DNA of 64,000 bases from Eubacterium sp. (GTDB lineage Bacteria > Bacillota > Clostridia > Lachnospirales > Lachnospiraceae): contig JAZASH010000002.1 in assembly GCA_036343395.1 (NCBI GenBank), positions 12,425 through 76,424 on the forward strand, read 5' to 3'. Below the pieces are notes generated by a model. That model did no database searches. It saw only the letters and a list, made by a program, of their open reading frames with translations, and was not told where the DNA came from. The translations under genes and the position numbers were made by a program. Within the stretch, counting starts at the first letter, position 1, and the number at the start of each line of letters is the position of its first letter. Shown one piece after another: positions 1 through 64,000 of the stretch.

Positions 1-1
1 A

Positions 2-1198
2 TTGCTTTTTGATAAGGCGCAGGATAATGTGCTTTACACGATCCATGAGCAGCTGGAGGTCAGTGACATCCGCAAGTATGACTATGTGTACGGGCGTGCG
101 GAGATCGGAGCCGGCAAAACGGCGCAGGATTATGCGGATGAGGCACCGAAGTTCCAGTCGACCAATCGTATCCTGGTATCGTACCAGGATCTGGTGGATG
201 CGGATGCGTCGCTTACGACGACGTTTGATCCGGCAGCTAAAGGGCCTGACGGTTCGTCGGTTGCCAGTGTGACGGGGCCGTATATCGTGTTTAAGGATAA
301 AGACGGTGATGAGTACATCAAAGAAGTAACGATCAAGCGGATTGCCGATGATATCGATACGTCTGTCACGCCACCGACAGGTACATACAATGAACACCTG
401 AATCCCGGGGCTGATGATGTCTATCTGATTCCGGAGACCGGCGAACTTGTATTTGGCGATAGCATCTATGACGTCATCCGAGGCGGCTCGGATCTCGGTA
501 TCACTTACCAGAAGAAAGAGTTTGATAAGAACGATATCAAGCCGGAGCATTACTTTGTATGTGAGACACTCGACGATAACGGTCTGAAGTACATCTATAA
601 CACGGACAGCGATAACCTCGGTGACACGGATATCTACAATAACTTCACGCCACGTCCTCAGGAGATCCAGTATCAGATCAACTTCAGCCAGACCATCCAG
701 GTTAATACGGAGGCGTATAAGGCAGTCGGGACGATCGTGGGGCGCAGCATCGAGGATATCAAGAACTCCTGTAATGAGCTGGATGTTATCGAAGCGAAGA
801 TGAGCGAAGTGGAGAAGCGGATCAAAGACCTCGACGAGGGAAGCCAGGCCGATGAGATTGCCAACCTCACCGAGCTGAAGAATCAGCTCCAGACGCAGAT
901 GGATCTGCAGAAGTCTGTTCTCGTAAAGGGGCTGGGCGCAATGATCACGACGATCCAGGGCGCAAAGGATAAGATCAATGTCGCTCTCGCCGATCACGGA
1001 TCGCGTTATAACCGTATGGTGATGACGAAAAACAAGATCGATGAGCTCGAGATCGATACCAATCAGGCAAAGTCGGATAATGAGGATGCGGACCTCGGTG
1101 AAGCGTATATCAACTTCACGGAAAGCAACCTTCTCTATCAGGCGACACTGAACGCGACCAGCAAGGTGCTGGGGCAGAGTTTGCTTGATTTTATATAA
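2..1198 (+). CDS. flgL: Flagellar hook-associated protein 3 (hook-filament junction), 5'-truncated by the window edge
   Basis: C-terminus ...DADLGEAYINFTESNLLYQATLNATSKVLGQSLLDFI is the typical FlgL flagellin_C-like end; followed by fliW-csrA. Confidence 0.9.
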   Translation: MLFDKAQDNVLYTIHEQLEVSDIRKYDYVYGRAEIGAGKTAQDYADEAPKFQSTNRILVSYQDLVDADASLTTTFDPAAKGPDGSSVASVTGPYIVFKDKDGDEYIKEVTIKRIADDIDTSVTPPTGTYNEHLNPGADDVYLIPETGELVFGDSIYDVIRGGSDLGITYQKKEFDKNDIKPEHYFVCETLDDNGLKYIYNTDSDNLGDTDIYNNFTPRPQEIQYQINFSQTIQVNTEAYKAVGTIVGRSIEDIKNSCNELDVIEAKMSEVEKRIKDLDEGSQADEIANLTELKNQLQTQMDLQKSVLVKGLGAMITTIQGAKDKINVALADHGSRYNRMVMTKNKIDELEIDTNQAKSDNEDADLGEAYINFTESNLLYQATLNATSKVLGQSLLDFI

Positions 1199-1213
1199 AA
1201 AATATGGTATAAT
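1185..1213 (+). promoter_or_regulatory. sigmaA promoter for fliW-csrA
   Basis: TTGATT(1185-1190)-17 nt-TATAAT(1208-1213), with extended -10 TG at 1205-1206. Confidence 0.7.
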
Positions 1214-1288
1214 ACACGTAGGTATGACCACATGGAAGTGATCCTTGTGGTCTTGCGTGATTTCATGAAGAATGAAAGGAGCTTAACT

Positions 1289-1750
1289 ATGAAAGTTCAG
1301 ACAAAGTTTTTTGGTGAGATCGACCTGCCGGAGGAGAAGATCATTCATTTGGAGAGAGGGTTGATCGGCCTGGAGCAGTACAAAGACTATACGATTCTTT
1401 ATGATGAGGAAAAACAGGACTCGAACATCTCCTGGTTCCAGAGCTGTGATGAGCCGACCCTGGCTCTGCCGGTCATCAAGCCGTGGCTCGTGATGGAGGA
1501 GTATAATCCGACTGTTGAGGATGAGCTCCTGAGGACGATCGGTGAGTTGACAGAGGAAAACCTCGTGATCCTGATCACGATGACAGTGCCGGAGGATATC
1601 ACCAAGATGACGGTCAATCTCAAGGCTCCGATCATCATCAATGCCGATACCCGCAAGGGCGCTCAGATCATCGCTGAGAATCCGGAATATGAGGTGAAGT
1701 ATAAGGTTTACGACCTGTTCAAAAAGAAGAATGAGGAAGCAGGAGTATAA
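1289..1750 (+). CDS. fliW: Flagellar assembly factor FliW (CsrA antagonist)
   Basis: MKVQTKFFGEI...GLIGLE...LALPVIKPW...TVNLKAPIIINA motifs; AGGAG RBS before ATG 1289 (ORF track starts at 1232). Confidence 0.93.
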   Translation: MKVQTKFFGEIDLPEEKIIHLERGLIGLEQYKDYTILYDEEKQDSNISWFQSCDEPTLALPVIKPWLVMEEYNPTVEDELLRTIGELTEENLVILITMTVPEDITKMTVNLKAPIIINADTRKGAQIIAENPEYEVKYKVYDLFKKKNEEAGV

Positions 1751-1782
1751 GATTTAGAGAATAATTGAACAGGAGGGAAACT

Positions 1783-2001
1783 ATGTTAGCATTAGCAAGA
1801 AAAGTAAATGAGTCTATCATAATCAATGATAATGTTGAGGTGACGGTGCTTGAGGTCAAGGGCGACCAGGTGAAGCTCGGTATCAACGCTCCGAAATCCG
1901 TACCGATCTACCGTCAGGAAATCTATAAGCAGATCCAGGAGGCAAACGCTACGGCGGCCGATATCAAGGATCCGAAGGCTCTGTCCGATCTGCTGGGATA
2001 A
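1783..2001 (+). CDS. csrA: Carbon storage regulator CsrA
   Basis: MLALARKVNESIIINDNVEVTVLEVKGDQVKLGINAPKSVPIYRQEIY; AGGAGG RBS. Confidence 0.96.
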   Translation: MLALARKVNESIIINDNVEVTVLEVKGDQVKLGINAPKSVPIYRQEIYKQIQEANATAADIKDPKALSDLLG

Positions 2002-2020
2002 AAAAGTTTCAAAAAGGGGT

Positions 2021-2046
2021 TAAGATATCTCTTTTTGTGACGATAT
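2021..2046 (+). promoter_or_regulatory. sigma28 promoter for flaG-fliD-fliS
   Basis: (GGGGT)TAAG-15 nt-ACGATAT, close to the SigD/FliA consensus TAAA-N15/16-CCGATAT. Confidence 0.7.
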
Positions 2047-2203
2047 AAGTAATGAAGTCTATGACCAGCATAGCGAACGATGGTGTGTTCGCTGTGCCAA
2101 CACAGGTTTATGTGCCTTCCGACACGGATGTCATGATAGAAGCATCCGGGCAGGGGTGTTTCTTTCGTCAGAGGGGGCATAAGAACACATGGAGGTGTGA
2201 ATC

Positions 2204-2644
2204 ATGAGTAAAGAAGCAATCGAAGGAATTGGTTCTGATTACGCCAGCCGTGAGAATCGTCCGAAGCCGCAGGAATATGAGAGCTATGACTCGATGTATC
2301 ATGTGGCTGAGAACGGATCCCGTACCGCAACTGCAGCACCTGTTGTGAAGAAAGAGAATGCAGGTGAAGGCGGCGGTCAGAGGCAGCAGGAGGACAGAGC
2401 CAAAGAAGAGCGCGAGAGAGTCGCGTCGGAAGCATCGATCAAGGAGGCTACGAACAGAGCCAACCGATCGATGGAGCGTACACGCTGCGAGTACTCCTAT
2501 CATAAGGAGACCAAGCGCGTGTCGATCAAGGTTATCGACAAGGACACAGACAAGGTAATCCGCGAGATCCCGCCGGAGAAGTCACTCGACATGCTCCAGA
2601 AGATGTGGGAGATGGCCGGTATCCTCGTCGACGAGAAGCGATAA
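2204..2644 (+). CDS. flaG: FlaG family protein
   Basis: C-terminal EYSYHKETKRVSIKVIDKDTDKVIREIPPEKSLDM...AGILVDEKR. Confidence 0.92.
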   Translation: MSKEAIEGIGSDYASRENRPKPQEYESYDSMYHVAENGSRTATAAPVVKKENAGEGGGQRQQEDRAKEERERVASEASIKEATNRANRSMERTRCEYSYHKETKRVSIKVIDKDTDKVIREIPPEKSLDMLQKMWEMAGILVDEKR

Positions 2645-2657
2645 AGGGGGTGAGCGT

Positions 2658-4244
2658 ATGCCAATGAGACTTAGCGGTATGATCTCCGGTATGGATACGG
2701 AGGCCGTTGTTGGTCAGCTTATGAGCGCTCAGAGCCTGAAAAAGAAAAAGGTGTCCGGTGCCAAGACTAAGTTGGAGTGGAAACAGGATGCTTGGAAGGA
2801 GCTGAACAAAAAACTTACGAGTTTATACAATAACTCTGTAAGCAAACTGAGATTGCCATCCAGTTACAACCTGAAGAAAGCTACTCTTTCCGATTCCAGT
2901 AAGGCGACTATTACGGCAGATGCAGGGGCGGTTATTGGCAACTACTCGATGGAGGTTAAAGATATCGCTTCCGCTCAGTTTTTGACCAGCGCAAAGACGT
3001 CTGTCACCTCGACCAGTCAGAAGTTGAGTGAGCTCGGAACGACAGATGAGAACGGCATCAATGATATGATCGGAAAAACCGTGACATTCACGGGGAAGAG
3101 TGGAACTAAGACGCTTACCATTGACGAGAATACGACGGTTGACGACTTCTTGAAAACCGCCAGAAGTGCCGGGATTAACGCTAATTATGATACGACCCAG
3201 AAAAAGTTTTTCTTCAGTAGTAAGGAGACCGGATCGGACAATGCGTTTTCCATTACGGATGGCATTGGGGATGCAGACGGTGGTGTTCTGAAAAAGCTTG
3301 GATTGGATGACGTACAGGCAACAACAGACGCCAAGGGGGCTGTGTCTTATTCCATCGGCGGTGGTGATAAGTTGGAGGATAGCAATTACACGGATCCGAA
3401 TACAGGAATGGCCCTAGTTGGAGCTAAGGACAGCAGAATTATTCTCAATGGGGCAGAATTGACATCTTCTTCTTCGGTAGTGAGCGCCAATGGACTAAAT
3501 ATCAGTCTGGTATCTAAGACGAAGCCGGATGAGCCAGTCAGTTTCTCCGTTTCCAATGATGTGGATGCTGTATATGATAACATCAAGAAGGCGCTCAGTG
3601 AGTACAACGAAGTGATGAAGGAGATGCATACGCTCTATAATGCGGCATCTTCGAAAGGCTATGAGCCACTGACGTCGGAGGAAAAACGAGAACTCTCTGA
3701 GGATGAAGTAGAGGAATGGGAAAAGAAAATCAAGGATTCTCTTTTCCGCCGAGACTCAACCTTGCAGGGAATTATGTCCGGCATGAGAGATTCATTGATG
3801 TCCACGACAACCGTGAATGGAAAAATGTATTCTCTGTCATCTTTTGGTATTATGACCTCGAAGAATTATCAGGAGGGTGGACTTCTCCACATCTTTGGCG
3901 ATGAAGATGATGAGGAGTACTCCGGAGAGGCAGATAAACTGAAAAAAGCCCTGATGGAGAATCCGGATGATACGATTTCAGCACTGACGGACATTTTTGA
4001 GAATCTTCGCTCTACGATGTTCAACAAGATGAAATCAACGGAGTATAGCAGTTCGCTGACGTTCTATAACGATAAGCAGATCGATAAGGATCTTGCAAAT
4101 TACAAGACAGAATTGAAGGAGTGGGATGACAAGTTAGCTGCCATGGAAGACGCTTATTTCAAGAAATTTGCGGCAATGGAGTCGGCTATGGCGAAGTTAC
4201 AGGCACAACAGAGCTCTTTGGGTAGCCTATTGGGTATGGGTTGA
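2658..4244 (+). CDS. fliD: Flagellar filament cap protein
   Basis: MPMRLSGMISGMDTEAVVGQLM N-terminus; C-terminal YFKKFAAMESAMAKLQAQQSSL. Confidence 0.95.
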   Translation: MPMRLSGMISGMDTEAVVGQLMSAQSLKKKKVSGAKTKLEWKQDAWKELNKKLTSLYNNSVSKLRLPSSYNLKKATLSDSSKATITADAGAVIGNYSMEVKDIASAQFLTSAKTSVTSTSQKLSELGTTDENGINDMIGKTVTFTGKSGTKTLTIDENTTVDDFLKTARSAGINANYDTTQKKFFFSSKETGSDNAFSITDGIGDADGGVLKKLGLDDVQATTDAKGAVSYSIGGGDKLEDSNYTDPNTGMALVGAKDSRIILNGAELTSSSSVVSANGLNISLVSKTKPDEPVSFSVSNDVDAVYDNIKKALSEYNEVMKEMHTLYNAASSKGYEPLTSEEKRELSEDEVEEWEKKIKDSLFRRDSTLQGIMSGMRDSLMSTTTVNGKMYSLSSFGIMTSKNYQEGGLLHIFGDEDDEEYSGEADKLKKALMENPDDTISALTDIFENLRSTMFNKMKSTEYSSSLTFYNDKQIDKDLANYKTELKEWDDKLAAMEDAYFKKFAAMESAMAKLQAQQSSLGSLLGMG

Positions 4245-4271
4245 TGTTGTGGTATTAGTATCATATAGAGA

Positions 4272-4305
4272 ATCCATCCGTCACGGTGCGCCTTGGCGGA
4301 TGGAT
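4272..4305 (+). other. Intergenic stem-loop between fliD and fliS
   Basis: ATCCATCCG(4272-4280)...CGGATGGAT(4297-4305) perfect 9-bp inverted repeat with no U tract. Confidence 0.4.
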
Positions 4306-4340
4306 ATACTGATAGAATATGACAGGAGCGGGGATGTAAT

Positions 4341-4718
4341 ATGAATCAAAACCGAATGAGTGATTACCAGCGAAATGCAATTTTGACAGCGACGCCGGCC
4401 GAGTTAACCCTGATGCTTTACGAGGGGGCTATCAAGTTTTGTAATATTGCGAAGATGGCCATCGAAAAGGGGGATGTTCAGAAAGCGCACGATAATATCA
4501 AGCGGGCGGAGGATATCATTACCGAGTTCCGCATTACGCTGGACCGCAAGTATCCGGTTTGGGAGGATTTTGAGCGGATATACGATTATATCTACCGAAA
4601 ACTAGTGGAAGCCAATATGCATAAGGATATCTCAACATTGGATGAGGCGTTAAAGTATATCCGAGAGATGCGAGATACATGGAAAGAAGTGATGCGTCTT
4701 GCAAAAGTTCAAGGCTGA
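4341..4718 (+). CDS. fliS: Flagellin export chaperone FliS
   Basis: YQRNAILTATPAELTLMLYEGAIKF...IYDYIYRKLVEAN. Confidence 0.95.
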   Translation: MNQNRMSDYQRNAILTATPAELTLMLYEGAIKFCNIAKMAIEKGDVQKAHDNIKRAEDIITEFRITLDRKYPVWEDFERIYDYIYRKLVEANMHKDISTLDEALKYIREMRDTWKEVMRLAKVQG

Positions 4719-4734
4719 TGATCGGGAGGATAGG

Positions 4735-5229
4735 ATGAGCAAGACGAGCGAAAACGATACCTATATCAGCATGATGGTGAAGGCGCTCCAGAAAAAGAAG
4801 ACTGTTCTGTCATCGCTTTATGAGCAGACGAAGGAGCAGGAGCAGCTGCTTTCTGAAGGTCAGATGGATGTGGATCGATTTGAAGATCTTTTAGAGGAAA
4901 AAGGAGTTGGGATCGGAGAGTTAAACCAGATCGATGCCGGATTTGATTCCCTATATAAGAAGTTAGAGGATGAATTGCTGGTAAATCAGGGCCTTTATCA
5001 AACTGAGATTGGCCTTATGAAAGAACTGATTCAGGATATTACGGAGCTTGGGACGCAGATACAAGTATTAGAAAAACGTAACTATGAAAGATTCCAGCAG
5101 TACATATCCGGAGAAAGAGGGAAACTACGGGCTGCCAATCGAAGTCAGCAGACGGCAACGACCTACGCCAGCAATATGGCGGGATCTCACAGAGAGGGGA
5201 ACTCGTATTTTTTGAACGAAGTCAAATAG
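4735..5229 (+). CDS. FlgN/FliT-like flagellar chaperone
   Basis: Helical protein directly after fliS (L..KK..L..L...T..Q pattern); start placed at the ATG after GGAGG. Confidence 0.65.
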   Translation: MSKTSENDTYISMMVKALQKKKTVLSSLYEQTKEQEQLLSEGQMDVDRFEDLLEEKGVGIGELNQIDAGFDSLYKKLEDELLVNQGLYQTEIGLMKELIQDITELGTQIQVLEKRNYERFQQYISGERGKLRAANRSQQTATTYASNMAGSHREGNSYFLNEVK

Positions 5230-5312
5230 TGTCTAAACCCCTATTTTATGGGCTTTTCGAGAAAATGAAAAATAAATATTGATTTTTTTCGAAAAATTTT
5301 GTAAAATGGGGT

Positions 5313-5339
5313 TAAGAAACATAAACATGGCACCGATAT
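5313..5339 (+). promoter_or_regulatory. sigma28 promoter of flagellin 1
   Basis: (GGGGT)TAAG-16 nt-CCGATAT, with an AT-rich UP-like region upstream. Confidence 0.85.
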
Positions 5340-5362
5340 ATAAGGTGTCAAAAACAAAGCAC

Positions 5363-5396
5363 CCTGCAAAAGGATTTGCAGGAAAATACAAGGAGG
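5363..5396 (+). promoter_or_regulatory. Putative CsrA binding sites in the flagellin 1 leader
   Basis: CCTGCAAA-AGGA-TTTGCAGG perfect hairpin with GGA in the loop, plus a second GGA in the SD (AGGAGG), as in the B. subtilis hag leader. Confidence 0.75.
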
Positions 5397-5403
5397 TATT
5401 ATT

Positions 5404-6216
5404 ATGGTAGTACAGCACAACATCACATCAATGAACGCCAACAGACAGCTTGGCATCGTAGGCAACAACGTAGCAAAGGCTACAGAGAAGCTTGCATCTG
5501 GTTACAGAGTTAACAAAGCAGCCGATGACGCAGCAGGTCTTTCGATCTCTGAGAAAATGCGTTCCCAGGTTCGCGGCTTGACAAGAGCTTCGGACAACGC
5601 ACAGGATGGTATCTCGGCTATCCAGACCGCAGAGGGCGCACTGGATGTTCAGCATCAGATTCTTCAGAGAACCCGTGAGCTGGTAGTACAGGCAGCAAAC
5701 AGCGCCGTACTCGACAGCGCATCCGGAGACTTCCAGAAGATTCAGGATGAGATCGATCAGCTTGCATCTGAGTTCAACCGTGTAAACAGCACAACTCAGT
5801 TCAACAAGAAGAACCTGTTGGATGGTACCTATACCAGCCAGTATCTGCAGGTAGGCGCAAACAAAGAGCAGGGTATCACGATCAATATCAAGAAGACAAG
5901 TATTACTGCAGTTGATGTTACAGGTGGAAACGGAAAGACGATTTCCGGACACCTGGAGACGATCGATAGCTGGATCAACACAGTATCTTCTAAGAGATCT
6001 ACTCTCGGTGCTCAGCAGAACCGTCTTGAGTACACCATCAAGGTGGATGACAATACGGCAGAGAATCTGCAGGCAGCAGAGAGCCGAATCCGTGATACTG
6101 ATATGGCTGAGGAGATGACGAGATTCTCCAAGGAGAACATCCTTCAGCAGGCAGCTACATCGATGCTTGCTCAGGCCAACCAGTCGAACCAGGGCGTTCT
6201 GTCCTTACTTGGATAA
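5404..6216 (+). CDS. fliC: Flagellin 1 (short, 270 aa)
   Basis: MVVQHN...KLASGYRVNKAADDAAGLSISEKMRSQ; C-terminal AESRIRDTDMAEEM...MLAQANQ. Confidence 0.97.
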   Translation: MVVQHNITSMNANRQLGIVGNNVAKATEKLASGYRVNKAADDAAGLSISEKMRSQVRGLTRASDNAQDGISAIQTAEGALDVQHQILQRTRELVVQAANSAVLDSASGDFQKIQDEIDQLASEFNRVNSTTQFNKKNLLDGTYTSQYLQVGANKEQGITINIKKTSITAVDVTGGNGKTISGHLETIDSWINTVSSKRSTLGAQQNRLEYTIKVDDNTAENLQAAESRIRDTDMAEEMTRFSKENILQQAATSMLAQANQSNQGVLSLLG

Positions 6217-6245
6217 TCTTTCCAAGCATAAGATGTTCCGTACGG

Positions 6246-6280
6246 GAGACCACCTCTTCGGAGGTGGTCTTCTTTTTTTT
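6246..6280 (+). terminator. Intrinsic terminator after flagellin 1
   Basis: GAGACCACCTC-TTCG-GAGGTGGTCTTC followed by a T run. Confidence 0.9.
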
Positions 6281-6399
6281 GTTATTATTACTATTATGTA
6301 ATGATAATAGTAATGCGTAGTTTCGTGCCGGCCGGCTGCTGGAAATAAACGATTTTTCGGTGTGCCTCGCCGGGTTTGATTTTTTTTTATTTTAGGGGT

Positions 6400-6425
6400 T
6401 AAGTATTTGAAAAGTGCTCCGATAT
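6400..6425 (+). promoter_or_regulatory. sigma28 promoter of flagellin 2
   Basis: (GGGGT)TAAG-15 nt-CCGATAT. Confidence 0.8.
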
Positions 6426-6541
6426 ATATGGTGTAAGGAGCAAGGGAATGCTTCTAATACCGGTAAGAAAGTTAGATAACAATCAAATAAACCAATTCCA
6501 CTCACAAGGATAGTGAGAGAAAGAAAAGAGAGGTAATCATT

Positions 6542-7357
6542 ATGGTAGTACAGCACAATATCACATCTATGAATGCAAACAGACAGCTTGGTATAGTTGG
6601 TAACAATGTTGCAAAAGCTACAGAGAAGTTGGCAAGTGGATACAGAGTTAACAAAGCAGCGGATGACGCGGCAGGTCTTTCAATCTCAGAGAAGATGAGA
6701 TCTCAGGTAAGAGGTCTTACCCGTGCATCGGACAACGCGCAGGATGGTATCTCAGCTATCCAGACCGCAGAGGGGGCGCTGGATGTACAGCATCAGATCC
6801 TCCAGAGAACCCGTGAGTTGGTTGTACAGGCGGCGAACAGCGCCGTATTGGATAGTGTATCCGGAGATTTCCAGAAGATTCAGGATGAGATTAACCAGCT
6901 TGCATCTGAGTTTAATCGTGTTAGCACGACAACTCAGTTCAACAAGAAAAACCTTTTGGATGGTACGTATACCAGTCAGTATTTGCAGGTAGGCGCAAAC
7001 AAAGAGCAGGGCATTTTAATCAATATCAAGAAAACAAGTATCACTGCAGTTGATGTCACAGGTGGAAACGGAAAGGAGATTTCCGGACATTTGGAGACGA
7101 TCGATAGTTGGATCAACGTCGTGTCTTCTAAGAGATCTACTCTCGGTGCTCAGCAGAATCGTCTCGAGTACACCATCAAGGTGGACGACAATACAGCAGA
7201 GAACCTGCAGGCAGCAGAGAGCCGGATCCGTGATACTGATATGGCTGAGGAGATGACGAGATACTCCAAGGAGAATATCCTCCAGCAGGCTGCAACATCG
7301 ATGTTGGCAACTGCAAATCAGTCTACACAGGGCGTGCTTTCACTTCTCAATGGATGA
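6542..7357 (+). CDS. fliC: Flagellin 2 (short, 271 aa), near-identical paralogue of flagellin 1
   Basis: Same flagellin N/C motifs; about 10 substitutions and 1 extra residue relative to flagellin 1. Confidence 0.97.
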   Translation: MVVQHNITSMNANRQLGIVGNNVAKATEKLASGYRVNKAADDAAGLSISEKMRSQVRGLTRASDNAQDGISAIQTAEGALDVQHQILQRTRELVVQAANSAVLDSVSGDFQKIQDEINQLASEFNRVSTTTQFNKKNLLDGTYTSQYLQVGANKEQGILINIKKTSITAVDVTGGNGKEISGHLETIDSWINVVSSKRSTLGAQQNRLEYTIKVDDNTAENLQAAESRIRDTDMAEEMTRYSKENILQQAATSMLATANQSTQGVLSLLNG

Positions 7358-7379
7358 TAGAAATAAAGCAATATTTGGC

Positions 7380-7410
7380 GAGAGGCACTGTAATGGTGCC
7401 TCTCTTTTTT
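7380..7410 (+). terminator. Intrinsic terminator after flagellin 2
   Basis: GAGAGGCAC-TGTAATG-GTGCCTCTC followed by TTTTTT. Confidence 0.85.
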
Positions 7411-7412
7411 AG

Positions 7413-7441
7413 TTGCAAATAACGGGGAAATGTAGTAAAAT
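7413..7441 (+). promoter_or_regulatory. sigmaA promoter for the first island operon
   Basis: TTGCAA-17 nt-TAAAAT upstream of the 7478 start. Confidence 0.55.
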
Positions 7442-7477
7442 AATATAAGTGGTGTTCGATAAAAACGGGAGGATAAA

Positions 7478-10099
7478 ATGAAGACGATTTTTCCGAAAGA
7501 GTACTTTTTGGATGAGGTACGTGATGGTTTCTATATTGATCCATTGATGAAGAAAAATTGGGCAATGTCTATCCATGCGTTGGAAACTCTGGAAGACCTG
7601 GCAGATCGATCAGGGTGGGTTGTATCCGTGATGTTCGGAACTTTGCTTGGTGTAGTACGTTATGGAGGATTTATCCCCTGGGATGATGATGTTGACGCGG
7701 AGATACTCCGTGACGCTCTCGAGGACCTGAGGGCTCGAGAAGAACGGTCGGATATTCCCGATGGATTTGAGTTTTGGGATTTTTATAAGACAGGAGACAG
7801 TAATTTTATTCGAAAATGGGTTGATACGGCCTTCTTGACAGACCATAGTCGGATGATCACGGAGAGATATGGATTTCCGTATATTACTAATATTGACCTA
7901 TTTGTGCTGGATTATGCCCCTCGTGACGAACGGGAATTTGATATATATACATCTGTGATTGGAACATTGGCGTATCTACGTTCTCTCCTTGAAGCTGTTG
8001 GTGAGAATGAGTCAATGTCTCTCTTTTTGGAGACATCAGAGGGACAAGAGTTTAATAAGAGTCTATCAAAGATTGAAGATCTGACGGGTACCGGTTTTGA
8101 TCGATCTAGTCGGATTGTTTTATTTAATCAGCTGATGAGGGTGATGGATCAGATATGTGGCAGGTATCGCTCGAATCAGAGTGATCGAATCCTATCTGTC
8201 CCCTATTATTTCAAGCCCTGCAAGGCGATTTTCCCCAAAAGCTTTTATGATGAGTATATCGATATGCCGTTTGAGAATACGGTGGTTAAGGTGCCGATCG
8301 GATATGATGGATTGTTGAGGAAATACTATGGAAACTATATGAAGCCATCGTTTGCGCAGTCTGCACATGGTTACCCGTATTATGACGGTTTGGAAGGAGA
8401 GATGGAGCGGCTCCTAGGGGTGAGATTGGTTCATTATCATCCGGATTTACGGCAGATCCGGGAAGATTTTCAAAATATTATCAAAAAAGAGTCTTTAAGA
8501 GAAACAGTGGAATCTGGATGTCTGTTACTCCGAGAGGCTCATCAGTATTTGTTGACGGGGATACAGGACGAGAATACTGATCTGGCTGGGCTTTCTGATC
8601 TTTTGATTCAGTGCCAGGATTTGGCAATACAGCTCGGGAACGCTATTGAGAAACGTGCAATCAGACCGTCTGAGTCCGTACAAATGCTGGAAGTATACTG
8701 TGAGTCGGTTTATGCTCTATATCAGCAAATGATTGATGGTGTTAGCCGAGATACACTGATGGATGGGGCTGCAAAGCTACAGACCAGGGGAAACGGCCTG
8801 ATTACCGCCATGTCTGACATTGGTCAGGAAAAGAAAACGGTTATCTTTGTATGTCGGTGTCCGGAAGACTGGAAGAGCATTCATACGTTATGGGAGTTAT
8901 ACGAACGTGACGGGATGTATGAAACCGTGGTGATTTCGGTTCCGTATTATTATCGCAATTATGACGGGAGTGTTTCCAGAGATGATATGGTCTGCGAAAC
9001 GGAAGGGTATCCCGAGGGGATCGTTTTGACTGCATATGATGCTTATGACTTTGAAAACGAGAGTCCGGACATCCTTTTTTTTCAGTTTCCTTATGATGAG
9101 TATCATGAGACGATATCGCTTCATCCATTTTATTATGCGAAGAGTCTTCGAAAATACGCGCAAAAACTGGTATTGATTCCTCCCTTTTTTTTACGTGAGG
9201 TAGGGGAGAACCAACGTGCGGCATATATGCTTCGACAGTATCTGAGGACGCCGGGATTTTTCTATGCTGACACGATAATTCTGCAATCTGATACAATGAG
9301 GGCATTTTTTGTAAAAGAACTGGATGGTTTTTTGGATGAATTGTCCGGGGCGGATGAAGAGATCAAGAAATGGTTCGACTTTGAAAACAGAGTGCTCGGA
9401 ACAGGATGCCCGCGTGCTGACTGGTTGAGCCGGGATCGATTGTTGTTCGGACTAACAGACGACGAGGATTCATTCATGGATAAAGCGGGGGATCGTGTCA
9501 GTATAACACCCTATGCTAGGGTGATACGGATCCCCGAGGAATGGATGACTTGTCTGCAAAGGCAGGATGGCAGCTTACGGAAAGTAATCGGGTTTTATAT
9601 CAGTGGAAGTATGCTGTTAGGATATGGCATAAAAGCGATTGAAAAGATGAAAACGGTCATGGAGTTATTTTGTTCCATGGATGATCTTGTACCGCTTTGG
9701 ATAGCAGATCCGTATGCCAAGAGAATACTGAGGAAACGTGATCCCGATGCGTGGAAGATGCTTCGTGCCTGGATGGATGATTATAGGGCTTCCGGGCGAG
9801 GAATCCTGGATGAGTCCGGAGAGATTGAAAGAGCGGCGGCGCTTTGTGATGGGTTCTATGGGGATGGATGTCAAACTATGAACCGGTGCCGTGAGATGAG
9901 AAAACCGGTCCTCTTTGATGCGCCATTAAAGCCTGTGGATACGAGTATGAGCCTCGAGGGAAAACGTTGGACAGACGGAATGACTGTCGAGGCTGAGGCA
10001 GACTGGAGAATCCCGGACTTTATTGATGCGGTAATTAATTACAGTCCGCGGGAACGAGAGGCTTCTGTCTCTGAGAACATCTATGATGCTTTGAAATGA
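7478..10099 (+). CDS. LicD-family phosphotransferase fused to a long C-terminal (TagF/GT-B-like) domain
   Basis: GTLLGVVRYGGFIPWDDDVD...IDLF LicD motifs; C-terminal domain shared with 12129, 14393 and 18632. Confidence 0.8.
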   Translation: MKTIFPKEYFLDEVRDGFYIDPLMKKNWAMSIHALETLEDLADRSGWVVSVMFGTLLGVVRYGGFIPWDDDVDAEILRDALEDLRAREERSDIPDGFEFWDFYKTGDSNFIRKWVDTAFLTDHSRMITERYGFPYITNIDLFVLDYAPRDEREFDIYTSVIGTLAYLRSLLEAVGENESMSLFLETSEGQEFNKSLSKIEDLTGTGFDRSSRIVLFNQLMRVMDQICGRYRSNQSDRILSVPYYFKPCKAIFPKSFYDEYIDMPFENTVVKVPIGYDGLLRKYYGNYMKPSFAQSAHGYPYYDGLEGEMERLLGVRLVHYHPDLRQIREDFQNIIKKESLRETVESGCLLLREAHQYLLTGIQDENTDLAGLSDLLIQCQDLAIQLGNAIEKRAIRPSESVQMLEVYCESVYALYQQMIDGVSRDTLMDGAAKLQTRGNGLITAMSDIGQEKKTVIFVCRCPEDWKSIHTLWELYERDGMYETVVISVPYYYRNYDGSVSRDDMVCETEGYPEGIVLTAYDAYDFENESPDILFFQFPYDEYHETISLHPFYYAKSLRKYAQKLVLIPPFFLREVGENQRAAYMLRQYLRTPGFFYADTIILQSDTMRAFFVKELDGFLDELSGADEEIKKWFDFENRVLGTGCPRADWLSRDRLLFGLTDDEDSFMDKAGDRVSITPYARVIRIPEEWMTCLQRQDGSLRKVIGFYISGSMLLGYGIKAIEKMKTVMELFCSMDDLVPLWIADPYAKRILRKRDPDAWKMLRAWMDDYRASGRGILDESGEIERAAALCDGFYGDGCQTMNRCREMRKPVLFDAPLKPVDTSMSLEGKRWTDGMTVEAEADWRIPDFIDAVINYSPREREASVSENIYDALK

Positions 10100-10131
10100 C
10101 GACATATGTTTACCAATAGAAATGGAGATTT

Positions 10132-11232
10132 ATGGAGATATCGGTTTGTATTATTACAAAGAATGAGAGAAAAAAGTTGGAACGATGCTTGACATGTCTG
10201 AAGCCTTCCGGCTTTGAACTCGTCGTGGTCGATACCGGCTCAGAGGATGGCTCAGTTGACATGGCTCGTGGATTCACAGACAGTGTCTTTGATTTTTGTT
10301 GGATCGATGATTTTGCCGCGGCTAAAAACTATGCGATTTCTAAGGCTAAGCATGATATGGTTTTGATTGTGGACAGCGATGAATACTGGATTGAAGGGCA
10401 GATTGAGCCCTTTTTGCAACAGGTTGAGAAATACAATGCTTATGTGGGACGGATCACACGTAGAGAGAGCTTTCGGACAGAAACCGGTGATAAAGGGGAA
10501 AGCATCGTCGGGGCAGAGAGAGTTTTCGATAGGAGACGATACCACTTTGCCGGGAGGATCCATGAACAGGTCGTCGAGGGTAGTGTTTTTGACGAAAACC
10601 GCGATGATACTCGAGATGCGATACGCAGGCAAAAATCTCCTGTCAAAGTCTATGATACAGGTCTTTTGTTCGACCATGACGGATATGATGGGACACAGGA
10701 AGACAGGAAGAAAAAGGCTGAGCGGAATCTTCGTTTGTTAATGGATGAGCATCGGCTGGTGCCTGAGGATGTTTACATCATCTACCAGATTGCGAAGAGT
10801 GTCTATTTCACGGATGGAGCTACCGAAGCGATCCGATGGTATGAAAAAGCATTGGATCACGGTGTGGATCCGGAAAAAGAATGGGGAGTCGATCTTATCA
10901 CCTGTTATGGGTACGCACTTTTGGAAGTACAGCAGTATGAACGAGCCACGAACCTCGAGCGATACTATGGCCCACTTAGTGAGCAGGCAGATTATCTGTT
11001 TCTGATGGGATTGATTTTTATGAATACAGCTCAGTTTGAGCGGGCGATAAACGAGTTTATACGCTGTACTCAGTTGTCAAATGCACGTGCTGCAGGGGTG
11101 GACTCGTATAAGGCATTTTACAACGCCGGTGTGATCGAGGAGTGCCTCGGACATCGAGAGATAGCGGCCTCGTACTATCAGAATGCCGGGGACTATGAAC
11201 CGGCAAGAAAAGGACTGGAACGAGTGAAATAG
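10132..11232 (+). CDS. GT2 glycosyltransferase with TPR-like C-terminus (candidate flagellin O-glycosyltransferase)
   Basis: ISVCIITKNE...VVVDTGSEDGS...DDFAAAKN...DSDE...GRIHEQ, then TPR-like helices. Confidence 0.85.
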   Translation: MEISVCIITKNERKKLERCLTCLKPSGFELVVVDTGSEDGSVDMARGFTDSVFDFCWIDDFAAAKNYAISKAKHDMVLIVDSDEYWIEGQIEPFLQQVEKYNAYVGRITRRESFRTETGDKGESIVGAERVFDRRRYHFAGRIHEQVVEGSVFDENRDDTRDAIRRQKSPVKVYDTGLLFDHDGYDGTQEDRKKKAERNLRLLMDEHRLVPEDVYIIYQIAKSVYFTDGATEAIRWYEKALDHGVDPEKEWGVDLITCYGYALLEVQQYERATNLERYYGPLSEQADYLFLMGLIFMNTAQFERAINEFIRCTQLSNARAAGVDSYKAFYNAGVIEECLGHREIAASYYQNAGDYEPARKGLERVK

Positions 11233-11242
11233 AGGAATGTGT

Positions 11243-12118
11243 ATGAAACCAGATAGTGATTTTTATAAGGAAGAATACCGGTCGGATCATCTGGTCACTG
11301 CAAAAATGAAACGGATTTGGGCAGTGGAGATGGAACTACTTGAAAAGTTTGATGAAGTCTGTCGCAAGCATGAAATACGGTATTATCTGGAATTCGGGTC
11401 TTTGCTGGGAGCCGTGAGACATCGAGGATTTGTTCCCTGGGATAATGATATCGATGTTTCTATGATGAGGCGGGATTATATGCGCTTTATGGAGGTGGCA
11501 AGAGGAGAGTTTCAGGAGCCCTATGTGTTGCAGGATGGAGCGAACGGGTACGGTTTCTTTCCGTTTGCAAAGCTTTTGAAATCCGGAACGACCGCATTGG
11601 AGATTCCTGATGCTCCTCCTGGTTATCATCAGGGAATTTTTATCGATATATTTCCTTTAGATGTGGTTCCGGATGGATCTGCCGAGAGTATAGCTATCTA
11701 TCAGGCGGAAGTCGAGCTTTGGACTACGATTGTCGATCCTATCGGTATGTGTGATCAGATTGATGAGGGGGTGCAGTATCGCATAGGAAATGACACCGTG
11801 ATCGATCTGGTACAGCGTCAGCCTGTGGAACGGTATCATGAATTTGAGCAGTTGTGTTTGGATTTTTCGGAGGAGAGCGAGAAGGTCAATGTTCTTCCTT
11901 TCCACATAAGGAAAGCAATCCGTGAGAGAAAGAGAGACTGGTACGGAGAACCGGTTTATCTACCGTTTGAGTGGCTGAACCTGCCATGCCCTTCGCATTA
12001 TCATGAAGTACTGACGGCGGAATACCGGGATTACATGACACCGATTAAAGGAAGGTCAGGTCACGAAAAGATTTTTTTTGACCCGGATCGGTCTTATCTG
12101 GAATACTTGAAACATTAG
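11243..12118 (+). CDS. Stand-alone LicD-family protein
   Basis: GSLLGAVRHRGFVPWDNDIDVSMMRRDY...GIFIDIFPLD. Confidence 0.85.
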   Translation: MKPDSDFYKEEYRSDHLVTAKMKRIWAVEMELLEKFDEVCRKHEIRYYLEFGSLLGAVRHRGFVPWDNDIDVSMMRRDYMRFMEVARGEFQEPYVLQDGANGYGFFPFAKLLKSGTTALEIPDAPPGYHQGIFIDIFPLDVVPDGSAESIAIYQAEVELWTTIVDPIGMCDQIDEGVQYRIGNDTVIDLVQRQPVERYHEFEQLCLDFSEESEKVNVLPFHIRKAIRERKRDWYGEPVYLPFEWLNLPCPSHYHEVLTAEYRDYMTPIKGRSGHEKIFFDPDRSYLEYLKH

Positions 12119-12128
12119 GAGAAACAAT

Positions 12129-14381
12129 ATGGAAATAACAGTATCACCAGAATATTTTTTGGATGAAGTGAGAGACGGATTTCTCGTTCCTACGATGATG
12201 AAAAAAGCCTGGGCGATCGATCTGAAGAATTATATGATTCTGGATGAGTTATGCCAACGGTTGGGGATTTCCTGTACAGTGATGTTTGGTACGTTGATGG
12301 GAGCGATACGTCACGGAGGATACATTCCATGGGATGATGACATCGACTGTGAGATTTTACGCACTGAGTACAGAAAGCTGAAGGAGTATGAGGAAAACGG
12401 ACAACTTCCGGAGGATTATCATATCCGAGATTATGAAAAGTCCGGAAATGACAATCTCGTCAGAAAGTGGATGGACTCTCCGGACTCTGTGAGGGACGCT
12501 GAGAAGTGGGAGAGCAGTTTTGGGTTTCCTTTCGCTAATAATGTGGATATTTTCCTGACGGATTATCTGCCGAGAGACCCAAAGGAGGAACAGTACTACC
12601 AGGATGTCGTGGATGTTATATCTCAGGTTAAATTGGTGACCGATGACATCATCGAACATCAGAGACGCGGCATACCGCTTGAAGAAAGCGCAGAGAAACT
12701 GGATGCGGTCGATCGGGAAGAGTATGCTTATAATCTGGATTTGCTTCAGCGTGTATTGAAGATCCAGTTTGACCTGAGAGGCCAAACTTCACTTATCGGA
12801 CAGCTATGGAAGGTAATGGAGGATTTTTGTGAGAAACAAGACAGGGGGCGCTGCGATCGTATCGTATCGCTACCTTACTACATGAAGGACAAAAAGAAAG
12901 CGTTTCCCAGAGAATTCTATGAGGATACGGTAGAGATGCCCTTTGAATTCGGTACTGTTCGTGTTCCAATCGGGTATGACGGAATACTGAGAAGATACTA
13001 TCGTAACTATGGTGTTCCGATCATCCAGTTATCGACCCATGCTTACCCCTTTTATACTCAGTTGGAGAAGGATATGCGTGAGAGGTTCGGAAGTGAACTT
13101 TTACGCTATCGTCCGAATTGGGATGAAGTTGAAGGGATGCAGGAACAAATTCGGATAAAACGTGATCAATACAGAAGAAACAGAGATGAAAACAGAAGCG
13201 ATGATCGAAAGCGCGAGGTTGTCTTCTTAGTAGATCGAGCCGTGAATTGGTGTGCCTACCATGCCCTGTGGGAGCAAGAAAGGAACAGGGAGGACACGGA
13301 TGTTGTTGTGATCACTGTTCCGTATTTTTGGTGCAAATTCAACGGTCAGTTTGATACTGAGCATATGATCATAGAGACGGAAGGATTTCCGGATGAGGTT
13401 ACTCTGACAGCCTTTGACAGTTATGATTTTGAGGAGAGACACCCGGACGCCATTTATTTTCTGAATCCATACGATGATTATAGTTATGCGATGTCGGTCC
13501 ATCCGTTTTTCTACTCGAGCAATATCGTTCAATATACGGATGAATTGGTCTTTGTCACACCGTTTCTGCTGCGGCCGATCCCGCCAAAAGATATGCGATC
13601 ACGGTATACGCTGGGAATTTATCTTCATAATCCCGGGATGGTGTATGCGGATCGGGTTCTCGTTCAATCTGCAGCGATACGAGAGGTTTGGATTGAATTG
13701 CTGAAAAAATTGGATCCGGACGGAGTAATCAACTGGGAAAGCAAAATCGAAGCAGTAACACTTCCGATCGCAGAATATGAAGTCCGAAAGCGAGTCTTGA
13801 TATCTCCGGAAAGGAGTCCCCGAGATACATGGGATGAAAACGGAGAATGCGTAATGCCGACTTTTTTTGATGTGGTTCATGAGGTACCTGAAGACTGGTT
13901 GAATCTTGTGCTGGATGAGAACAAAAGAAAAAGAAGAATAGCAGTAGTACACTTCAGTGCCGGAGTTCTTTTTGAGCATGGAGCCGGAAGCCTTGATAAA
14001 GCCCGTACGTTTTTTGATATAGCTGAAGAAGCAGGTTTTACGATCTGGTGGTTTTCTGACCGAAACATGAGACGCATCCTGCGGAAGAATAACCAGGAAG
14101 CATGGAGAGAATACCAAAGATTTTCTGATGAATTCCGGGGAGCTGGACGAGTTATCTGGGATGACAGCGGTAACGAGGTTCGGGCTGCTGATATCGGCGA
14201 TGTATTCTTTGGTGATGTGTCTACCTTGATGTCTGCCTTTCGTACACGTAAGAAACCTGTCCTGTGGGAAACGCCTGACGTGGAAACGCTGGCAGATACA
14301 GATGATACTGCAGTACGAGAGTGGAAAGGTGATATCGTAACAGAGGGAGATTGGACAGCAAAAGAGTTTGTGAGGCTATGA
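12129..14381 (+). CDS. LicD-family fusion protein
   Basis: GTLMGAIRHGGYIPWDDDID; C-terminal YDFEERHPD...NPYD...SVHPFFYS domain. Confidence 0.8.
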   Translation: MEITVSPEYFLDEVRDGFLVPTMMKKAWAIDLKNYMILDELCQRLGISCTVMFGTLMGAIRHGGYIPWDDDIDCEILRTEYRKLKEYEENGQLPEDYHIRDYEKSGNDNLVRKWMDSPDSVRDAEKWESSFGFPFANNVDIFLTDYLPRDPKEEQYYQDVVDVISQVKLVTDDIIEHQRRGIPLEESAEKLDAVDREEYAYNLDLLQRVLKIQFDLRGQTSLIGQLWKVMEDFCEKQDRGRCDRIVSLPYYMKDKKKAFPREFYEDTVEMPFEFGTVRVPIGYDGILRRYYRNYGVPIIQLSTHAYPFYTQLEKDMRERFGSELLRYRPNWDEVEGMQEQIRIKRDQYRRNRDENRSDDRKREVVFLVDRAVNWCAYHALWEQERNREDTDVVVITVPYFWCKFNGQFDTEHMIIETEGFPDEVTLTAFDSYDFEERHPDAIYFLNPYDDYSYAMSVHPFFYSSNIVQYTDELVFVTPFLLRPIPPKDMRSRYTLGIYLHNPGMVYADRVLVQSAAIREVWIELLKKLDPDGVINWESKIEAVTLPIAEYEVRKRVLISPERSPRDTWDENGECVMPTFFDVVHEVPEDWLNLVLDENKRKRRIAVVHFSAGVLFEHGAGSLDKARTFFDIAEEAGFTIWWFSDRNMRRILRKNNQEAWREYQRFSDEFRGAGRVIWDDSGNEVRAADIGDVFFGDVSTLMSAFRTRKKPVLWETPDVETLADTDDTAVREWKGDIVTEGDWTAKEFVRL

Positions 14382-14392
14382 GGAGATTCGAG

Positions 14393-17300
14393 ATGGAAAC
14401 AGTGGAGAATTCCTTTTTTGATGACGAGGTAAGAGATGGCTTTTTGATTCCCAGTATGATGAAGCGCATGTGGGCGAAAGAACTGAAGTCTTACTATGCG
14501 CTGGAGGATGTGTGTAAAGAACAGAATCTCCATGTGGCTGCGATGTGGGGGACTTTGCTTGGAGCCATACGGCACGGAGGCTTTATTCCGTGGGATGATG
14601 ATATTGATGCGGAAATGCTTCACAGCGAATACACCATCTTGGAAAGAAGGGCAAAGGGAAAAAACAATGGAGTTAAAAACGCCTTGCCGGAGGACTATTG
14701 GATTAGCGATTATACCTTTGACGAGAGAGAGAATCTGGTCAGGCGATGGATGAGTTCAAAGTCGTTAGTGGAACAATACGACTTATGGAAAGAAAACTAT
14801 GGGTTTCCATTTGTGGGAATCATAGATATTTTCCTCATGGAGTTCTTACCAATCCAAAAAGAAGATGAATCTCGGTATTGGGATGTATTACATGAGGCCG
14901 GAAACTTAAAAGAGCAAGCAAAACATTCAGTGGGTGTCGGCTCCGCAGAACTTGATTTAGGATTAAGGCAGTTGGAGAAAGTGTCCGGGTATCATTTTAG
15001 GAAAAACAGTAAAAGACCACTGTTTATCCAGATATTACAAGCGATGGATCAATTCTGCCTAAATTATTCTAAGGAGAACTGTGATTATGTGGCATTGCCG
15101 GCGTATTATGAGAAGAGAAATACTCTTTTTGCACACAAGTCTTTGTATGAGCATTATGTTGAAGTCTCGTTTGAGTATGGTCATATGACGGTTCCGGTTG
15201 GATATGATGGGATACTGAGGCGATACTTCGGAAACTATATGGTGCCACGTATGGTTGCCGGTGCACATGGATATCCGGCCTATGACGGTATGAATAAGGA
15301 TGCCCAAAAGCATACCGGCTTTGGCTTGAACGAGTATACGTATGATCCGGACGCAATCACAAAAGTAAAGAACGGGAGAGTTAGTAAACCGTCTCTGTAT
15401 GAAGAGATTAGTTCTACGATTGAATTACTTGTCGGAGCTCACGAGTTTTTATGTGAACGAATCGAGAGTAAATCCGTGGATGAGGAAGCGCTGGATGTGT
15501 TGGAGCAGTGCCAGAACCTGGCAATTACGCTTGGGACAGGCATAGAGAAGCGCGCTGTGGATTCGGCAGATGCAGTATCTGTACTGGAGCAGTATTGTGA
15601 ACATATGTATACATTGTATCAGCTTTTGGTGGGCGATAGAGCACCACAGAACATGACAGAAGCAATACAGATGATCCATGATGCAAACTGCTTTACGGAC
15701 TCGATGTATGGTATCAGAGATGCGATCCGAGAATGTCGGGAAGTAGTGTTTCTTGTCAAGAGAGCTGAAGATTGGAAGTCGCTTCATACGCTGTGGGAGG
15801 TTGCATGTACGGACTCTCGCTGGAGAGTTTATGTAATCGCTATCCCTTATTATTACCGAAAAGAAGACCAGCAGATCGATAAGGAATCAGTCAGAACAGA
15901 TGCGGGAGGGGTTCCCAGTATGGTCGAGTTGACAGCCTTTGATCAATACGACTTTGAAAACAGGCACCCTGCTATGATTATTCTTCAATCGCCCTACGAT
16001 GCATATGCCGGCGCGACACCGATTCATCCGTTTTTTTACGCAGAAAACCTGTATCGCTTTACAGATCGGATGGTGCTGATCCCACAGTTTCGCTTGAAGG
16101 AAAGCTTTTTGGATCGGGAGCAGGTGAGGTTTACGGTCGGTACATATCTAAAGACTCCGGGAGGTGTTCTGGCGGACAGACTTGTGGTGCAATCGTCGAA
16201 GATGAAAGAGGTATATATGGATATCTTTGACGAGTGGGAGAGTATGGATGAGACGGCCGAGATTTGCGATCGGATCGTTGCGTATGGACTTCCGCTTGAT
16301 GATTATACGGCCAGACTGGAAAAGAGTCGTGCAGAGGAGAAAAAAAGAGAATATCCTAAAAAAGTGGTCCTATATACACTTGGTGCCAGCATGCTGTATC
16401 AATATGGGATGAAAGGAATCGAAAAAGCGAAGAAAATATGCAAAATGGTTGAAGAATACTCAGATAAGGTCCAGCTTGTATGGTGTGAGGATCCGTATGC
16501 AGAGGAAATACTGATCTATGCGCCGAATATCCGGAAAGCCTATGAAGAAGTTAAGGACGGATTTGTCCAAAATGGTGGGGTCTTTGTTGATCTGAAGCGA
16601 GAAATGTGTGTCCGTAAAGCGGGCGAGTTGTGTGTTGTTCCTGCGAAGGGAGACAGAAGAGCGACGGAACGGGCGATGGCCGGCATGGCAGATGCTATGT
16701 ATGGAGACGGGGGTACACTGATGAATGAGTGCCGTATGCATGAGCTTCCTGTTATGCTTGAAACTCCTTGGGTCGACAGTCTGGAAGACAGTGAGACGGC
16801 GAAAAGCTGGAATCCTGCGGATATGGTTGTAATGGAGCAAACGCTCGGTAACGGGTGGACATTTCCTGAGTTTCTACAGACTGTTATCAGTAGTAAGATG
16901 CCGGAATCAGCGGGAGAGTGTAGTCGGCTGATATGGAAATCTATCTCCAGCCAGCAGAAGAAAATAGCTATTGTATATGAGCTTGATCGAGATGGAGAGA
17001 CAGCCCGTACTATCCAGAACGCCATAGCAGTTAGAGAGATGTATGATGCATTTCTATGTCCTTTGGATGCTTATCATGAGATCGGACGGTACTATGATGC
17101 GTGGTGGAAAGAGGGAATGCCGGAGATGATCCTGACGATTAATCTGGCCGGCTTTGAACTGAGAAACACCGGTGGAAACTCGATGTATTCGATGTATAAC
17201 GGAAATTGTGTTCATTATGTTGATCGAGATGTAGAAAATGAAAAGGAATTGTTGCGAGGCCTCCTGCCAATCACAATGAGATTTGTTACGGATACCAAGG

Positions 17301-17413
17301 AACGCTACGAGAGGATGAGGAATGATTATCGAAGGATCCATGAAATTGATGTCTCAGGACAGATAGCTGAGGATATATTTGGTATTATTGATTGTACGGA
17401 TTGGCGGATGTGA
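14393..17413 (+). CDS. LicD-family fusion protein with an additional C-terminal domain
   Basis: GTLLGAIRHGGFIPWDDDID; shared middle domain; extra ~150 aa C-terminus; start at the ATG after GAGGAG. Confidence 0.8.
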   Translation: METVENSFFDDEVRDGFLIPSMMKRMWAKELKSYYALEDVCKEQNLHVAAMWGTLLGAIRHGGFIPWDDDIDAEMLHSEYTILERRAKGKNNGVKNALPEDYWISDYTFDERENLVRRWMSSKSLVEQYDLWKENYGFPFVGIIDIFLMEFLPIQKEDESRYWDVLHEAGNLKEQAKHSVGVGSAELDLGLRQLEKVSGYHFRKNSKRPLFIQILQAMDQFCLNYSKENCDYVALPAYYEKRNTLFAHKSLYEHYVEVSFEYGHMTVPVGYDGILRRYFGNYMVPRMVAGAHGYPAYDGMNKDAQKHTGFGLNEYTYDPDAITKVKNGRVSKPSLYEEISSTIELLVGAHEFLCERIESKSVDEEALDVLEQCQNLAITLGTGIEKRAVDSADAVSVLEQYCEHMYTLYQLLVGDRAPQNMTEAIQMIHDANCFTDSMYGIRDAIRECREVVFLVKRAEDWKSLHTLWEVACTDSRWRVYVIAIPYYYRKEDQQIDKESVRTDAGGVPSMVELTAFDQYDFENRHPAMIILQSPYDAYAGATPIHPFFYAENLYRFTDRMVLIPQFRLKESFLDREQVRFTVGTYLKTPGGVLADRLVVQSSKMKEVYMDIFDEWESMDETAEICDRIVAYGLPLDDYTARLEKSRAEEKKREYPKKVVLYTLGASMLYQYGMKGIEKAKKICKMVEEYSDKVQLVWCEDPYAEEILIYAPNIRKAYEEVKDGFVQNGGVFVDLKREMCVRKAGELCVVPAKGDRRATERAMAGMADAMYGDGGTLMNECRMHELPVMLETPWVDSLEDSETAKSWNPADMVVMEQTLGNGWTFPEFLQTVISSKMPESAGECSRLIWKSISSQQKKIAIVYELDRDGETARTIQNAIAVREMYDAFLCPLDAYHEIGRYYDAWWKEGMPEMILTINLAGFELRNTGGNSMYSMYNGNCVHYVDRDVENEKELLRGLLPITMRFVTDTKERYERMRNDYRRIHEIDVSGQIAEDIFGIIDCTDWRM

Positions 17414-17422
17414 GGAGGGGAT

Positions 17423-18613
17423 ATGCGTTTTTTAATCTGTGAGTGGAGCGGATATATGCAGGACGATCTGGAGGATTGCCTGCACAGTCTTGGGATCGAC
17501 ACGGTCGAGTATGGCTATCGAATACTGAACTTCGACCGAGATGACTATTTTTATCGAAGGTTTGATCGGATTCTCGATGAAGAAACGGTGGATGCCGTAA
17601 TGATGATGAATTACATCGCGCCATTGGCTGAATTATGTGCGAAACATCAGATCCCGTATATTTCCTGGGTGTATGATTGTCCGTTTGGACTGAAGGAACC
17701 GGAAAAGACGCTCGGATTACCTACGAATCATATATTCTTCTTTGACAGAGAGCAGGCGGGACTCTATCAAAGGAAAGGATTTCAGACGGTCGACCATCTG
17801 CCGTTGGCTGTAAACGCAAACCGGATCGATGGACTTCTCAGAGAGGGAGTATCCGGGGAGGATCCGGGAATGGATTTTAAGGCGGAAGTATCTTTTGTTG
17901 GTATCTTGTATGATAACAAGTATCATACGGTCAAGGAACTGCTTCCGGATCAGCATAAAAAGGAGTTGGATGAGATTGTAGACAATCAGATAGGTGTCTA
18001 CACGGATTATCGTATCAAAGATCGGCTTCGGAGGGCTATGAATCCTGATTGGAGAGAGTTCTTCAAGGGTATATCGGACGTTAGTATGTTGGGTGAAGAA
18101 GCTTTCTATGACTGGATGGAGCATACATTAGCCAAAAAGGTGACAAGGGAAGAGAGAATACAGATCCTATCCGGGATTGGAGCAAAGCACAAAACAGCAT
18201 TGTACTCACCTGCCGGTGATGACAGGTTATCCGATGTGGAGTTTCGAGGAATCGTGTCTGCGTATGATACAGCACCGTTAGTCTATCACCATTCTAAGAT
18301 TAATCTTAATATCACGCTTAAAGATATCGTTTCGGGGATTTCCTTGCGGGTGTTTGAGATACTGGGTGCCGGTGGGTTTCTCCTGAGTAATCGACAACCT
18401 GAGATAGAGGAATACTTTAGAGATGGCGAAGAGGTTGTGCTATATGACAGCATAGAAGACTGTATCAATAAGGCATCCTACTATCTGGAGCATGAGGATG
18501 AGAGATGTTGTATCGCTGCTAAAGGAAGAAAAGCTGTTGAGAGATTTTCTTTTGAAAAACAGGTGGGAGAGATCATAAAAAGAGTTTTTGGAAAAGAAAT
18601 CATAGGATATTGA
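17423..18613 (+). CDS. DUF3880/CgeB-like GT-B glycosyltransferase
   Basis: YISWVYDCP...HLPLAVN...SKINLNIT...LRVFEILGAGGFLLSN...YFRDGEEVVLY. Confidence 0.8.
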   Translation: MRFLICEWSGYMQDDLEDCLHSLGIDTVEYGYRILNFDRDDYFYRRFDRILDEETVDAVMMMNYIAPLAELCAKHQIPYISWVYDCPFGLKEPEKTLGLPTNHIFFFDREQAGLYQRKGFQTVDHLPLAVNANRIDGLLREGVSGEDPGMDFKAEVSFVGILYDNKYHTVKELLPDQHKKELDEIVDNQIGVYTDYRIKDRLRRAMNPDWREFFKGISDVSMLGEEAFYDWMEHTLAKKVTREERIQILSGIGAKHKTALYSPAGDDRLSDVEFRGIVSAYDTAPLVYHHSKINLNITLKDIVSGISLRVFEILGAGGFLLSNRQPEIEEYFRDGEEVVLYDSIEDCINKASYYLEHEDERCCIAAKGRKAVERFSFEKQVGEIIKRVFGKEIIGY

Positions 18614-18631
18614 CAGTATGAGGAAGAACAA

Positions 18632-21013
18632 GTGCAGATAAACATACCGAGAGAATACTTTTTAGATGAAGTTAGAGATGGTTTTTTTGTACCTAGCATT
18701 ATGAAGAAGGCCTGGGCTGTCGGACTGTGCGCTTATAAACAGCTTGAAACAATATGCGATAGGCTGGAGATCCCCCTTTTTTTTATTTCCGGTAATCTGC
18801 TGGGGGCGATACGTCACAAAGGGTGTGTGCCATGGGATGATGATATTGATGTTGGGATGCTCCGTGAGGATTATCAAAAGCTATTAAAGTATATTGAGGA
18901 GAATGATCTCCCAGGGGATTATCAACTCCGTGATTATACAATCATGAAAACAGATAATCTGGTTAGAAAATGGATGGATGACCGGAATCCCGTAAAGAAC
19001 ATCGAAAAATGGAAGAATTATCATGGGTTTCCGTTTGTCGGTGTGGTGGACATTGTGTTGATTGATTATCTCCCGGAAGGGAAGGAAGCAATCCAAAGAT
19101 ATAAGGATAATCTTGATATCATACAGGAGGTTAAGGATTACGCTGATAAAAAAGAAGCTAACCAAAAGTATAATCATAGACGGTATCAGGAGGCTCTTTT
19201 TGCACTCGAAAAACTGACCGGGGAGACCTATGATGAGCATAGAGACGGAAAACTTTCTGTATGGGCGTGGAAGATGCTTGATACGTATTGCGGAAGCTTT
19301 GGACCAGATACCTGCAAGGTAGTGGTATTGCTGGTATACTATTTGCTACACGGCGCCAAACCGGTCCCGGATGACTATGTCAAGAACTGTATAGACATGC
19401 CGTTTGAATTCACGACAGTTCGTGTTCCGGCCGGCTATGACAGATACCTTAAGAATTTTTTTGGCAATTATATGTATCCTGTTTTAGATGGGTCGGCGCA
19501 CGCCTATCCCTATTATCGCAGACTTGAAGAGGCATTGGCTGACAACTATGGGATTGAATTACTGAAATACGTCTATGAGGCAGATACTGTCGAGGAGGTG
19601 TTATCTGAAAGAGAAAAAAAACGGACGGTGAAGGAGCAATTAACGGAAGCACTAGGACTTTTCTGCGATGCGCATCGTTTTATCCTTGAGTGGGAGCATG
19701 CGAATGAAGACACGAGTGAGTTGTCTGAAGTATTATCGACATGTCAGGAACTCGCAGTCTGGATAGGCGAAATGATAGAACGACGCATCACGGATACAGC
19801 CGATATCATACATACATTTGAAGAGTATTGTGAATCGGTTTATGAAGTGTTTAGCGCTGTTTGTGAGGGGGATTTGACTAAGGTCCGGCAAGATGATTTG
19901 AAGGAAGTGCTCGGTGGACTGGAGAGAGTGATAGACGATTTTTTGCAGGCTTCCAATGAAATCAAGGAACGAAAAGAAGTCCTGTTTCTCGCGACCACTC
20001 CAAAGGATTGGGAAAGCCTGCATACTATCTGGGAAGCGGCTATGAGAGATGAGGAGTATAGCGTCACGGTTGTTTCGGTTCCCTACTATTATCGAGACGG
20101 CGAAGGGAGAATCGACCCGAATGAAATGGTAATCCATAACGAAGGGTACCCGGAAGATGTCTTTATAATGGATTATAGTACATACGATGTCCCGGGGGTT
20201 CATCCGGATGTCATCGTGATGCAGTGTCCTTATGACGAATTTAGCGATATCATAATGACGGATCCAGGTTTTCATGCTAAAAACCTGGTAAAGTATACAG
20301 ATAAGCTAGTGCTTGTCCCTGCTTTCAAACTCTCCGAGATAGCAGATGATGATGAAAGATCTCGCTACACTCTCGCCAGATACGTTAGAAATCCCGGCTT
20401 TGTATATGCGGATGAGATCATCGTGCAGTCGAGAGGCATTAAGAAGGTGTTTGTTGAATTGCTGAACGATATGACGACGCATATTAACTGGGAGGCGAAG
20501 ATGTTACCGATCGGTACAGCTATAGATGATTGGAAATATGAGAAAAGAAACAGTGGAGATAATGTTAAGAATGTGGTGTACTATTTATCTCCGGGGATTG
20601 TTTATGAATACGGTGAGTCTGTGATCGTTGATTCAAGAGATATTTTGATGTATATTAACAATGAATACAGCGACAGAGTTCGAGTTGTATGGCGACTGGA
20701 TGAAATTACGGAAAGAGTTCTGGATGAGTATCATCCGGGGGTGAGAAATGTTTACAAAAGTGTTCAGGAGGAAGTCGGAGCCTGTGCTTGTGATGGGATT
20801 GATCGTATAGACGGATATATCGGTGATGGGTCACATGAGTATCTGACGTGTACACTAGAAGGGGTTCCGGCTCTGTTGCTGGAAAGAGAAAAGAGATTTG
20901 ATCGTGAAAGGATCGACACCTTTATCAACCGTTTGATGGAGGCGGCTCCGCGGAATAGTGTTAGTTTTGGTAGTAGGATTTGGGAGACGATAGCCACAGT
21001 AGATACAGATTGA
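18632..21013 (+). CDS. LicD-family fusion protein
   Basis: GNLLGAIRHKGCVPWDDDIDVGMLREDY; shared C-terminal domain. Confidence 0.8.
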   Translation: MQINIPREYFLDEVRDGFFVPSIMKKAWAVGLCAYKQLETICDRLEIPLFFISGNLLGAIRHKGCVPWDDDIDVGMLREDYQKLLKYIEENDLPGDYQLRDYTIMKTDNLVRKWMDDRNPVKNIEKWKNYHGFPFVGVVDIVLIDYLPEGKEAIQRYKDNLDIIQEVKDYADKKEANQKYNHRRYQEALFALEKLTGETYDEHRDGKLSVWAWKMLDTYCGSFGPDTCKVVVLLVYYLLHGAKPVPDDYVKNCIDMPFEFTTVRVPAGYDRYLKNFFGNYMYPVLDGSAHAYPYYRRLEEALADNYGIELLKYVYEADTVEEVLSEREKKRTVKEQLTEALGLFCDAHRFILEWEHANEDTSELSEVLSTCQELAVWIGEMIERRITDTADIIHTFEEYCESVYEVFSAVCEGDLTKVRQDDLKEVLGGLERVIDDFLQASNEIKERKEVLFLATTPKDWESLHTIWEAAMRDEEYSVTVVSVPYYYRDGEGRIDPNEMVIHNEGYPEDVFIMDYSTYDVPGVHPDVIVMQCPYDEFSDIIMTDPGFHAKNLVKYTDKLVLVPAFKLSEIADDDERSRYTLARYVRNPGFVYADEIIVQSRGIKKVFVELLNDMTTHINWEAKMLPIGTAIDDWKYEKRNSGDNVKNVVYYLSPGIVYEYGESVIVDSRDILMYINNEYSDRVRVVWRLDEITERVLDEYHPGVRNVYKSVQEEVGACACDGIDRIDGYIGDGSHEYLTCTLEGVPALLLEREKRFDRERIDTFINRLMEAAPRNSVSFGSRIWETIATVDTD

Positions 21014-21068
21014 AACTATGAGAAGGCCAAATCTACGATGCTCTACGCATAGATGGAGGATAGAAAAC

Positions 21069-22031
21069 ATGAAGGTGTCAGTGATCATACCCTGTTATAA
21101 TGTGGAAAACCGTGTCCGTGACTGCTTGGATTCATTGGTGAATCAGACCATAGGTACGGATAAGCTTGAGTTGATCCTTGTGGATGATGCATCGACGGAT
21201 GGTACGGTGAATGTACTAAAGGAGTATGAGAGTCGCTATCCGGATACGATTATGGTGATTCTATGTGAGAAAAACGGTCGCCAAGGGAGGGCGCGAAATA
21301 TCGGAATGAGCTATGCATCGGGAGACTGGATCAGCTTTGTTGATGCAGATGATATGATACATCACAGGATGTACGAGATTCTGTGTGGGATAGCAGAGGA
21401 AAGTGCAGCCGATCTGATCACGCTTTCGTATCGATCAGAACCGGATTTTTTGAACACCGAACCAAGCGAGTCGGAATGTGAATACCAAGTGTATGAATTT
21501 GCTTCGCCGGTGGAACGAAAGGAGTTTGTGTTACGTGGAGATCTGATCAATAATTCCTGCTGGCAGAAGTTTTACAGAGCAGATCTGCTTAGGCGTGCCG
21601 GATGCAATTATGCGGAGGGGGTCTGTTATGAGGAGCCACTCTTTACCTATCCGCTGCGATACTTTGCTGAAAGGGTTGCGGTGACGAAGATTCCGCTGTA
21701 TTACTATCACCTGAACCCAGACGGAACCATCAATCAGACGATGTCTGATCCGTCAACGATCCAGGATCACCTGTCGGTACAGCTGCAACTCCTGGAATTT
21801 ATGAGAAAACAGGACTTTTATGGGATTTATAAAGAAGAAATCGAGCTCAATTTCCTACATTGCTTTATGTATGAGCCTTATGCTTTTCTGCATAATAGAG
21901 GATTTGAATTGCCGGAAAGCCTTATCGGAAAGATTCGTGATATGGTAGATCGACATGTACCGAATTGGCATGAAAACTCGTATCTGGATAGGATCCCTGA
22001 GCTGGAGAGGGAGTACATACTGGGCATATAG
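21069..22031 (+). CDS. GT2 family glycosyltransferase
   Basis: KVSVIIPCYNVE...LVDDASTDGT...GRARNIG...FVDADD...YEEPLF. Confidence 0.9.
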   Translation: MKVSVIIPCYNVENRVRDCLDSLVNQTIGTDKLELILVDDASTDGTVNVLKEYESRYPDTIMVILCEKNGRQGRARNIGMSYASGDWISFVDADDMIHHRMYEILCGIAEESAADLITLSYRSEPDFLNTEPSESECEYQVYEFASPVERKEFVLRGDLINNSCWQKFYRADLLRRAGCNYAEGVCYEEPLFTYPLRYFAERVAVTKIPLYYYHLNPDGTINQTMSDPSTIQDHLSVQLQLLEFMRKQDFYGIYKEEIELNFLHCFMYEPYAFLHNRGFELPESLIGKIRDMVDRHVPNWHENSYLDRIPELEREYILGI

Positions 22032-22065
22032 AGATTAGTTGACGTGCAAGGATGGAGGATTGCTC

Positions 22066-23118
22066 TTGAGTGAGTTGATTGTTGATAAAGAATTCTGTAT
22101 GAGCTCATACCTTATGTATCGATATGTGTATGATCCGTCACGATGCTTTTATGTAGATAGACCATGTCGTCAGGCGAGTTTGGCGTTCAATCGTACCCCG
22201 GTCGGAACCGTAGATGAGCTTTTGGAGGTGTTGAAGAGAATAACCGATGACGCTTATTCGAAAAAAAGCTGTGCTTTGGCACTGAGTGGTGGCATCGATT
22301 CTGCTATTTTGGCATCGCTCGTACCAAAGGGAACAAAGGCATACACCTTTCGATGTGTGGTGCCGGGAGTATCGGTGACAGATGAGTCGGAGACGGCAGC
22401 GGTGTGGGCAAAGATCAACATGCTGGATCACGAGGTGATCGATATCAATTGGGATGATTTGTGTCGTGCTGCAGAAAAATGTATGATGCACAAAAATGCG
22501 CCGATTCATTCGATAGAGGGTCAAATCTATCTGGCAGCGGAAAAAGCGGCAGCAGATGGTATTGGGGGTATAGTTTTCGGTGAAAATGCCGATATTATTT
22601 ATGGCGGAATGGATGGACTCCTGGCAAAAGACTGGACGTACGGAGAGTTTGTGGATCGATATACATATGTGATGCCGTACAAGGTTTTACGATGGTTTAA
22701 AATGCCGATGGAGCCGTACAGAACGTTGTGCGAGGGTGGATGTATTGATGGATATGACTTTACCAATGTGTATTTCCGACAGGAGGCATTGGGAACCTAC
22801 GTGAACGCATGTGAAACGGCAGGGGTGGAGTTTGTTGGACCATATTCACAAACGATGCTTCAAGGTGGGCTCGATCTGGGCCGAGTCCGAAATGGTGACA
22901 CAAAGTATCTGGTCAGGGAACTCTTTTCTAAGTTGTATCCGGATTATACGGCACCTACGAAGATTCCGATGCCTCGTCCGATGGATCAGTGGTTGGGAGT
23001 GTGGGAAGGTCCGAAGAGACCAGAGTTTATCGAGAATTGTGTGAAAGGTATGTCCGGAGATCAGCGATGGATGATCTGGAGTCTAGAACGATATTTGGAT
23101 ATGATGGAGGGAGAATGA
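22066..23118 (+). CDS. Asparagine-synthase-like PP-loop ATP pyrophosphatase (no glutaminase domain)
   Basis: ALALSGGIDSAILA PP-loop; FGENAD and TKYLVRELF motifs; TTG start after GGAGG. Confidence 0.7.
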   Translation: MSELIVDKEFCMSSYLMYRYVYDPSRCFYVDRPCRQASLAFNRTPVGTVDELLEVLKRITDDAYSKKSCALALSGGIDSAILASLVPKGTKAYTFRCVVPGVSVTDESETAAVWAKINMLDHEVIDINWDDLCRAAEKCMMHKNAPIHSIEGQIYLAAEKAAADGIGGIVFGENADIIYGGMDGLLAKDWTYGEFVDRYTYVMPYKVLRWFKMPMEPYRTLCEGGCIDGYDFTNVYFRQEALGTYVNACETAGVEFVGPYSQTMLQGGLDLGRVRNGDTKYLVRELFSKLYPDYTAPTKIPMPRPMDQWLGVWEGPKRPEFIENCVKGMSGDQRWMIWSLERYLDMMEGE

Positions 23119-23119
23119 G

Positions 23120-23530
23120 ATGGTAATCGGCTACACAGCTGGTGTTTTTGATTTATTTCATATTGGGCATCTGAATCTACTCAAAAATGCGAGAGGAATG
23201 TGTGATCGACTAATCGTCGGCGTGACAGTGGATGAACTGGTGATTAACAAAGGCAAACATGCTTTAATCCCTTTTGAGGACAGGATTGAGATCGTGAGGA
23301 GTATCCGCTATGTGGATGCGGTGGTGCCACAGAGAGATATGGACAAAGTGACGATGTGCAAAAAGGTCGGGGCATCTGTCCTTTTTGTTGGGGATGACTG
23401 GTATGGGACGGACAAGTGGAAGCAATACGAGGAGGAATGTGAGAGGACCGGTATCCGAATCGTTTATTTCCCATATACAAAGGGAGTATCTTCGACTTTG
23501 ATTTCCAAGACGTTGAAACAAATGAGATGA
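23120..23530 (+). CDS. tagD: Glycerol-3-phosphate cytidylyltransferase-like (TagD family)
   Basis: GYTAGVFDLFHIGHLNLL...FVGDDWYG...YFPYTKGVSST. Confidence 0.8.
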   Translation: MVIGYTAGVFDLFHIGHLNLLKNARGMCDRLIVGVTVDELVINKGKHALIPFEDRIEIVRSIRYVDAVVPQRDMDKVTMCKKVGASVLFVGDDWYGTDKWKQYEEECERTGIRIVYFPYTKGVSSTLISKTLKQMR

Positions 23531-23574
23531 AACGAGTCCACTGATACCATGTGAGGAATAGTAGGAGGATGGGA

Positions 23575-25011
23575 ATGGATTTGGAACAGCATTTTCAGAA
23601 ATTGCTTAATGAATTGATAGATGGGATCGACAGGGGAGATTTCGACTCGAATGTCGGCATGTCTGATCGCTATACCTATGATCATCTTCGAGCCTTATTT
23701 GCGTATCGTGAAGATCTGGATGGGGCAAAAGACCTTTATGAACAGATTTTTGATCGCGCAGTCGACTATGGGACGAAATATGTGTGCGGAAGGATACGGA
23801 AGGGGGAGAAGGTACGTGTTCGCTTTTTGACGTACTCTGCGGCACAGTGGCAGGCAGAAAAACTATATTGTTTGCTGGCAGAGGATGAGAGGTTTGATGT
23901 TGGTGTAGTTGTAACCGCTTTGATGGAGCGGAGCGCGACGCTGAGGAAGCAGGCATATGACCAGACACTCGACTTTTTTAAGACAAGAGAGTATAAGGTG
24001 TATGGAGGCCACGATACGGATATCGATAAACCGAGGGATTGGGATGAACTGGGTGGCGTACCGGATATACTCATCTGGCTTTCGTCGTGGGTGGAGTCCA
24101 CAGCTCCGGCTTTTCAGGTGTGGAATATGCCTCTGAGGTGCCTGAATATTTATATTCCGTACGGGATATCTCTCGCTGAGAACACAGAAGGCACCTATAA
24201 ACAGGTGTTTACCTACAATAAACCATTTTGTAATGTGATGTGGCGTCTATACACAGATTCCAAGATAAACCTGGAAGGGTATGAAATCCACGAGTTTTTG
24301 CGCGGGAAAAACGTCCGATATTCCGGATTCCCTAAGATGGATAAGCTTTATGAAAAGCGTGATTACTCGGAAAGTGAGATTGTCGAACTGTGGCCGTCGC
24401 CAAAGGACTCCGGGTTACGCAAGAGAGTGATCATAGCTCCCCATTACAGTGTGTTTAAAAACGGTATTGTGCTCCTGTCAACCTTTCATCACAACCTTTG
24501 GTTTTTACTGTATTTGGCAGAAAAGTACGCCGATCAGGTCTCTTTCGTGTTTAAACCTCATCCAAATCTCAAACTGTATGCGGTATCGGCAGGACTATTT
24601 GAGTCGGATGAAGCGTATGATGTCTATATCGGGAAATGGGAGTCGCTTCCAAACGCGAGAGTCGTGCAGGAGGGGGATTACCTCGATCATTTTGCCACAT
24701 CAGATGGTATGATCATGGATAGCGGCTCGTTTGTCGGAGAATACCTGTACACACAGAAGCCGTGCCTGTTTCTGACACGACCGGAACAGCGCTTCAACAA
24801 GCTTGGAGAGACGTGTGTAAATACCTATTACCATGCAGACGGCAGGGACTATGCTAAAATCGAGGCGTTTTTACAGAATGTGATCCTTGATGGCGAGGAT
24901 GAGATGAGGGCATTGAGAAGAGCTGTCTTTGATGAGGCACTGGATTACCGAAAAGAGAACGGGGTGCTGGCAAGCGAGTATATCTATCGGGATATCACCC
25001 GTGAGATGTAG
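23575..25011 (+). CDS. CDP-glycerol glycerophosphotransferase (TagF-like) family protein
   Basis: SGFPKMD...VIIAPHYS...FKPHP...SDGMIMDSGSFVGEYLYTQKP. Confidence 0.75.
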   Translation: MDLEQHFQKLLNELIDGIDRGDFDSNVGMSDRYTYDHLRALFAYREDLDGAKDLYEQIFDRAVDYGTKYVCGRIRKGEKVRVRFLTYSAAQWQAEKLYCLLAEDERFDVGVVVTALMERSATLRKQAYDQTLDFFKTREYKVYGGHDTDIDKPRDWDELGGVPDILIWLSSWVESTAPAFQVWNMPLRCLNIYIPYGISLAENTEGTYKQVFTYNKPFCNVMWRLYTDSKINLEGYEIHEFLRGKNVRYSGFPKMDKLYEKRDYSESEIVELWPSPKDSGLRKRVIIAPHYSVFKNGIVLLSTFHHNLWFLLYLAEKYADQVSFVFKPHPNLKLYAVSAGLFESDEAYDVYIGKWESLPNARVVQEGDYLDHFATSDGMIMDSGSFVGEYLYTQKPCLFLTRPEQRFNKLGETCVNTYYHADGRDYAKIEAFLQNVILDGEDEMRALRRAVFDEALDYRKENGVLASEYIYRDITREM

Positions 25012-25074
25012 CCGCTAACATACGTAAACATTTATCAATGCCTGCACATATAATATCACTATGAGGTGAGCTGC

Positions 25075-26127
25075 ATGAGTAGATATGATGATGAATACAT
25101 CTTTCGATTGGCTACGGTAAATGATATTGAAGATATCATGGCATTTTATGATGCTTATTGGCCAGGGAACAAGATTATGGGGAAGGACAGAAGATATGTC
25201 GAGTGGCAATTTGGGTTGAAGGATTCGGATGCGATATGTGTTTTGCTGGCATTATCGAAACTGGATGGCGATATTATCGGTGCGAAAGGGTTTGTTTCCG
25301 GATCCCCGGTTTTGGAAGGGGCCGATATCTGGGGATGCAGTATCTTAATCAACTCAAATCGTGCTTTGCCCATGCTTGGAATGGAGCTCGATCGCAGAGC
25401 AAGAACAATCATCCCCTACCGAACGCATCTGACTCTTGGAATGAGATCAAATACACTTGCTCTTGCACAGACTGTTTTTGGCAAAAAAACGGGTCGGCTG
25501 GCACATTACTACAGGATTAATCCGAATATAGATGAGTATAGGCTTGCTCTGGTCAATAATACAAACAGCAGTTGCAAGTGCATTTCCAGAGGAAATGCAG
25601 CCCGTATTAGGCTGTATGATAATGCTGATTGGATGGAACAATCCTATGGTGGGGGAGATCCAGATGCAATCCCGTTCAAATCAAAATGGTATATTAGACA
25701 TCATTATTATGAACACCCTATTTATCATTATGATGTGTACGGTATTGAGCGGAACTCAGTGTGCGACGCATTGTTTGTGACAAGAACCATAGAGCATAAA
25801 GGGGCGAGTGCGTTGCGTGTAGTTGATTATATTGGTGATAGAAGTGTACTTTCTTCGGTTGGCACGGGATGGTGTGACATTCTGACAGCGTCTGGGGCTG
25901 AATATATGGATTTTTACGCATATGGTTTTGATGATAGTGTTCTGTCCAAAATCGGATTTTCACGTAGGACGGATGAAGACACCAATATTATTCCGAATTG
26001 GTATGAACCTTTCGTTAGGGAAAACAAAGATATCGCATACGGACTTGAGACGGATGATGATGTAATTCTATGTAAGGCAGATGGTGACATGGACAAGCCG
26101 AATTGGGGATACTACCCGGAAGTGTAG
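25075..26127 (+). CDS. GNAT/FemAB-like fold putative acyltransferase (paralogue of 28669)
   Basis: FRLATVNDIEDIM GNAT-like start; C-terminal IIPNWYEPF...KADGDMDKPN shared with 28669. Confidence 0.5.
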   Translation: MSRYDDEYIFRLATVNDIEDIMAFYDAYWPGNKIMGKDRRYVEWQFGLKDSDAICVLLALSKLDGDIIGAKGFVSGSPVLEGADIWGCSILINSNRALPMLGMELDRRARTIIPYRTHLTLGMRSNTLALAQTVFGKKTGRLAHYYRINPNIDEYRLALVNNTNSSCKCISRGNAARIRLYDNADWMEQSYGGGDPDAIPFKSKWYIRHHYYEHPIYHYDVYGIERNSVCDALFVTRTIEHKGASALRVVDYIGDRSVLSSVGTGWCDILTASGAEYMDFYAYGFDDSVLSKIGFSRRTDEDTNIIPNWYEPFVRENKDIAYGLETDDDVILCKADGDMDKPNWGYYPEV

Positions 26128-26202
26128 TTTGTCATAGGAGGGCATTGCCAGGTCATATCAATCACATAATCAGATAGCATATAAAAAAGTGAGCAAACGA
26201 CT

Positions 26203-26229
26203 TAATATTCGATTGAATCCTGCCGATAT
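26203..26229 (+). promoter_or_regulatory. sigma28 promoter upstream of neuC
   Basis: TAAT-15 nt-GCCGATAT in the intergenic region. Confidence 0.65.
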
Positions 26230-26280
26230 AATTACAAGGAATACGCGCTTGCAAAGCAACTTGATTTGCCGGATTGGTTC

Positions 26281-26309
26281 TTGACAATCCTAAGGAATTG
26301 TAGTAGAAT
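26281..26309 (+). promoter_or_regulatory. sigmaA promoter upstream of neuC
   Basis: TTGACA-17 nt-TAGAAT. Confidence 0.7.
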
Positions 26310-26367
26310 GACAACGATAGCATTGGATAAACGTTCGTAGGGGGTATCCCTACGATAGAGGGAGATT

Positions 26368-27525
26368 ATGAAGGTTCAGAAGGACAGAAAACGAGTTCTT
26401 TTCATTACGGGAACTCGCGCTGACTACGGAAAGATTAAATCTCTCATGAAGCACATGGACGTGCTGGATCAATATGATGTCTATATCTATGTATCTGGGA
26501 TGCATCTTCTCCCGAAGTATGGGAGCACGTACAAGGAAGTACTGAAAGATGGCTATCAAAACGTCTATGTTGCTTTTGGTCAACAGATTTCCGATAACAT
26601 GAGTCTGAATTTGGGAAGCATCCTTACGAGCATGACTTCTTATATTCAGCATATAGAGCCGGATATGATTGTGGTACACGGCGATAGGATAGATGCGCTA
26701 GCAGGCGCTATTGCCGGGGCATTAAATAATATCCTTGTAGCGCACATTGAAGGAGGAGAACTGTCGGGCACGATTGATGATTCGATCCGTCACTCTATTT
26801 CGAAGTTTGCGCATATCCATTTCGTTTGCAATGAGGAGGCGAAAAAGAGAATTATCCAGCTCGGAGAGGATGAGAGCCGCATATTTATCATAGGATCTCC
26901 GGACATTGATGTGATGCTTGGTGACGGACTTCCGAAATTGTCATATTCCAAACTGTATTATGAGATATTTTTTGAAAAATATGGGATCTTCATGTATCAT
27001 CCTGTGACAACGGAATTATATGAGCTTGCATCCCACACCAGTATAGTTGTCGATGCCTTAAAGGAATCGGGAAGGAATTACATAGTCGTATATCCCAACA
27101 ACGATCTGGGAACGGAAATTGTTTTGGAAGCCATTCATGACTTGGAAAACGATGAACATTTCAGAGTGTTTCCGTCCATTCGGTTTGAGCATTTTCTGAC
27201 ATTACTGAAAAATGCGGACTTTATCATAGGAAACTCGAGCGCAGGAATCAGGGAAAGCGGTGTATACGGAGTGCCGGCAATTGATATCGGGAGCAGGCAG
27301 CAGGGCAGGTATGATATACAAGCGTTAAAGAATATTATACATGTTGATGAAGATAAGGATGAGATTCTGTCGGCGATTAATGATGTTGACAGTTATCGGA
27401 TAAAGCAATCTGCATTTGGCAAGGGTGACAGTACAGAACAGTTTATGAGTGTTCTGAATGACGCTACCATATGGAAAAGCCAGATTCAAAAGAGTTTTAA
27501 GGATATTTCCGAAGTTGTAGTTTAG
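26368..27525 (+). CDS. neuC: UDP-GlcNAc 2-epimerase (hydrolysing)
   Basis: FITGTRADYGKIK...GMHLLPKYGSTY...VHGDRIDAL...HIEGGELSGTIDDSIRHSISK...GNSSAGIRE. Confidence 0.92.
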   Translation: MKVQKDRKRVLFITGTRADYGKIKSLMKHMDVLDQYDVYIYVSGMHLLPKYGSTYKEVLKDGYQNVYVAFGQQISDNMSLNLGSILTSMTSYIQHIEPDMIVVHGDRIDALAGAIAGALNNILVAHIEGGELSGTIDDSIRHSISKFAHIHFVCNEEAKKRIIQLGEDESRIFIIGSPDIDVMLGDGLPKLSYSKLYYEIFFEKYGIFMYHPVTTELYELASHTSIVVDALKESGRNYIVVYPNNDLGTEIVLEAIHDLENDEHFRVFPSIRFEHFLTLLKNADFIIGNSSAGIRESGVYGVPAIDIGSRQQGRYDIQALKNIIHVDEDKDEILSAINDVDSYRIKQSAFGKGDSTEQFMSVLNDATIWKSQIQKSFKDISEVVV

Positions 27526-27546
27526 CTTTTGGAAGCGGAGGCGCGT

Positions 27547-28662
27547 ATGGTATATGACGTATCATCGGCTGAAGAGTTTGAATGTGTATTTCGCGAAATT
27601 GTATCCGAAAATGTGTACATAGTCGGGGCCGGTGTGAATGGTGATTTACTTGGACAGTATCTCAACTATTCAGGACATGAATGGTGCGGATATGTCGACG
27701 GGAAAAGAACGAATGTAATGAATGACAAGCCGTGCGTTCATTATTCAGACGAGACTATTGTTCGAGATGCAGTGTTTATTGTTTCGTCCATCGAGTTTGG
27801 CGGATTGATGATTCGAGATCTGGTGAGCAATGGTTTGGGAGATAATAACATCATTCGAATCAGAAAATCGGAATTGGTATATGATCTTTTTGATAAAGCT
27901 ACACATTACCGTGTGTATACGGATAGATTAAAAAGATTCAAGGATATCCATTCCGGCGGACGATGTTTCGTGATTGGGAATGGACCGAGCCTCGCACCCG
28001 GTGACCTGGATCAGATAAGCAATGAGATAACGATAGCCAGCAATTCGGTTTATGCTATTTATCCCTATACCAGTTGGCGGCCCACGTATTATACGACATT
28101 CGATGAAAACTTTTTATTCAGTATTTACTCTAAGCCTGAAAAAAGAGGGATGCTATCGGAGAATTGTCGGGAATTATTTACTGCGGCTAACAGAATGGGC
28201 TTCCAATACAGAAATGAGGAGACGCTGAAGAACGTCAATTATTTTCTGTTTAGCCCCGGGTATCTTACATCGGAGCCGCTTTTTTCCGATGACATCTCGA
28301 AGATAGTGTATGATATGGCGATGGTCACCTATATAAATCTGCAGTTGGCTTGTTACATGGGGATCAAGGAAATATATTTTCTGGGAGTTGATTATTCGTA
28401 CTCGATTGTGTCTGACTCGTCCGGAAAAGTTACAAGAAGGGAAGGATCGGATTATAACGAGATTCTACAGACGGCTGCCAGAGAAGTAATCTGGAAAAAT
28501 CACTATATAACGCGGGAAGATCGACAACTCGAAGGTTTCTTTGCGGCAAAAAAATATGCTGATTCGCATGGGATCAAGATATACAATGCTACGCGTGGAG
28601 GGAAGCTGGAGGTGTTTGAGAGGGTGAAGTTGGATGATATAACAGGATTACATAGGAATTAA
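27547..28662 (+). CDS. Maf/DUF115 (MptE-like) protein, candidate nonulosonic acid flagellin transferase
   Basis: RCFVIGNGPSL...IASNS...EIYFLGVDYSY...IKIYNATRGGKLEVFERV; N-terminal VYIVGAG module. Confidence 0.8.
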   Translation: MVYDVSSAEEFECVFREIVSENVYIVGAGVNGDLLGQYLNYSGHEWCGYVDGKRTNVMNDKPCVHYSDETIVRDAVFIVSSIEFGGLMIRDLVSNGLGDNNIIRIRKSELVYDLFDKATHYRVYTDRLKRFKDIHSGGRCFVIGNGPSLAPGDLDQISNEITIASNSVYAIYPYTSWRPTYYTTFDENFLFSIYSKPEKRGMLSENCRELFTAANRMGFQYRNEETLKNVNYFLFSPGYLTSEPLFSDDISKIVYDMAMVTYINLQLACYMGIKEIYFLGVDYSYSIVSDSSGKVTRREGSDYNEILQTAAREVIWKNHYITREDRQLEGFFAAKKYADSHGIKIYNATRGGKLEVFERVKLDDITGLHRN

Positions 28663-28668
28663 AAAAAT

Positions 28669-29658
28669 ATGACAATACGATTTGCCCGTTATGAAGATAT
28701 TGATAGAGTGATGCGCTTTTACGGCGAAGTTTGGCGCGCTGACCATCCAATGGCTAGATATCGTGAGCTCATGGAGTATCAGCATTATGTCAACGGAGAA
28801 TTCAGATATGTAATAGCGGAGGATAGTGACGGTATATCCGGAGTTGTTGGATATATACAGTACAATGAATCCGCAACACCCGATATATCCTCGACCATGA
28901 TTTGCGTTAGGCCGGGGGCGGATGGACTCCTTAGTTTTGAAATGGTGGATTTCCTGGAGACGGAGACTCATTGCGAGAATCATTTTGGTTTGGGACTTGC
29001 GCCTGATAAAGGAGGTTTATTAGTACGCGCCAGAGGCTGTACGATGAAGCGGGTGAGTCACTTCTACAGGTTGAATAATTTGGATTGTTACCATGTTGCC
29101 AGGATTACAGATAAGCGAATATGTGAAGTGAATGCTGACGAAATAAAAGAACTGAGAGTACTTGAAAGCCCGGCAGATCTTTCGGATTTATTCCTGGAGG
29201 ATTATCTCAAGAGTAAAGTGCCATACAAGGATATCTCGTATTATACGCACAGGTACTTTGATCATCCCGTGTTCCGATATCATCTGTGGCAGTGGAACAA
29301 CGGAGTTATGGTTGGGAGAATCCAGGAGCTTGGTGAATACAGAGTTTTGAGGTTGGTTGATTGGATCGGAGATGATGATGATATAGCTGGAATCGGAGCG
29401 GGACTTGACACATTTATGAGGGAGGAGTCCCTGGAATACTGCGATTTGTATTGCTATGGGTTACCAGCGGATTGTATGAAAGCCGCCGGGTTTGAAGAAA
29501 GGTCAGAGGATGACGTGAACATCATTCCCAACTATTTTGAACCCTATGAACAGAGAAATGTTGAGTTGTTCTTCTCTCTCGGAGATAAGAATAAGGATTT
29601 GATTCACGTATTTAAGGGGGACAGCGACCAGGACAGACCCAATCGGCTTATGCTATAG
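28669..29658 (+). CDS. GNAT/FemAB-like fold putative acyltransferase
   Basis: MTIRFARYEDIDRVM; IIPNYFEPY...FKGDSDQDRPN; paralogue of 25075. Confidence 0.5.
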   Translation: MTIRFARYEDIDRVMRFYGEVWRADHPMARYRELMEYQHYVNGEFRYVIAEDSDGISGVVGYIQYNESATPDISSTMICVRPGADGLLSFEMVDFLETETHCENHFGLGLAPDKGGLLVRARGCTMKRVSHFYRLNNLDCYHVARITDKRICEVNADEIKELRVLESPADLSDLFLEDYLKSKVPYKDISYYTHRYFDHPVFRYHLWQWNNGVMVGRIQELGEYRVLRLVDWIGDDDDIAGIGAGLDTFMREESLEYCDLYCYGLPADCMKAAGFEERSEDDVNIIPNYFEPYEQRNVELFFSLGDKNKDLIHVFKGDSDQDRPNRLML

Positions 29659-29744
29659 GCATCTAAATGCCAGAGTATAATAAAAATGATTCTAGGTAAT
29701 TTATAAGAAACTAATGATAATAAGTTTCGGAATGGAGGGTGAAA

Positions 29745-29963
29745 ATGTCAACAGAAGAAAAAATCGAATTGTTAGAGGAAATCTTTGAAATGGACGAGGG
29801 GGAGCTTGATTTGGATGCCAATCTCGACGATGTTGAGGAATGGGATTCTCTCAGCAAACTCGCGCTGATGGCGGAGGTACGCACCAGAATGGGTGTTGCA
29901 CTGAGCGTTGAGAATGTGAAAAGTTTCAAGACGGTTCAGGATATTGTTGATTTCTTGAAGTGA
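29745..29963 (+). CDS. Acyl carrier protein 1
   Basis: 72 aa acidic protein; WDSLSKL phosphopantetheine Ser motif. Confidence 0.88.
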   Translation: MSTEEKIELLEEIFEMDEGELDLDANLDDVEEWDSLSKLALMAEVRTRMGVALSVENVKSFKTVQDIVDFLK

Positions 29964-29984
29964 TACGATCTGAGGGAACTCATT

Positions 29985-31016
29985 ATGGAAGCAGTATTTA
30001 AGGATATCAGTATCGAAGGAATTGCAGCTGTAGTGCCGGACAGGGTCGAAGAAAACAGCCGATGGGAAGACCTGATCGGGACCAAAAGACTTAAGCGACA
30101 GATTCGAATCACGGGAGTGGAACGACGCCATCTTCCGAAGGAGGGACAATCGGCAGCAGCTACATGTATGGAAGCGGCGAGATTGCTTTTCTCAGAGCTG
30201 AAGTGGGAGCCGAATTCTTTGGATTACCTGATTTTTGTTACACAGTTTCCCTCTTTTTTGTACCCGTCTACAGCATTCTATATCCACAAAAAATTGGGAT
30301 TGTCTAAGAAATGTGTAGTTTTCGATGTCAATCTGGGATGTTCTGGATTCACTGCCGGCATTCAGATTCTGTCTTCGCTAATGAGAAACATGGGTGACCG
30401 AGGTATGCTCTTGGCCGGGGATGCTGAGTACCGAACGGAGGATCAGAAGAATCGAGAAGACTATATTGAGCATGTCTGTGAGGATATGCTTTTCGGAGTA
30501 GCAGGATCTGCTGTGGCGCTGGAAAGGAAGCCGCATTCCCCGTTGTATGCAACACAGTATGCCGATGGAAACGGATATGATGTTATTCTGAGGACCGGCG
30601 AATATACAAAAATGAACGGCAGCGCAGTCTATGATTTTTCGATGGATGTGGTAGCTCCGAGTATCACGGAGTTTAAGAAAAAGTATTCATTGGCAGATGA
30701 AGATGTAGATTATTATGTATTTCATCAAGCACAAGGGCTGATTGTCAATGGAATCGGAGAAGTGTGTGGGATACCTGTTGAGCGAAATCTGACTTGCTTG
30801 AAAGATTACGGCAATACATCGAGTTCGTCTATTCCGTTGGCACTTTGCGTGAATAGAGATCGTTTGATTGAAAGCAAGACGGTGAGATTGGTTATGTGTG
30901 GATTTGGTATCGGCCTTTCATGGGCGACGCTTTATGCTGAAATGGATCCGAGACGAATCTACCCGGTAAAGATCAGTGAATGGACCCCGGAAGAGGAGGA
31001 CTGGCGTTATGATTGA
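29985..31016 (+). CDS. 3-oxoacyl-ACP synthase III (FabH-like)
   Basis: Intact triad: DVNLGCSG, VFHQAQ, YGNTSS; GFGIGLSW. Confidence 0.9.
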   Translation: MEAVFKDISIEGIAAVVPDRVEENSRWEDLIGTKRLKRQIRITGVERRHLPKEGQSAAATCMEAARLLFSELKWEPNSLDYLIFVTQFPSFLYPSTAFYIHKKLGLSKKCVVFDVNLGCSGFTAGIQILSSLMRNMGDRGMLLAGDAEYRTEDQKNREDYIEHVCEDMLFGVAGSAVALERKPHSPLYATQYADGNGYDVILRTGEYTKMNGSAVYDFSMDVVAPSITEFKKKYSLADEDVDYYVFHQAQGLIVNGIGEVCGIPVERNLTCLKDYGNTSSSSIPLALCVNRDRLIESKTVRLVMCGFGIGLSWATLYAEMDPRRIYPVKISEWTPEEEDWRYD

Positions 31017-31752
31017 TACAGGATTGGATGAAAAACTGATCATAGTGGCCGGTGCAACCGGCGGGATTGGGAGCGGAGTAGCGCGAAGGCTGGATCAAAC
31101 CGGGGCAAGATTGCTACTAGTGGGAAGAAGTGCAGAGAAGTTGGAAGAATTGAATCAGTCTCTCGATCAGGATGCTCTGACATATGTTGTTGATTTTGAG
31201 AAGACTGATGAACTAAAGAATGTATTTGTTTTTTTAAAAGAACACGGACTGAAGGCTGATGGGTTGGTGTTTACCGCTGGTGTGTGCGCGGATATCCCTA
31301 TTAAAGCAGTTTCTCCGGATGAGATGGAGAGAAACATGAGGGTAAACTATTTTGCATTTGTTGAATTGAGTCGACATTTTGCAAGCAAGAGGTACTCGAA
31401 TGATGATGGCAGTATTGTTGTAATGTCATCGATTGCTTCGTTGATGTGTGAAAAATCCATGAGCCAGTACGCAGCATCAAAGGCGGCAGTCAATGCAGTA
31501 ACCAGTACTATGGCGAAAGAGTTTGCAACGCGCCATATTCGTGTTAATGCACTTGCACCGGCTTTTGTTGATACCGAGATGGCATGGGGGACGGCGGAAT
31601 CGATGGATAACTTCGAAGAATACCTCAACAGACGAATGCCGTATGGGGTTATTCCGGTTGAAGAGATTGCTATGTGGACGGAGTTTTTGCTATCGGATGT
31701 TTCCGGGCATATTACCGGAGAAACCATTCGAATATCCGGTGGCATGTACTGA
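31009..31752 (+). CDS. SDR oxidoreductase (FabG-like)
   Basis: GATGGIG; YAASK; VNALAPAFVDT. Confidence 0.9.
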   Translation: MIDTGLDEKLIIVAGATGGIGSGVARRLDQTGARLLLVGRSAEKLEELNQSLDQDALTYVVDFEKTDELKNVFVFLKEHGLKADGLVFTAGVCADIPIKAVSPDEMERNMRVNYFAFVELSRHFASKRYSNDDGSIVVMSSIASLMCEKSMSQYAASKAAVNAVTSTMAKEFATRHIRVNALAPAFVDTEMAWGTAESMDNFEEYLNRRMPYGVIPVEEIAMWTEFLLSDVSGHITGETIRISGGMY

Positions 31753-31772
31753 TCAAAAGAAAGGATAAGACT

Positions 31773-32012
31773 ATGGATATGATTGAAAAATACAGAAATA
31801 CGTTTAAAAAGGCGTTTTCACTTGATGATGATTTTGACGTTGAGTCGTTACAGTTTAATGGCATTCCGGAGTGGGATAGCGTTGGCCATATGGATTTGGT
31901 GGCTGAGATTGAGGATGCCTTTGACATTATGCTTGAGACAGAAGAGATAATTGGGTTGGATTCGTATGCAAAAGGATTAGAAGTGTTGAGGGCTCATGAT
32001 GTATCAATATGA
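31773..32012 (+). CDS. Acyl carrier protein 2
   Basis: WDSVGHMDLV motif; 79 aa acidic protein. Confidence 0.88.
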   Translation: MDMIEKYRNTFKKAFSLDDDFDVESLQFNGIPEWDSVGHMDLVAEIEDAFDIMLETEEIIGLDSYAKGLEVLRAHDVSI

Positions 32013-33672
32013 TGCAATCAGGATTCGGGGGATTGTTTCTGCTATCCCGGATCAAGTACTGAACAATGCGGATTTGGCTAAGGGAGAAGATGAAAAAAGT
32101 GTTCTCCGGCAGATTCGAGTTACGGGTATAAAGAATCGTGTTGTGTGTCGCGATGGACAACGCGCGGCGGACCTGTGCATTCATGCTGCTGAGCGTCTTA
32201 TGGAGCGCTTGGGGTGGTCAGGAGATGATGTTACATGCCTTGTGTTTGTGACATCTTATGCCAGTTATCGGATTCCGTCCACTGCCTTTTTTATGAAAAA
32301 AGAACTAGGGTTGAAGGACGGTTGCCTTGCGTACGATGTTAATCTCGCATGCTCCGGATTTATTGTCGGGTTACAGACAATCGGTGCACTGTTTGAAGGG
32401 CGTGAGGAGGGCAGCAGGGCATTGCTCCTGGTTTCGGATACCACATCCGAGTCTGTAGATGGCAAGGATCCTGCTACGCGGATTCTGTTTGGTGATGCCG
32501 GCGTGGCAATTGCAGTTGAGAAGAATAACGGTTATCCACTCCGGTTTTTACAGATGTCCGATGGAAGAGGATATCGCGATATCATTCGTGAGGATGGAGA
32601 TCATGATTTCATAATGGATGGAATGTCGGTGTTCAATTTTTCTCTCGGGGATGTTGTTGAGACCATTAAGCAGTTTTTGAATGGAATCCGTGAAGAACGG
32701 ATAGAGGTTGATTACTATTATCTGCACCAGGCGCAGAAGTTCATTGTCGATAAGGTTGCAGATTTATCGGGTATTGGAAAAGAAAACGTTTCTGTGACCT
32801 ATGATCGGTATGGTAATACCGGGTGTGCGTCTATACCATTGACAATGTGTGAAACCAGTGGACGGTTTGTTGGCTCTATGAAGACGGTTTTTGCATGCGG
32901 GTTTGGAGCCGGACACTCATGGGGATGTGCATCGATGGTTATTGCCCCGGACACATACTTTGAAGTAATATCCTCCGGAGCAATCTATGATGATGGGATA
33001 CGGGAAGATGTAAGAGCTCTGAACAAGCTGGAATTAAATGGAGTAGAATCAAAGGATCTATGCGAGTCATCAATTTATCAAGGATATATTATCGAGAAGG
33101 CCGGGCTTGATTATAGTGGTGTGGGAGAGTTGACGGAAACCGTTAAGGCTTCTGCATGTGAAGCAATTGAAGGATATGATAAGAAGCGGATCAAGATCCT
33201 GATTTTGGTGACACAGGATGAGGAGTTCCTGTTCCCGTCGACAGCTTTTCGCATTCAGAAGGAGTTGGATATACCAAATGAATGTGTTGTCTATGATATC
33301 AATCTTGGAGCAGATGGCATGTTGACCGGAATTGAGACTGCAATGGGTCTGCTTAAACCGTATTCAGATGAAGATAAGGCACTTGTGATAGCGGCGGACC
33401 GGGAAGAATCTGTGTCGGTGATCGTTGGCAAAGATACTGTCGGACATGCTCGCTTTATGCATCTCAGTCGAGTCGATGACTGGGATATCACACATATAAG
33501 ACGTTTTGCAAAAAGAGTGGATCACCAATCTGAAATCGCCGGATCACCGGTTCCTATTGCGAGGCGATTAGTAGATGCGGTGAATTGCCCGGATGGTATT
33601 CATGCAGAATTGTCTGCGTACGGATCGGGGGGGAGTTTTACCCGTATGGAGTATTTATATGGAACTGAATGA
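31996..33672 (+). CDS. FabH-like synthase fused to a degenerate second KAS III domain
   Basis: Domain 1: DVNLACSG, YLHQAQ, YGNTG. Domain 2: FLFPSTAF...YDINLGADG (catalytic Cys replaced by Ala). Confidence 0.8.
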   Translation: MMYQYDAIRIRGIVSAIPDQVLNNADLAKGEDEKSVLRQIRVTGIKNRVVCRDGQRAADLCIHAAERLMERLGWSGDDVTCLVFVTSYASYRIPSTAFFMKKELGLKDGCLAYDVNLACSGFIVGLQTIGALFEGREEGSRALLLVSDTTSESVDGKDPATRILFGDAGVAIAVEKNNGYPLRFLQMSDGRGYRDIIREDGDHDFIMDGMSVFNFSLGDVVETIKQFLNGIREERIEVDYYYLHQAQKFIVDKVADLSGIGKENVSVTYDRYGNTGCASIPLTMCETSGRFVGSMKTVFACGFGAGHSWGCASMVIAPDTYFEVISSGAIYDDGIREDVRALNKLELNGVESKDLCESSIYQGYIIEKAGLDYSGVGELTETVKASACEAIEGYDKKRIKILILVTQDEEFLFPSTAFRIQKELDIPNECVVYDINLGADGMLTGIETAMGLLKPYSDEDKALVIAADREESVSVIVGKDTVGHARFMHLSRVDDWDITHIRRFAKRVDHQSEIAGSPVPIARRLVDAVNCPDGIHAELSAYGSGGSFTRMEYLYGTE

Positions 33673-34480
33673 GATAACGAAAAACTGCCATAAGATGAGA
33701 CGCCTGATTCTGGATATGGGTTATATTGCCCCACTTGGAGCTCATTTTGGAGCTGCATTGTCAGCTGTTGAGATATTTGCTGTTTTATATGGTGGGGTTA
33801 TGAATTTCTCAACGAAAATGTCGGTTTCCGAAAGGGATATTCTCGTTGTAGGGAAGGGGCATTGTGTACTATCATATTATGCGGCCCTTATGACCTATGG
33901 TTTTATGGATGAAGCTTTAGCTGAGACATTTGATCAGGATGGATCTAATCTTCAAGGACATCCGGCTATGGACGAAGGAGTTGGCATTGAGTTTTCCGCT
34001 GGAAGCCTGGGAATGGCATTGTCGCAGGGGGTCGGGGTGGCGCTCTCAAGGAAGATGAGGAATCACGATTCACGAGTGTATGTTATTCTTGGAGATGGAG
34101 AATGCCAGGAGGGAGCTATATGGGAAGCGGCTATGTCTGCTGCACACTTTAAACTTGATAACCTGGTTGTTGTTGTGGATCGAAATCACCTTCAGTATGA
34201 TGGTAATACTGAGAATGTGATGAGTTTGGGGGTATTTGACGATAAGTGGACGGCATTTGGATTCGAAGTGAGAAGAGTGGATGGTCATGATGTCAATGCG
34301 TTGTGTTCGGCATTGGCGAATAATCTGAAAAATGATAAACCGCTATGTGTGATTGCTGATACGGTCAAGGGGAAAGGTGTATCATTCATGGAGGGGAATC
34401 CAATCTGGCACAATCGTAAACTCCAGCAGAGAGAATACGAGCAAGCACTGGAAGAATGGAGGGAGGAAGATGCAGTTTGA
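33659..34480 (+). CDS. Transketolase N-terminal subunit
   Basis: HFGAALS...RDILVVGKGH...GSLGMALSQGVG...GDGECQEG...WHNR. Confidence 0.9.
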   Translation: MELNEITKNCHKMRRLILDMGYIAPLGAHFGAALSAVEIFAVLYGGVMNFSTKMSVSERDILVVGKGHCVLSYYAALMTYGFMDEALAETFDQDGSNLQGHPAMDEGVGIEFSAGSLGMALSQGVGVALSRKMRNHDSRVYVILGDGECQEGAIWEAAMSAAHFKLDNLVVVVDRNHLQYDGNTENVMSLGVFDDKWTAFGFEVRRVDGHDVNALCSALANNLKNDKPLCVIADTVKGKGVSFMEGNPIWHNRKLQQREYEQALEEWREEDAV

Positions 34481-35444
34481 CAAGAGAACAGCACGCAAAC
34501 TCTCTATGCTTGGATCGCGAGGAGCCTGTGCCAAGGGATTGGAAGAGATCCTGGATGAGGATGATAGAGCAGTCATATTGGCTGCAGATGTGATCCGTTT
34601 TTCCGGGTTGGAGGCAGCACAAGAAACACATCCCGATCGAGTAATCAATGTTGGAATCGCTGAACAAAACATGATTGGAATCGCTGCCGGTCTTGCGAAA
34701 GACGGTTGGCATGTATATGCCACGACTTATGCGAATTTCCTTGTGATGCGCGCGTTCGAGCAGGTGAGGATAAATGTTGGATACATGGGGTTCCCTATTC
34801 GGTTGATTGGCAGCTGCGGCGGAGTTGGGATGGGGAATCTGGGGTATACCCACTTTGCTGTTGAAGATATCGCGTTAATGCGAACGATACCTGGAATGAC
34901 TATTCTATCTCCCGCAGATGGGTGGGAAACATATAAGGCAACAAAAGCACTTAAAGATTACGACAAGCCGACATATTTGAGATTGTCGGGTGAGATGAAT
35001 ATGCCAATTGTATACAGAGAGGATTATGATTATCAAATTGGCAAAAATGTTTGTTTACGAGAGGGAAAAGATGTAGTTATTTTTGCGACAGGATCGATGG
35101 TGGCAACGGCGCTTGAGGTAGCAGAAAGGCTAGAGAAGGATTTGATTCAAACTGCGGTAATGGATATTCATACTATTTCCCCATTGGATGAGGAATTTGT
35201 TAGAAAATCTATTTGTGGCAGAAGCCTTTGTGTAACAATTGAGGAGCATAGTCTGATTAACGGGGTGGGAGACAAACTGTTTGGTGTGCTCGGACATGGA
35301 ACTGAATCAAAATTTATTCAAATTGGGTTTTCGAATGATGTAAAAAAAGCGGATACGCAAAATGCTGTTTTACAAAAATGTGGAATGGGGACAGAGGCTA
35401 TTTGTTCTAGAATTCTTTGTGAGATCAGAGAAGATACTGAATGA
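34470..35444 (+). CDS. Transketolase C-terminal subunit
   Basis: NVGIAEQNMIGIAAGLA...THFAVEDIALMRTIPGM...TIEEHS. Confidence 0.9.
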   Translation: MQFDKRTARKLSMLGSRGACAKGLEEILDEDDRAVILAADVIRFSGLEAAQETHPDRVINVGIAEQNMIGIAAGLAKDGWHVYATTYANFLVMRAFEQVRINVGYMGFPIRLIGSCGGVGMGNLGYTHFAVEDIALMRTIPGMTILSPADGWETYKATKALKDYDKPTYLRLSGEMNMPIVYREDYDYQIGKNVCLREGKDVVIFATGSMVATALEVAERLEKDLIQTAVMDIHTISPLDEEFVRKSICGRSLCVTIEEHSLINGVGDKLFGVLGHGTESKFIQIGFSNDVKKADTQNAVLQKCGMGTEAICSRILCEIREDTE

Positions 35445-35462
35445 ATTGAAGAGGAAAGTGAT

Positions 35463-37418
35463 ATGAAAGAAAAAGTGGTGAAGAATAAAAAAGTTAGAAG
35501 ACCTATGTACTATTTTCCGTACGATGAAATGCCACGCAATTCAAGACTCGTAATTTATGGTGCGAGTGGGTATTCATCTTTTTTAAGAGTGATGAATGAA
35601 GTTGAAAACTACTATAACATTATTTATTATGTAGATATAAAACACGAATTGTATGAGTCGATTAAGGAGATAGACGTTTATTCGCCCGAAACGCTTCTTG
35701 TTATGAATGATTATGATTATGTTGTAATATCTTCAGTGAGTCATGCAGAGGAAATCCAAAGAAAATTGTTTGATTTGTCTGTTCCTAAAGACAAGATTAA
35801 AACAATCTGTGGCGAAGATAGATTAGATGTCAGTAGATACTTAAATGATTTTAGTAATAAGATCTGTGATTATTATAAGAAATGTTTTAGTTATGGGGCG
35901 CGAGAATATGTGCCATATTTGGACGTAAACTCTAAGGAATATATCGATTTGAAACATTTTTTTTTAGAAAACGTCAAAAATGACAAGAACAATGCTGGAC
36001 TAAAAATGCGTGCGATACGATTTTTGGTGATGATGAAGGAGGACTCTGCAGAATTATATGATCAATTCTGCCGCCTGGTATCGAACGAAATACCGGATAA
36101 TGAACTTGATGGATTTTGTTTAGATTTTGCCCTTTGGAATTGGGAACATAGAGAGTGCATAAACCGAGACTATTTCAGGGAATCTCAAAATGCTCATATA
36201 AGGTTTGTTCGTTCTTTGCTAGATTCGCATGGGCATGTTGAGGAAGTCCTTAGTTTAAATCATAAGAATAATTCAAATAATGTTGTTGTAATAGTCTACC
36301 ATTTTTCTATCTATGATGGGATTATGGATGGGCCAACACGTGCTGCTGTTGAAACGTGCCATATGTTGAGTGAGCTGTGTGGCTATGATGTTGATCTGTT
36401 TGTGGAAGATACGCTTTCATTTGAATGGGATGAGGTCTCATATTATAGCTCAGAAAGAAAAGATTATGTATTTCAGTATTACAACCCGTTGTCGATAGAA
36501 CTAGTTAACGATGAGGATGTTGCATCTATTGAAAAATACGGATTTAACGTACATTTTCCAAGGATAAAGAATAGAAGAAAACGCATGATGAATCAGATTG
36601 CTGAGATATTTGCGTTGAATCCTAAAGCGGTTGTAAACCTATGTGGAGAGTATTCAATGGTTTCATTTGCGTTTATAAAAAAGATTCCGTTAATTAATGC
36701 TCCGTTATCTGGATGTCTTGTTTCGCTTCCTGCTGATGTGACAGTTGGTTCATTTGGGGTGGAGGATGTAGAAAAAGAGGTTTCTCAATATAACCTTGAT
36801 ACTTCTGTAAATTATCACAGTATACCGGTTTGGCCGCCGGGGTTTAGGATTCCGAATGGGACATATAAAAAAACAGATTATGGTATTAACGAGAATACAT
36901 TTTTAATGATAACTGTTGGAGTTGATCTTTCCAGATTGATTCCGGATGGTTTTATGGAGATGATGGAGAAGCTACTTGAAAACACTGATGATATTTGTTG
37001 GATGATAGTTGGACCGGATCATTTAAGAATAGACAAACGCTTGGTGGAAAACAAAAAGGTGATTCATATATATAGTGAGCCGAATTTGGGTGAGTTATAT
37101 CAAATGGCAGACATATATTTAAATATTCCCAGAAAAGGAGGCGGGTTGGGAATTGCTGAGGCGATTATCAATGAATTGCCCATACTTATGAATACGTATG
37201 AATCTGATGGGATGATGTGGATGGGAAAAGAAAACACTGTTCCTGGAGATGAATTGGACCTTAGAAACGAAATCATGCTGATACATGATGATAAAAACGT
37301 ATATAACAAATACAAAGAAATGATCAAGAAAAGAAAAGAATATTTGCTAGGCAACAAAAAAAAGGCGGCAGAGATGTGGAAGAGCATTATTGAAGGAATG
37401 GTCGGGGGATTAGGATGA
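35463..37418 (+). CDS. Putative GT-B glycosyltransferase with N-terminal Rossmann-like module
   Basis: YFPYDEMPRNSRLVIYGASG N-terminus; C-terminal WMIVGP...ADIYLNIPRKGGGLGIAEAIINELPIL (GT4-like). Confidence 0.6.
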   Translation: MKEKVVKNKKVRRPMYYFPYDEMPRNSRLVIYGASGYSSFLRVMNEVENYYNIIYYVDIKHELYESIKEIDVYSPETLLVMNDYDYVVISSVSHAEEIQRKLFDLSVPKDKIKTICGEDRLDVSRYLNDFSNKICDYYKKCFSYGAREYVPYLDVNSKEYIDLKHFFLENVKNDKNNAGLKMRAIRFLVMMKEDSAELYDQFCRLVSNEIPDNELDGFCLDFALWNWEHRECINRDYFRESQNAHIRFVRSLLDSHGHVEEVLSLNHKNNSNNVVVIVYHFSIYDGIMDGPTRAAVETCHMLSELCGYDVDLFVEDTLSFEWDEVSYYSSERKDYVFQYYNPLSIELVNDEDVASIEKYGFNVHFPRIKNRRKRMMNQIAEIFALNPKAVVNLCGEYSMVSFAFIKKIPLINAPLSGCLVSLPADVTVGSFGVEDVEKEVSQYNLDTSVNYHSIPVWPPGFRIPNGTYKKTDYGINENTFLMITVGVDLSRLIPDGFMEMMEKLLENTDDICWMIVGPDHLRIDKRLVENKKVIHIYSEPNLGELYQMADIYLNIPRKGGGLGIAEAIINELPILMNTYESDGMMWMGKENTVPGDELDLRNEIMLIHDDKNVYNKYKEMIKKRKEYLLGNKKKAAEMWKSIIEGMVGGLG

Positions 37419-38137
37419 ATATTGTCGATGCAATCTGGGAAAAGAGAAATCTGGGATGCCAATGTAAGGAGATTCTATTTGACAATAAGGATTCTTTAGA
37501 ATCTGTGGAATCTCAGCTAAATGTGATTGATTCTGTCCCTTATTTAGTATTAAGGGTGCCGGTGAATAGACCTGATATCGTTTCTTTTGTTCAGAAGATC
37601 GGGTTTAGGTACATAGAGTGTATTTTTCATTTTTCATACAGGTTGAGCCAGATTGTTCAGGGTGAAAAAAGATTTGATTTTGATTCCTTGTGCGATTGGA
37701 GAGAGATGAATCAAAATGACTTAGAGAGATTACAGAGTGAGATCAGGGCTGGGATGTTTGGTACAGATAGGGTGGCACTGGATCCGGTATTTTCTGCTGA
37801 AATTTCAGCCACAAGGTACATCAATTGGATTAATGATTTGTGTGAAAAGGGGATCATGCCAAACGTTGTGTTGTTTGATAATAAAGAGATTGGGTTTTTC
37901 ATTAACGAGCCCAAAAGCAAAGATGTTATTGATGGAATTCTAATAGGTATATACAACGATTTTAAGGGACTCGGGTATTATTTGCATATTGCATCACTTG
38001 TGGATAGTTACAATAAAGGATATAAGAAGTTGACAGGGAGAGTATCTAGCAATAACCCTGAGCAACTTCGCCTGATGTTTGAGACTGGTCAAAAGATTAG
38101 AAGGATTGATCAGGTGTTCATAAAGCATTGTGTATGA
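37415..38137 (+). CDS. WecD/RffC-like dTDP-fucosamine acetyltransferase (GNAT)
   Basis: FGTDRVALDPVF...RYINW...GRVSSNNP; adjacent to wecE. Confidence 0.65.
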   Translation: MNIVDAIWEKRNLGCQCKEILFDNKDSLESVESQLNVIDSVPYLVLRVPVNRPDIVSFVQKIGFRYIECIFHFSYRLSQIVQGEKRFDFDSLCDWREMNQNDLERLQSEIRAGMFGTDRVALDPVFSAEISATRYINWINDLCEKGIMPNVVLFDNKEIGFFINEPKSKDVIDGILIGIYNDFKGLGYYLHIASLVDSYNKGYKKLTGRVSSNNPEQLRLMFETGQKIRRIDQVFIKHCV

Positions 38138-38266
38138 ACCTGGAGACTTAAGGGATTTTGATTCAATTGGTATTATGTTCAGTTGGCTTGATGGCTTACA
38201 AACTACTTGTGCTTATAGTTGAACTTTGTTTCTAACTGATATTATAAATCTGATGAAAGGTGTAGT

Positions 38267-39412
38267 ATGATTAGATCGATTCCGTTTAACACGCCAACAT
38301 TGTCTGAAAAAGGGTTTTCCTATATTGGTGATGCTGTAAAAATCAATAAAAGACTAAATGGGGACGGACCGTTTACGCGGATGTGTACAGAATGGTTTGA
38401 GGAAAGACTCAGTACAAAAGTTCTTCTCACAACATCCTGTACACATGCTCTCGAGATGGCTTCGGTGTTATCTGATATTCAACCTGGTGATGAGGTGATT
38501 ATGCCATCTTTTACATTTGTTTCTACAGCAAATCCGTTTGTTATCAGAGGGGCGAAGGTGGTTTTTGTTGATATTCGTCCAGATACAATGAATATTGATG
38601 AAGATTTCATTGAGTGTGCCATTACAAACAAAACCAAAGCTATCGTCCCCGTTCACTATGCTGGAGTATCTTGTGAGATGGATAAGATTCTTGATATTGC
38701 TCATAGACATAATCTGCTAGTGATAGAGGATGCTGCCCAGGGAATGATGTCAAGATATAAAGATAGAGATTTGGGGACGATGGGAGACTTTGGAGCGTAT
38801 AGTTTTCATGAAACCAAAAACTATACAATGGGTGAAGGTGGTTTGTGTTTAATTAATAATGAAGCATACACGGCTCGGGCTGAGATTATTCGTGAAAAAG
38901 GGACGAATCGATCTCAGTTTTTCAGAGGTGAAGTGGATAAATATAGTTGGGTAGATGTTGGTTCCTCATATCTTCCCAGTGAGATGAATGCTGCGTATCT
39001 TTACGCTCAACTAGAGTTTGCTGAAGAGATTAATAAGAAAAGATTATCTTTATGGGAAAGATACTACAATGGCTTAAGAGCATTGAAAGACGATGGATAT
39101 ATAGAATTACCTCATGTCCCAGAAGGATGTGTGCATAATGCTCATATGTTCTATATCAAGGTGAGGGATTTAGATGAGAGGACCAAACTGATCGCATTTC
39201 TTAAAGACAGGGGGATAGGTGCTGTTTTCCATTATGTTCCATTACATTCATCTATCGCAGGAAGAAAATTTGGCATTTTCTGTGGAGAGGATGTGTACAC
39301 CACTAAGGAGAGCGAGAGATTGTTAAGATTGCCTATGTTCCATGATCTTACTCTGGAAGATGTAGATTATGTGGTTAAAGAAATCGCGTCTTTTTTCGGC
39401 GTTAAGTTTTGA
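38267..39412 (+). CDS. wecE: dTDP-4-amino-4,6-dideoxygalactose transaminase
   Basis: GDGPFT...LLTTSCTHALEM...SFHETKNYTMGEGG...EKGTNRSQFFRGEVDKYSWVDVGSSYLPSE. Confidence 0.93.
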   Translation: MIRSIPFNTPTLSEKGFSYIGDAVKINKRLNGDGPFTRMCTEWFEERLSTKVLLTTSCTHALEMASVLSDIQPGDEVIMPSFTFVSTANPFVIRGAKVVFVDIRPDTMNIDEDFIECAITNKTKAIVPVHYAGVSCEMDKILDIAHRHNLLVIEDAAQGMMSRYKDRDLGTMGDFGAYSFHETKNYTMGEGGLCLINNEAYTARAEIIREKGTNRSQFFRGEVDKYSWVDVGSSYLPSEMNAAYLYAQLEFAEEINKKRLSLWERYYNGLRALKDDGYIELPHVPEGCVHNAHMFYIKVRDLDERTKLIAFLKDRGIGAVFHYVPLHSSIAGRKFGIFCGEDVYTTKESERLLRLPMFHDLTLEDVDYVVKEIASFFGVKF

Positions 39413-39438
39413 CGATTCTTTGGGGAGGAAGGAACAAT

Positions 39439-40824
39439 ATGATTCAAGATAAGGACTTGCATTTTTTAAATAAAGTATTAAATGTGGGGGGGGTTGACAT
39501 TCCTATTTATATTTTTGGTGCAGGGCAGTCAGGGGATAAGGTTTATTCATATCTCACAAGTTTGAACTTAGTTCGTTGTGTTAGAGGGTTTATAGATAAT
39601 GATATTTCACTTCAGGGTGTAAAGAAAAATGGTGGTCTCGTATATTCGCTTGATGAAGTAATTGAGAAGCACGGCAAGGAAGACGTATTTATAATAATTG
39701 CATCTCTATATCACGGGTTAGATATATCTAAACAACTGGCTTCGAAAGGGGTTTTGTTCTACTATGATGCAAAGGATTTGATTTCACCTACAAGTGATAA
39801 ACTGATAAAACAATTCAACAAAAAACCTATTGTAGGGAAATACTGTCTTGTCCCTTTTGACAATATGTGGCTGTATAGAAACCAGGCTCTTACGTGTTGT
39901 CCGCAGTATATCAATTATATTCCGATCGGAAACCCTCAGATTCAGTCGCTGGACGAAATCTGGAATTCGCCTATGGCACGTCAGATTAGGCAATCAATTA
40001 TAGACGGAACTTACTGTTTTTGTAATTTCGATTTATGTAGCGGACGCAAGTTGGTAGATTATGAGGAGTTGGATGATGAGCACAAGGATATAATAGACAA
40101 AGAAAAAACAATTATGGATAGAGCGCCGAAGTCTTTACACACCGGGGTTGATCCATCATGTAATCTTCGTTGCAAGATGTGTCGACCGGAAAGCATTCAT
40201 TCTTCAAAAGAAAGAGATATTCTAAACATTTATGATCAATTGTGTAAGAAGAGATGGGATGGGTTAGAACTAATTAGTGCAAATGGTGCAGGGGAATTAT
40301 TCTTTGGTGATAACGATTTAAGACTTCTTGAGAGTATTGATGAGGATCGTTTTCCAGACTTAAAAACGGTTCGTTTAGCGTCAAATGGAGTTCTGTTTAC
40401 TGAGGAAAAATGGAATAGGATTGATCGTTTAGCGGATAAATACAAGATTTATGTAGCAATTTCTGTTGACGCGACCACGAGAGAAACATACGATAAAATT
40501 AGAATTGGAGGGTCGTTTGAATCCTTGAAAAAAAACCTTGAAATGTTATCAGTTAAGCGGATTGAAGGTAGGATTACGTATCTGGAGTGGCGGTTTTGTG
40601 TTCAAAAAGACAATTGGAAAGAGATGAAAAGCTTTGCAGAATGGGGAAAAAGACTTCAAGTGGATAGGGTTTGGTTCCAAATTTTACAAGGCGGTACAGT
40701 GGATGAAAACGTCAGTGATGTTAACAATAGTGAATATGAAAACTTGAAAACGATCTTAGAAGATCCTATTTTTCATGAGGATTTTGTGGATATAGAACAA
40801 CTTAGACCTGTTTGGGATAACTAG
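39439..40824 (+). CDS. Radical SAM protein with N-terminal Rossmann-like and SPASM-like segments
   Basis: CNLRCKMC motif; GAGELF; upstream C..PF...CC...IGN...SLDEIWNS...C..C..C segment. Confidence 0.8.
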   Translation: MIQDKDLHFLNKVLNVGGVDIPIYIFGAGQSGDKVYSYLTSLNLVRCVRGFIDNDISLQGVKKNGGLVYSLDEVIEKHGKEDVFIIIASLYHGLDISKQLASKGVLFYYDAKDLISPTSDKLIKQFNKKPIVGKYCLVPFDNMWLYRNQALTCCPQYINYIPIGNPQIQSLDEIWNSPMARQIRQSIIDGTYCFCNFDLCSGRKLVDYEELDDEHKDIIDKEKTIMDRAPKSLHTGVDPSCNLRCKMCRPESIHSSKERDILNIYDQLCKKRWDGLELISANGAGELFFGDNDLRLLESIDEDRFPDLKTVRLASNGVLFTEEKWNRIDRLADKYKIYVAISVDATTRETYDKIRIGGSFESLKKNLEMLSVKRIEGRITYLEWRFCVQKDNWKEMKSFAEWGKRLQVDRVWFQILQGGTVDENVSDVNNSEYENLKTILEDPIFHEDFVDIEQLRPVWDN

Positions 40825-40848
40825 AATAATTGCTCCTAAGGAGAAGGT

Positions 40849-42693
40849 ATGGATATAGAAGAAAAGATTGAAAATGTCACAAATAAAGTGTATGAAGTTC
40901 TCGGTATTGATAATAAGCGGAAAAGGGTCTTTTCTGTCATTGGTGATATTGTACATTCTGTTTGCGCTAAGTATAGTAAAATTGGTATCTTTGGTACCGG
41001 TGAACACACTCGTGAACTGTTTCAAAGGTTTCAAGTTGAAAATGTAATTCTTTTTATTGATAAAAACCCCGATATTGAGTCGTGCTTTGAAATGCCTGTT
41101 GTAAGGCCGAATGATAATCTGGTTTTTGGATTAGAATGTATAATAATTTCAAGCTATATGTATCGAAAGGAAATGGTGTTCGCGCTTGTTTCCCAGGGGT
41201 ATAAAGGATATATTCTTGACATTTACGATGAGGCCGAAAGAAGAGGTGTGTTTCTGGATCGCGTTTTTTATCAAACCCCATTTCCTGGCTTTAGCGAGAT
41301 ATTCTTGGCTCTAAATGGTTTGCAGTTTGCGGAAAGCATTGAACGAAAAAGCGAACTAATGGGAACAGCCATAGTATCTTTTCTGGAAGTCAGAGACTTT
41401 CAGAGTGCAATAAAGTATATGGAATTGTACGTTGAGAACGAATACGACAATTATGTTTCATTAAAAGGTATATGCGATTCGTTCAAAAAGGTTTTGAGTG
41501 ATATCAAGAAAAGGATCCAGAATAGGAAGAAGAAAGATATCATTATCCATTGGATAGATGGCCTTGGGAATGATACGGAAGCGATGCCCTTTTTGCAAGA
41601 CGAAATCGCCTCTGGGATTATGTTTAATAATGCTTTTACTGTTGTTCCGTGGACTTCATCCGTGATCGAGAATCTTTGCTTTGGAGAATTAAACATTGAA
41701 GGGAAACTGTTCGATAAAGATTTGCCTTTTTCAAATAGTCCACTAATTAAAGAGGCTGAAGCAAATGGATATCGTTTTGTATATGCTGGGGCGCCGGATC
41801 GTGCCCTAAGATTCTTTGGAGACAACAGTGTCTACAGTATGAAAAGGTTTCAGACTAGAGTTTACTCATTACCGTCTACGATAATAAGGTGGGAGGCGAT
41901 AAAGGCCCTGTATGAGGCTGACACTCCCTTGGTGTTACTTATCCATTCACTTTATGAGACGCATGAATTTGTTTCCCCCTATGGTTGTTTGTCTTTACTC
42001 TATGATACAAACGATTGCTGTGCCCGCGGAATAGTTGATGTCAATTCGTTGGATGACGAGAGACACAAGGCAAATAATTATGCAGATAAGCAAATGAAGT
42101 GGTTTTCAGATTTTCTTTCAGAAGACAGCATACGAATATATTTTAGTGATCATGGCCCGATTTACGGGTGGCAGTATCCTTTCGAAGATGTGCGTTCCAG
42201 AGTGTTTTTATGCATAAACAGTACGGATATCAATTCGATGGTATATGATGGTTTGTTTTCTCTTGTGAACTTTCGGGATGTATTAAAGCACATATATAGT
42301 TGTGATTATAACTTTGACGATGTAGTGTCAGACTATATTCGCCTTCAGGGATATGATATGTATTCAAAAGAAAACGTGATCGCGATGTTGGAGGGGTGTT
42401 ATGCAAATGCGGATATTTCAATAATGCAATACCGTGGAATTCGTTCGTGTGAGGATAAGTATGTTCGATATATTGATGGCAGGGAGTTTTATTTCAGGTT
42501 TCCGGATGAGAAAACCAACCTGATTAATGATAAGAAATACCGGAATAGAATTTCCTTGCTTCGTGATTTGAACGGTACAAATTATATTGACGTTTTCAAG
42601 TATGACAAGTTTATCGCGACGGTTTTGCTGTATCAGAAGTTGAAATTAAATATCGAGTTTGATGAAGATGGTGAACATGTATTCTTCGAATGA
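40849..42693 (+). CDS. Alkaline-phosphatase/sulfatase-fold protein A
   Basis: IIHWIDGLG...NAFTVVPWTSS...HSLYETHEF...YFSDHG. Confidence 0.65.
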   Translation: MDIEEKIENVTNKVYEVLGIDNKRKRVFSVIGDIVHSVCAKYSKIGIFGTGEHTRELFQRFQVENVILFIDKNPDIESCFEMPVVRPNDNLVFGLECIIISSYMYRKEMVFALVSQGYKGYILDIYDEAERRGVFLDRVFYQTPFPGFSEIFLALNGLQFAESIERKSELMGTAIVSFLEVRDFQSAIKYMELYVENEYDNYVSLKGICDSFKKVLSDIKKRIQNRKKKDIIIHWIDGLGNDTEAMPFLQDEIASGIMFNNAFTVVPWTSSVIENLCFGELNIEGKLFDKDLPFSNSPLIKEAEANGYRFVYAGAPDRALRFFGDNSVYSMKRFQTRVYSLPSTIIRWEAIKALYEADTPLVLLIHSLYETHEFVSPYGCLSLLYDTNDCCARGIVDVNSLDDERHKANNYADKQMKWFSDFLSEDSIRIYFSDHGPIYGWQYPFEDVRSRVFLCINSTDINSMVYDGLFSLVNFRDVLKHIYSCDYNFDDVVSDYIRLQGYDMYSKENVIAMLEGCYANADISIMQYRGIRSCEDKYVRYIDGREFYFRFPDEKTNLINDKKYRNRISLLRDLNGTNYIDVFKYDKFIATVLLYQKLKLNIEFDEDGEHVFFE

Positions 42694-42739
42694 ACGCAAT
42701 ATGGATGCAGGTTATAGTTGTACAAAAAAAGGAGGAAAG

Positions 42740-43249
42740 ATGATTCTTTGGTTAATTGGAATATCCGGTGCTGGAAAAACCACTTTGGGAAGAAAACTGG
42801 AAAAACACTTCAATGATATTGGAAAGAAGTGCTATCTTCTTGACGGGGACGAAGTTCGTGACCTTTTTGATCGTGATTTGGGGTATACAGATACGGATCG
42901 GGAGGCGAATATAAAGCGTATAATCTTAGGGGCTTATTTGCTTGACAGGAACGATATTGTTGGGATAATCTGTAATATTGCTCCGATTGAGAGACTACGA
43001 CAGCTTGCTCGTAAGAAGATTACTGGATATAACGAGATCTATTTGAGAAAAGACATTCAAGTGAGTATTAAAAATGATGTGAAGAATGTTTACAGGGACA
43101 ATATGGGTAAGACACAGATTGTCGGATTGGATACATCTTTTGATGAGCCGCAGTCACCGGATTTAGTTATTGATGTAGATGAGGAATCTGAAGAGGAGAG
43201 TTATAATCGTATTCTTGACTATATTCATAAGAAGTATGGGGAGGATTGA
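42740..43249 (+). CDS. cysC: Adenylyl-sulfate kinase
   Basis: WLIGISGAGKTT...LLDGDEVR...FDEPQSPDL; adjacent to sat. Confidence 0.82.
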   Translation: MILWLIGISGAGKTTLGRKLEKHFNDIGKKCYLLDGDEVRDLFDRDLGYTDTDREANIKRIILGAYLLDRNDIVGIICNIAPIERLRQLARKKITGYNEIYLRKDIQVSIKNDVKNVYRDNMGKTQIVGLDTSFDEPQSPDLVIDVDEESEEESYNRILDYIHKKYGED

Positions 43250-43253
43250 TCAG

Positions 43254-44315
43254 ATGAGGTACAGCGTAACGATAGATCAGGAAACACTTCAGGACGTGAT
43301 CAATATAGAAACAGGTCTTTTGTATCCTCTTGATGGATTTATGGGGAAAGATGATTTTGAGTCTGTTGTTTCTGATTGTATATTGTCAGATGGGAAGGTC
43401 TTTACTATTCCCGTCACGTTGGATGTGCCGAAAGAAATCTATGATTCTGTCAAGACAGGAGATACAGTTGATCTGTTATTTTGGGAGGATATTGTTGCAA
43501 GTATAGTAGTAGATTCTTGGTTTGAAATGACAGATCAAGCGTTGAAAATGGTTTTCAAGACCCTTGATTTGGCGCATCCAGGCGTGAAGAAAGAAAAGGA
43601 AAGAAGTCCTTATCGAATAGGTGGCAAGACCGAACTTATAAAAAAAGAGCTTTTGGAAGATGCTCTTAAGCCGGAAGACACAAGAAAAGTATTTGCAAAT
43701 AATGGTTGGAGAACGGTTGTTGGATTTCAAACCAGAAATCCCATACATAAGGCGCACGAGCATATTCAACGTCTTGGGCTAGATGTATGTGATGGACTTT
43801 TTATAAATCCGATAACCGGTTGGAAAAAGAAGGGTGATTTTTCGGAGGAGGCTGTTATAGCTGCCTATGAGACTATGATATCTGAGTTTTATCCGAAAAA
43901 TCGGGTGTATTTGGCAGGTCTTCGTACACAGATGCGATATGCAGGACCTAGGGAGGCTGTCTTTCATGCTATTATTCGACGGAATCTTGGTTGTACGCAC
44001 TTTATTATTGGACGGGATCATGCTGGAGTTGGTGGGTATTATGGAGCATATGATGCTCATGCACTTGCGAGAGAACTATCAGAAAAGTATGATCTTGGAA
44101 TAGAACTTCTATTGACTAGAGAACCTTATTATTGTAAGAAATGTAAACAAGTTGTAACGGATCATACCTGCTCTCACTATAATACTCACAGAGTTGAGAT
44201 AAGCGGAACAATTATTCGCGGATATATAAGTGATGGTCATATTCCGGATGAACTTATGCTGCGCAAGGAGATTTTTGATGCGATTTGCTCCTGTAAATCG
44301 ATTTTTGTTGAGTGA
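43254..44315 (+). CDS. sat: Sulfate adenylyltransferase
   Basis: PLDGFM...FQTRNPIHKAHE...MRYAGPREA...GCTHFIIGRDHAGVG. Confidence 0.95.
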   Translation: MRYSVTIDQETLQDVINIETGLLYPLDGFMGKDDFESVVSDCILSDGKVFTIPVTLDVPKEIYDSVKTGDTVDLLFWEDIVASIVVDSWFEMTDQALKMVFKTLDLAHPGVKKEKERSPYRIGGKTELIKKELLEDALKPEDTRKVFANNGWRTVVGFQTRNPIHKAHEHIQRLGLDVCDGLFINPITGWKKKGDFSEEAVIAAYETMISEFYPKNRVYLAGLRTQMRYAGPREAVFHAIIRRNLGCTHFIIGRDHAGVGGYYGAYDAHALARELSEKYDLGIELLLTREPYYCKKCKQVVTDHTCSHYNTHRVEISGTIIRGYISDGHIPDELMLRKEIFDAICSCKSIFVE

Positions 44316-44323
44316 GGTTTTAT

Positions 44324-44575
44324 ATGACTTCTCATAAATCATTAGATATTTTAAGAGAGATTGTGGGAGATGAAAAGTTTTATGAGATATCGGAAGCGTT
44401 ATCCGGACAGACGGTGTATTTCCCCTTTGATTATGAATGGAATGATAAAGAGATGAGAAACATGAAACTTCGTGAGGACTATTACAGCGGTATGTATGAG
44501 GTTACGGATTTGGCTAATAAGTATAAACTGAGCATTTCCCGAGTGTATAAGATTATCCAGCAAGTCGGTCGTTGA
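44324..44575 (+). CDS. Small Mor/CD3324-like HTH protein
   Basis: GQTVYFP...RN..LREDY...LANKYKLSISRVYKII. Confidence 0.7.
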   Translation: MTSHKSLDILREIVGDEKFYEISEALSGQTVYFPFDYEWNDKEMRNMKLREDYYSGMYEVTDLANKYKLSISRVYKIIQQVGR

Positions 44576-44715
44576 TTTTCTCTTTTTCTTGGATGATAAC
44601 TATTTCTCATTTTTATCCTTTCTCTTAGAAAGAGGATAAAGAAGCTGTTAGATAGTTGATATAATGCGTATTCTTTGATAGGGTTAAGGCATTAATAATA
44701 GGAGGTTGAGTCGAG

Positions 44716-45981
44716 ATGTCATTGAAAACCTTGTCAGAAAACGAAATTGTCATTACATTAATTGCCCTTGCATTGTTACTGCTCTTTGCCTATGGAGTAG
44801 GGACGTTGATGGAAAAGATTAAGGCTCCGCGTGTTGTGGGAGAGATTACAGGTGGTATTCTGCTGGGTGGGACATGCTTGTATTTCTTTTTTCCTGATTT
44901 CATTGACGGTATTTTTTCAGGGTATCCTGAAGAAGGGAAAGTTCTGAATGCTTTCTATCAACTTGGCCTGATTTATTTGATGTTTCTTTCGGGATATAAT
45001 ACCAAACTTGAAATAGACAAGAGTAATGCACGTACGATAAGTTGTGTGTTTGTTGGAGCAACTATTCTTCCGATGGCGGGTGCGATTCCATTTATTCCGA
45101 TTTTTGAGGATTATTTCAAGGGGCCTTCCGGCGGAAGCATTTCTTTTGGATTAGTGTTTGCTATAGGTATTGCGATTACATCGATACCAGTGATCTCAAA
45201 GATATTCTTTGACATGGGGATAATGAATACGAAGTTTTCCAACACGGTACTCACGGTATCTACATTTCAGGATTTGTGTTTGTGGATTCTTTTGAATACC
45301 GCTACTAGAATTGCCTCCACCGGCGAGTTGGAAATACCGGACATGCTTATTGTGGTTGGATGCACTATTGGCTTGTTTGTTGTTGCAAAGCTGATTTCCA
45401 GTTATATGAAAGTGAAAGAACTTGATTTGAAACCGATTACATTCTACTCGGTTAGTTTTGTGATTCTGCTGTTGGTGTGTGCTGGGTTATATACAGTGGG
45501 GATCAACATTATGTATGCAGCATTTCTTGTTGGCTATCTAGTCAAGTCTTTCGTTGGCGACCGTCCCGAGAGTGATGCGAAAAAACGTATGGAGTCACTC
45601 GGTAACTTTGCTTTTTCCTTTTTTGTGCCAATATATTTCGCATTGGTCGGAATTCAGTTAAATCTGATTCATAATTTCTCACCTTGGAGATTTTTGCTTT
45701 TCTTTGTAGTGGCATTTGGTTTAGAAGCGATTGGGACGCTTGTTATGCTTCAATTCTCCAATCTAAATCGCCAGACAAAGATTAATTTTGCTGTTACTAT
45801 GAATGCGCGTGGTGGCCCTGGAATTGTATTAGCTACGGTTGCGTATTCCTATGAGATTATTAGCATTGAGTTTTTTACTGTTTTGATACTAACTACGATG
45901 CTGTCTTCCCTGATTGCGGGGTACTGGTTAAGAAGGCAGCAAAAAAAGGATGAGAGTATTTTTATGATTCTTACAAAATAA
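44716..45981 (+). CDS. Cation:proton antiporter (CPA2 family)
   Basis: About 12 hydrophobic segments; PRVVGEITGGILLG, TSIPVISKI, FFVPIYFALVG, MNARG. Confidence 0.88.
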   Translation: MSLKTLSENEIVITLIALALLLLFAYGVGTLMEKIKAPRVVGEITGGILLGGTCLYFFFPDFIDGIFSGYPEEGKVLNAFYQLGLIYLMFLSGYNTKLEIDKSNARTISCVFVGATILPMAGAIPFIPIFEDYFKGPSGGSISFGLVFAIGIAITSIPVISKIFFDMGIMNTKFSNTVLTVSTFQDLCLWILLNTATRIASTGELEIPDMLIVVGCTIGLFVVAKLISSYMKVKELDLKPITFYSVSFVILLLVCAGLYTVGINIMYAAFLVGYLVKSFVGDRPESDAKKRMESLGNFAFSFFVPIYFALVGIQLNLIHNFSPWRFLLFFVVAFGLEAIGTLVMLQFSNLNRQTKINFAVTMNARGGPGIVLATVAYSYEIISIEFFTVLILTTMLSSLIAGYWLRRQQKKDESIFMILTK

Positions 45982-46030
45982 TGATAACGACCTATTATTA
46001 AGGGTGGTTGATTAAAGAAAGGAGAATCTT

Positions 46031-47002
46031 ATGCGACGTTTTATTCTGACTACAGGACCGGCACTTCTTCATGAGGTACCTTTGAGTGAGGTGCATGACT
46101 CCAGAAATATTTATAGGATTAATGGAGCACATGGGGGTATTACTGATATCGAGAATTATATTAAGGAGATACGTCGACAGGAACCCGACGCAGATATTCT
46201 AATGGATCTTCCGGGCAATAAAGTGCGTACCAAAGAACTTCCAAATGGTGGTGTTGAAGTTGAGGTTGGGAAGCAGTTTTCTATTCCTTCTGAGTGCTTT
46301 AACTATTCCGGTTTTTGGAAACATCTTAGGCCGGGGATGATTGCGTGGGCAAATGATAGCGTGTTTGAATTTGAGGTAATTTCGTCGGACGAAAAGAATA
46401 TCGTGTTCTTGTCAAAGTCGGATGGCGTTCTGATCAACAATAAGGGGGTTCATGTTCGTGGAATACATGATAGTATGCCGTTTCTGTTTGAAAAGGACAA
46501 GAAACTGATTGAACTTGCGAATAAATGGGCACTTTCGTTTGTTGGGTTATCCTTTGTACGTAAAGCGGAGGATGTGAGTGAAGCCAGGGGGTTGCTATCG
46601 AAAAACACCGAGATTATCACTAAGATTGAAACTTTGGATGCGGTAAACAATATAAACGATATTTTGCCTTTGACGAGGTATATCCTTATAGACCGTGGCG
46701 ATTTGTCTACCGATGTTGGAGTTGATCGTATTCCTAGATTTCAAGATTTTATTATTAGACGGGCTCATTTTTATGATGTGAGAGTTTTTTTGGCTACACA
46801 AGTCTTGAAAAGCATGGAGACTAAGCCACTTCCGACGATCGGAGAGGTTGAAGCGCTTTATAATATCTATAAAGCGGGTGTATATGGCGTCCAGATGTCA
46901 GAAGAGACAGCAGTTGGGCAGTATGTAGTAAAGTGTGTTGAAAAACTAAGAGAGATGGAAGAAGAGGTGCTCTCGGAATCGATTACACTTCATAAGGCAT
47001 GA
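46031..47002 (+). CDS. Divergent, C-terminally truncated pyruvate-kinase-like protein
   Basis: TTGPA, RINGAHG, DLPGNKVRT, LSFVRKAEDV, KIE, RGDL, ATQVLKSM, SEETAVG; lacks the C domain. Confidence 0.75.
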   Translation: MRRFILTTGPALLHEVPLSEVHDSRNIYRINGAHGGITDIENYIKEIRRQEPDADILMDLPGNKVRTKELPNGGVEVEVGKQFSIPSECFNYSGFWKHLRPGMIAWANDSVFEFEVISSDEKNIVFLSKSDGVLINNKGVHVRGIHDSMPFLFEKDKKLIELANKWALSFVGLSFVRKAEDVSEARGLLSKNTEIITKIETLDAVNNINDILPLTRYILIDRGDLSTDVGVDRIPRFQDFIIRRAHFYDVRVFLATQVLKSMETKPLPTIGEVEALYNIYKAGVYGVQMSEETAVGQYVVKCVEKLREMEEEVLSESITLHKA

Positions 47003-47021
47003 TTGATATTGAGGATGAAAA

Positions 47022-48836
47022 ATGGATATTCAAAAAGAGTATGATGATATCGTTGATGAATTCTATCGCTGTTTTAGTTTGAAAAATATTAAAAAAGAAG
47101 AATGTGAGTTCATAACTGAACTTCTAAAGAAACAGTGCGATGGTAAGAGAATTGGTGTGTATGGAACAGGACTACATACAGAAAAACTTGGAGAATTATA
47201 CAGTCTTGATGATATTATGTTTTATATCGATTCAAGTCGAAACAGCGGTGAATATAATGGGAAAAGGGTTATCTCGCCATATAATGAGCATATTAAGTGG
47301 CTGGATGTTATCATCATTTCTAGTTTTGTTCACAGAAAGGAAATGGAAGAAAAGCTTTATGAGGTTGGGTTTTGCGGCAAAGTGATTGACATATATGATG
47401 AAATTAATGCTGAGTTTTCTGATGTTTACAATTCCACATTTGTTTCTTTTTTTGATGAATATGTACCTGCAAATGATGAATTATATCGCCTGCTGATCAA
47501 CTATAAAAGATTTGGCGGGGAAAACGACATCCAGTTATTCATTATAGGATTGCTTAAAATATATGACTTTAAGAATGCTCTTTCATATTTAGATGAATAT
47601 TGCGAGATATATGGAAGACAAAATGAGGGAAAAGGGGCAAGTATTCTAAAAGCGGTTGACAGATTGACCAATTTGCTAAACCGGATCAAAAGTGAGATAC
47701 AGTCCAGGCCGTACAAGGATATAATTATTAATTGGGTCGACAATATTGGCGTTGATTTCAAAGAAATGCGGTTTCTGTCCAGCATAGTTGAAAAATCTGT
47801 TGTATACAAAGATGCATATACTGTAATTCCATATACTTCTTCTGTGATTGAGACCATTAATTATGGAGAGAACAATATTGATGCGAGGTTGTTTGAGAAA
47901 AGAAAAGACAAGTCGGATTCTCGGCTGGTAGAGGCATGTAAAAAGCATCATTATGAGTTTAAGCATCTGGCAATGAAATCTTACACGTCAGGTTATCCGG
48001 AAGGATGCGAAGAGTATCAAAGAAAAGTATTTCGGAATACACGAATTCCTTCGACTGTGCATCAATGGGAGGCACTGCGATTATTAACATCTGTAAACGA
48101 ACCATTGGTAATAATTATTCATAATCTATGGGAAACTCATCAACCGTTTTGCAGTCCTTTTACTCCTAGATATACGTGGAATTATTATGAGTATACAGAG
48201 TATTGGAACGAGCATCCGGAAATGCATTCTAAGCTTGAAGTAAACAGAATCAATTGCAGATACTATTTAGATGAACAGCTTGAATGGTATTATTCTTTTT
48301 TGAATGGGAATAGCATTAAAATATATTTTAGTGACCATGGGTTTCGGTATAATAATTATTATGAAGAATCCAGATCTAGAATTCTTTTCTCGGTTATGTC
48401 TGACAGTCTCCAGCCGAGATGTATTGATAAAGGAGTGTTTAGTTTAAATAGATTTATAGATGTATTGGATTTGTTAATGAGTGGTGGGACCGAATTAGAA
48501 AGGCTAACGGATGATTTTGCACCTCTTCAGAATTATGATACGTATATGATATTGTATGTTCTTTGGGCTTTGGATGGAAAACAGAATAAGAGATTATCGT
48601 TGCAGTATCGAGGCGGTACAGACGGTAAATACAAGTATATACGATTTGTAGATGGTAAAGAATATTTTTTTGTTTTGCCGGATGAGGATACAAACTATAT
48701 AGATGATAAGTCATATGCGGATGATATAGAAAGATTGAAACGAAATTCCGGAGATGACTTTATTGATGTGTTTGAAGAAGATTTTTTTATCCGGTCTCGG
48801 ATTCTATATGATTATTGGGGGTTATCATGTCATTAA
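47022..48836 (+). CDS. Alkaline-phosphatase/sulfatase-fold protein B (paralogue of 40849)
   Basis: IIINWVDNIG...DAYTVIPYTSS...HNLWETHQP...YFSDHG. Confidence 0.65.
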   Translation: MDIQKEYDDIVDEFYRCFSLKNIKKEECEFITELLKKQCDGKRIGVYGTGLHTEKLGELYSLDDIMFYIDSSRNSGEYNGKRVISPYNEHIKWLDVIIISSFVHRKEMEEKLYEVGFCGKVIDIYDEINAEFSDVYNSTFVSFFDEYVPANDELYRLLINYKRFGGENDIQLFIIGLLKIYDFKNALSYLDEYCEIYGRQNEGKGASILKAVDRLTNLLNRIKSEIQSRPYKDIIINWVDNIGVDFKEMRFLSSIVEKSVVYKDAYTVIPYTSSVIETINYGENNIDARLFEKRKDKSDSRLVEACKKHHYEFKHLAMKSYTSGYPEGCEEYQRKVFRNTRIPSTVHQWEALRLLTSVNEPLVIIIHNLWETHQPFCSPFTPRYTWNYYEYTEYWNEHPEMHSKLEVNRINCRYYLDEQLEWYYSFLNGNSIKIYFSDHGFRYNNYYEESRSRILFSVMSDSLQPRCIDKGVFSLNRFIDVLDLLMSGGTELERLTDDFAPLQNYDTYMILYVLWALDGKQNKRLSLQYRGGTDGKYKYIRFVDGKEYFFVLPDEDTNYIDDKSYADDIERLKRNSGDDFIDVFEEDFFIRSRILYDYWGLSCH

Positions 48837-49816
48837 CTATCATCATGTACCACTATGTGAGAGACATAGACCGAAGCCGATATCCTCATATAAAGGGTGT
48901 TGAGAGAGATGTTTTTGAGGAACAGGTAAAATATATACGTGATCACTTCACGCCGGTCAGGATGGAGGATGTTTTGGAGGCAGCGCAGTTTGGTGTAAGT
49001 TACAAACTGCCGGAGGATGCTGCGTTGCTTACCTTTGATGACGGATACATCGATCACTACACGGTTGCATTTCCGATTCTCAAGAGGTACGGGATGCAAG
49101 GGGCTTTTTTTCCTGTGACTATGGCGGTGAGGGAGCATAAGCTGTTGGATGTGAATAAGGTTCACTTTATCCTCGCAGAGGCTGAAAACAAAGGAGATGC
49201 CGGGATCAAGTGTTTGGTGAAAGATTGTTATGACTTGATCGATAAGTATAGAGTGGATGGCAGGGTGTCGGAAACGGCGGATGAGCTCTATGAGGAGCTC
49301 GCTGTGGCAAATCGATGGGATCCTGGTGAGATCATATTTGTTAAAAGACTTCTGCAGAACCGACTGGCCGGAGATGTTCGAAGTGAGATGGCTTCAACTC
49401 TTTTCGACAGGTATGTCGGGGTTGACGAGGAGACTTTTGCCGGAGAGCTATATATGAACCCGGATCAGATGAAGGTGATGAAGGATGGAGGGATGTTCTT
49501 TGGAATACATGGGAGCGGCCACATATGGATGAACAAGACGGATATTGAAGTGGTTGAGCAGGATGTATCGGAAGCAGTAGCTTATTTTTCATCGGATGAG
49601 TTTGGTGCAGATGGCGGATTGATTGATCCTGATTGCTGGGTGGTAAATTATCCGTTCGGCGGGGTGAATGATGAAGTCGTGAGGATTGCGAAGTCTCTGG
49701 GAGCGGCACTTGGACTTACCTGCGAGGCCAGAGATGCTGATATAGGTAGAGATGATCCATATCTGCTTCCCCGGTGGGATACGAACGATCTGTATCCCAG
49801 AGGAAAAAACAGATAA
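48827..49816 (+). CDS. Polysaccharide deacetylase family protein
   Basis: IIMYHYVR...LLTFDDGYIDHY...GIHGSGH...NYPFGG. Confidence 0.85.
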   Translation: MSLTIIMYHYVRDIDRSRYPHIKGVERDVFEEQVKYIRDHFTPVRMEDVLEAAQFGVSYKLPEDAALLTFDDGYIDHYTVAFPILKRYGMQGAFFPVTMAVREHKLLDVNKVHFILAEAENKGDAGIKCLVKDCYDLIDKYRVDGRVSETADELYEELAVANRWDPGEIIFVKRLLQNRLAGDVRSEMASTLFDRYVGVDEETFAGELYMNPDQMKVMKDGGMFFGIHGSGHIWMNKTDIEVVEQDVSEAVAYFSSDEFGADGGLIDPDCWVVNYPFGGVNDEVVRIAKSLGAALGLTCEARDADIGRDDPYLLPRWDTNDLYPRGKNR

Positions 49817-49839
49817 TGGCCTGATGTGAGGAGCCGGAT

Positions 49840-50544
49840 ATGATAGAAGGGAAAAAAGCAATAGCAATCATTCCTGCCAGGGGCGGAAGCAAGGGGATAC
49901 CCGGGAAAAACGTGGTGGATGTTGCCGGCAGACCGCTGATTGCATACACCATAGCGGCAGCTACCAATTGTGATGAGATAGACAGAGTGGTTGTGTCTAC
50001 GGATGATACAGATATTGCAGGTATAGCAATCCGGGAAGGAGCAGAGGTGCCATGGCTGCGCCCGGCTGAGCTGGCATCCGACACGTCTAAAACCATCGAT
50101 GCCGTGATATATACGTTGGAGCGTATCCGGTCGGAGGAAGGTGAGAAGTATGATCTGCTTGTCCTCCTGCAGCCAACCAGTCCTTTGAGGCGTGAAGTAG
50201 ACATCAAGGTTGCCATCCGTGCGGCTGTAGATACCGGTGAGGATGTAGTGACGATCAGTGAGATCAATGATCCGCCCGTGCTGATGAGAGAATACGAAGA
50301 GATATCGGACGGTGTAGGGAGGGTAAAGAATTACATAGATACTTCCTCTACGATTCGAAGGCAGGATATGAAAAAAATGTACCGGGTAAATGGTGCTGTC
50401 TATGTTAACCATGTGGATCGGCTCAGCTTGGATACAAGTCTGAATGACAATCCAGTTGGGGTTTTGATGCCCAAAGAAAGAAGTATTGATGTTGATGATG
50501 AGACAGATTTGTTCATGGTCAGGGCATTGATCACGAGTGAATAA
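49840..50544 (+). CDS. neuA: CMP-N-acetylneuraminate synthetase
   Basis: IIPARGGSKGIPGKN...VVSTDD...LLQPTSPLR...NGAVY...SIDVDDETD. Confidence 0.92.
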   Translation: MIEGKKAIAIIPARGGSKGIPGKNVVDVAGRPLIAYTIAAATNCDEIDRVVVSTDDTDIAGIAIREGAEVPWLRPAELASDTSKTIDAVIYTLERIRSEEGEKYDLLVLLQPTSPLRREVDIKVAIRAAVDTGEDVVTISEINDPPVLMREYEEISDGVGRVKNYIDTSSTIRRQDMKKMYRVNGAVYVNHVDRLSLDTSLNDNPVGVLMPKERSIDVDDETDLFMVRALITSE

Positions 50545-50567
50545 TCTGACAGAGGGAGTTGGACGCG

Positions 50568-51602
50568 ATGTCATTTTTAATGGGAGAGATTGAGGTGAGT
50601 TCGGATTCTCCGGTTCTGGTTATACCGGAAATAGGAATCAATCATGCAGGCAGTCTGAGCGTGGCGAAAGAGATGGCGGCATCGGCACATAGAGCAGGCG
50701 CAAGGCTGATCAAGCACCAGACACATATTTGCGAGGATGAGATGAGTGGTGCTGCCAGGAGTGTGGTTCCAGGGAATTCTGATAGATCGATATACGATAT
50801 CATGGAGTCATGTGCCCTGGATGAGGAGGAAGAACGCGCTTTCAAGGATTATGTAGAATCACTGGGGATGATGTTTATCAGTACGCCATTCTCCCGAGCT
50901 GCTGCGGAGAGACTTGAGCGGCTGGGAGTCGGGGCCTATAAGATCGGATCCGGTGAGTGCAACAACTATCCGCTGGTGGAGCATATCGCTGAATATGGAA
51001 AACCAATGATTATTTCTACCGGGATGAATGATTTGCCATCTATAGAGAAAACGGTCAGCATTCTGGAAAGGTATGGTGTGACGTACGCGCTGATGCACAC
51101 GACCAATTTGTATCCGACCAAGCCGGAATGGGTGAGACTTGGGGCGATGAGAGAGTTGATGGAGGCATTTCCCGGTGTGGAGATAGGATTGTCTGATCAT
51201 ACCCTGAACAACAATGCTTGTATTGCCGCGATGGGACTCGGTGCTACTCTGGTCGAGAGACATTATACAGACAGGATGGATCGGATCGGACCGGATATCA
51301 TATGTTCTATGGATGAGGTGGCTCTCGGAGAGCTGCTGAAGGCGGCCGGTGAGATTCCGCAGATGAGAGGCGGGAGCAAGTGTGCTATCCCTGAAGAAAA
51401 AGTGACGATAGATTTTGCGTTTGCTACGGTGGTTACGATAAAGGATGTTCGTGTAGGCGAGACCTTCACGAAGGATAACCTGTGGGTGAAGCGTCCTGGG
51501 ACCGGTGAGTTCCCTGCAGCGGAGTATGACAATATCCTCGGAAGGGTTGCAAATACCGATATATCTGCGGATACACAACTGAGCCGAGAGATGATTCGGT
51601 AG
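50568..51602 (+). CDS. neuB: N-acetylneuraminate synthase
   Basis: EIGINHAGS...KHQTHICEDEMS...PGNSDRSIYDIM...GLSDHT, C-terminal SAF domain KRPGTGE. Confidence 0.93.
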   Translation: MSFLMGEIEVSSDSPVLVIPEIGINHAGSLSVAKEMAASAHRAGARLIKHQTHICEDEMSGAARSVVPGNSDRSIYDIMESCALDEEEERAFKDYVESLGMMFISTPFSRAAAERLERLGVGAYKIGSGECNNYPLVEHIAEYGKPMIISTGMNDLPSIEKTVSILERYGVTYALMHTTNLYPTKPEWVRLGAMRELMEAFPGVEIGLSDHTLNNNACIAAMGLGATLVERHYTDRMDRIGPDIICSMDEVALGELLKAAGEIPQMRGGSKCAIPEEKVTIDFAFATVVTIKDVRVGETFTKDNLWVKRPGTGEFPAAEYDNILGRVANTDISADTQLSREMIR

Positions 51603-51615
51603 CGGGCCGGCGCTC

Positions 51616-51663
51616 TTGACAGCCTAGGTGATTTATGCGATAATGGGAGCCAGAGATGGCTCC
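51616..51663 (+). promoter_or_regulatory. sigmaA promoter plus inverted repeat for the SDR...pepM operon
   Basis: TTGACA-17-GATAAT (TG extended), immediately followed by GGAGCCA-GAGA-TGGCTCC. Confidence 0.65.
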
Positions 51664-51730
51664 TGTTTGTTGTTTTGAAGATGAAGTGGAAAAACGCTGA
51701 TGTAGAAGGGAAGCCGGGAGGTTTTTTAAT

Positions 51731-52474
51731 ATGCCAATGCATGGGAAAACTGTTATCATTACGGGCTGTAACAGGGGGATCGGAAAGGCGATTTTGGAAG
51801 GGATGGCTAGGAGAGGAACGGACATCATCGCGATCATCAGGGATAAAAAGCCGGATTTTGAACAATTTAGTGAAGAAATGGCACGTGAATGCGATGTTAG
51901 TATTCGTATGGTATATGCGGATTTTTCGGATGAAGAGGCTGTCAAGGCGGCTGCAAAGCAGATTATTCAGATGAAATGCCCGATTGACGCGATTGTCCAT
52001 AATACTGCTGTGGCGAATGAGTCGAGATCCTATATGATGACCGGCGTTGATGAGATGAAGCGTGTTTTCCAGATCAATTTTTTCTCACCGATTCTGTTGA
52101 CACAGCTACTGGGGCGCCAGATGATCAGGGCAAAGAAAGGGAGTATCGTTTTTATTGCGTCTGCCGCGATTTATGACGCGTGGGGAAATCTGGAGTATAC
52201 CGCCAGTAAGGCGGCAGTGGCGGGAGCCGTGAAGAGGCTTGCCAGAGAGATGGGGGCTTACGGTGTAAGGGTTAATGCTGTTGCACCCACGCTGACCGAG
52301 ACGGAGATGGCGGAGAAGATGAGCAAGGAGGATCAGGATGTGATCCTTTCGAGAAATATCATGCATCGGATGGGAAAGCCGGAGGAGATAGCAGATGCCG
52401 TTGCCTATCTGACGTCGGATGAGTCTGGGTTTATAACCGGACAGATTCTCCGTGTAGACGGTGGCTTGTTGTAA
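51731..52474 (+). CDS. SDR oxidoreductase
   Basis: TGCNRGIG; YTASK; VNAVAPTLTET; LRVDGG. Confidence 0.9.
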   Translation: MPMHGKTVIITGCNRGIGKAILEGMARRGTDIIAIIRDKKPDFEQFSEEMARECDVSIRMVYADFSDEEAVKAAAKQIIQMKCPIDAIVHNTAVANESRSYMMTGVDEMKRVFQINFFSPILLTQLLGRQMIRAKKGSIVFIASAAIYDAWGNLEYTASKAAVAGAVKRLAREMGAYGVRVNAVAPTLTETEMAEKMSKEDQDVILSRNIMHRMGKPEEIADAVAYLTSDESGFITGQILRVDGGLL

Positions 52475-52487
52475 TCGGAGGGAACAG

Positions 52488-54278
52488 ATGATTCGAGTTG
52501 TTGATTATATCGTGAAGCGCCTGAAAGAGCAGGGAATAGATCATGTTTTTTTTGTTCCCGGCGTGGGATGTATGTATCTGACGGATGCGTTGGCAAAGGA
52601 TAAGGAGATTACGGCCGTGTCGGTGCATCACGAACAGGCGGCTGCAATGGCTGCACTGGCCTATGCACAACAGAAAGAGGGACTGGGTGCGTGTTTTCTG
52701 ACAACGGGGTGTGGCGGGACAAATGCTATTACCGGTGTCCTCCATGCGTGGCAGGATGGAATCCCGTGTATCATCATATCCGGTCAGGTCAAACAGGAAG
52801 ATAGTATCGATGGCTGCGGTGCGGATGTGAGACAGGTGGGAAGACAGGAGGCGGATGTCTACCCCATGATAAAGGGAATTACTAAGTACGCGTCTGTCGT
52901 ACGTAATGCTTCGCAGATTGGTGCGGAGATGGATAAGGCGATTTATCATTCTGTCAACGGGAGACAGGGACCGTCCTGGCTCATTCTGCCGTTGGATGTG
53001 CAGGCGGGGATGGTAGATGAGGATTCACTGGATTCGTGGAGGCCGGAAACGAAACCGGAAGATACGGTAGATAGAGATGCGGAGGAGATCAGTGAATGGA
53101 TCCGGAGCGTCTCGAGACCTCTTCTTCTGGTTGGAAGCGGGATCCGGGCGGCCGGAGCTGTGGGAATACTGCAGTCGTTCCTGGACAAGACAGGAATGCC
53201 GGTCGTGTGTGCGAGAACGGGAGTCGATCTGATCGATGGTGACAGAGCCTATGCGATAGGGGTGACCGGGACATTGGGGGTCAACAGGGCTGCGAACTTT
53301 GCCGTGGCTAACTGTGATCTGCTTTTGGTCGTAGGCCACAGGATGAGCCGTGATACGGTTGGTGATGCAAATAAATATGCAAGAGAAGCCAGAATATGTA
53401 TGATCGATATTGACCCGGAGGAGATGAATAAAAACACCATACGTGTCGATAAAAAGATATGTGCGGATGCCGGTTCATTTTTGCATAAACTGTCGGAAAG
53501 AGTGTCTTCCGATGATATCGACAAAAACTGGAAAGATAAGTGTATGCATTGGAAATGTGTTTTTCCCAAAAAAGATGCTTTGTGTGTATCGGAGGAGAAA
53601 AGTGTACCGGATCTGTATACGTTTTTGGATGCACTATCAAAGGTGATGCCGGAGAAAACGACGTTGCTCAGTGATGCCGGCTCCGTATGGCAACTGGTGC
53701 CATCCGTGGTCGGATATGATGGCATGACACAGCGTAGTATTCATGCTTATGCGCAGGGAGAAATGGGGTTTTCGATACCCGGTGGTATAGGGGCTGCCTA
53801 TGCGAATCCGGATGGAGTCACGGTGGCCATCACCGGTGATGGCTCTGCCATGATGAATATCCAGGAACTGGCTACCATCCATCACAGAAGTATACCGGTC
53901 AAGATCATCGTAATCAATAATAAAGGTTATGCCACGATCAAGACCACACAGAAGGATGCCTTTCGAAGGACCATTGGAACCGGGTTGGAGGATGGACTGG
54001 GGATGCCGGAGTACAGTTGTCTGGCGGAAGCATTCGGAATCTGTTACATGAGTATCGATACTACCGATCATCTGGAAGAGAGTATTCGTGAGGTGTTGGA
54101 TACGGAAGGGCCGGTGTTGTGTGAGGTGTTCTGTGAAGACAGGACGCGGACTCTCATGACTTCCTTTGCCATGACAAAGGAAAGACGGATGGTGATGAGG
54201 CCAATCGAGGATTTGTCACCGTTTCTTGACAGAGAGTTGTTCCTGAGCGAAATGATAATAGACCCAATCGATCAATGA
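52488..54278 (+). CDS. ThDP-dependent acetolactate-synthase-like enzyme
   Basis: HHEQAAAMAA...TTGCGGTNA...GDGSAMMNIQEL...NN ThDP motif; no small subunit nearby. Confidence 0.85.
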   Translation: MIRVVDYIVKRLKEQGIDHVFFVPGVGCMYLTDALAKDKEITAVSVHHEQAAAMAALAYAQQKEGLGACFLTTGCGGTNAITGVLHAWQDGIPCIIISGQVKQEDSIDGCGADVRQVGRQEADVYPMIKGITKYASVVRNASQIGAEMDKAIYHSVNGRQGPSWLILPLDVQAGMVDEDSLDSWRPETKPEDTVDRDAEEISEWIRSVSRPLLLVGSGIRAAGAVGILQSFLDKTGMPVVCARTGVDLIDGDRAYAIGVTGTLGVNRAANFAVANCDLLLVVGHRMSRDTVGDANKYAREARICMIDIDPEEMNKNTIRVDKKICADAGSFLHKLSERVSSDDIDKNWKDKCMHWKCVFPKKDALCVSEEKSVPDLYTFLDALSKVMPEKTTLLSDAGSVWQLVPSVVGYDGMTQRSIHAYAQGEMGFSIPGGIGAAYANPDGVTVAITGDGSAMMNIQELATIHHRSIPVKIIVINNKGYATIKTTQKDAFRRTIGTGLEDGLGMPEYSCLAEAFGICYMSIDTTDHLEESIREVLDTEGPVLCEVFCEDRTRTLMTSFAMTKERRMVMRPIEDLSPFLDRELFLSEMIIDPIDQ

Positions 54279-54291
54279 GGAGGGATTGTTC

Positions 54292-54531
54292 ATGACTAAT
54301 CTTGAGAAATATGATGCGGCGTTCCGGCAGGCGTTGGCACTTGATGATGAATATGATGTCACAGGTCTACGATACCAGGCGATTCCGTCGTGGGATTCCG
54401 TGGGACATATGGGATTGGTTGCCTGCCTGGAGGACAGCTTTGGATTCGTGTTTGATGTCGATGATATGATAGACTTGGACTCTTATGAGAAGGGGATTGA
54501 GCTACTGAAAAAATACGACATTGAGATTTGA
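54292..54531 (+). CDS. Acyl carrier protein 3
   Basis: WDSVGHMGLV motif; similar to ACP 2. Confidence 0.88.
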   Translation: MTNLEKYDAAFRQALALDDEYDVTGLRYQAIPSWDSVGHMGLVACLEDSFGFVFDVDDMIDLDSYEKGIELLKKYDIEI

Positions 54532-54550
54532 TATCGGCAGGGAGGCATAG

Positions 54551-55153
54551 ATGACGGACTATGAATATGTCACGATCTCTCCACCTGACAGAGATCAAGG
54601 AAGAAGACTGAGTTATGACGGTTTTTCTCTCCTGGACCGTGTTGTCGATGTTGAGGTAAAGAGTACCCAGGTTCAGGGATTGAATCGGTATCGGTTTACC
54701 ATTTCAAAGGAGTCGGTGTCAGAAAAAAAGGAAGAGATGCTCGCCATTTGTTCCGAGGCGTATGTCAATGATTACAGGTTCTATGTTTCAGGCGAAAGAT
54801 CGGATCCAGATGCAGTGGCTCGAATGAGGGATTTGATCGGTCAGTTAGAGCATCCGGGAACGATCCTTTTGTGGGTGGAATATCGCGAAAACGGAATAGG
54901 GTTTCTGGCGCTGACATCGGAGGAGGATGCAATGCGAATCACATTGGCAGCAGTCCTTCCGAAATATCAGGGAAGCGGAGTGGCTCTTGAGTTGTATACG
55001 AAAGGGATACTGGTAGCCGCTGAGGCTGGGATGAACCGGGTTATCGGTCGGATATCCACGACAAACACCGCAGTGATGAATCTGTATTCGCATCTGGGGG
55101 CCAAGTTTACTTCTCCGATGGATGTCTACGTCAGGAAACAGGAAGGAAAGTGA
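54551..55153 (+). CDS. GNAT family acyltransferase
   Basis: ITLAAVLPKYQGSGVA...ISTTNTAVMNLYSHLG. Confidence 0.8.
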   Translation: MTDYEYVTISPPDRDQGRRLSYDGFSLLDRVVDVEVKSTQVQGLNRYRFTISKESVSEKKEEMLAICSEAYVNDYRFYVSGERSDPDAVARMRDLIGQLEHPGTILLWVEYRENGIGFLALTSEEDAMRITLAAVLPKYQGSGVALELYTKGILVAAEAGMNRVIGRISTTNTAVMNLYSHLGAKFTSPMDVYVRKQEGK

Positions 55154-55159
55154 AAGAAA

Positions 55160-56236
55160 ATGAAGCTGGATGACTGGTTTGAACTGGATCCGTATGGGCT
55201 GGAACAGGGAGAAAAGGGAGTAAAGACTGCGGATTATATGAGGGAGTTGTGCCGCTATCACTATGAAGCCTGTCCGGAGTATAAAGCAATTCTGGACACA
55301 CTGGGTGTAGATATAGAGGAAATCGATTCACCGGAAATGGTTCCCTATGTACCGGTTCGATTATTTAAAAACCATTATCTGCACAGTGTGCCCGAGGAGG
55401 AGATCACCCGTGTGATGACATCGTCGGGGACGACCGGACAACAGGTTTCACGTATAGCTTTGAGCGCGGACAATGCCAAGGCGCAGCAGAAGGCGCTGTC
55501 CAGGATCGTGGCTTCCTATGTTGGGGAAAACCGGTTGCCACTCATGATTCTTGATTCTAAGAGAGCCATCAAGGATCGCAAGATGTTTTCGGCAAGGGGG
55601 GCGGGAATCCTCGGCTTTTCCATATTTGGTAAGGATACTACATATGCGCTTGATGAGGATATGAAGCCGGATTTGGGAGTAATCGAGGAGTTTCTGAAAA
55701 AGCACGGTGATGAGCCAATCCTTTTATTCGGGTATACCTATATGATCTGGAAGGAGTTTTATCTCAACCTGAAGGAAGCGGGACAAAAAGTCGACTTTGG
55801 GAAAGGATCAAGACTATTTCATGTAGGCGGATGGAAAAAACTACAGGATCTGGCCGTGGATAAGGATGAATATGCAGGCAGTCTCAGGGAACAGTGTGGG
55901 ATTGAGTTTGTTCATAACTATTATGGAATGGCGGAACAGCTGGGGTCTATTTTTGTTGAATGTGAAGAGGGACATCTGCACACCAGTATCTATTCTGATG
56001 TGATCATCCGGGATTCGGAGGATTTTTCTGAGGTATCGGACGGAGAGGCTGGATTGATGGAGGTGATGTCTGTATTGCCGACATCCTATCCGGGGCATGC
56101 TATCCTGACCGAGGATAAGGGAAGAATCCTGGGAGTTGACGACTGTCCCTGTGGAAGGAAAGGGAAATACTTTGAGATATTGGGCAGGATCGCACGAGCA
56201 GAGGTGAGAGGCTGCAGCGATACTTATCAAGGATGA
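55160..56236 (+). CDS. Acyl-protein synthetase (LuxE family)
   Basis: TSSGTTG...HVGGWKK...YYGMAEQ...YPGHAILTEDKG...GRIARAEVRGCS. Confidence 0.88.
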   Translation: MKLDDWFELDPYGLEQGEKGVKTADYMRELCRYHYEACPEYKAILDTLGVDIEEIDSPEMVPYVPVRLFKNHYLHSVPEEEITRVMTSSGTTGQQVSRIALSADNAKAQQKALSRIVASYVGENRLPLMILDSKRAIKDRKMFSARGAGILGFSIFGKDTTYALDEDMKPDLGVIEEFLKKHGDEPILLFGYTYMIWKEFYLNLKEAGQKVDFGKGSRLFHVGGWKKLQDLAVDKDEYAGSLREQCGIEFVHNYYGMAEQLGSIFVECEEGHLHTSIYSDVIIRDSEDFSEVSDGEAGLMEVMSVLPTSYPGHAILTEDKGRILGVDDCPCGRKGKYFEILGRIARAEVRGCSDTYQG

Positions 56237-56255
56237 TTGTCAAGGAGGAGCACGT

Positions 56256-57434
56256 ATGGATATATTGGCCGGTGTTAAGCCGGAGGAGATTGTTGTAAAA
56301 CCGTTAAGACCGTATTGCGATATAGTTTGTGATTTTTTTAATGATTGGAGCCGGTTGATGAGATCTCATCCTGAGGGAAGACGCCTTGGTGATGTGGTTT
56401 CTTTTGCTTTTTTTTGCCGAAAAGGAAATCTAGAGCGTTTGAGGGAAGAGGCGCATATTGAGGACTTGCGGATGGGACGAGGGTTGTGCTTCCATATCGC
56501 ACCGTCCAATATTCCGGTTAATTTTGCGTTTAGTTATGCATTTGGTCTCCTTGCGGGGAATGCCAATATCGTCAGAGTTTCGAGCAAGGCTTTTTCTCAG
56601 GTGGATATCATATGTGATACTTTAAATAAGTTGTTTGAGGATGATAGGTATGAGGCGATTCGCCGTATGACATCCATCGTGAGATATGACCACGATTCGG
56701 AAATTACGGACAGGCTTTCCGGTATGTGTGACATACGATTGATATGGGGAGGTGACGAGACGATAGCTGCTATACGAAGGTCTATTCTCAAACCGGGAAG
56801 CACTGAGATCACCTTTGCGGATAGGTATTCGATTGCGGTTATCGATGGGAAAACGGTTCGTAGTGCATCGGAGGAGGAACTGGAGAAGTTGGCCGGTGAG
56901 TTCTACAACGATACATATATGATGGATCAAAATGCTTGTTCATCACCTCAGATGATATACTGGATCGGAGCGGAGAAGGCGGACAAAGACAGGTTCTGGG
57001 ATGCAGTTAGTCAAACCATAGAGGGGTATGATGTAAGTGAGTTCATTGCCAGTGAGAAATATACTATGCTTTGTGATGATGCGATCGTTCAGCAGGGAGT
57101 GGGAAGACTGAAAAAGTATCAAAACAAACTGTATGTTGTTGATATTCCTGCGAATGCTGACGTGGATATGCTGGATGGTTGTCACGGGAAATACGGCCTT
57201 TTTTGCGAACAGGAGATCGATGGTATTTTGGAAATACTGGATTCAATCGACCGCAAGGTTCAGACCTGCACTTACTATGGAGTGGATGCAAGGGGGCTTG
57301 CCGAGCAGGTTTTGGACCAGGGTGTGACGGGGATCGATCGAATCGTGCCAATAGGGAAAGCGTTGGATATTGGAGTGTACTGGGATGGATATGATCTGGT
57401 CAGACAGATGAGTCGGAGGATAGAGGTAGTATGA
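56256..57434 (+). CDS. Acyl-CoA reductase (LuxC family)
   Basis: HIAPSNIPVNFAFS...GLLAGNANIVRVSS...DQNACSSP...GIDRIVPIG. Confidence 0.88.
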   Translation: MDILAGVKPEEIVVKPLRPYCDIVCDFFNDWSRLMRSHPEGRRLGDVVSFAFFCRKGNLERLREEAHIEDLRMGRGLCFHIAPSNIPVNFAFSYAFGLLAGNANIVRVSSKAFSQVDIICDTLNKLFEDDRYEAIRRMTSIVRYDHDSEITDRLSGMCDIRLIWGGDETIAAIRRSILKPGSTEITFADRYSIAVIDGKTVRSASEEELEKLAGEFYNDTYMMDQNACSSPQMIYWIGAEKADKDRFWDAVSQTIEGYDVSEFIASEKYTMLCDDAIVQQGVGRLKKYQNKLYVVDIPANADVDMLDGCHGKYGLFCEQEIDGILEILDSIDRKVQTCTYYGVDARGLAEQVLDQGVTGIDRIVPIGKALDIGVYWDGYDLVRQMSRRIEVV

Positions 57435-58198
57435 ATAGCATTAAAAGGCAATTATTGGATTCTCTGAGAAAACTGGAAGAGTATCATGGCGTGGAGGCAA
57501 TAAAGGCAGAGTTTGAGGCGGAGGGTTCTCGACTCGACGAGCTTATCATGTTGAACGAGGTTGTTTTTCGGGCGGATATGGAGCTGATTATCAAAATCGG
57601 CGGATGTGAGGCTGTGAGAGATTTGGACCAGTGCAAGCTGCTCGGGGCATCAGGGGTGATGGTACCGATGATCGAGACGCCATTTGCCATGGAAAAGTTT
57701 ATCGGTGCGTATCACAAGGTGTACGGGGAGGAGACTTCGGCTGAAAGGATTATCAATGCGGAGACGATTACCTGCCTGGAAAACTATGATGAGATACTTA
57801 GCCGGGGGAAGGGATTCCTTACCGGTGCTACCGTGGGACGGAGTGATCTGTCTGCGTCTATGGGGATAGATAAATCGGATATCGAAAGCGATGCGGTTTT
57901 TGATGCCACGATGGAGTTTGTCAAGAAATCAAGGAATGCGGGTTTAGTTACGAATTTCGGCGGTGGAATCGGAGTAGAATCGATTCCGTTTATCATAAGG
58001 ATGAGTCCATTTATCGACCGTTTTGAAACCAGAAAGGTTGTGATCCGATCCAGCGAAGATTCGGATTGGTTGAAGAAAACGATACAGGAGGCGTTGCGAT
58101 TTGAATTGCTGTACCTTGAATACAAAGCCAGCTATTATGATGCAATGTCGAAGGAGGATTCAAAGAGAATGAAACGGTTGAAAGGGCAGCTTAACTAA
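57431..58198 (+). CDS. HpcH/HpaI aldolase/citrate lyase family protein
   Basis: KAEFEAEG...KIGGCEA...VPMIET...INAET...GRSDLSASMG. Confidence 0.75.
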   Translation: MNSIKRQLLDSLRKLEEYHGVEAIKAEFEAEGSRLDELIMLNEVVFRADMELIIKIGGCEAVRDLDQCKLLGASGVMVPMIETPFAMEKFIGAYHKVYGEETSAERIINAETITCLENYDEILSRGKGFLTGATVGRSDLSASMGIDKSDIESDAVFDATMEFVKKSRNAGLVTNFGGGIGVESIPFIIRMSPFIDRFETRKVVIRSSEDSDWLKKTIQEALRFELLYLEYKASYYDAMSKEDSKRMKRLKGQLN

Positions 58199-58254
58199 CG
58201 CGGATGGCTATTGGAAAAGATGCAAAAACTCTTGCAGAAATGAGGACAGTATAG

Positions 58255-59550
58255 ATGAAGACAATTTATACCTGCTTTTGTACAGATATTATCCATGAGG
58301 GACATATGAACATCCTTCGTGAGGCGGCAAAGTATGGTCGTGTTGTGGTTGGTGTACTTTCGTCGTCTCAGATGATGCTCTATAACCGTTTCCCGACGAA
58401 GACAACTGTGGAGAGGGTTGAGATGATCCGCGCGATTGATCTAGTGGCTGAGGTGATTGTTCAGAAGACGATCATGTATGATGATGTGATCGGTGAACTG
58501 CATCCGGACTACGTGATCCATGGTGATAACTGGAATGGAGAGTGGATGGAGAGGATTCGTCAGAATATCGTCTCGCTACTTGAACCATATGGTGGAAAAC
58601 TTATTGAGGTTTCTTTTACCAGAAGCCCTGAGATTACACGTATCGATCGGTTGATGGAGCAGAAACTGGCTATGCCGGAGTTTCGTAGACATCGTTTGCG
58701 CCGCGTGATGGAGTTGACACCGATCGTAAAGACGATTGAGGTACATTCGGGATTGACCGGGTTGATCGCGGAGCACACGCAGGTGGTTGATGAGAAATCG
58801 ATCGCTCAGTATGATGCAATGTGGATTTCATCGCTCTGTGACTCGACGGCAAAGGGAAAACCGGATATCGAACTGGTTGATATGACGTCGCGTTTTCATA
58901 CCATTGATGAGGTAATGGAGGTTACGACGAAGCCAATCATTTTTGACGGTGATACCGGTGGTTTGACAGAGCACTTTGTCTATACAGTGAGGACGTTGGA
59001 GCGGATGGGAGTTTCGGCGGTGATTATTGAGGATAAGATTGGGTTGAAGAAGAATAGTCTCTACGGAACAGAAGCGGGGCAGACTCAGGCGTCGGTTGAA
59101 GAGTTCTGTGAGAAACTTCGCGCCGGGAAGAATGCACAACTGTCGGATGACTTTATGATCATCGCTCGCGTGGAGTCTCTGATCTTGGAACGGGGGATGG
59201 CGGATGCGCTTTCTCGTGCTTTTGCATATCGAGATGCTGGTGCGGACGGTATCATGATACACAGCCGTCAGAAGTCGCCGGATGAGATATTGGAGTTTTG
59301 CGATAAGTTTAGAGAGTTCGATAAGGATACACCGTTGGTTGTTGTTCCGTCGTCGTATAATACCGTTACGGAGGACGAGTTGGCAGTTCATGGGGTGAAT
59401 ATCGTGATTTACGCAAATCAGCTTCTTCGTGCAGCGTTCCCGGCGATGAAGAAGGTGGCGCAGAGTATCCTCAAGTATCATAGAGGGGCAGAAGCGGATG
59501 AGGATCTGATGCCCATTGATGAGATCTTGGGATTGATTGAGCAGTTGTGA
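58255..59550 (+). CDS. pepM: Cytidylyltransferase-phosphoenolpyruvate phosphomutase fusion (AepX type)
   Basis: N-terminal DIIHEGH; PepM motifs W.SSL.DS..KGKPD, DGDTGG, EDKIGLKKNSL, ARVESLI, YANQLLRA. Confidence 0.93.
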   Translation: MKTIYTCFCTDIIHEGHMNILREAAKYGRVVVGVLSSSQMMLYNRFPTKTTVERVEMIRAIDLVAEVIVQKTIMYDDVIGELHPDYVIHGDNWNGEWMERIRQNIVSLLEPYGGKLIEVSFTRSPEITRIDRLMEQKLAMPEFRRHRLRRVMELTPIVKTIEVHSGLTGLIAEHTQVVDEKSIAQYDAMWISSLCDSTAKGKPDIELVDMTSRFHTIDEVMEVTTKPIIFDGDTGGLTEHFVYTVRTLERMGVSAVIIEDKIGLKKNSLYGTEAGQTQASVEEFCEKLRAGKNAQLSDDFMIIARVESLILERGMADALSRAFAYRDAGADGIMIHSRQKSPDEILEFCDKFREFDKDTPLVVVPSSYNTVTEDELAVHGVNIVIYANQLLRAAFPAMKKVAQSILKYHRGAEADEDLMPIDEILGLIEQL

Positions 59551-59565
59551 TGGAGAGATGGGAGG

Positions 59566-60306
59566 TCAAATCACAGTTAGGGCCTGTAGTTCTTCCGGGG
59601 TGTCGACTTCATAGAGGTCGTCATTGCCTACGGGGAAGATGGTTAGGTTCAGTTTGTCGAGGTTTTGATTTACGACATCATCCCAGAAGAGGTTCTCGGT
59701 TCCTGGGGTATTATATGATTCTATGATAGCATCGGCTAATACGGTGCTATCGTTTTTATTGAAGTAGGAGAGGCCGACCATCATGTGGGTGTCCATGCCG
59801 GATTTGCCAACGCGGGTGATGCGGCCGGTTTTGTCCGTGTCAAAGCACCAGTCGTCGGTGGGACCGGCGTGATACTTGGCAAAGTAGCCGGAGATGCGAT
59901 CACGCTTGGTTGTCACATGAGCAGAGTGGTCGTCCTCCGCATGCTTAGCGGTAGCATATGATAGGATGTTTTGCTTCTTGATGTAAAGGTCTGCTTCGCA
60001 TATGAAACAATCCTCACCTCGGAGCGTGTCTACAGCGACGTAGAGGGAGGAGAGATTGTTTTTTGTCTCGTATTCTGGGTTGTGGACAAGATGGACCTCT
60101 TGGTGTTTTTCTGTGAGTGTGGCGAATTGGTCTGCTTTGTACCCTGTCACGATGTAGATGTCTGTGACGCCGTAGTTTTCGAGAGCGGATATGACGGTCT
60201 CGATGAGCATCGTGTCGCCGACTTTAAGAAGGGGCTTTGCTGTGGTTTCTGTGAGTGGGCGCATGCGCATGCCCATGCCGGCAGCGAGCAGGATTCCGAT
60301 AGCCAT
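59566..60306 (-). CDS. LicC/PntC-like nucleotidyltransferase (candidate CMP-phosphonate synthase)
   Basis: ILLAAGMGMRMRPLT...PKPLL-like KPLLKV...NNLSSL...FWDDVV...EVDTPEEL; co-transcribed with the AEP transaminase. Confidence 0.8.
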   Translation of the reverse strand: MAIGILLAAGMGMRMRPLTETTAKPLLKVGDTMLIETVISALENYGVTDIYIVTGYKADQFATLTEKHQEVHLVHNPEYETKNNLSSLYVAVDTLRGEDCFICEADLYIKKQNILSYATAKHAEDDHSAHVTTKRDRISGYFAKYHAGPTDDWCFDTDKTGRITRVGKSGMDTHMMVGLSYFNKNDSTVLADAIIESYNTPGTENLFWDDVVNQNLDKLNLTIFPVGNDDLYEVDTPEELQALTVI

Positions 60307-60307
60307 A

Positions 60308-61459
60308 TTATTCCTCCGTATACTTTGCGGGTATCTGAACCCTGTTTTCTTTTAGCGCAGCTTCGAACACTTCCCAGAAGTTTTCTATATCGGGGGCGTC
60401 TATCGCTCCAAGGGCGCAAAGGCGGAATGAGCCAGTGTTTTCCAGCTTTCCCGGATAGATGGTGAAGCCGCGTTCGTAGCAGTAGTCGTGTACTTTGTCA
60501 AAATCCCAATTCGGATCGTCGGGATAGCGAATCGCCGAGACGAGTCCGGACTGGTTCTTTCTGTCGAGCAGTTCTCTGAATCCAAGTCGATCGACGCCGG
60601 CGCGGATGGCGTTGATGATGCGCTGGTGACGCGACCATTTTTCTGACTCCCCTTCGGCGAAGTATTCGTCGAGAGCCTGGCGTGCGGCGTAGATGGTCTG
60701 CACCGGTGGTGTGAAGTGCATCTGGCCGGTTTTCTCGAAAAACTCGTACTGCAGATAGAGGTTGCAGTAGTAGGAGCGAGTCGGGTTTTGCTTCGACTTC
60801 TCGATGAGGTCGGTGCGACCGATGATGTAGGACAGACCGGTCATGCCCTGGATGCCTTTTTGCGCAGATGCCATGCAGAAGTCGATGTTGTCTTTTTCGA
60901 TATCTATGGGGATCATCGCGTAGGATGATGTAGTGTCGGTGATGAAAACTGCGTCGTGTTCGTGCGCAATGCGGCCGATCTCTCGGATTGGATTGAGGAG
61001 ACCGGAGCCGGTCTCGTGGTGTGTGGCGTAGACAACAGCGATGTCGTTTTTCTTAGTAAGAATGTGCTCGAGCTCGGCGAGATTCGGGGGCTTGTAAAGG
61101 GACTGCACCCAATCGACGTATGGGATATGGTAGGCGTCCAAGATTTCGCAGGCGCGCTCGGAGTAGGCGCCGTTGTGGATGACAAGGGCGCGGGGCGTGC
61201 CGTCGGGTGAGTCCGGTACCAGGGAGTTTAGCACGATGTCCATGCAGATGGTGCCGGAGCCGCAGAATGGGACAGCGGTGTAGGTTTCCGGGTCGCCGTG
61301 GACGATCTTGACGAGATCGTCGCGGATATTTTTCATAAGGAAAGCGAACTCCTCCTCGCGTGGACAGATGTCGGGGACGATCTGAGCGGCTTTTACCGTA
61401 TCGGTCGTCGTGGACGGGCCCGGGTTTAGAAGGATGTTGCGTTTGATCGGTGTGGTCAT
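60308..61459 (-). CDS. phnW: 2-aminoethylphosphonate aminotransferase
   Basis: ILLNPGPSTT...DICPRE...GSGT...HHETGSGLLNP...DTTSSY...SAQKGIQG...HFTPP; GAGGTG RBS before ATG 61459. Confidence 0.9.
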   Translation of the reverse strand: MTTPIKRNILLNPGPSTTTDTVKAAQIVPDICPREEEFAFLMKNIRDDLVKIVHGDPETYTAVPFCGSGTICMDIVLNSLVPDSPDGTPRALVIHNGAYSERACEILDAYHIPYVDWVQSLYKPPNLAELEHILTKKNDIAVVYATHHETGSGLLNPIREIGRIAHEHDAVFITDTTSSYAMIPIDIEKDNIDFCMASAQKGIQGMTGLSYIIGRTDLIEKSKQNPTRSYYCNLYLQYEFFEKTGQMHFTPPVQTIYAARQALDEYFAEGESEKWSRHQRIINAIRAGVDRLGFRELLDRKNQSGLVSAIRYPDDPNWDFDKVHDYCYERGFTIYPGKLENTGSFRLCALGAIDAPDIENFWEVFEAALKENRVQIPAKYTEE

Positions 61460-61496
61460 GTGGGTCACCTCGGTTTTATAGTTCTTTATAGTTTTT

Positions 61497-61525
61497 ATAA
61501 TATAACCATTGTTTGGTGTTGTCAA
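61497..61525 (-). promoter_or_regulatory. sigmaA promoter of the phnW/aepZ-nucleotidyltransferase unit
   Basis: Minus strand TTGACA-17 nt-TATTAT. Confidence 0.7.
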
Positions 61526-61592
61526 GCGGAGCCATCTGGTGGTCTATTTTTGAACACCTGTGATGACTTGAAATGCTATTTCGATGTTTCTT

Positions 61593-62888
61593 TCATATAA
61601 ACATTGCCATATAAAGTGGAAGAGTATCCACGGTATCGTTAGAGGATAGATTCTTAGATGAGAGCTTGATACCATGTTTTACTCCATGATTCTGTATGAT
61701 GCTTGTCATAGATTTTGATGTGTTCTTTTCTGAAGATTTTACTTCTACAGCGGTTAATTGTTTGTTGTAGCGGATGATAAAATCCATTTCCAGTTTGGAA
61801 TCTTTTTCGTAGTAGTAGAGCTTTTTCTCTGATTTGGTGAAGATGTCGGCAACGATGTTTTCGTAGATGGCGCCCTTGTAGATGCCAAGGTTTCCGTCGA
61901 GGATATCCTCGACAGAACCTTCTTCGAGCATGGCTGTTAAAAGCCCGGTGTCTCGCATATATACCTTGAAACAATCGCTTTTTGCATTTCCTTCCAGAGG
62001 TAATTCGAGATTTGCCAGATTGTAGCAAAAGGATATGATTCCGGCATCAGCAAGCCACTCCAAGCTACCTCCGAATTTTCTGTAAGTGCCTTTTGCCTCG
62101 ATCAGGCTGTATCGGAACTTTTTATAGTCTTTAGCTAGATGCTTTGGGATAGACAGAAAGCAAGCACGCGCCTTGGTTTTTTCTGCGCCGGTGGCGTATT
62201 TTGCGATGTCATCGAGGTAGTCTGAAAGTATTTCGTTTTGAATGCGAAAAACCTTGGAAAAGTCGTTATGATCGACAAAGTCTTGCACAACATAAGGCAT
62301 GCCGCCGATTACGATGTATTTACGGAAGAGTTTCATATACTCTTCATGCATCGAGTCGGGAAGTGGCTCCCTGTTTTCGTAGTGTTCGCGAAGTGTTTGG
62401 ATGTTTTCTTCCGTGATTCCGCATGCCCATAGGAATTCTTCAAAGTCAAGTGAGTGCATATCAATGTAGTCCACATATCCTACCGGATAAGAGGGCATGC
62501 TTTTGTGGTGGATTCCAAGCATGGATCCGGAAGCGATCACGTCATATCGGTCATCCATGGAAAAAAACTTGAGGGCGGCCCTAGCTTCCGGGCATTCTTG
62601 AATCTCGTCCAGGAAGATGAGGGTCTCATGTGGGACTAATTCGACATCCCTTACGCGGAATGATATTTGCATCAGGATATCGTCGACACTGAGGGATTCT
62701 TTGAAGATTTCCTTGTAGGTAGGTTTTTCCACGAAGTTGATAGTGATATGGTGTTTGTAGTTTTCGCGGGCAAACTTCTCTATGACGTAGGTTTTGCCTA
62801 CCTGTCTGGCACCACGGATCATGAGTGAACGGGTGGTGCGATCATCTTTCCATTTTATGAGTTTTTCTTCGACTTTTCTCGTGAGCAT
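61593..62888 (-). CDS. AAA+ ATPase with DUF4143-type C-terminus
   Basis: GARQVGKT Walker A; FLDEIQ Walker B; IASGS; GGMP; YMRDTGLL; AVEVKS. Confidence 0.88.
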   Translation of the reverse strand: MLTRKVEEKLIKWKDDRTTRSLMIRGARQVGKTYVIEKFARENYKHHITINFVEKPTYKEIFKESLSVDDILMQISFRVRDVELVPHETLIFLDEIQECPEARAALKFFSMDDRYDVIASGSMLGIHHKSMPSYPVGYVDYIDMHSLDFEEFLWACGITEENIQTLREHYENREPLPDSMHEEYMKLFRKYIVIGGMPYVVQDFVDHNDFSKVFRIQNEILSDYLDDIAKYATGAEKTKARACFLSIPKHLAKDYKKFRYSLIEAKGTYRKFGGSLEWLADAGIISFCYNLANLELPLEGNAKSDCFKVYMRDTGLLTAMLEEGSVEDILDGNLGIYKGAIYENIVADIFTKSEKKLYYYEKDSKLEMDFIIRYNKQLTAVEVKSSEKNTSKSMTSIIQNHGVKHGIKLSSKNLSSNDTVDTLPLYMAMFI

Positions 62889-62910
62889 GGCATTACCCTC
62901 CTATGATGCT

Positions 62911-62939
62911 ATTATCCTACGTTTGTTGGGAATTGTCAA
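62911..62939 (-). promoter_or_regulatory. sigmaA promoter of the AAA ATPase gene
   Basis: Minus strand TTGACA-17 nt-GATAAT. Confidence 0.6.
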
Positions 62940-62940
62940 G

Positions 62941-63037
62941 TGAAAATGCAGATTTACCCCACGACTTTTGGTGTGAAAATGCAGATTTACCCCAAGACTT
63001 TTGACATGAAAATGCAGATTTTCCCCACGAGATTGTG
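62941..63037. repeat. 33-bp tandem repeat array, 3 copies
   Basis: TGAAAATGCAGATTTACCCCACGACTTTTG(N3) units starting at 62941, 62974 and 63007. Confidence 0.92.
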
Positions 63038-63165
63038 TTTTTGACAAAAAATATTGTCAAGTATACTCGACGAAAAATCAGTTTTTAAATAGATCCCTAA
63101 AAACCCTATACAGATTCGGAGTGGAACTCCGAAAAAAACTAGAACAATAAAGGCGAGTTGGTCGG

Positions 63166-63217
63166 ATGTATATACATATTGACAATGATATCCAGATAGT
63201 ATATACTTGTATATACA
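63166..63217 (+). promoter_or_regulatory. sigmaA promoter overlapped by three GTATATAC palindromes
   Basis: TTGACA(63179)-17-TATACT(63202); palindromes at 63166-63177, 63198-63207 and 63208-63217. Confidence 0.75.
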
Positions 63218-63277
63218 TAATGCAAGTATATCGCGGGGAGTTTTTATGTGATTTTTCAGAAAGTGAGGGTGAAATAT

Positions 63278-63790
63278 ATGAAAACACAGTTGAGAACCTG
63301 GGGGAACAGCAGGGCGGTGAGGCTTCCGGCCAAGGCGATACAGATGTCGGGTTTGAGTGAGGAAGATGAGCTTGACGTAATGGTTGAGGATGGGGAGATC
63401 ATCCTGTCGAAGAACGGAGATAGAGGGGAGGAGTCTTTAAAAAGGGCTTTGTTATATAGAGATGGACTTTGCGGTCTGTCGGATATTATCGTTGCTTCCG
63501 ATGTTCGGAAAGAGGCAGAGGAAGTCTGTGAGGAGATCGGGTTATCGTTGCAGGTGGCAATCGGAGTGTTCTTGCAGAAGGTCAGAAGAGAGAAAAGAAT
63601 TCCGTTTGAGCTGACTGCGGGAGATGAGATCAGGGGGAGGTATGCCTCTGGGGAGAAGGTCGATTGCAGTTCGCTGTATCCGAAGGAGTCTTTTGAGTTT
63701 TTCGGATCGGGGAGTGAGTTGGGGTTTGATGTGGAGCCGGAGGATCCTGTGGAGGATATTCATGCGATAAAGAGGGAGACCGTGGGATGA
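63278..63790 (+). CDS. AbrB/MazE plus RelB/DinJ double-antitoxin-domain protein
   Basis: TWGNSRAVRLPAKAI...EDGEIILSK (MazE-like), then RKEAEEVCEEIGLSLQVAIGVFLQKVRREKRIPFEL (RelB/DinJ-like). Confidence 0.75.
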   Translation: MKTQLRTWGNSRAVRLPAKAIQMSGLSEEDELDVMVEDGEIILSKNGDRGEESLKRALLYRDGLCGLSDIIVASDVRKEAEEVCEEIGLSLQVAIGVFLQKVRREKRIPFELTAGDEIRGRYASGEKVDCSSLYPKESFEFFGSGSELGFDVEPEDPVEDIHAIKRETVG

Positions 63791-63832
63791 GATATTATTT
63801 GGACACAAATATAATCATATATCGAAAATCGG

Positions 63833-63896
63833 CCAAAATGCAGATTTACCCCACGACTTTTGATATGAAAATGCAGATTTACCCCACGAGATTGTG
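63833..63896. repeat. 33-bp tandem repeat array, 2 copies (same unit as 62941-63037)
   Basis: AAAATGCAGATTTACCCCACGAC/G units at about 63833 and 63866. Confidence 0.92.
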
Positions 63897-63902
63897 ATTT
63901 TT

Positions 63903-63957
63903 TTGACTTTTTGTCGGTTTTGTGAGATAATAGGAGCCAGAGATGGTTCCTTTTTTT
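63903..63957 (+). promoter_or_regulatory. sigmaA promoter plus GGAGCCA-N4-TGGTTCC inverted repeat (for a gene beyond the window)
   Basis: TTGACT-17-GATAAT (TG extended), then AGGAGCCA-GAGA-TGGTTCCT and a T run; near copy of 51616-51663. Confidence 0.6.
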
Positions 63958-64000
63958 GACGTGAAAGAGCGTATAGGAGATTGCGTCTTTAACCTAAACG

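Follow-up and report, generated by a model that had tools for sequence, protein, structure and literature searches.

The window, by which we mean the whole 64,000-nucleotide stretch that was analysed, belongs to a gut-type Lachnospiraceae bacterium with a draft genome of 2.48 Mb in 313 contigs and contains two flagellin genes whose products are 96% identical, each preceded by a SigD-type promoter motif:

5312-5339 (+), SigD/sigma-28-type promoter motif of flagellin 1, TTAA-N16-ACCGATAT
5404-6216 (+), flagellin 1, 270 aa, short type, with Flagellin_N and Flagellin_C
6399-6425 (+), SigD-type promoter motif of flagellin 2 (motif match)
6542-7357 (+), flagellin 2, 271 aa; a 3' terminator hairpin and then a sigmaA-like promoter are seen in the sequence

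The first island gene starts 120 bp past the second flagellin gene. Between 7478 and 59550 the ORF listing has 41 ORFs on the plus strand that encode 90 aa or more, and three smaller plus-strand genes (ACPs at 29739-29963 and 54286-54531, a Mor-like gene at 44312-44575) bring the co-oriented run to 44, with intergenic gaps of mostly -4 to +30 bp; a convergent minus-strand pair (59566-60306 and 60308-61525) closes the run. The arrangement claimed in the earlier note, a run of 44 genes on one strand right after the flagellins plus two convergent genes, is borne out by this listing, and Pfam and NCBIfam agree with its account of LicD, phosphonate, sialic acid, acyl and sulfate genes. The run opens with an array of LicD and glycosyltransferase genes, followed by TagD- and TagF-like genes:

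7478-10099 (+), LicD fused to a GT-B-fold domain, paralogue 1, 873 aa (LicD match; paralogy; DxDxD intact)
10132-11232 (+), GT2-TPR protein, GmaR-like candidate flagellin O-glycosyltransferase (Pfam; PDB; weak SunS-family match)
11237-12118 (+), stand-alone LicD, 293 aa (DNDID motif)
12129-14381 (+), LicD/GT-B fusion, paralogue 2, 750 aa (LicD match; paralogy)
14351-17413 (+), LicD/GT-B fusion, paralogue 3, 1020 aa, longer by a C-terminal extension (LicD match; paralogy)
17423-18613 (+), GT-B glycosyltransferase, Glyco_trans_1_2 and DUF3880 (Pfam); homologues flank flagellins in G241 and G261
18632-21013 (+), LicD/GT-B fusion, paralogue 4, 793 aa (LicD match; paralogy)
21018-22031 (+), GT2 glycosyltransferase (profile match)
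22039-23118 (+), Asn-synthase-like PP-loop amidoligase without a glutaminase domain; a 45% homologue adjoins a TagD-like gene in G275
23120-23530 (+), TagD-like cytidylyltransferase, 136 aa (profile match)
23551-25011 (+), TagF-like phosphotransferase (weak Glyphos_transf match, E 1.2e-4, just under the cut-off)
25066-26127 (+), family without a Pfam or NCBIfam match, 27% identical to its paralogue at 28669

Catalytic motifs are intact in all five LicDs of the island, as they are in its Ppm, KASIII, ACP, radical SAM, CysC and Sat proteins. The C-terminal domain of paralogue 2 (AF2 model, pLDDT 86) is matched by Foldseek to the GT-B fold; PF04464 is present in some homologues, and the Foldseek matches of the LicD-fused domain also include a capsule polymerase multienzyme (8a0m). 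The PDB match of the GT2-TPR protein is to Listeria GmaR, a flagellin O-GlcNAc transferase (E 1.3e-21). Further along lie the nonulosonate genes, in two groups:

26202-26229 (+), internal SigD/sigma-28-type motif, TTAA-N16-GCCGATAT, 140 bp upstream of neuC
26368-27525 (+), NeuC, hydrolysing UDP-GlcNAc 2-epimerase (TIGR03568, 395 bits; cut-off 236)
27529-28662 (+), Maf-like DUF115/MptE-like protein, 377 aa, candidate nonulosonate transferase (marginal Pfam match, 37.1 bits; cut-off 34.6)
28669-29658 (+), family without assignment, paralogue of 25066, with a faint GNAT-like N-terminus
49840-50544 (+), CMP-nonulosonate synthetase-like protein, NeuA/PseF-like (below cut-off)
50559-51602 (+), NeuB-type nonulosonate synthase (NeuB model 353 bits, cut-off 400; PseI model 202 bits)

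The sigma-28 promoter that had been claimed within the island is present as a sigma-28-like motif ahead of neuC-maf, and the motif is rare: its strict form TTAA-N15-17-CCGATA[TA] has only 13 matches on the two strands of the 2.48-Mb genome taken together, both flagellin promoters and the neuC-maf site among them. Pse or Leg is an unlikely product because the island is without a 4,6-dehydratase; transfer of Neu5Ac to flagellin is within the ability of Maf enzymes (bioRxiv 10.1101/2020.06.03.131540). Genes for acyl, amino-sugar and sulfate chemistry occupy much of the remaining run:

29739-29963 (+), acyl carrier protein 1 (EWDSL motif)
29985-31016 (+), KAS III, FabH-like (C/H/N triad intact)
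30976-31752 (+), short-chain dehydrogenase of ketoreductase type (profile match)
31776-32012 (+), acyl carrier protein 2; start likely inside ORF 31674-32012
31996-33672 (+), KAS III with a second, partial KAS III-like domain, 558 aa
33593-35444 (+), split transketolase-like pair, N-terminal and pyrimidine/C-terminal subunits (profile match)
35463-37418 (+), 651-aa protein with a faint PglD_N-like N-terminus and an RfaG-like GT-B C-terminus; first gene of a low-GC block
37415-38137 (+), 240-aa protein, faintly WecD-like acyltransferase
38267-39412 (+), DegT/DnrJ/EryC1 sugar aminotransferase (profile match)
39409-40824 (+), radical SAM enzyme with twitch/SPASM domain (CxxxCxxC motif)
40849-42693 (+), sulfatase-fold (alkaline-phosphatase superfamily) protein, paralogue 1, Thr at the nucleophile position
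42659-43249 (+), APS kinase, CysC (P-loop)
43179-44315 (+), ATP sulfurylase, Sat (HxxH and GRDHAG motifs)
44312-44575 (+), Mor-family small transcription activator (profile match)
44716-45981 (+), CPA2-family transporter, the sole island membrane protein (hydropathy scan; profile match)
46031-47002 (+), pyruvate-kinase barrel domain only, 323 aa
47022-48836 (+), sulfatase-fold Thr-nucleophile protein, paralogue 2; closes the low-GC block
48815-49816 (+), polysaccharide-deacetylase family protein (profile match)
51731-52474 (+), short-chain dehydrogenase 2 (profile match)
52461-54278 (+), acetolactate-synthase-like ThDP enzyme (profile match)
54286-54531 (+), acyl carrier protein 3 (small ORF; paralogy)
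54551-55153 (+), GNAT acyltransferase (profile match)
55160-57434 (+), LuxE-like acyl-protein synthetase and LuxC-like acyl reductase (profile match)

No sulfotransferase family was recognised in the island, and the PAPS_reduct family, present in all 14 control genomes, has no member anywhere in this genome. The phosphonate genes end the run and continue past it:

57431-58198 (+), HpcH/HpaI aldolase-like protein (profile match)
58255-59550 (+), cytidylyltransferase-PEP mutase fusion, Ppm (TIGR02320, 403 bits, above cut-off), with EDKIGLKKNS for the EDKxxxxxNS motif
59566-60306 (-), NTP_transf_3/LicC-type nucleotidyltransferase, PntC-like (profile match)
60308-61525 (-), 2-aminoethylphosphonate (AEP) aminotransferase, PhnW/AepZ (TIGR03301, 437 bits; cut-off 361)
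61593-63790, probable insertion flanked by 25-nt repeats: AAA_14/DUF4143 ATPase (-) and MazE/RelB-like gene (+)
64013-65311 (window-equivalent), canonical phosphonopyruvate decarboxylase, Ppd (TIGR03297, 408 bits)
65351-66577 (window-equivalent), FliB, flagellin lysine methylase (NF038110, 107.9 bits; cut-off 85)

Ppd begins 13 bases past the window end and is set apart from the AEP transaminase by the AAA_14/DUF4143 and MazE/RelB-like genes; the ThDP enzyme at 52461 was rejected as the Ppd. The right-hand border drawn in the earlier note is an effect of the window edge: the island, a block of more than 54 kb, runs beyond it to end with Ppd and FliB. Like the AEP branch of cell-surface type (PMC6697681), the island combines a Ppm fusion, Ppd, AEP transaminase, LicC-type NTP transferase and LicD.

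In composition the island is mosaic: its G+C is everywhere lower than the 51.7% of the genome, and a 12-gene block of 13 kb (35463-48836) is distinctly lower still at 34–42%, with steps at gene borders from 0.44 to 0.36 at 35463 and from 0.34 to 0.47 at 48815. Promoter-like sequences are seen in the gaps between genes at 38137, 44575 and 51602. Among the 46 proteins, Pfam and NCBIfam give no match to Wzx, Wzy, ABC-2 or Bac_transf/WecA-type families, in keeping with the earlier note, in which no Wzx, Wzy, Wzm, Wzt or undecaprenyl-phosphate priming transferase was recognised; an LCP ligase is likewise absent from the 46 genes, and by hydropathy scan 45 of the 46 proteins are without transmembrane segments, the exception (44716-45981) being polytopic.

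The distribution of these families was surveyed in 301 Lachnospiraceae genomes (157 flagellated, 144 non-flagellated), namely the present one and a single representative of each of 300 genera. All 65 genomes with the LicD-fused domain are flagellated (P = 1.3e-22 against 157/301 overall, shared ancestry ignored), which leaves 0/144 among the non-flagellated, and in at least 29 of the other 64 the domain lies on the same contig as a flagellin gene at 0.2–56 kb. The sulfatase-fold family occurs in ten genomes, all flagellated and seven Ppm-positive; in G219, G143 and G008 it is part of the flagellin island. Maf-like homologues are found in 30 genomes, 25 of them flagellated, and several lie inside flagellin islands; with the present genome left aside, 5 of the 29 are without flagellin. 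Ppm is present in 37 genomes (29 flagellated), and as 8 of the other 36 are without flagellin, phosphonate is not exclusive to flagella in the family. Flagellin-adjacent islands with LicD, Ppm and Ppd occur in four other genera, and some individually add the sulfatase-fold (AlkP-like) family, CysC-like, Maf, ACP/KASIII or NeuB. Sister islands directly 3' of flagellin genes include:

G219, GT2-TPR, LicD, long LicD, sulfatase-fold protein, Ppm fusion, Ppd, CysC-like
G213, GT2-TPR, long LicD, TagD-like, LicD, two Maf, CysC-like, Ppm fusion, Ppd
G215, LicD, Ppm fusion, Ppd, NeuA-like
G261, GT2, DUF3880 glycosyltransferase, Ppd, Ppm fusion, NeuA, NeuB, ACP, KASIII, SDRs
G241, LicD, NeuB, NeuC, NeuA, long LicD
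Lacrimispora sp. GCA_002367105.1, flagellin, GT2, then an 820-aa homologue of the LicD-fused domain

Judged from sequence, the island probably serves post-translational modification of flagellin, mainly O-glycosylation, in the cytoplasm before flagellar type III export. Flagellin as the target is what we infer, supported by several independent lines that agree; the cytoplasmically assembled flagellin O-glycan proposed in the earlier note draws support from the GmaR homology, the lack of export machinery, the SigD motif, FliB, the phyletic linkage and the sister islands. In the proposed pathway, SigD-type promoters would drive the two short flagellins, and the GmaR-like GT2-TPR enzyme (10132) would add HexNAc to Ser/Thr in the short exposed middle segment of flagellin, with the Maf-like protein (27529) perhaps additionally or alternatively adding a CMP-activated nonulosonic acid, a neuraminic-acid-type sugar that NeuC, NeuB and the NeuA-like enzyme would supply. 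The chain may then be lengthened by the further GT2 and GT-B transferases, and up to ten phosphotransferase-type domains (five LicD, four LicD-fused GT-B/TagF-like and one stand-alone TagF-like) would attach alcohol-phosphate and phosphonate head groups from CDP- or CMP-activated donors, made by the TagD-like enzyme and, as CMP-2-aminoethylphosphonate, by Ppm, Ppd and the AEP transaminase with the PntC-like or the Ppm-fused cytidylyltransferase. The ACP/KASIII/ketoreductase and ACP/GNAT/LuxE/LuxC/ThDP-enzyme cassettes may provide unusual N- or O-acyl groups; the twitch radical SAM enzyme and the DegT aminotransferase could yield an amino sugar, and the deacetylase could free an amine to be acylated. 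PAPS for sulfation would come from Sat and CysC, with the two Thr-nucleophile sulfatase-fold paralogues as candidates for sulfate or phosphonyl transfer, and FliB, just past the window, may methylate lysines. All modules may, but need not, feed one glycan. A glycan bearing all these groups would need passage through the narrow flagellar export channel.

A composite locus, in which the low-GC block, the acyl cassettes or both serve another acceptor or a separate small molecule, and flagellin is modified only by the LicD/GT array, the TagD/TagF module, NeuC-Maf and NeuA/NeuB, is unlikely. The sharp G+C steps and the promoter-like gaps accord with it, as do a Mor-type regulator specific to the block and the single transporter of the island, which also lies there, and the block may be a separately acquired unit; moreover, no sulfotransferase or acyl-transfer step is tied to flagellin. 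The block, however, is on the same strand, joins its neighbours by 18-bp and overlapping junctions, separates NeuC/Maf from NeuA/NeuB and has no export or lipid-carrier enzyme, and the sulfatase-fold family is found with flagella throughout, while CysC-like genes and ACP/KASIII cassettes recur in other flagellin islands.

LicD, TagD and TagF are hallmark teichoic-acid enzymes. Phosphonate tailoring with LicD is classically part of the chemistry of cell walls and capsules (Rice et al. 2019, PMC6697681), and the 8a0m match and the non-flagellated Lachnospiraceae with Ppm or Maf-like genes also fit a teichoic-acid-like or capsule-like envelope polymer, assembled on a lipid carrier at the membrane's inner face by a locus merely adjoining the flagellins, with exporter genes elsewhere in the genome. 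We consider this very improbable, as 46 genes with one membrane protein include no LCP ligase and no enzyme for priming, flipping, polymerising or ABC-type export of such a polymer, the GT2-TPR protein resembles GmaR, the LicD-fused domain is missing from the 144 non-flagellated genomes sampled, and FliB and SigD-type motifs frame the locus. Ppm, ThDP enzymes, KASIII/ACP, LuxC/LuxE, radical SAM enzymes and transketolase pairs are frequent in natural-product clusters. The island shares these families and has one transporter, but a diffusible phosphonate or acylated metabolite made beside flagellar genes by chance is scarcely credible when about one-third of the genes encode glycosyl- or phosphotransferases, a nucleotide-sugar pathway is present, the phosphonate branch is of the AEP cell-surface type (PMC6697681), and the same modules recur 3' of flagellin genes in other genera.

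For flagellin modification, a precedent is the type A glycan of C. difficile FliC, which has a phosphodiester-linked substituent and in which 2-AEP has been found (PMC8861647); phosphonate on flagellin is therefore chemically precedented. The earlier note's statement that no described flagellin glycan has this combination stands to the extent that neither the combination of groups nor the island gene set was found in the literature searched, although 2-AEP itself is already known on that FliC. The filament protein of this organism most likely bears an unusually elaborate sugar chain with phosphodiester, phosphonate, sialic-acid-like, acyl and probably sulfate groups, and the island belongs to a familiar class of loci, of which it is an extreme and so far undescribed form.

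In the draft source genome (2.48 Mb in 313 contigs, 95% complete), Pfam matches in the 5′ part of the window give, in order, genes for an FlgL-like protein, FliW, FlaG, FliD, FliS, an FlgN-like protein and two flagellins, which are short (270 and 271 aa) and 96% identical to each other. The island starts 120 bp 3′ of the second flagellin gene, with a terminator hairpin and a σA-like promoter in between. An ORF listing returned 44 co-oriented genes at 7478–59550 (41 ORFs of at least 90 aa, two small ACP genes and a Mor-like gene), followed by a convergent pair at 59566–61525, so that the gene count and coordinates of the earlier note are correct; intergenic gaps are mostly −4 to +30 bp. The right border drawn in that note does not hold, however, as genes for phosphonopyruvate decarboxylase (Ppd) and FliB continue the island past the window end. 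The principal features are listed here in window coordinates, with single numbers denoting gene starts and C2 the contig of the source genome, of which the window covers 12425–76424.

7478, 12129, 14351 and 18632, co-oriented: long LicD genes, LicD fused to a second domain
10132, co-oriented: GT2-TPR glycosyltransferase
26202–26229: internal σ28-type motif
27529, co-oriented: Maf-like protein
28669, co-oriented: protein for which a search of PDB sequences gave nothing useful
31996–33672, co-oriented: KAS III with a second, partial KAS III-like repeat (residues 394–470) that matches residues 74–148 of the adjacent KAS III at 39% identity, an unusual duplicated architecture
35463–48836: low-G+C block of 12 genes
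40849–42693 and 47022–48836, co-oriented: paralogous 600-aa proteins with a faint sulfatase match
44312–44575, co-oriented: Mor-family transcription activator of 87 aa, mid-island, translationally coupled to the ATP sulfurylase gene
44716, co-oriented: CPA2-family transporter
52461, co-oriented: ALS-like ThDP enzyme
59566–61525, convergent to the rest: two genes, including that of the LicC-type protein 59566
61593–62888, divergent: AAA_14/DUF4143 ATPase
62940–63030 and 63832–63889: 25-nt repeat in five copies at 33-nt spacing, consensus about GTGAAAATGCAGATTTACCCCACGA
63248–63790: MazE/RelB-like gene, with three of the repeats upstream and two downstream
C2:76437–77735: canonical Ppd, beyond the window
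C2:77775–79001: FliB flagellin lysine-N-methylase, beyond the window
Glycosyltransferases besides GT2-TPR (Pfam): one GT2 and one Glyco_trans_1_2/DUF3880 protein
Further genes (Pfam/NCBIfam): Asn-synthase-like PP-loop enzyme, TagD-like cytidylyltransferase, weak TagF-like protein, polysaccharide deacetylase, DegT aminotransferase, twitch/SPASM radical SAM enzyme, pyruvate-kinase barrel, HpcH-like aldolase
Acyl genes (Pfam/NCBIfam): three ACPs, two KASIII genes, two SDRs and a split transketolase
Second acyl set (Pfam/NCBIfam): the ALS-like ThDP enzyme, GNAT, LuxE and LuxC

FliB is the next gene after Ppd (NF038110, 107.9 bits against a cut-off of 85), the two together occupying C2:76437–79001 (window-equivalent 64013–66577), and its presence beyond the far end means that the locus is flanked on both sides by flagellin-specific genes. 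An AMP-dependent ligase gene lies 3′ of FliB and has a weak homologue (25% identity) in the flagellin island of another genus (G215). With Ppd, FliB, probably the AMP-ligase and two inserted genes counted in, the island is at least 61 kb long and comprises about 51 genes. From family matches it is predicted to hold up to ten phosphotransferase-type domains, complete routes to 2-aminoethylphosphonate (AEP) and to a Neu-type nonulosonate, two acyl-carrier cassettes and PAPS synthesis. The PEP mutase (Ppm), each of the five LicDs, the KASIIIs, the ACPs, CysC, Sat and the radical SAM enzyme retain their catalytic motifs. Further along the contig, a strict SigD-type motif at C2:84042–84067 lies upstream of the gene of a 423-aa protein whose N-terminus is hydrophobic, so that the flagellar regulon may extend past the island.

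Several independent computational lines support the proposal that this is a flagellin-modification island. The locus adjoins flagellin structural and late flagellar genes and encodes candidates for a flagellin-directed glycosyltransferase of the GmaR/FgtA (GT2-TPR) or Maf type, within a set of soluble enzymes. The GT2-TPR gene of the earlier note is present at 10132, complete with TPR repeats, and residues 3–146 of its product align with the catalytic domain of GmaR, the Listeria flagellin O-GlcNAc transferase, in a PDB sequence search (E 1.3e-21). As in that note, no Wzx/Wzy/Wzm/Wzt-type protein or priming transferase was recognized: none of the 46 island proteins matched Wzx, Wzy, ABC-2, Bac_transf or WecA-type families in a Pfam scan, and the sole polytopic membrane protein among them in a hydropathy scan is the CPA2-family transporter 44716. 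A wall teichoic acid or capsule locus would be expected to encode TagO/WecA/Bac_transf priming, export by a flippase or an ABC system, and an LCP ligase, none of which is found among the 46 proteins.

Expression signals point in the same direction. A loose σ28 scan allowing one mismatch per half gave 458 genome matches and was uninformative; the strict form TTAA-N15-17-CCGATA[TA] was used instead, and gave 13 matches over both strands of the genome. These include both flagellin promoters and the internal motif at 26202–26229, 140 bp upstream of neuC–maf, that had been noticed earlier; the odds of a chance strict match within the 240-bp spacer upstream of neuC are ∼6 in 10,000. One further strict match, ∼10 kb upstream on the same contig, precedes a small gene with what is presumably an FlgM-like N-terminus. 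In G080, the single further genome from this genus, both the LicD-fused domain and Ppm are missing, the flagellin frame is longer (475 aa) and none of the island genes lies on the 44-kb flagellin contig (C15), so that the island appears to be species-specific within the genus; its absence there fits the hypervariability that flagellin glycosylation islands are expected to show. We thus consider flagellin to be the probable main acceptor. That every module of the island ends up on flagellin is a stronger claim, to which we would give slightly less than even weight, and, given the G+C mosaic, the modules may not all act on the same acceptor.

This mosaic is pronounced. Island genes lie largely below the genome-average G+C of 51.7%, with the 12 genes of the 35463–48836 block at 34–42% and the rest of the island at about 42–54%. 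The G+C steps of the block fall exactly on gene borders, and it contains the Mor-type regulator, of a kind usually associated with phages, as well as the CPA2 transporter. Such composition suggests that the block may be a recently acquired sub-island and supports stepwise acquisition of the island.

With the canonical Ppd found past the window end, the AEP pathway appears complete, and the apparent want of a decarboxylase is a window-edge effect, since the gene starts 13 bases outside. In a whole-genome search this Ppd scored 408.5 bits on TIGR03297 (cut-off 312.5), and close to its C-terminal end lies a repetitive ‘GSEVARMRS.DGSEVA’ insert. The ALS-like ThDP enzyme 52461, tried as the missing Ppd, reached 31.9 bits on the same model and was set aside in favour of the canonical gene. 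The cytidylyltransferase–Ppm fusion scores 403 bits on TIGR02320 (cut-off 320), with the motif EDKIGLKKNS fitting EDKxxxxxNS, and the AEP aminotransferase scores 437 bits on TIGR03301, above its cut-off. Candidate AEP cytidylyltransferases are the PF01467 domain fused to Ppm and the PF12804/PF00483 (LicC-type) protein 59566. PEP mutase, Ppd, transaminase, cytidylyltransferase and LicD, the components of an AEP phosphonyl-tailoring system (Ppm–Ppd–AEPT–PntC–LicD), are thus all represented, with their substrates predicted from sequence. The AAA_14/DUF4143 ATPase and the MazE/RelB-like gene separate the AEP transaminase from Ppd, and this segment, with its repeats, looks like an inserted cassette splitting the phosphonate genes.

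Four of the five LicD proteins are long (750–1020 aa) and share a C-terminal domain of about 390 aa, whose four copies in the window have no Pfam match; a profile of the domain searched against PDB sequences gave nothing useful. Among its homologues, about 15 of 89 carry a precomputed PF04464 assignment, and one is named as CDP-glycerol glycerophosphotransferase family. An AlphaFold2 model from a 52-sequence alignment (pLDDT 86) has a GT-B fold, with UDP-GlcNAc 2-epimerases, LpxB, a heptosyltransferase and the Hib capsule polymerase multienzyme as best PDB matches; TagF is not among the matches listed. We do not place the domain in the same family as the island TagF-like protein, as the hhalign comparison was not significant (probability 1.4%). 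We read the domain as a probable transferase of the GT-B fold that uses an activated nucleotide donor of a sugar or alditol phosphate, in which case each long LicD would be a two-headed transferase.

The distribution of this domain was followed in 301 genomes, comprising the source genome and one genome for each of 300 other Lachnospiraceae genera. It occurs, stand-alone or fused, in 65 genomes, every one of which encodes flagellin, against 157/301 overall (hypergeometric P 1.3e-22, shared ancestry not accounted for). In at least 29 of the 64 other genomes, a gene for the domain shares a contig with a flagellin gene at a distance of 0.2–56 kb, and in 28 of these the distance is no more than 32 kb. 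The figure is a minimum, given the fragmented assemblies; the chance expectation is estimated at about 8%. A contig scan with the domain yielded two loci only, and the survey of genera was far more informative. Several of the flagellin-adjacent islands found in other genera share modules with the present one, in the gene orders listed here.

G219: three flagellins, then GT2-TPR, LicD, long LicD, sulfatase-fold protein, Ppm fusion, Ppd, CysC-like
G213: FliW through flagellin, then GT2-TPR, long LicD, TagD-like, LicD, two Maf-like, CysC-like, Ppm fusion, Ppd
G215: flagellins, then AMP-ligase, LicD, Ppm fusion, Ppd, NeuA-like
G261: flagellin, then GT2, DUF3880 glycosyltransferase, Ppd, Ppm fusion, NeuA, NeuB, ACP, KASIII, SDRs
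G241: flagellins, then LicD, NeuB, NeuC, NeuA, long LicD
A named Lacrimispora assembly: flagellin, GT2, then an 820-aa homologue of the LicD-fused domain

The paralogues 40849 and 47022 have no curated Pfam or NCBIfam model. For 40849, a word-indexed homologue search found no match and a single-sequence PDB search nothing useful, a scan of metagenome contigs with the two-paralogue alignment (using poorly chosen patterns) found no relative, and an AlphaFold2 model from that alignment was unusable (mean pLDDT 45). The family nevertheless numbers 768 cluster representatives at E up to 0.001 in a library of 1.8 billion proteins, and a 50-member profile matches S1 sulfatases with E 2e-7. In place of the C/S-x-P-x-R formylglycine motif that defines S1 enzymes, the family has an invariant Thr269 at the formylglycine position, together with invariant D237, H366, E370, H372, D434 and H435; the fold is thus that of sulfatases, but because of Thr269 the proteins are not S1-type sulfatases. 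Within the alkaline-phosphatase superfamily, a Thr nucleophile marks the enzymes that transfer phosphoryl groups, such as LtaS, EptA/MCR-1, NPP and PhnA. The family occurs in 10 of the 301 genomes, all ten flagellated, and Ppm accompanies it in 7 of these against a baseline of 37/301 (P = 2e-5, shared ancestry not accounted for); in three genomes (G040, contig C11; G168, C4; G219, C1) the two genes lie a few kb apart. The family is accordingly put forward as a candidate new phosphonate-related enzyme family, and as the best candidate in the island for a phosphonyl/phosphoryl transferase or for the missing sulfuryl transferase.

The latter function bears on Sat (ATP sulfurylase) and CysC (APS kinase), both encoded in the island. 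The source genome has no member of the PAPS_reduct family, which is present in 14 of 14 control genomes, and PAPS would therefore most simply serve as a sulfuryl donor and not for assimilation; no known sulfotransferase family was matched among the 46 island proteins (Pfam). An APS-kinase-like gene, about 32% identical to the Eubacterium CysC gene 42659, adjoins Ppm/Ppd in the islands of G219 (C1) and G213 (C54). Since no ATP sulfurylase was detected in 60 kb of sequence from each of these two loci, their ‘CysC’ may have a substrate other than APS.

Of the nonulosonate genes, NeuC scores above its NCBIfam cut-off, a NeuA/PseF-like cytidylyltransferase is present and the NeuB-type synthase reaches 353 bits on the NeuB model against 202 on PseI. 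No PseB/LegB/PglF-type 4,6-dehydratase is encoded in the island, the only strong Polysacc_synt_2 gene being that of a 649-aa protein on another contig. A sugar of the neuraminic-acid type is more likely for this reason, and Pse or Leg, which would call for a PseB/PglF-type dehydratase, is unlikely. The Maf/DUF115 gene of the earlier note corresponds to 27529, a candidate Maf whose DUF115/MptE-like match is marginal (37.1 bits, cut-off 34.6), for a protein of only 377 aa with no NCBIfam and no PDB sequence match. It lies directly after NeuC, behind the SigD-type motif, and has homologues inside the flagellin islands of G213, G046, G009, G247 and G222.

By these features the locus would be a flagellin glycosylation island, a type of locus already known, but in an extreme form not described before. 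In Listeria monocytogenes, GmaR acts alone, adds a single GlcNAc and doubles as an anti-repressor; 10132 shares its GT2 and TPR parts but is embedded in a very large extension/decoration locus. The flagellar locus of Campylobacter jejuni NCTC 11168 has about 50 genes, with Pse/Leg pathways and a maf family. It resembles the present island in its large hypervariable set of soluble enzymes beside the flagellins, its Maf-type transferases (for which 27529 is a candidate here), its NeuB/NeuC/NeuA-type pathway and its acyl and amidino tailoring, and differs in its Pse/Leg pathways, the Eubacterium island having no PseB/LegB-type dehydratase; it is not known to carry LicD/TagF-type phosphotransferases, phosphonate genes or PAPS synthesis. 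Flagellin islands of Pseudomonas syringae and P. aeruginosa carry ACP, KAS III and ketoreductase genes and give N-3-hydroxybutyryl viosamine. The likeness is an ACP/KASIII/SDR cassette within a flagellin island, whose predicted product is a short hydroxyacyl group used in amino-sugar N-acylation. The Eubacterium island differs in combining, over two separate acyl cassettes, three ACPs, a double KASIII, a split transketolase, LuxE/LuxC and an ALS-like ThDP enzyme, from which more elaborate acyl groups would be expected.

The closest chemistry is that of Clostridioides difficile, whose type A FliC glycan is GlcNAc with a phosphodiester-linked N-methylthreonine, and with 2-AEP at some of the sites; this species lacks pepM, so the AEP was seen chemically with no pathway to explain its source (PMC8861647). 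Compared by description, its locus (cd0240 glycosyltransferase and cd0241–cd0244) shares O-GlcNAc-type initiation, a short clostridial flagellin, a phosphodiester-joined substituent, a TagF-like enzyme and a nucleotidyltransferase with what is found or predicted for the present one. It comprises five genes without pepM, in contrast to more than 46 genes with the full Ppm–Ppd–AEPT–cytidylyltransferase route, five LicDs, a nonulosonate pathway, acyl-ACP cassettes and PAPS synthesis in Eubacterium. Maf proteins of Geobacillus kaustophilus and Clostridium botulinum are flagellin sialyl-/legionaminyl-transferases, with transfer of Neu5Ac to Ser/Thr demonstrated, so that Gram-positive Maf enzymes can transfer Neu5Ac to flagellin (bioRxiv 10.1101/2020.06.03.131540). 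These too lie by NeuB/NeuC/NeuA-type genes and flagellin, but differ from 27529, which is short and marginal in its DUF115 score. Cytidylyltransferase–Ppm fusions and LicD-like transferases for cell-surface AEP were described by Rice et al. 2019 (PMC6697681) with no mention of flagella. Those Pnt clusters resemble the present genes in the PF01467–Ppm fusion, Ppd, AEP transaminase, LicC-type NTP transferase and LicD-like phosphotransferases, but were assigned to cell-wall glycans and lipids, whereas in Eubacterium and four other genera the cluster lies within a flagellin island. Phosphonate, LicD, sulfate and teichoic-type genes go unmentioned in a 2026 survey of flagellar glycosylation in Clostridium, and nothing was found in the literature searched on Lachnospiraceae flagellin glycosylation islands or on LicD in flagellin modification. 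The earlier statement that no described flagellin glycan has this combination therefore stands for the literature searched, although phosphonate by itself is chemically known on a flagellin glycan, given the 2-AEP of C. difficile FliC. What is new is a candidate genetic route for flagellin phosphonate and the combination of modules, both absent from that literature.

The locus offers a putative genetic source for flagellin AEP, known chemically in C. difficile without a pathway. The LicD-fused GT-B domain and the Thr-nucleophile sulfatase-fold proteins are two sizeable uncharacterized enzyme families whose roles can be tested, and a set of soluble enzymes for cytoplasmic protein decoration would also be attractive for glyco-engineering. 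Our boldest reading, which is speculative and on balance improbable, is that many flagellated Lachnospiraceae coat the filament with a teichoic-acid-like zwitterionic/anionic glycan bearing alcohol-phosphate, 2-aminoethylphosphonate and sulfate, built by LicD–GT-B fusions (found only in flagellated genomes) and soluble Thr-nucleophile sulfatase-fold proteins, families never tied to flagella, the latter being the first cytoplasmic alkaline-phosphatase-fold phosphonyl- or sulfuryl-transferases acting via a covalent Thr intermediate. If so, the Eubacterium island would be its most combinatorial example, supplying the missing genetic AEP route for clostridial flagellins. Lachnospiraceae flagellins are dominant gut antigens, serve as serum markers of Crohn's disease and engage TLR5, and to our knowledge their post-translational state is essentially unstudied, no papers on it having been found in the literature searched. 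A filament carrying phosphodiester, phosphonate, sialic-acid-like and sulfate groups would alter charge, antigenicity and phage recognition, and possibly host sensing.

Follow-up and report, generated by a model that had tools for sequence, protein, structure and literature searches.

A split transketolase beside a two-KAS III carrier-protein cassette in a flagellin glycosylation island of a gut bacterium

Genes of the cassette and its surroundings

In the window, the whole 64,000-nucleotide stretch that was analysed, the genes for an ACP, a KAS III enzyme, a ketoreductase, a second ACP, a second KAS III enzyme and a split transketolase follow one another on the + strand, from 29745 to 35444, and are translationally coupled (Table 1). 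Neighbouring genes overlap by 8, 17, 14 or 11 nt or are separated by gaps of 21-22 nt, a Shine-Dalgarno sequence precedes every start in the cassette, and a search for intergenic terminators within it found none. All the components listed by the initial annotation, including the intact triads of both KAS III enzymes, are present in this tight arrangement. The host region is a flagellin glycosylation island of a gut bacterium, which also carries NeuB, NeuA, NeuC and a deacetylase. Metagenome loci (L050, L085, L088, L101, L110 and L044) show related orders of the FabH-SDR-FabH-SDR-TK-ACP kind, so the arrangement is not a product of chance; no paper describing this transketolase-bearing cassette was found. 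The run is best read as the junction of two carrier-protein modules and not as a single line.

Table 1 Features of the cassette and of the island around it, in window positions
Feature	Position	Strand	Evidence
Tandem-GNAT acyltransferase	28669..29658	+	Fold prediction; no Pfam match
ACP1	29745..29963	+	PF00550 (PP-binding), E 2.4e-8; DSL serine; carrier of the KAS III module
FabH1, KAS III condensing enzyme	29985..31016	+	PF08541 and PF08545; Cys/His/Asn triad
SDR ketoreductase (KR), FabG-like	31009..31752	+	adh_short_C2, E 2.5e-45; KR domain; TGxxxGIG and YxxxK
ACP2, WDS-type carrier	31773..32012	+	Family profile; no Pfam match of its own
FabH2, entire 558-aa fusion protein	31996..33672	+	KAS III and half-KAS III remnant
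FabH2, catalytic KAS III domain	31996..32985	+	PF08541 and PF08545
Half-KAS III remnant, in-frame C-terminal part of FabH2	32986..33672	+	FabH structure match
Transketolase N subunit (TKN), ThDP-binding, island-type clade	33659..34480	+	PF00456, E 1e-34
Transketolase C subunit (TKC), Pyr and C domains, island-type clade	34470..35444	+	PF02779 and PF02780
GT-B glycosyltransferase candidate	35463..37418	+	No Pfam match; structural-cluster likeness
Possible WecD-like N-acyltransferase	37415..38137	+	Weak NCBIfam match
DegT/DnrJ-type sugar aminotransferase	38267..39412	+	PF01041, E 5.5e-87
Distal set: SDR2, ALS/YerE-type ThDP enzyme, ACP3, GNAT, LuxE, LuxC	51731..57434	+	Pfam

Below the transketolase, the first product resembles structural clusters carrying Glyco_trans_1_4 (Atlas feature score 0.99, TM 0.72), a likeness to be taken only as a lead towards a GT-B glycosyltransferase. 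The next one matches the NCBIfam family for dTDP-4-amino-4,6-dideoxygalactose acyltransferase weakly (E 0.0013) and no Pfam family at E 0.1; its homologues adjoin SDR-TK pairs in two other genomes (G631 and G606) and in loci L037, L042, L083 and L086. The DegT/DnrJ aminotransferase is predicted to supply an amino sugar acceptor. Neither a 4,6-dehydratase nor a hexapeptide/PglD protein was found in the window, and no AMP-ligase or AMP-binding protein among the window ORFs that were scanned.

Module A and the fused FabH2

Module A, made up of the tandem-GNAT transferase with ACP1, FabH1, the ketoreductase, ACP2 and FabH2, occurs in two relatives (G030 and G080) that have no transketolase beside it. 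The tandem-GNAT gene adjoins ACP-FabH-SDR in these two and in G225 and G316. Its product is modelled by AlphaFold2 at a mean pLDDT of 94, and the top Foldseek matches are the tandem GNATs Eis and MAB_4324, N-myristoyltransferase and the glucosamine N-acetyltransferase 5kf1, with a probability of 1.0. At least 597 homologues exist, the nearest of which are fused to a Pfam GNAT domain. As the conserved first gene of module A, it encodes a candidate acyl-ACP-dependent N-acyltransferase. In the ACP2 family the WDS serine is invariant, and the family profile retrieves only ACPs from the PDB (41 matches). These are the WDS-type carriers that accompany the transketolase/LuxCE module; ACP2 is 48% identical to ACP3 (54292-54528) of the distal set.

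The Cys/His/Asn triad is invariant in an alignment of FabH1, FabH2 and 23 relatives, corresponding to C119, H244 and N274 in FabH2, whose closest PDB entry, 4efi (E 3.6e-53), aligns with it at all three residues. Since His244 and Asn274 are invariant, condensing activity is expected of both enzymes. In KAS III-like acyltransferases of the CerJ, ChlB3/ChlB6 and DpsC type, the decarboxylation His and Asn are replaced and the enzyme transfers rather than condenses; the invariant residues speak against this type for FabH1 and FabH2, in which only the C-terminal remnant of FabH2 lacks the pair.

That remnant follows a KAS III domain of the normal length (about 330 aa) within the 558-aa FabH2 chain. 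It is a degenerate half-KAS III, aligned to the stretch 43-143 of FabH structures (E 3.5e-8) and sharing 39% identity with residues 74-148 of FabH1; Ala stands in place of the active-site Cys, and the half that would carry His and Asn is missing. In the AlphaFold model the catalytic domain exceeds a pLDDT of 90, residues 380-480 are of moderate confidence (66-90), and the segments 336-378 and 482-558 are unstructured (below 50). The fused form was seen only in this genome's own cluster and not in other genomes.

Judged by its sequences, module A is best read as a reduced type II fatty-acid pathway. The window ORFs scanned gave no match to a dehydratase or an enoyl reductase of the FabA, FabZ, FabI or FabK type, so the product of the module would retain its hydroxyls. 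A FabD is present elsewhere in the genome (contig C24).

The transketolase clade and its neighbours

The island-type transketolases form a clade apart from the housekeeping enzymes (SH-aLRT 98). In the window, TKN keeps the equivalents of human His37, His77, His110 and His258 together with the GDG...N metal motif; in canonical transketolases these histidines hold the dihydroxyethyl intermediate. TKC, with 324 aa, consists of the Pyr and C domains only and keeps R358, the activating Glu and H473 (E. coli numbering). At other positions, H461 is replaced by Cys, D469 by Leu, R520 by Gly/Glu and S385 by Phe. Of these, D469 is the Asp that reads the sugar hydroxyl. Across the clade, 58-60 of 60 N subunits and 73-74 of 74 C subunits retain the residues for ThDP and metal binding and for catalysis, whereas none of the 74 keeps an equivalent of H461, R520 or D469, the last being Leu in 57. 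The housekeeping split transketolase of the same genome retains the equivalents of H461, D469, R520 and R358; its S385 column holds Ala, with a Thr one column further. R358, S385, H461 and R520 are ligands of the sugar phosphate, and the D469 position is treated in the same reports (PMC11387542, PMC5073344). Small or hydrophobic residues thus take the place of sugar-phosphate and sugar-hydroxyl ligands, and the clade is best read from its sequences as a widespread, neofunctionalised one with an altered substrate channel. A ketose phosphate, the C2 donor assumed by the initial annotation, is doubtful, because two of the four phosphate ligands and D469 are lost in every one of the 74 members. 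The TKC of the window lies on the longest terminal branch of the clade (1.45, against a median of 0.23) and may be diverging or decaying, given this branch and the loss of the S385 equivalent. No lipoyl, E2 or 2-oxoacid-dehydrogenase acyltransferase domain was matched in any ORF from 28669 to 38137, which bears out the earlier remark that a lipoyl domain is missing, and a lipoyl or E2 domain was likewise not found among the frequent partner families of the clade.

Neighbouring genes were counted in 80 metagenome loci, 40 of them long; the loci were picked by similarity to the island-type clade and therefore describe that clade and not transketolases generally. An SDR lies directly 5' of the transketolase in 53 of 58 loci, and an ACP directly 3' in 34 of 64, so the tie to a carrier protein drawn by the initial annotation holds. 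Among the 40 long loci, 30 carry an ACP, 27 an AMP-ligase, 26 LuxE and at least 26 LuxC; LuxC is absent from about a third, some of them truncated. DegT occurs in 16, a 4,6-dehydratase and PglD-like genes in 12 each, a transaldolase in none and FabH in only six. With SDR, ACP, AMP-ligase and LuxE-LuxC as the constant partners, there is no support for a functional link of the transketolase to the KAS III genes, nor for placing it within a single KAS III line.

In most of the other loci, a complete ACP/AMP-ligase/LuxE/LuxC block adjoins the transketolase. In the window, the LuxE-LuxC-bearing distal set lies 16 kb 3' of it; in most of the 80 metagenome loci, as in G225, G316, G631 and G606, orthologues of this set lie on either side of the island-type transketolase. 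Within the set, an ALS-type ThDP enzyme (52461-54278) fills the slot between SDR and ACP that the transketolase holds in other genomes, and an SDR of the type that partners the clade transketolases stands beside the YerE-like ThDP enzyme both here and in G606. The window transketolase lacks the SDR usually found next to it and has a decayed KAS III fragment in that position.

Proposed functions, alternatives and known systems

The chemistry considered here is inferred throughout from the protein domains, the active-site residues, the separate standing of the clade and the conserved gene order described above. Both modules most likely tailor acyl substituents of flagellin glycan sugars. Module A would start from a short acyl primer and from malonyl-ACP charged through the housekeeping FabD. 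A first condensation followed by ketoreduction would lead to 3-hydroxybutyryl-ACP, and a second round through the other KAS III to a chain of the 3,5-dihydroxyhexanoyl type. Because KAS III enzymes normally accept acyl-CoA and not acyl-ACP primers, this two-round scheme rests on one published gene assignment, itself a prediction. Transfer of the finished acyl chain to an amino sugar, either de-N-acetylated neuraminic acid or the product of the DegT aminotransferase, would fall to a GNAT-fold enzyme. A hydroxylated acyl-ACP destined for sugar N-acylation had been suggested from the outset, and the tandem-GNAT, the WecD-like product, DegT, NeuB/NeuA/NeuC and the deacetylase lend support to it. 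In the other module, LuxE, ACP and LuxC would act as a stand-alone reductase from carboxylate to aldehyde, the transketolase would add a C2 ketol unit to the non-phosphorylated aldehyde released or exposed by LuxC, and the SDR would reduce the new ketone, leaving the acyl or side chain longer by a dihydroxyethyl unit. The whole explanation, a hydroxyacyl line in module A plus ketol addition to a LuxC-derived aldehyde, is given a probability of about 0.5. A broader proposal is tentative, with the odds against it: that the split transketolase clade extends carrier-protein chains by placing a C2 ketol on an aldehyde generated by LuxE/LuxC from an ACP-bound acid, a non-Claisen, sugar-like growth of polyhydroxylated acyl chains for bacterial glycans, joined here to a two-KAS III line so that flagellin sialic-acid-type sugars would bear N-hydroxyacyl in place of N-acetyl groups.

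Transfer of a C2 unit from a ketose phosphate to the ACP, in the manner of QncN/L/M and NapB/C/D, was the reading of the initial annotation; glycolyl-ACP would serve as starter for FabH2 and yield 3,4-dihydroxybutyryl-ACP after ketoreduction, or else would furnish an N-glycolyl sugar. The contiguity and translational coupling of ACP2, FabH2, TKN and TKC agree with it, as do the frequent ACPs beside clade transketolases and the co-occurrence of ACP, KAS III and split transketolase in NapB/C/D/E and DinS/T/U/Q (naphthyridinomycin and dnacin; PMC7570522). The lipoyl-attachment and E2 domains on which the quinocarcin/naphthyridinomycin-type hand-off depends (PMC6335953) are, however, absent from all ORFs between 28.6 and 38.1 kb, and without an oxidant dihydroxyethyl-ThDP cannot give a thioester. 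With the phosphate ligands partly lost, FabH rare beside the clade and the constant SDR, AMP-ligase and LuxE partners left without a role, this route is quite unlikely. N-glycolyl sialic acid or a 3,4-dihydroxybutyryl group is at most a possible product. Also unlikely, though less so, is the addition of the C2 unit to a nucleotide-linked keto sugar, as by YerE/YerF and ErwE/ErwF, followed by SDR reduction of the side-chain ketone to a dihydroxyethyl branch, with the ACPs serving other steps. Here the SDR as tightest partner, the same SDR type next to the YerE-like enzyme in the window and in G606, the DegT and 4,6-dehydratase genes of the long loci and the established YerE/YerF logic (PMC9306805) have to be set against the adjacency of ACPs and the LuxE, LuxC and AMP-ligase association, which it leaves unexplained, and against the lack of a detected 4,6-dehydratase in the window. 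Ketone acceptors, moreover, are not known for transketolases.

The transketolase pair of this genome might instead, in common with the dead half-KAS III, be a non-contributing remnant of reshuffled cassettes whose slot the ALS-type enzyme took. The long TKC branch, the lost S385 equivalent and the exchange of the SDR neighbour for a decayed KAS III fragment point that way; neither frame, nevertheless, is disrupted, the Shine-Dalgarno sequences are strong, the starts are coupled, and every residue for ThDP binding, metal binding and catalysis is retained, which makes a relic very unlikely. On a reading as ordinary metabolism, the pair would be another transketolase of the pentose-phosphate pathway and the KAS III enzymes would serve fatty-acid initiation, all lying in the island by chance; this would account for the fact that no further KAS III was found in the 95%-complete assembly. 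The fab contig, however, ends just past fabF, so the housekeeping fabH is probably unassembled; FabH1 scores under the NCBIfam cut-offs for housekeeping FabH, and the island KAS III enzymes reach about 70 bits to PF08541, against 108-124 for housekeeping FabH of relatives, the same genus included. A housekeeping transketolase exists besides, next to a gene that its sequence suggests to be of the transaldolase family (contig C32); with the substrate ligands lost clade-wide and no transaldolase in the long loci, such an accident is scarcely credible.

How antigenic flagella, capsules and O-antigens are, and how the immune system recognises them, is shaped by unusual N-acyl groups on surface sugars, and only for a minority of these groups are the biosynthetic enzymes known. 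The two-module reading separates two building blocks that occur in different phyla, a KAS III/KR/ACP line whose first gene encodes an unannotated tandem-GNAT, and a transketolase clade in which natural evolution produced the kind of active-site changes that engineers made for non-phosphorylated aldehydes. Characterisation of the clade would yield a new glycan-tailoring reaction and a ready biocatalyst scaffold, and would aid the prediction of flagellin glycans in gut Clostridia from sequence.

Module A is matched in gene content by wfpC-wfpG of the Flavobacterium psychrophilum O-antigen, which encode two ketoacyl-ACP synthases, an ACP, a ketoacyl-ACP reductase and a PglD-like acyltransferase and are assigned, by prediction, to 3,5-dihydroxyhexanoyl on Qui2NAc4N (PMC6519341). 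Each has a pair of condensing enzymes with a single reductase and a dedicated ACP, lacks dehydratase and enoyl reductase, and lies in a glycan locus with an aminotransferase. They differ in the transferase, a tandem-GNAT (possibly WecD-like) here and a PglD left-handed helix in Wfp, in the two ACPs of the island and in the dead half-domain of FabH2. The Vibrio cholerae O1 genes rfbK-O (wbeK-O) are the tetronate genes. In sets of the tetronate or Aeromonas type, a glycan locus unites LuxE-LuxC with a carrier protein, a reductase and an adenylating enzyme but has no transketolase, and the presumed product is a hydroxylated N-acyl group of short chain; in the window, by comparison, 16 kb separate LuxE-LuxC from the transketolase, and none of the scanned ORFs matched an AMP-ligase. 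The flagellin islands of Aeromonas group II and Enterobacteriaceae carry the ACP/FabG/AMP-ligase/LuxE/LuxC form (PMC7874193, PMC4875605).

QncN/L/M, NapB/C/D(/E) and SclQ1-4, of tetrahydroisoquinoline antibiotics and scleric acid, pair a split transketolase-like E1 with a small dedicated ACP, as here (PMC6335953, PMC7570522), and the Nap and Din clusters share a KAS III with the cassette. Glycolyl-ACP formation by Qnc and Scl is defined by lipoyl-attachment and E2 acyltransferase domains (the C-terminal half of QncL, and SclQ4; PMC6335953); the cassette has neither, nor an NRPS, and its transketolase keeps company with SDR and LuxE-LuxC in a glycan and not a natural-product context. ThDP carboligases paired with ketone-reducing SDRs, as proposed here, are found in YerE/YerF and ErwE/ErwF (PMC9306805) and in SfmB/SfmC, which are genetically required for flagellin modification in Shewanella oneidensis (PMC3765264), but these ThDP enzymes are of the ALS/IlvB and not the transketolase type. 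The closest active-site parallels are the E. coli transketolase variants S385Y/D469T/R520Q and relatives, engineered towards non-phosphorylated aldehydes (PMC5073344), and AniP, a natural transketolase of anisomycin biosynthesis that has lost the same positions and uses aromatic 2-oxo acid donors (PMC11387542). Like the island clade, they lack the phosphate-binding and Asp469 positions and keep the ThDP machinery; they are single-chain enzymes, whereas the clade is split, and in them non-phosphorylated aldehyde acceptors accompany those losses.

Cassette elements and island setting

Every element named in the initial annotation is present and intact in the window, a single long co-directional flagellin glycosylation island whose features are listed in the table. 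ACP1 carries the DSL serine of a carrier protein. ACP2 alone has no Pfam match; its family contains an invariant WDS serine, and a search of solved structures with the family profile hits acyl carrier proteins and nothing else. Retention of Cys/His/Asn in both KAS III enzymes is borne out by an alignment of FabH2, FabH1 and 23 relatives, in which the three columns are invariant and line up with the catalytic residues of PDB 4efi. A KAS III-type acyltransferase identity is rejected for both, since His and Asn do not vary. The cassette SDR displays both the cofactor motif and YxxxK. The genes are as tightly packed as described, separated by 21-22 nt or overlapping by 8-17 nt, with a Shine-Dalgarno sequence at each start.

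The FabH2 protein (558 aa) consists of a confident KAS III domain (residues 1-330) followed by a remnant of the N-terminal half of another KAS III, in which Ala stands in place of the catalytic Cys and the half bearing His and Asn is absent; AlphaFold yields only a partial model of this remnant, at moderate confidence. Close relatives (54-61% identical) are plain proteins of 338-341 aa, and a contig search with the 558-aa query returns one distant locus and nothing else. The FabH1 orthologues of G030 and G080, two genomes of the host's family, measure 538-540 aa and are extended at the C terminus by some 200 residues resembling a degenerate Rossmann/SDR domain; comparison rules out homology between these extensions and the FabH2 remnant. 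A housekeeping identity is also rejected for the island copies: their PF08541 scores are near 70 bits, and the housekeeping FabH of relatives reaches 108-124 bits. The two are the only PF08541 matches in the host assembly, which holds no housekeeping-type FabH and places FabD, FabG and FabF at a contig end. Since G080, of the same genus as the host, has a housekeeping copy scoring 124 bits, the host gene is probably unassembled, not absent.

Features of the window and of compared loci (L, loci; C, host contigs)
Feature	Source	Position	Remark
Flagellar genes, two flagellins	window	2-7357	start of window
LicD, glycosyltransferase, TagD/TagF-like genes	window		after flagellins, before NeuC operon
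353-aa ORF	window	25066-26127	no Pfam match
Strong promoter-like site	window	26281-26309	11/12 matches; head of operon carrying cassette
Operon order	window		NeuC, Maf, cassette, glycosyltransferase candidate, acyltransferase candidate, DegT, radical SAM enzyme
Tandem-GNAT protein	window	28669-29658	329 aa
ACP1	window	29745-29963	+ strand
FabH1	window	29985-31016	+ strand
SDR	window	31009-31752	+ strand
ACP2	window	31773-32012	+ strand
FabH2	window	31996-33672	+ strand
Transketolase N subunit	window	33659-34480	+ strand
Transketolase C subunit	window	34470-35444	+ strand
651-aa ORF	window	35463-37418	no Pfam match; GT-B-like (Glyco_trans_1_4, O-GlcNAc-transferase-like) by features and structure in protein atlas
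Downstream of operon	window		PAPS genes, deacetylase, NeuA, NeuB, SDR/ThDP/ACP/GNAT/LuxE/LuxC set, phosphonate genes
Deacetylase-Neu group	window	48815-51602	
ALS/YerE-type ThDP enzyme	window	52461-54278	between SDR2 and ACP3
FabD, FabG, FabF	C24	23545-26512	contig end
Tandem-GNAT/KAS III block	L018 (G030)	6917-19127	
FabH1 orthologue	L018 (G030)	14926-16548	
FabH1 orthologue	L016 (G080)	15173-16789	
LuxE-LuxC fusion	L085	12644-15112	both Pfam domains confirmed
LuxE-LuxC fusion	L110	12621-15095	
LuxE-LuxC fusion	L109	13094-15361	
Metallo-beta-lactamase-fold protein	L028	7803-8459	
Metallo-beta-lactamase-fold protein	L100	3296-4021	
Metallo-beta-lactamase-fold protein	L110	15065-15727	
Two sets compared for radical SAM/SPASM vs GMC oxidoreductase + 142-aa protein	L045, L049, L060, L062, L078, L098, L099 vs L052, L071, L076, L081, L090, L092, L094		

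The KAS III module and its possible acceptor

The cassette had been read as one assembly line including the transketolase. It divides instead into two modules, as the KAS III block recurs without transketolase in G030 and G080, where the order is 329-aa protein, ACP, KAS III and SDR, followed by KAS III and ACP. The G030 block, which also includes an AMP-ligase and an NMT1-type ABC importer, is located between two YhgA-like transposase genes with no obvious glycan context around it; this position hints at a mobile cassette, and the acceptor may be something other than a sugar.

No Pfam family matches the 329-aa protein. Its predicted fold is a tandem GNAT (mean pLDDT 94) resembling Eis, MAB_4324, N-myristoyltransferase and a glucosamine N-acetyltransferase, and in its closest relatives a recognisable GNAT domain is present as a fusion partner. 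Judged by this modelled fold and these relatives, it is likely the transferase that empties the carrier protein. The 353-aa ORF is a paralogue (27% identical), so the island encodes two such transferases. The module contains no acyltransferase for malonyl loading, and FabD is encoded elsewhere in the host genome.

Two genomes (G225, G316) and one locus (L099) also group this module, or its neighbours deacetylase, NeuB, NeuA and NeuC; a sialic-acid-type sugar from which the N-acetyl is first removed is therefore a possible acceptor. A polysaccharide deacetylase repeatedly adjoins NeuB, NeuA and NeuC near the KAS III/tandem-GNAT module, in the window and in L026, L028 and L099; this neighbourhood fits N-acetyl removal from a sialic-acid precursor and subsequent re-acylation. 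The published precedent for the gene set is the O-antigen locus of F. psychrophilum: its two ketoacyl-ACP synthases, ACP, reductase and acyltransferase have been assigned to a 3,5-dihydroxyhexanoyl amide, itself chemically established on Qui2NAc4N (PMC6519341). The KAS III/KR/ACP part is a further case of a kind so far only predicted.

The transketolase clade and its active site

The host has a second split transketolase (43% and 37% identical) on contig C32, beside a gene read from its sequence as putative transaldolase-family. A quick maximum-likelihood IQ-TREE run, in which DXS was the outgroup, separates an island clade (SH-aLRT 98) from the housekeeping split transketolases (SH-aLRT 95); the window C subunit lies inside the island clade, on the longest branch there. 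The four closest copies in genomes (G225, G316, G631, G606) are all beside LuxE, LuxC, an SDR2-type SDR and a WDS-type ACP, and one of the four is without any KAS III. Whole-genome searches of G225 and G316 with the housekeeping C subunit find the island-type copy and DXS-like proteins only; a housekeeping split transketolase may be absent from both, or the housekeeping enzyme may be divergent and full-length.

A metagenome scan with an alignment of the closest transketolases yields 80 loci from soils, fresh water, sea water and guts. The direct upstream neighbour is an SDR2-type gene in 53 of 58 loci, and the direct downstream neighbour a WDS-type ACP in 34 of 64. In the 40 loci that offer 6 kb or more of flank, the partners are SDR (38), ACP (30), AMP-ligase (27), LuxE (26), LuxC (at least 26, some as LuxE-LuxC fusions), FabA-like dehydratase (17), DegT (16), PglD-like (12), 4,6-dehydratase (12) and KAS III (6); transaldolase occurs in none. 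Single LuxE-LuxC fusion proteins of 755-824 aa are seen in three loci, and RfbN of V. cholerae is a similar fusion. Between the FabA-like gene and the SDR-transketolase pair, one set of loci carries a radical SAM/SPASM enzyme and another a GMC oxidoreductase with a 142-aa protein; the two arrangements may be alternative ways from alcohol to carbonyl. A small metallo-beta-lactamase-fold protein recurs beside ACP genes, has no copy in the window, and may be an acyl-ACP thioesterase or editing enzyme. A connection with the phosphonate genes of the window, on the model of the split phosphonothrixin transketolase, is rejected because the clade's loci carry no PEP mutase; phosphoketolase-like acetyl-ACP formation is set aside for want of supporting evidence. 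Literature searches that combined transketolase with flagellin glycosylation, with ACP, with LuxE or with tetronate turned up no description of this clade or its cassette.

For the active site, human transketolase and the Carboxydothermus split enzyme served as alignment references, and the comparison then took in 60 N and 74 C subunits from the clade. The clade retains the ThDP/metal motif, the activating Glu, and the histidines that in canonical transketolases contact the dihydroxyethyl intermediate. Equivalents of E. coli H461, R520 and D469 are absent in all 74 C subunits; the position of D469, the reader of the acceptor's 2-hydroxyl, is Leu in 57 members, and R358 is kept in 61. The host housekeeping copy keeps H461, D469, R520 and R358, with Ala in the S385-equivalent column and Thr one column on. 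Published roles are stated for the sugar-phosphate ligands R358, S385, H461 and R520, and a natural homologue that has lost these ligands prefers non-phosphorylated glyceraldehyde (PMC11387542). Substitutions at S385, D469 and R520 were used to shift the E. coli enzyme away from phosphorylated substrates and towards aldehydes without phosphate, both aliphatic and aromatic (PMC5073344). With its ThDP machinery kept and H461/R520/D469 lost, the clade has, from these residues, the appearance of a genuine ThDP ketol-transfer enzyme that takes something other than a sugar phosphate as second substrate.

Alternative readings and proposed chemistry

The initial annotation had the transketolase pair load a C2 glycolyl unit on ACP. 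In the quinocarcin, naphthyridinomycin and scleric-acid systems an ACP does accompany a split transketolase-like E1, as in the window, and the Nap and Din clusters contain a KAS III in addition (PMC7570522). However, the lipoyl-attachment and E2 acyltransferase domains by which such systems are defined (QncL, SclQ4; PMC6335953) are missing from the cassette, where the lack of a lipoyl domain had already been noticed, and from the clade's common partners, which makes this loading improbable. The window pair is also atypically placed, being directly after FabH2, without an adjacent SDR, 16 kb from LuxE-LuxC, and unusually divergent. Judging by gene order, six loci (L085, L088, L110, L101, L044, L050) with FabH-SDR-FabH-SDR-TK-ACP-AMP-ligase-LuxE/LuxC-like arrangements show the look of an ancestral composite, and the window seems to hold a rearranged form of it, in which a decayed piece of KAS III lies at the SDR's usual place. 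That the window transketolase is a mere relic is nevertheless slightly less probable still, given that both frames and all catalytic residues are intact.

For ketol transfer to an acceptor other than a sugar phosphate, the neighbours offer a route. LuxE is an adenylating enzyme and LuxC an acyl-thioester reductase; together with the carrier protein they would amount to a stand-alone carboxylic acid reductase and so would supply an aldehyde. The acceptor of a transketolase has to be an aldehyde, and the reaction gives an alpha,beta-dihydroxy ketone; the SDR, the transketolase's most constant neighbour, would reduce the new ketone. The slot between SDR and ACP, occupied by the transketolase in most loci, holds an ALS/YerE-type ThDP enzyme in the window, and G606 has both ThDP enzymes, each with its own SDR. 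By analogy, two carboligase types sharing one slot and the same kind of reductase would best fit C-C bond formation on a carbonyl intermediate followed by reduction. YerE/YerF and ErwE/ErwF follow the same logic of carboligation and then reduction (PMC9306805). The pairing of AMP-ligase with LuxE suggests, again by analogy, that one end of a dicarboxylic acid would be tethered while its other end is reduced. Such tethering and reduction of a dicarboxylic acid is what has been proposed for the tetronate genes of V. cholerae O1.

Follow-up and report, generated by a model that had tools for sequence, protein, structure and literature searches.

A seven-gene cassette in a flagellin-glycosylation island of a gut Eubacterium sp. 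may join two co-recurring modules for flagellar-glycan decoration

We analyzed a 64,000-nt stretch (the window) of contig JAZASH010000002.1 from a gut Lachnospiraceae bacterium (Eubacterium sp.), in which a seven-gene cassette lies within a gene island predicted to coat flagellin with sugars. ORF and domain searches of the window placed all seven genes on the plus strand, in the order SDR, ALS-like ThDP enzyme, small carrier protein, GNAT, LuxE, LuxC and HpcH-like aldolase. The intergenic spacing ranges from -4 to +19 nt, and the aldolase gene shares its first 4 nt with the end of luxC. An earlier sequence-only reading had described a seven-gene operon with these domains in a flagellin-glycan setting, and both descriptions held up: the ORFs, domains and tight spacing were all confirmed, and FliW, FliD, FlgN, two flagellins and a Maf protein are encoded upstream, as are NeuC, NeuA and NeuB. 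A FliB-like lysine methylase gene lies downstream, and the island is compositionally mosaic. The features discussed here are as follows.

38267..39412, plus strand: WecE-type dTDP-4-keto-6-deoxyglucose 4-aminotransferase (TIGR02379, 617 bits, over the cut-off)
51616..51667, plus strand: promoter-like site overlapping a hairpin and T-run (consensus scan, in the 128-nt gap after neuB)
51731..52474, plus strand: classical SDR, FabG-like (adh_short_C2, 181 bits)
52488..54278, plus strand: YerE-like ThDP-dependent carboligase of the three-domain decarboxylase superfamily (TPP_enzyme N, M and C domains)
54292..54531, plus strand: small acyl-carrier-type protein (family profile, invariant WDSVGHM motif)
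54551..55153, plus strand: GNAT acyltransferase with a QGSGVA CoA/pantetheine loop (Acetyltransf_1)
55160..56236, plus strand: LuxE-type acyl-protein synthetase, adenylating (LuxE, 181 bits)
56256..57434, plus strand: LuxC-type thioester reductase, acid to aldehyde (LuxC, 104.6 bits)
57431..58198, plus strand: divergent class II HpcH/HpaI-like pyruvate aldolase (HpcH_HpaI, 41 bits; cut-off, 25)
58255..59550, plus strand: PntC-like cytidylyltransferase fused to PEP mutase (TIGR02320, 403 bits)

The sigma-70-like site at 51616-51644 (TTGACA, 17 nt, TG-GATAAT) is purely a consensus match, at 11 of 12 positions, and the hairpin and following T-run at 51642-51667 overlap it. Two start codons were reassigned. 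The ThDP ORF as listed begins with GTG at 52461, and the start is likely the ATG at 52488, 6 nt past a GGAGGG ribosome site; the carrier ORF as listed (81 aa) begins with TTG at 54286, and alignment to homologues opening with MTNLEKY points to the ATG at 54292 as the likely start.

The ThDP enzyme keeps the catalytic glutamate (HHEQ) and a GDG...NN motif. Its closest solved structure was JanthE of Janthinobacterium sp. HH01 (PDB 8rph, 8rpi and 8rpj), which aligned over the full length with 340 bits (8rph), whereas PDB entries named acetolactate synthase scored 207-216 bits; the lead to YerE given by the sequence-only reading was thus borne out. JanthE is a YerE-like aldehyde-ketone carboligase taking C3 to C6 2-oxo acids; it has a CDG motif where the window enzyme has the canonical GDG, and the identity between them is moderate. 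Phylogenetic analysis placed the enzyme, with a support of 1.0, in a clade of exactly 22 enzymes spanning Bacillota and Succinivibrionaceae, and all 22 have carrier, ligase, LuxE, LuxC and/or aldolase neighbours. Across 80 ThDP orthologue loci, the commonest neighbours were an NDP-sugar 4,6-dehydratase (43 loci) and a 446-aa DegT protein (34), followed by a 259-aa NTP-transferase (30) and a class I/II aminotransferase (27). The clade of the window's enzyme has swapped a sugar-gene context (CDP-dideoxyhexose genes) for carrier and ligase genes, one of which often directly adjoins the ThDP gene in related loci. In other clades the ThDP gene is paired with genes for an acylating acetaldehyde dehydrogenase and a DmpG-type or HpcH-type aldolase, which corresponds to the ErwJ/ErwI pattern.

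The SDR scored under every NCBIfam equivalog cut-off. In related loci its orthologues (50-58% identity) directly precede the gene for the ThDP enzyme or the aldolase, and by analogy with YerF/ErwF it is a candidate reductase of the ThDP product. The aldolase belongs to a large conserved family and adjoins ThDP genes in 13 other loci. When its predicted model (pLDDT 91.8) was compared with known structures, the best fold matches were class II pyruvate aldolases, namely HpaI, HpcH and YfaU.

The carrier protein had no Pfam match; 24 of the 27 PDB matches of its family profile were acyl carrier proteins (best E = 2.7e-4), and the serine of the invariant W-D-S aligns with the phosphopantetheine attachment serine. 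Alignment to 7xc6_E and 7xc6_A indicated that LuxE, the only full LuxE match in the genome, keeps its C-terminal acyl-cysteine (RGCS) and that LuxC keeps its catalytic cysteine (DQNAC). The folds and both acyl-cysteine sites are common to the cassette proteins and bioluminescence LuxC-LuxE (7xc6), but the former scored far under the NCBIfam equivalog cut-offs (LuxE, 79 vs 550; LuxC, 45 vs 750), LuxC is ~85 aa shorter than the 7xc6 chain, and the run has no adjoining luxD or luxAB and a glycan setting instead of one for light. The GNAT weakly matched the WecD model (25.7 bits). It lies between ligase and LuxE (carrier-ligase-GNAT-LuxE-LuxC) in loci L150, L151, L159 and L160, and its position is also fixed in L055. 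In our genome the AMP-ligase of the Lux module is encoded ~9 kb downstream (C2:79089-80702), outside the run and the window. This ligase weakly matched malonyl, OSB, PimA and AmcH-type ligases, and a malate/lactate dehydrogenase-like gene follows luxC in L150 and L160; these being the only hints, a di-acid substrate is pure conjecture.

The same gene families co-recur, far beyond chance, in 22 loci from genomes and 11 from metagenomes. An enzyme of the type that condenses an aldehyde with a C3 unit was found in 25 of these 33 ThDP-Lux loci: 16 of the 22 genome loci (HpcH-like aldolase in 6, a 540-aa DmpG-like protein in 8 and an atypical NeuB in 2) and 9 of the 11 Lux-context loci of metagenomes. 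Of the six genome loci lacking one, five run into a contig end. No condensing enzyme occurred in any of the 18 LuxE loci that have no ThDP gene. The condensing enzyme thus tracks the ThDP gene, which suggests the order LuxC aldehyde, aldolase, ThDP enzyme, SDR. The gene order SDR-ThDP-aldolase-carrier-ligase-LuxE-LuxC recurs in metagenomes. Among 20 Lachnospirales LuxE loci, several of which end at a contig edge, 19 have LuxC, 18 the ligase and 13 the carrier; in 18 of the 20, carrier, ligase, LuxE and LuxC occur without ThDP enzyme or aldolase.

Three further known systems resemble parts of the cassette. The erwiniose and yersiniose pathways (ErwJ, ErwI, ErwE and ErwF of Pectobacterium atrosepticum; YerE and YerF of Yersinia) likewise combine a YerE-like carboligase with an aldehyde-forming enzyme, a pyruvate aldolase supplying a 4-hydroxy-2-oxo acid donor, and a reductase in surface-glycan biosynthesis. 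They differ in drawing the aldehyde from an acylating aldehyde dehydrogenase rather than from LuxE/LuxC carboxylate reduction, in using a DmpG/BphI-like rather than an HpcH-like aldolase, and in targeting LPS rather than flagellin; the carrier, ligase and GNAT are extra in the cassette, and its genome lacks the CDP-3,6-dideoxy-4-keto sugar genes. The tetronate genes of V. cholerae O1 (wbeK-L-M-N-O, VC0248-VC0252), likened here by function, also provide an amino sugar with a short hydroxy-acyl group, through a carrier, an ATP-dependent ligase, LuxC/LuxE functions, a reductase and an acyltransferase. WbeK and WbeL are said to fill the carrier and ligase roles. In the cassette, LuxC and LuxE are separate proteins rather than a fusion (WbeN). 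The reductase is an SDR instead of an iron alcohol dehydrogenase and the acyltransferase a GNAT instead of the hexapeptide-type WbeO, and the aldolase and ThDP enzyme are extra. Finally, the "fatty-acid-like" genes of Aeromonas group II (orf1-3, luxE, luxC) and Enterobacteriaceae (Acp, CaiC, FabG, LuxE, LuxC) represent the same five families beside nonulosonic-acid genes in flagellin islands. The reports on them propose lipid or fatty-acid addition and name no ThDP enzyme, aldolase or GNAT.

We tentatively favor the view that the cassette is a composite flagellin-glycan decoration unit, in which two co-recurring modules would be coupled rather than forming a single linear pathway. The substrate, step order, carrier tethering and final acceptor are proposed as follows. 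The tetronate-like module would consist of carrier, GNAT, LuxE, LuxC and the distant AMP-ligase; two adenylating enzymes with one carrier match the tetronate layout. The ligase would link a small di-acid to the carrier through one of its carboxyls, LuxE would adenylate the remaining free carboxyl, and LuxC would reduce it to an aldehyde. The aldolase, ThDP enzyme and SDR would then follow the logic of ErwJ/I/E/F: the aldolase would add pyruvate to the aldehyde to give a 4-hydroxy-2-oxo acid, which the ThDP enzyme would decarboxylate, either coupling the rest to a carbonyl acceptor or freeing a shortened aldehyde, and the SDR would reduce the newly formed keto group. The GNAT may then take the completed hydroxy-acyl chain off the carrier and place it on an amino sugar, possibly the WecE product dTDP-4-amino-4,6-dideoxyhexose or a de-N-acetylated nonulosonic acid, and the acylated sugar would end on flagellin. 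The WecE-type transaminase indicates that a 4-keto sugar nucleotide is used in the island and, with RmlB encoded elsewhere in the genome (C3:26798), leaves Fuc4N, as previously suggested, a fair candidate acceptor, although we infer its tie to the cassette.

The inclusion of pepM as the last pathway member, also part of the sequence-only reading, did not stand. PntC-PepM, 56 nt past the aldolase gene, is probably co-transcribed with the cassette but belongs to a separate phosphonate branch; pepM occurred in none of 180 related loci, its adjacency being unique to this genome. This spacing, and the lack of a visible decarboxylase within the window, would suit a phosphonate role for the aldolase and/or the ThDP enzyme, by replacing Ppd or condensing phosphonoacetaldehyde. 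Such a role is very improbable, since a canonical Ppd gene (TIGR03297, 408 bits, over the cut-off) starts 13 nt past the window end, which led us to reject the ThDP enzyme as a missing phosphonopyruvate decarboxylase, and together with an AEP transaminase (TIGR03301, 437 bits) and an NTP-transferase it completes the standard AEP branch. An ordinary role of the ThDP enzyme in making branched-chain amino acids, as acetohydroxy-acid synthase, can practically be dismissed: although all three ThDP-enzyme domains are present and ALS models match in part, the enzyme reached 323 bits against the TIGR00118 cut-off of 538, scored higher with JanthE than with any PDB acetolactate synthase and has no small-subunit neighbour, and other contigs carry two true ilvB genes (724 and 704 bits).

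An erwiniose-type C-branched sugar is a rather unlikely product, though a better candidate. LuxE and LuxC would deliver their aldehyde in free form, and the aldolase would produce a free 4-hydroxy-2-oxo acid. The ThDP enzyme would couple what is left of this acid after decarboxylation to dTDP-4-keto-6-deoxyglucose at C4, and the SDR would reduce the side-chain keto group, with carrier, ligase and GNAT left to a separate N-acylation. Characterised YerE-like enzymes always add the fragment to an NDP-4-keto sugar and never to a carrier-bound chain, which also counts against our favored reading; dideoxyhexose genes occur in most loci of the ThDP family, ErwE prefers aldolase-made 4-hydroxy-2-oxo acids (PMC9306805), and RmlB and WecE point to an available 4-keto-6-deoxy sugar nucleotide. 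However, neither a CDP-glucose 4,6-dehydratase nor an RfbH-type dehydrase is encoded in the genome, carrier and ligase genes have replaced the sugar genes of the clade, and a free aldehyde would leave two adenylating enzymes and the carrier without a role. The order previously put forward, in which a free hydroxy acid made by ThDP enzyme, aldolase and SDR is activated by LuxE and the carrier before the GNAT passes it to Fuc4N, is improbable. The WecE-type transaminase, the WecD-like GNAT fixed beside LuxE in related cassettes and the tetronate precedent agree with it, but LuxC, with its catalytic cysteine intact, would be idle, the aldolase has no other source of aldehyde within the cassette than LuxC, the Lux loci free of ThDP enzyme and aldolase imply a substrate of their own, and ThDP decarboxylases give acyloins or aldehydes, not carboxylic acids. 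We also doubt that two unrelated pathways without a common intermediate lie side by side in a mosaic island. The mosaic composition of the island would agree with this, and Lux-only loci do exist, as do ThDP-aldolase-SDR sets without Lux genes within 10 kb (L071, L105, L108 and L129), but the monophyly of a clade marked by Lux, carrier or aldolase neighbours, the carrier or ligase often found beside the ThDP gene and the tight spacing argue against it.

The two-module reading itself meets further objections. Full-length loci L062 and L163 have no condensing enzyme, and the nearest homologues of the aldolase (65-70% identity) also occur in glycan loci without LuxCE or a ThDP gene. The GNAT is rare (1 of 20 Lachnospirales loci, and four homologues by word-indexed search), and phosphonate genes, an AAA ATPase gene and an antitoxin-like gene separate the run from the ligase. 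On balance, the product of the cassette is most likely an unusual hydroxy-acyl or carbon-branch decoration of the flagellar glycan.

Seven ORFs lie on the + strand within positions 51731-58198, separated by intergenic gaps of -4 to +19 nt. Pfam and NCBIfam named their products, in order, as a classical SDR, a three-domain ThDP enzyme, an 81-aa protein with no hit (hereafter the carrier), a GNAT, LuxE (181 bits), LuxC (105 bits) and an HpcH/HpaI-like protein (41 bits), which bore out the sequence-only reading of a seven-gene run with these domains. The ORF starts of two genes need correction: for the ThDP gene the likeliest start is the ATG at 52488, which is preceded by a GGAGGG site, and for the carrier gene it is the ATG at 54292. 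The run had also been credited with its own promoter. We found a promoter-like + strand site with 11 out of 12 consensus matches and an extended -10 in the 128-nt gap after neuB. This candidate promoter 5' of the run overlaps a terminator-like hairpin and is suggestive only.

Features of the island around the run (C2, the contig, of which the window covers 12425-76424; L010, the stretch of C2 running past the window end)
Window start: fliW, fliD, flgN and two flagellin genes
After the flagellin genes, co-directional: glycosyltransferases, LicD, NeuC, Maf-type protein, FabH/SDR and split transketolase
Continuing: WecE-type aminotransferase (617 bits), PAPS genes, deacetylase, NeuA and NeuB
58255-59550, 56 nt after the aldolase gene: cytidylyltransferase-PEP mutase fusion, PntC-PepM (TIGR02320, 403 bits)
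59566-60306, - strand: NTP-transferase
60308-61525, - strand: AEP transaminase (TIGR03301, 437 bits)
61593-62888, - strand: AAA ATPase/DUF4143 gene, interrupting the phosphonate branch
63248-63790: MazE/RelB-like gene, interrupting the phosphonate branch
C2:76437-77735 (L010:2438-3736): canonical phosphonopyruvate decarboxylase, Ppd (TIGR03297 match at 76470-77477, 408 bits, above cut-off)
L010:3776-5002, after Ppd: FliB-like flagellin lysine N-methylase (108 bits, above cut-off)
C2:79089-80702, next: 537-aa AMP-binding ligase
L010:6802-7920: Fic-domain protein

The Ppd gene begins 13 nt past the window end, and with PntC-PepM, the AEP transaminase and the NTP-transferase it makes up a standard 2-aminoethylphosphonate branch. 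Since it has its own Ppd, AEP transaminase and NTP-transferase, this branch is complete without the cassette ThDP enzyme. The ThDP enzyme was rejected as a missing phosphonopyruvate decarboxylase because it scored only 32 bits against TIGR03297 and a canonical Ppd lies just past the window end. Similarly, pepM had been read as the end of the cassette pathway; we removed it, as PepM occurred in none of 180 related loci (20 + 80 + 80, the last 80 being the metagenome set). The FliB-like methylase and the Fic protein flank the displaced AMP-ligase, indicating that the flagellin-modification island extends at least 7 kb past the window. The island had no 4,6-dehydratase of its own. The WecE-type dTDP-4-keto-6-deoxyglucose 4-aminotransferase is located at 38267-39412, and RmlB is on another contig of the genome (C3:26798-27820). 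The G+C content was 0.37-0.39 over 36000-48000, mid-island, as compared to 0.47-0.51 over the cassette and phosphonate genes (50000-62000). The island appears to be a mosaic whose blocks were acquired separately.

We analyzed the ThDP enzyme and found the N, M and C domains, the catalytic Glu in HHEQ and the cofactor motif GDGSAMM...INN that define the superfamily. The best solved relative was JanthE (8rph), which matched over the full length with 340 bits, while PDB entries named acetolactate synthase scored 207-216 bits. The enzyme was thus closer to YerE-like enzymes than to acetohydroxy-acid synthases, and it grouped with its orthologue family, away from ilvB. A housekeeping ilvB role was rejected, as two genuine ilvB genes are present on other contigs. 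JanthE is a YerE-like carboligase that joins aldehydes to ketones (PMC12188165, PMC12247030). When 80 ThDP orthologue loci from many phyla were grouped by neighbour families, the commonest neighbours were an NDP-sugar 4,6-dehydratase (43 loci), a 446-aa DegT protein (34), a 259-aa NTP-transferase (30) and a class I/II aminotransferase (27). The neighbours of the family at large are therefore the dideoxyhexose context expected of YerE. At other loci, the ThDP gene adjoins genes for an acylating acetaldehyde dehydrogenase and for an aldolase of either the DmpG type or the canonical HpcH type, an arrangement that matches the ErwJ/ErwI/ErwE pattern of erwiniose (PMC9306805). With the ilvB genes of this genome as the root, a tree placed the window enzyme within a clade of exactly 22 sequences with a support of 1.0. 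All 22 members had carrier, ligase, LuxE/LuxC and/or aldolase neighbours, which replaced the dideoxyhexose genes. A link to NDP-4-keto-3,6-dideoxyhexose genes was absent at this locus, in this genome and in the clade, and only RmlB and WecE were present. Ten ThDP positions were specific to the clade, including R11, H86, H354, F359 and R493. A search of genomes and metagenomes for closer relatives with the exact gene order found none whose ThDP enzyme exceeded 46% identity.

The LuxE and LuxC folds were both present. LuxE kept the C-terminal acyl-cysteine (RGCS aligned to KGCS) and LuxC kept the catalytic cysteine (DQNAC aligned to DQQAC). LuxE scored 79 bits (cut-off 550) and LuxC 45 bits (cut-off 750) with the NCBIfam equivalogs that mark orthology to the bioluminescence enzymes, so both fell below the cut-offs. 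The carrier had no Pfam hit as a single sequence, and NCBIfam had no family for the carrier or the aldolase. A carrier family profile searched against the PDB matched acyl carrier proteins nearly exclusively (best match to 2lml, E = 2.7e-4, WDS motifs aligned), and the invariant WDS aligned with the attachment serine. Acyl carrier proteins are helical, of about 80 aa, and carry a DS motif where phosphopantetheine attaches, and this protein fits that description. Among 401 genomes sampled from the same order, 24 had a LuxE orthologue with 44-57% identity. The carrier, AMP-ligase, LuxE and LuxC formed the recurring set across 20 fetched LuxE loci, in most cases along with an SDR. LuxC was present in 19 of the 20, the ligase in 18, the carrier in 13; several of these loci end at a contig boundary. 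The ligase displaced ~9 kb downstream of the run is this genome's orthologue, being 45-62% identical to the ligases of other loci. The window LuxE was closest to a subtype ordered carrier-ligase-GNAT-LuxE-LuxC. This order was found in five loci (L055, L150, L151, L159 and L160), indicating that the GNAT is an uncommon but positionally conserved member of the module. A GNAT homology search returned only four relatives, whose gene contexts were informative. An 80%-identical LuxE was located on a 5.9-kb contig on which no aldolase gene follows luxC, and a NeuB-containing version of the cassette was present in L053, L058 and L177.

We also noted a lactate/malate dehydrogenase-like gene after luxC in two loci (L150:12952-13908 and L160:12392-13333), where the window has the aldolase gene, which hints at 2-hydroxy or 2-oxo di-acids, malate for example, as the input to the Lux module. 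A second recurrent cassette, SDR-split transketolase-LuxE-LuxC, was found beside the first in L063, L069, L079, L081, L100, L150, L151 and L160, and was often preceded by carrier-FabH-SDR. The window has FabH genes and a transketolase pair (33593-35444) but a single LuxE/LuxC pair.

The aldolase-like protein matched Pfam HpcH/HpaI with 41 bits (gathering threshold 25) over profile positions 58-185 of 221. It is a member of a large conserved family and itself matches class II pyruvate aldolases best; its confident model (pLDDT 91.8) had a TIM-barrel fold, with HpaI, HpcH and YfaU as the top fold matches, at a TM of about 0.6 and 12-16% identity. E111 (NAET) and D139 (GRxD) were invariant across the family alignment, in motifs that we take to resemble the HpaI metal-ligand motifs. 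Among the 22 Lux-clade loci, 16 had an enzyme for joining an aldehyde to a C3 unit: HpcH-like in six, a 540-aa DmpG-like protein in eight and an atypical NeuB in two. Five of the remaining six loci end at a contig boundary. In an independent metagenome set, a condensing enzyme was present in 9 out of 11 Lux-context loci, and the gene order SDR-ThDP-aldolase-carrier-ligase-LuxE-LuxC recurred there. None of the three types was found in 18 LuxE loci without a ThDP gene, indicating that the condensing enzyme goes together with the ThDP enzyme and that the Lux module can also occur by itself. It looks as if the three types are non-orthologous substitutes for each other in a single reaction, from an aldehyde and pyruvate/PEP to a 4-hydroxy-2-oxo acid, which is the donor class that ErwE prefers (PMC9306805). 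In seven loci (L063, L067, L071, L105, L108, L162 and L192) the HpcH-like aldolase stood in a trio, absent from the window, whose other members are a second SDR and a putative sugar-phosphate phospholyase related to AroB (TIGR04425, 427 bits). The closest aldolase homologues (65-68% identity; L146/L147:10001-10774 and L148:7476-8249) were in glycan loci without LuxCE or ThDP; one lies beside a CMP-transferase and an RraA-like gene, and another between an aminotransferase and a PfkB kinase with an NTP-transferase. Several pathways probably use the aldolase family to make 3-deoxy-2-keto acids.

For the cassette as a whole, we propose that the ligase would tether a small di-acid to the carrier and that LuxE and LuxC would reduce its free carboxyl to an aldehyde, to which the aldolase would add pyruvate. 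The ThDP enzyme would decarboxylate the product and then either couple the fragment to an acceptor or release it, the SDR would reduce the keto group, and the GNAT would move the chain to an amino sugar. This six-step order gives each conserved part a role; we infer the substrate, the order of the steps, the tethering and the acceptor. The main rival is the full erwiniose logic, by which the ThDP enzyme would add the fragment to C4 of dTDP-4-keto-6-deoxyglucose. With RmlB in the genome and WecE in the island, the 4-keto sugar and its amine are available; however, the genome is without a CDP-glucose dehydratase or an RfbH-type enzyme. A CDP-3,6-dideoxy-4-keto sugar was rejected as the acceptor, as neither CDP-glucose dehydratase nor RfbH-type dehydrase was found in this 95%-complete genome. 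We tentatively suggest, as a possibility that we rate as rather unlikely, that the YerE-like clade moved from NDP-keto-sugars to carrier chemistry, with a tethered di-acid, LuxE/LuxC reduction at the free end, pyruvate/PEP extension by interchangeable HpcH-like, DmpG-like or atypical NeuB enzymes, and processing by the ThDP enzyme and the SDR.

The Acp, ligase, FabG, LuxE and LuxC families were all found in the flagellin island beside nonulosonic-acid genes, the ligase ~9 kb away. The same five-family module has been described, without biochemistry, in Aeromonas group II flagellin islands (PMC7874193) and in Enterobacteriaceae (PMC4875605); for Aeromonas the likeness to this cassette is by family and comes from published descriptions. 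The make-up of the Lux module also parallels the V. cholerae O1 tetronate genes (WbeKLMNO), whose functional classes (carrier, ligase, LuxC/E, alcohol dehydrogenase and acyltransferase) are present here and are likened by class; however, the dehydrogenase and the transferase are from other families and the amino sugar is not perosamine. Shewanella sfmABCDE was rejected as the same module, since the published genes encode a PseI-like protein, FabG, a methyltransferase and an ATP-grasp enzyme. Each module resembles something known, be it the erwiniose/yersiniose pathways, the tetronate genes or the flagellin-island "fatty-acid" genes. The literature searched described neither this gene combination nor a dedicated ThDP clade, nor condensing enzymes that are interchangeable.

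For more than 10 years, LuxE/LuxC-carrier modules have been noted in flagellin islands, both those of Aeromonas and those of Enterobacteriaceae; they are labelled "fatty-acid synthesis", and to our knowledge they have no known product. They are now seen in gut Bacillota as well, and linking the Lux module with a monophyletic YerE-like clade and three interchangeable aldehyde + C3 enzymes gives a concrete, testable reaction order. Two cultured Oscillospiraceae isolates, 38-13 and 50-58 (loci L066 and L067), carry the cassette, so experiments are feasible, and as biocatalysts the ThDP enzymes are attractive for preparing tertiary alcohols and acyloins. We predict that common gut commensals bear an unusual group, hydroxy-acyl or branched, on their flagella, and flagellin decorations of this kind influence recognition by immunity and phages. 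Should the rather unlikely move of the YerE-like clade to carrier chemistry be true, it would amount to an 'aldol-acyloin assembly line' with which many bacteria of the gut, the rumen and the sea make polyhydroxy-keto acyl decorations for their flagellin and surface glycans.
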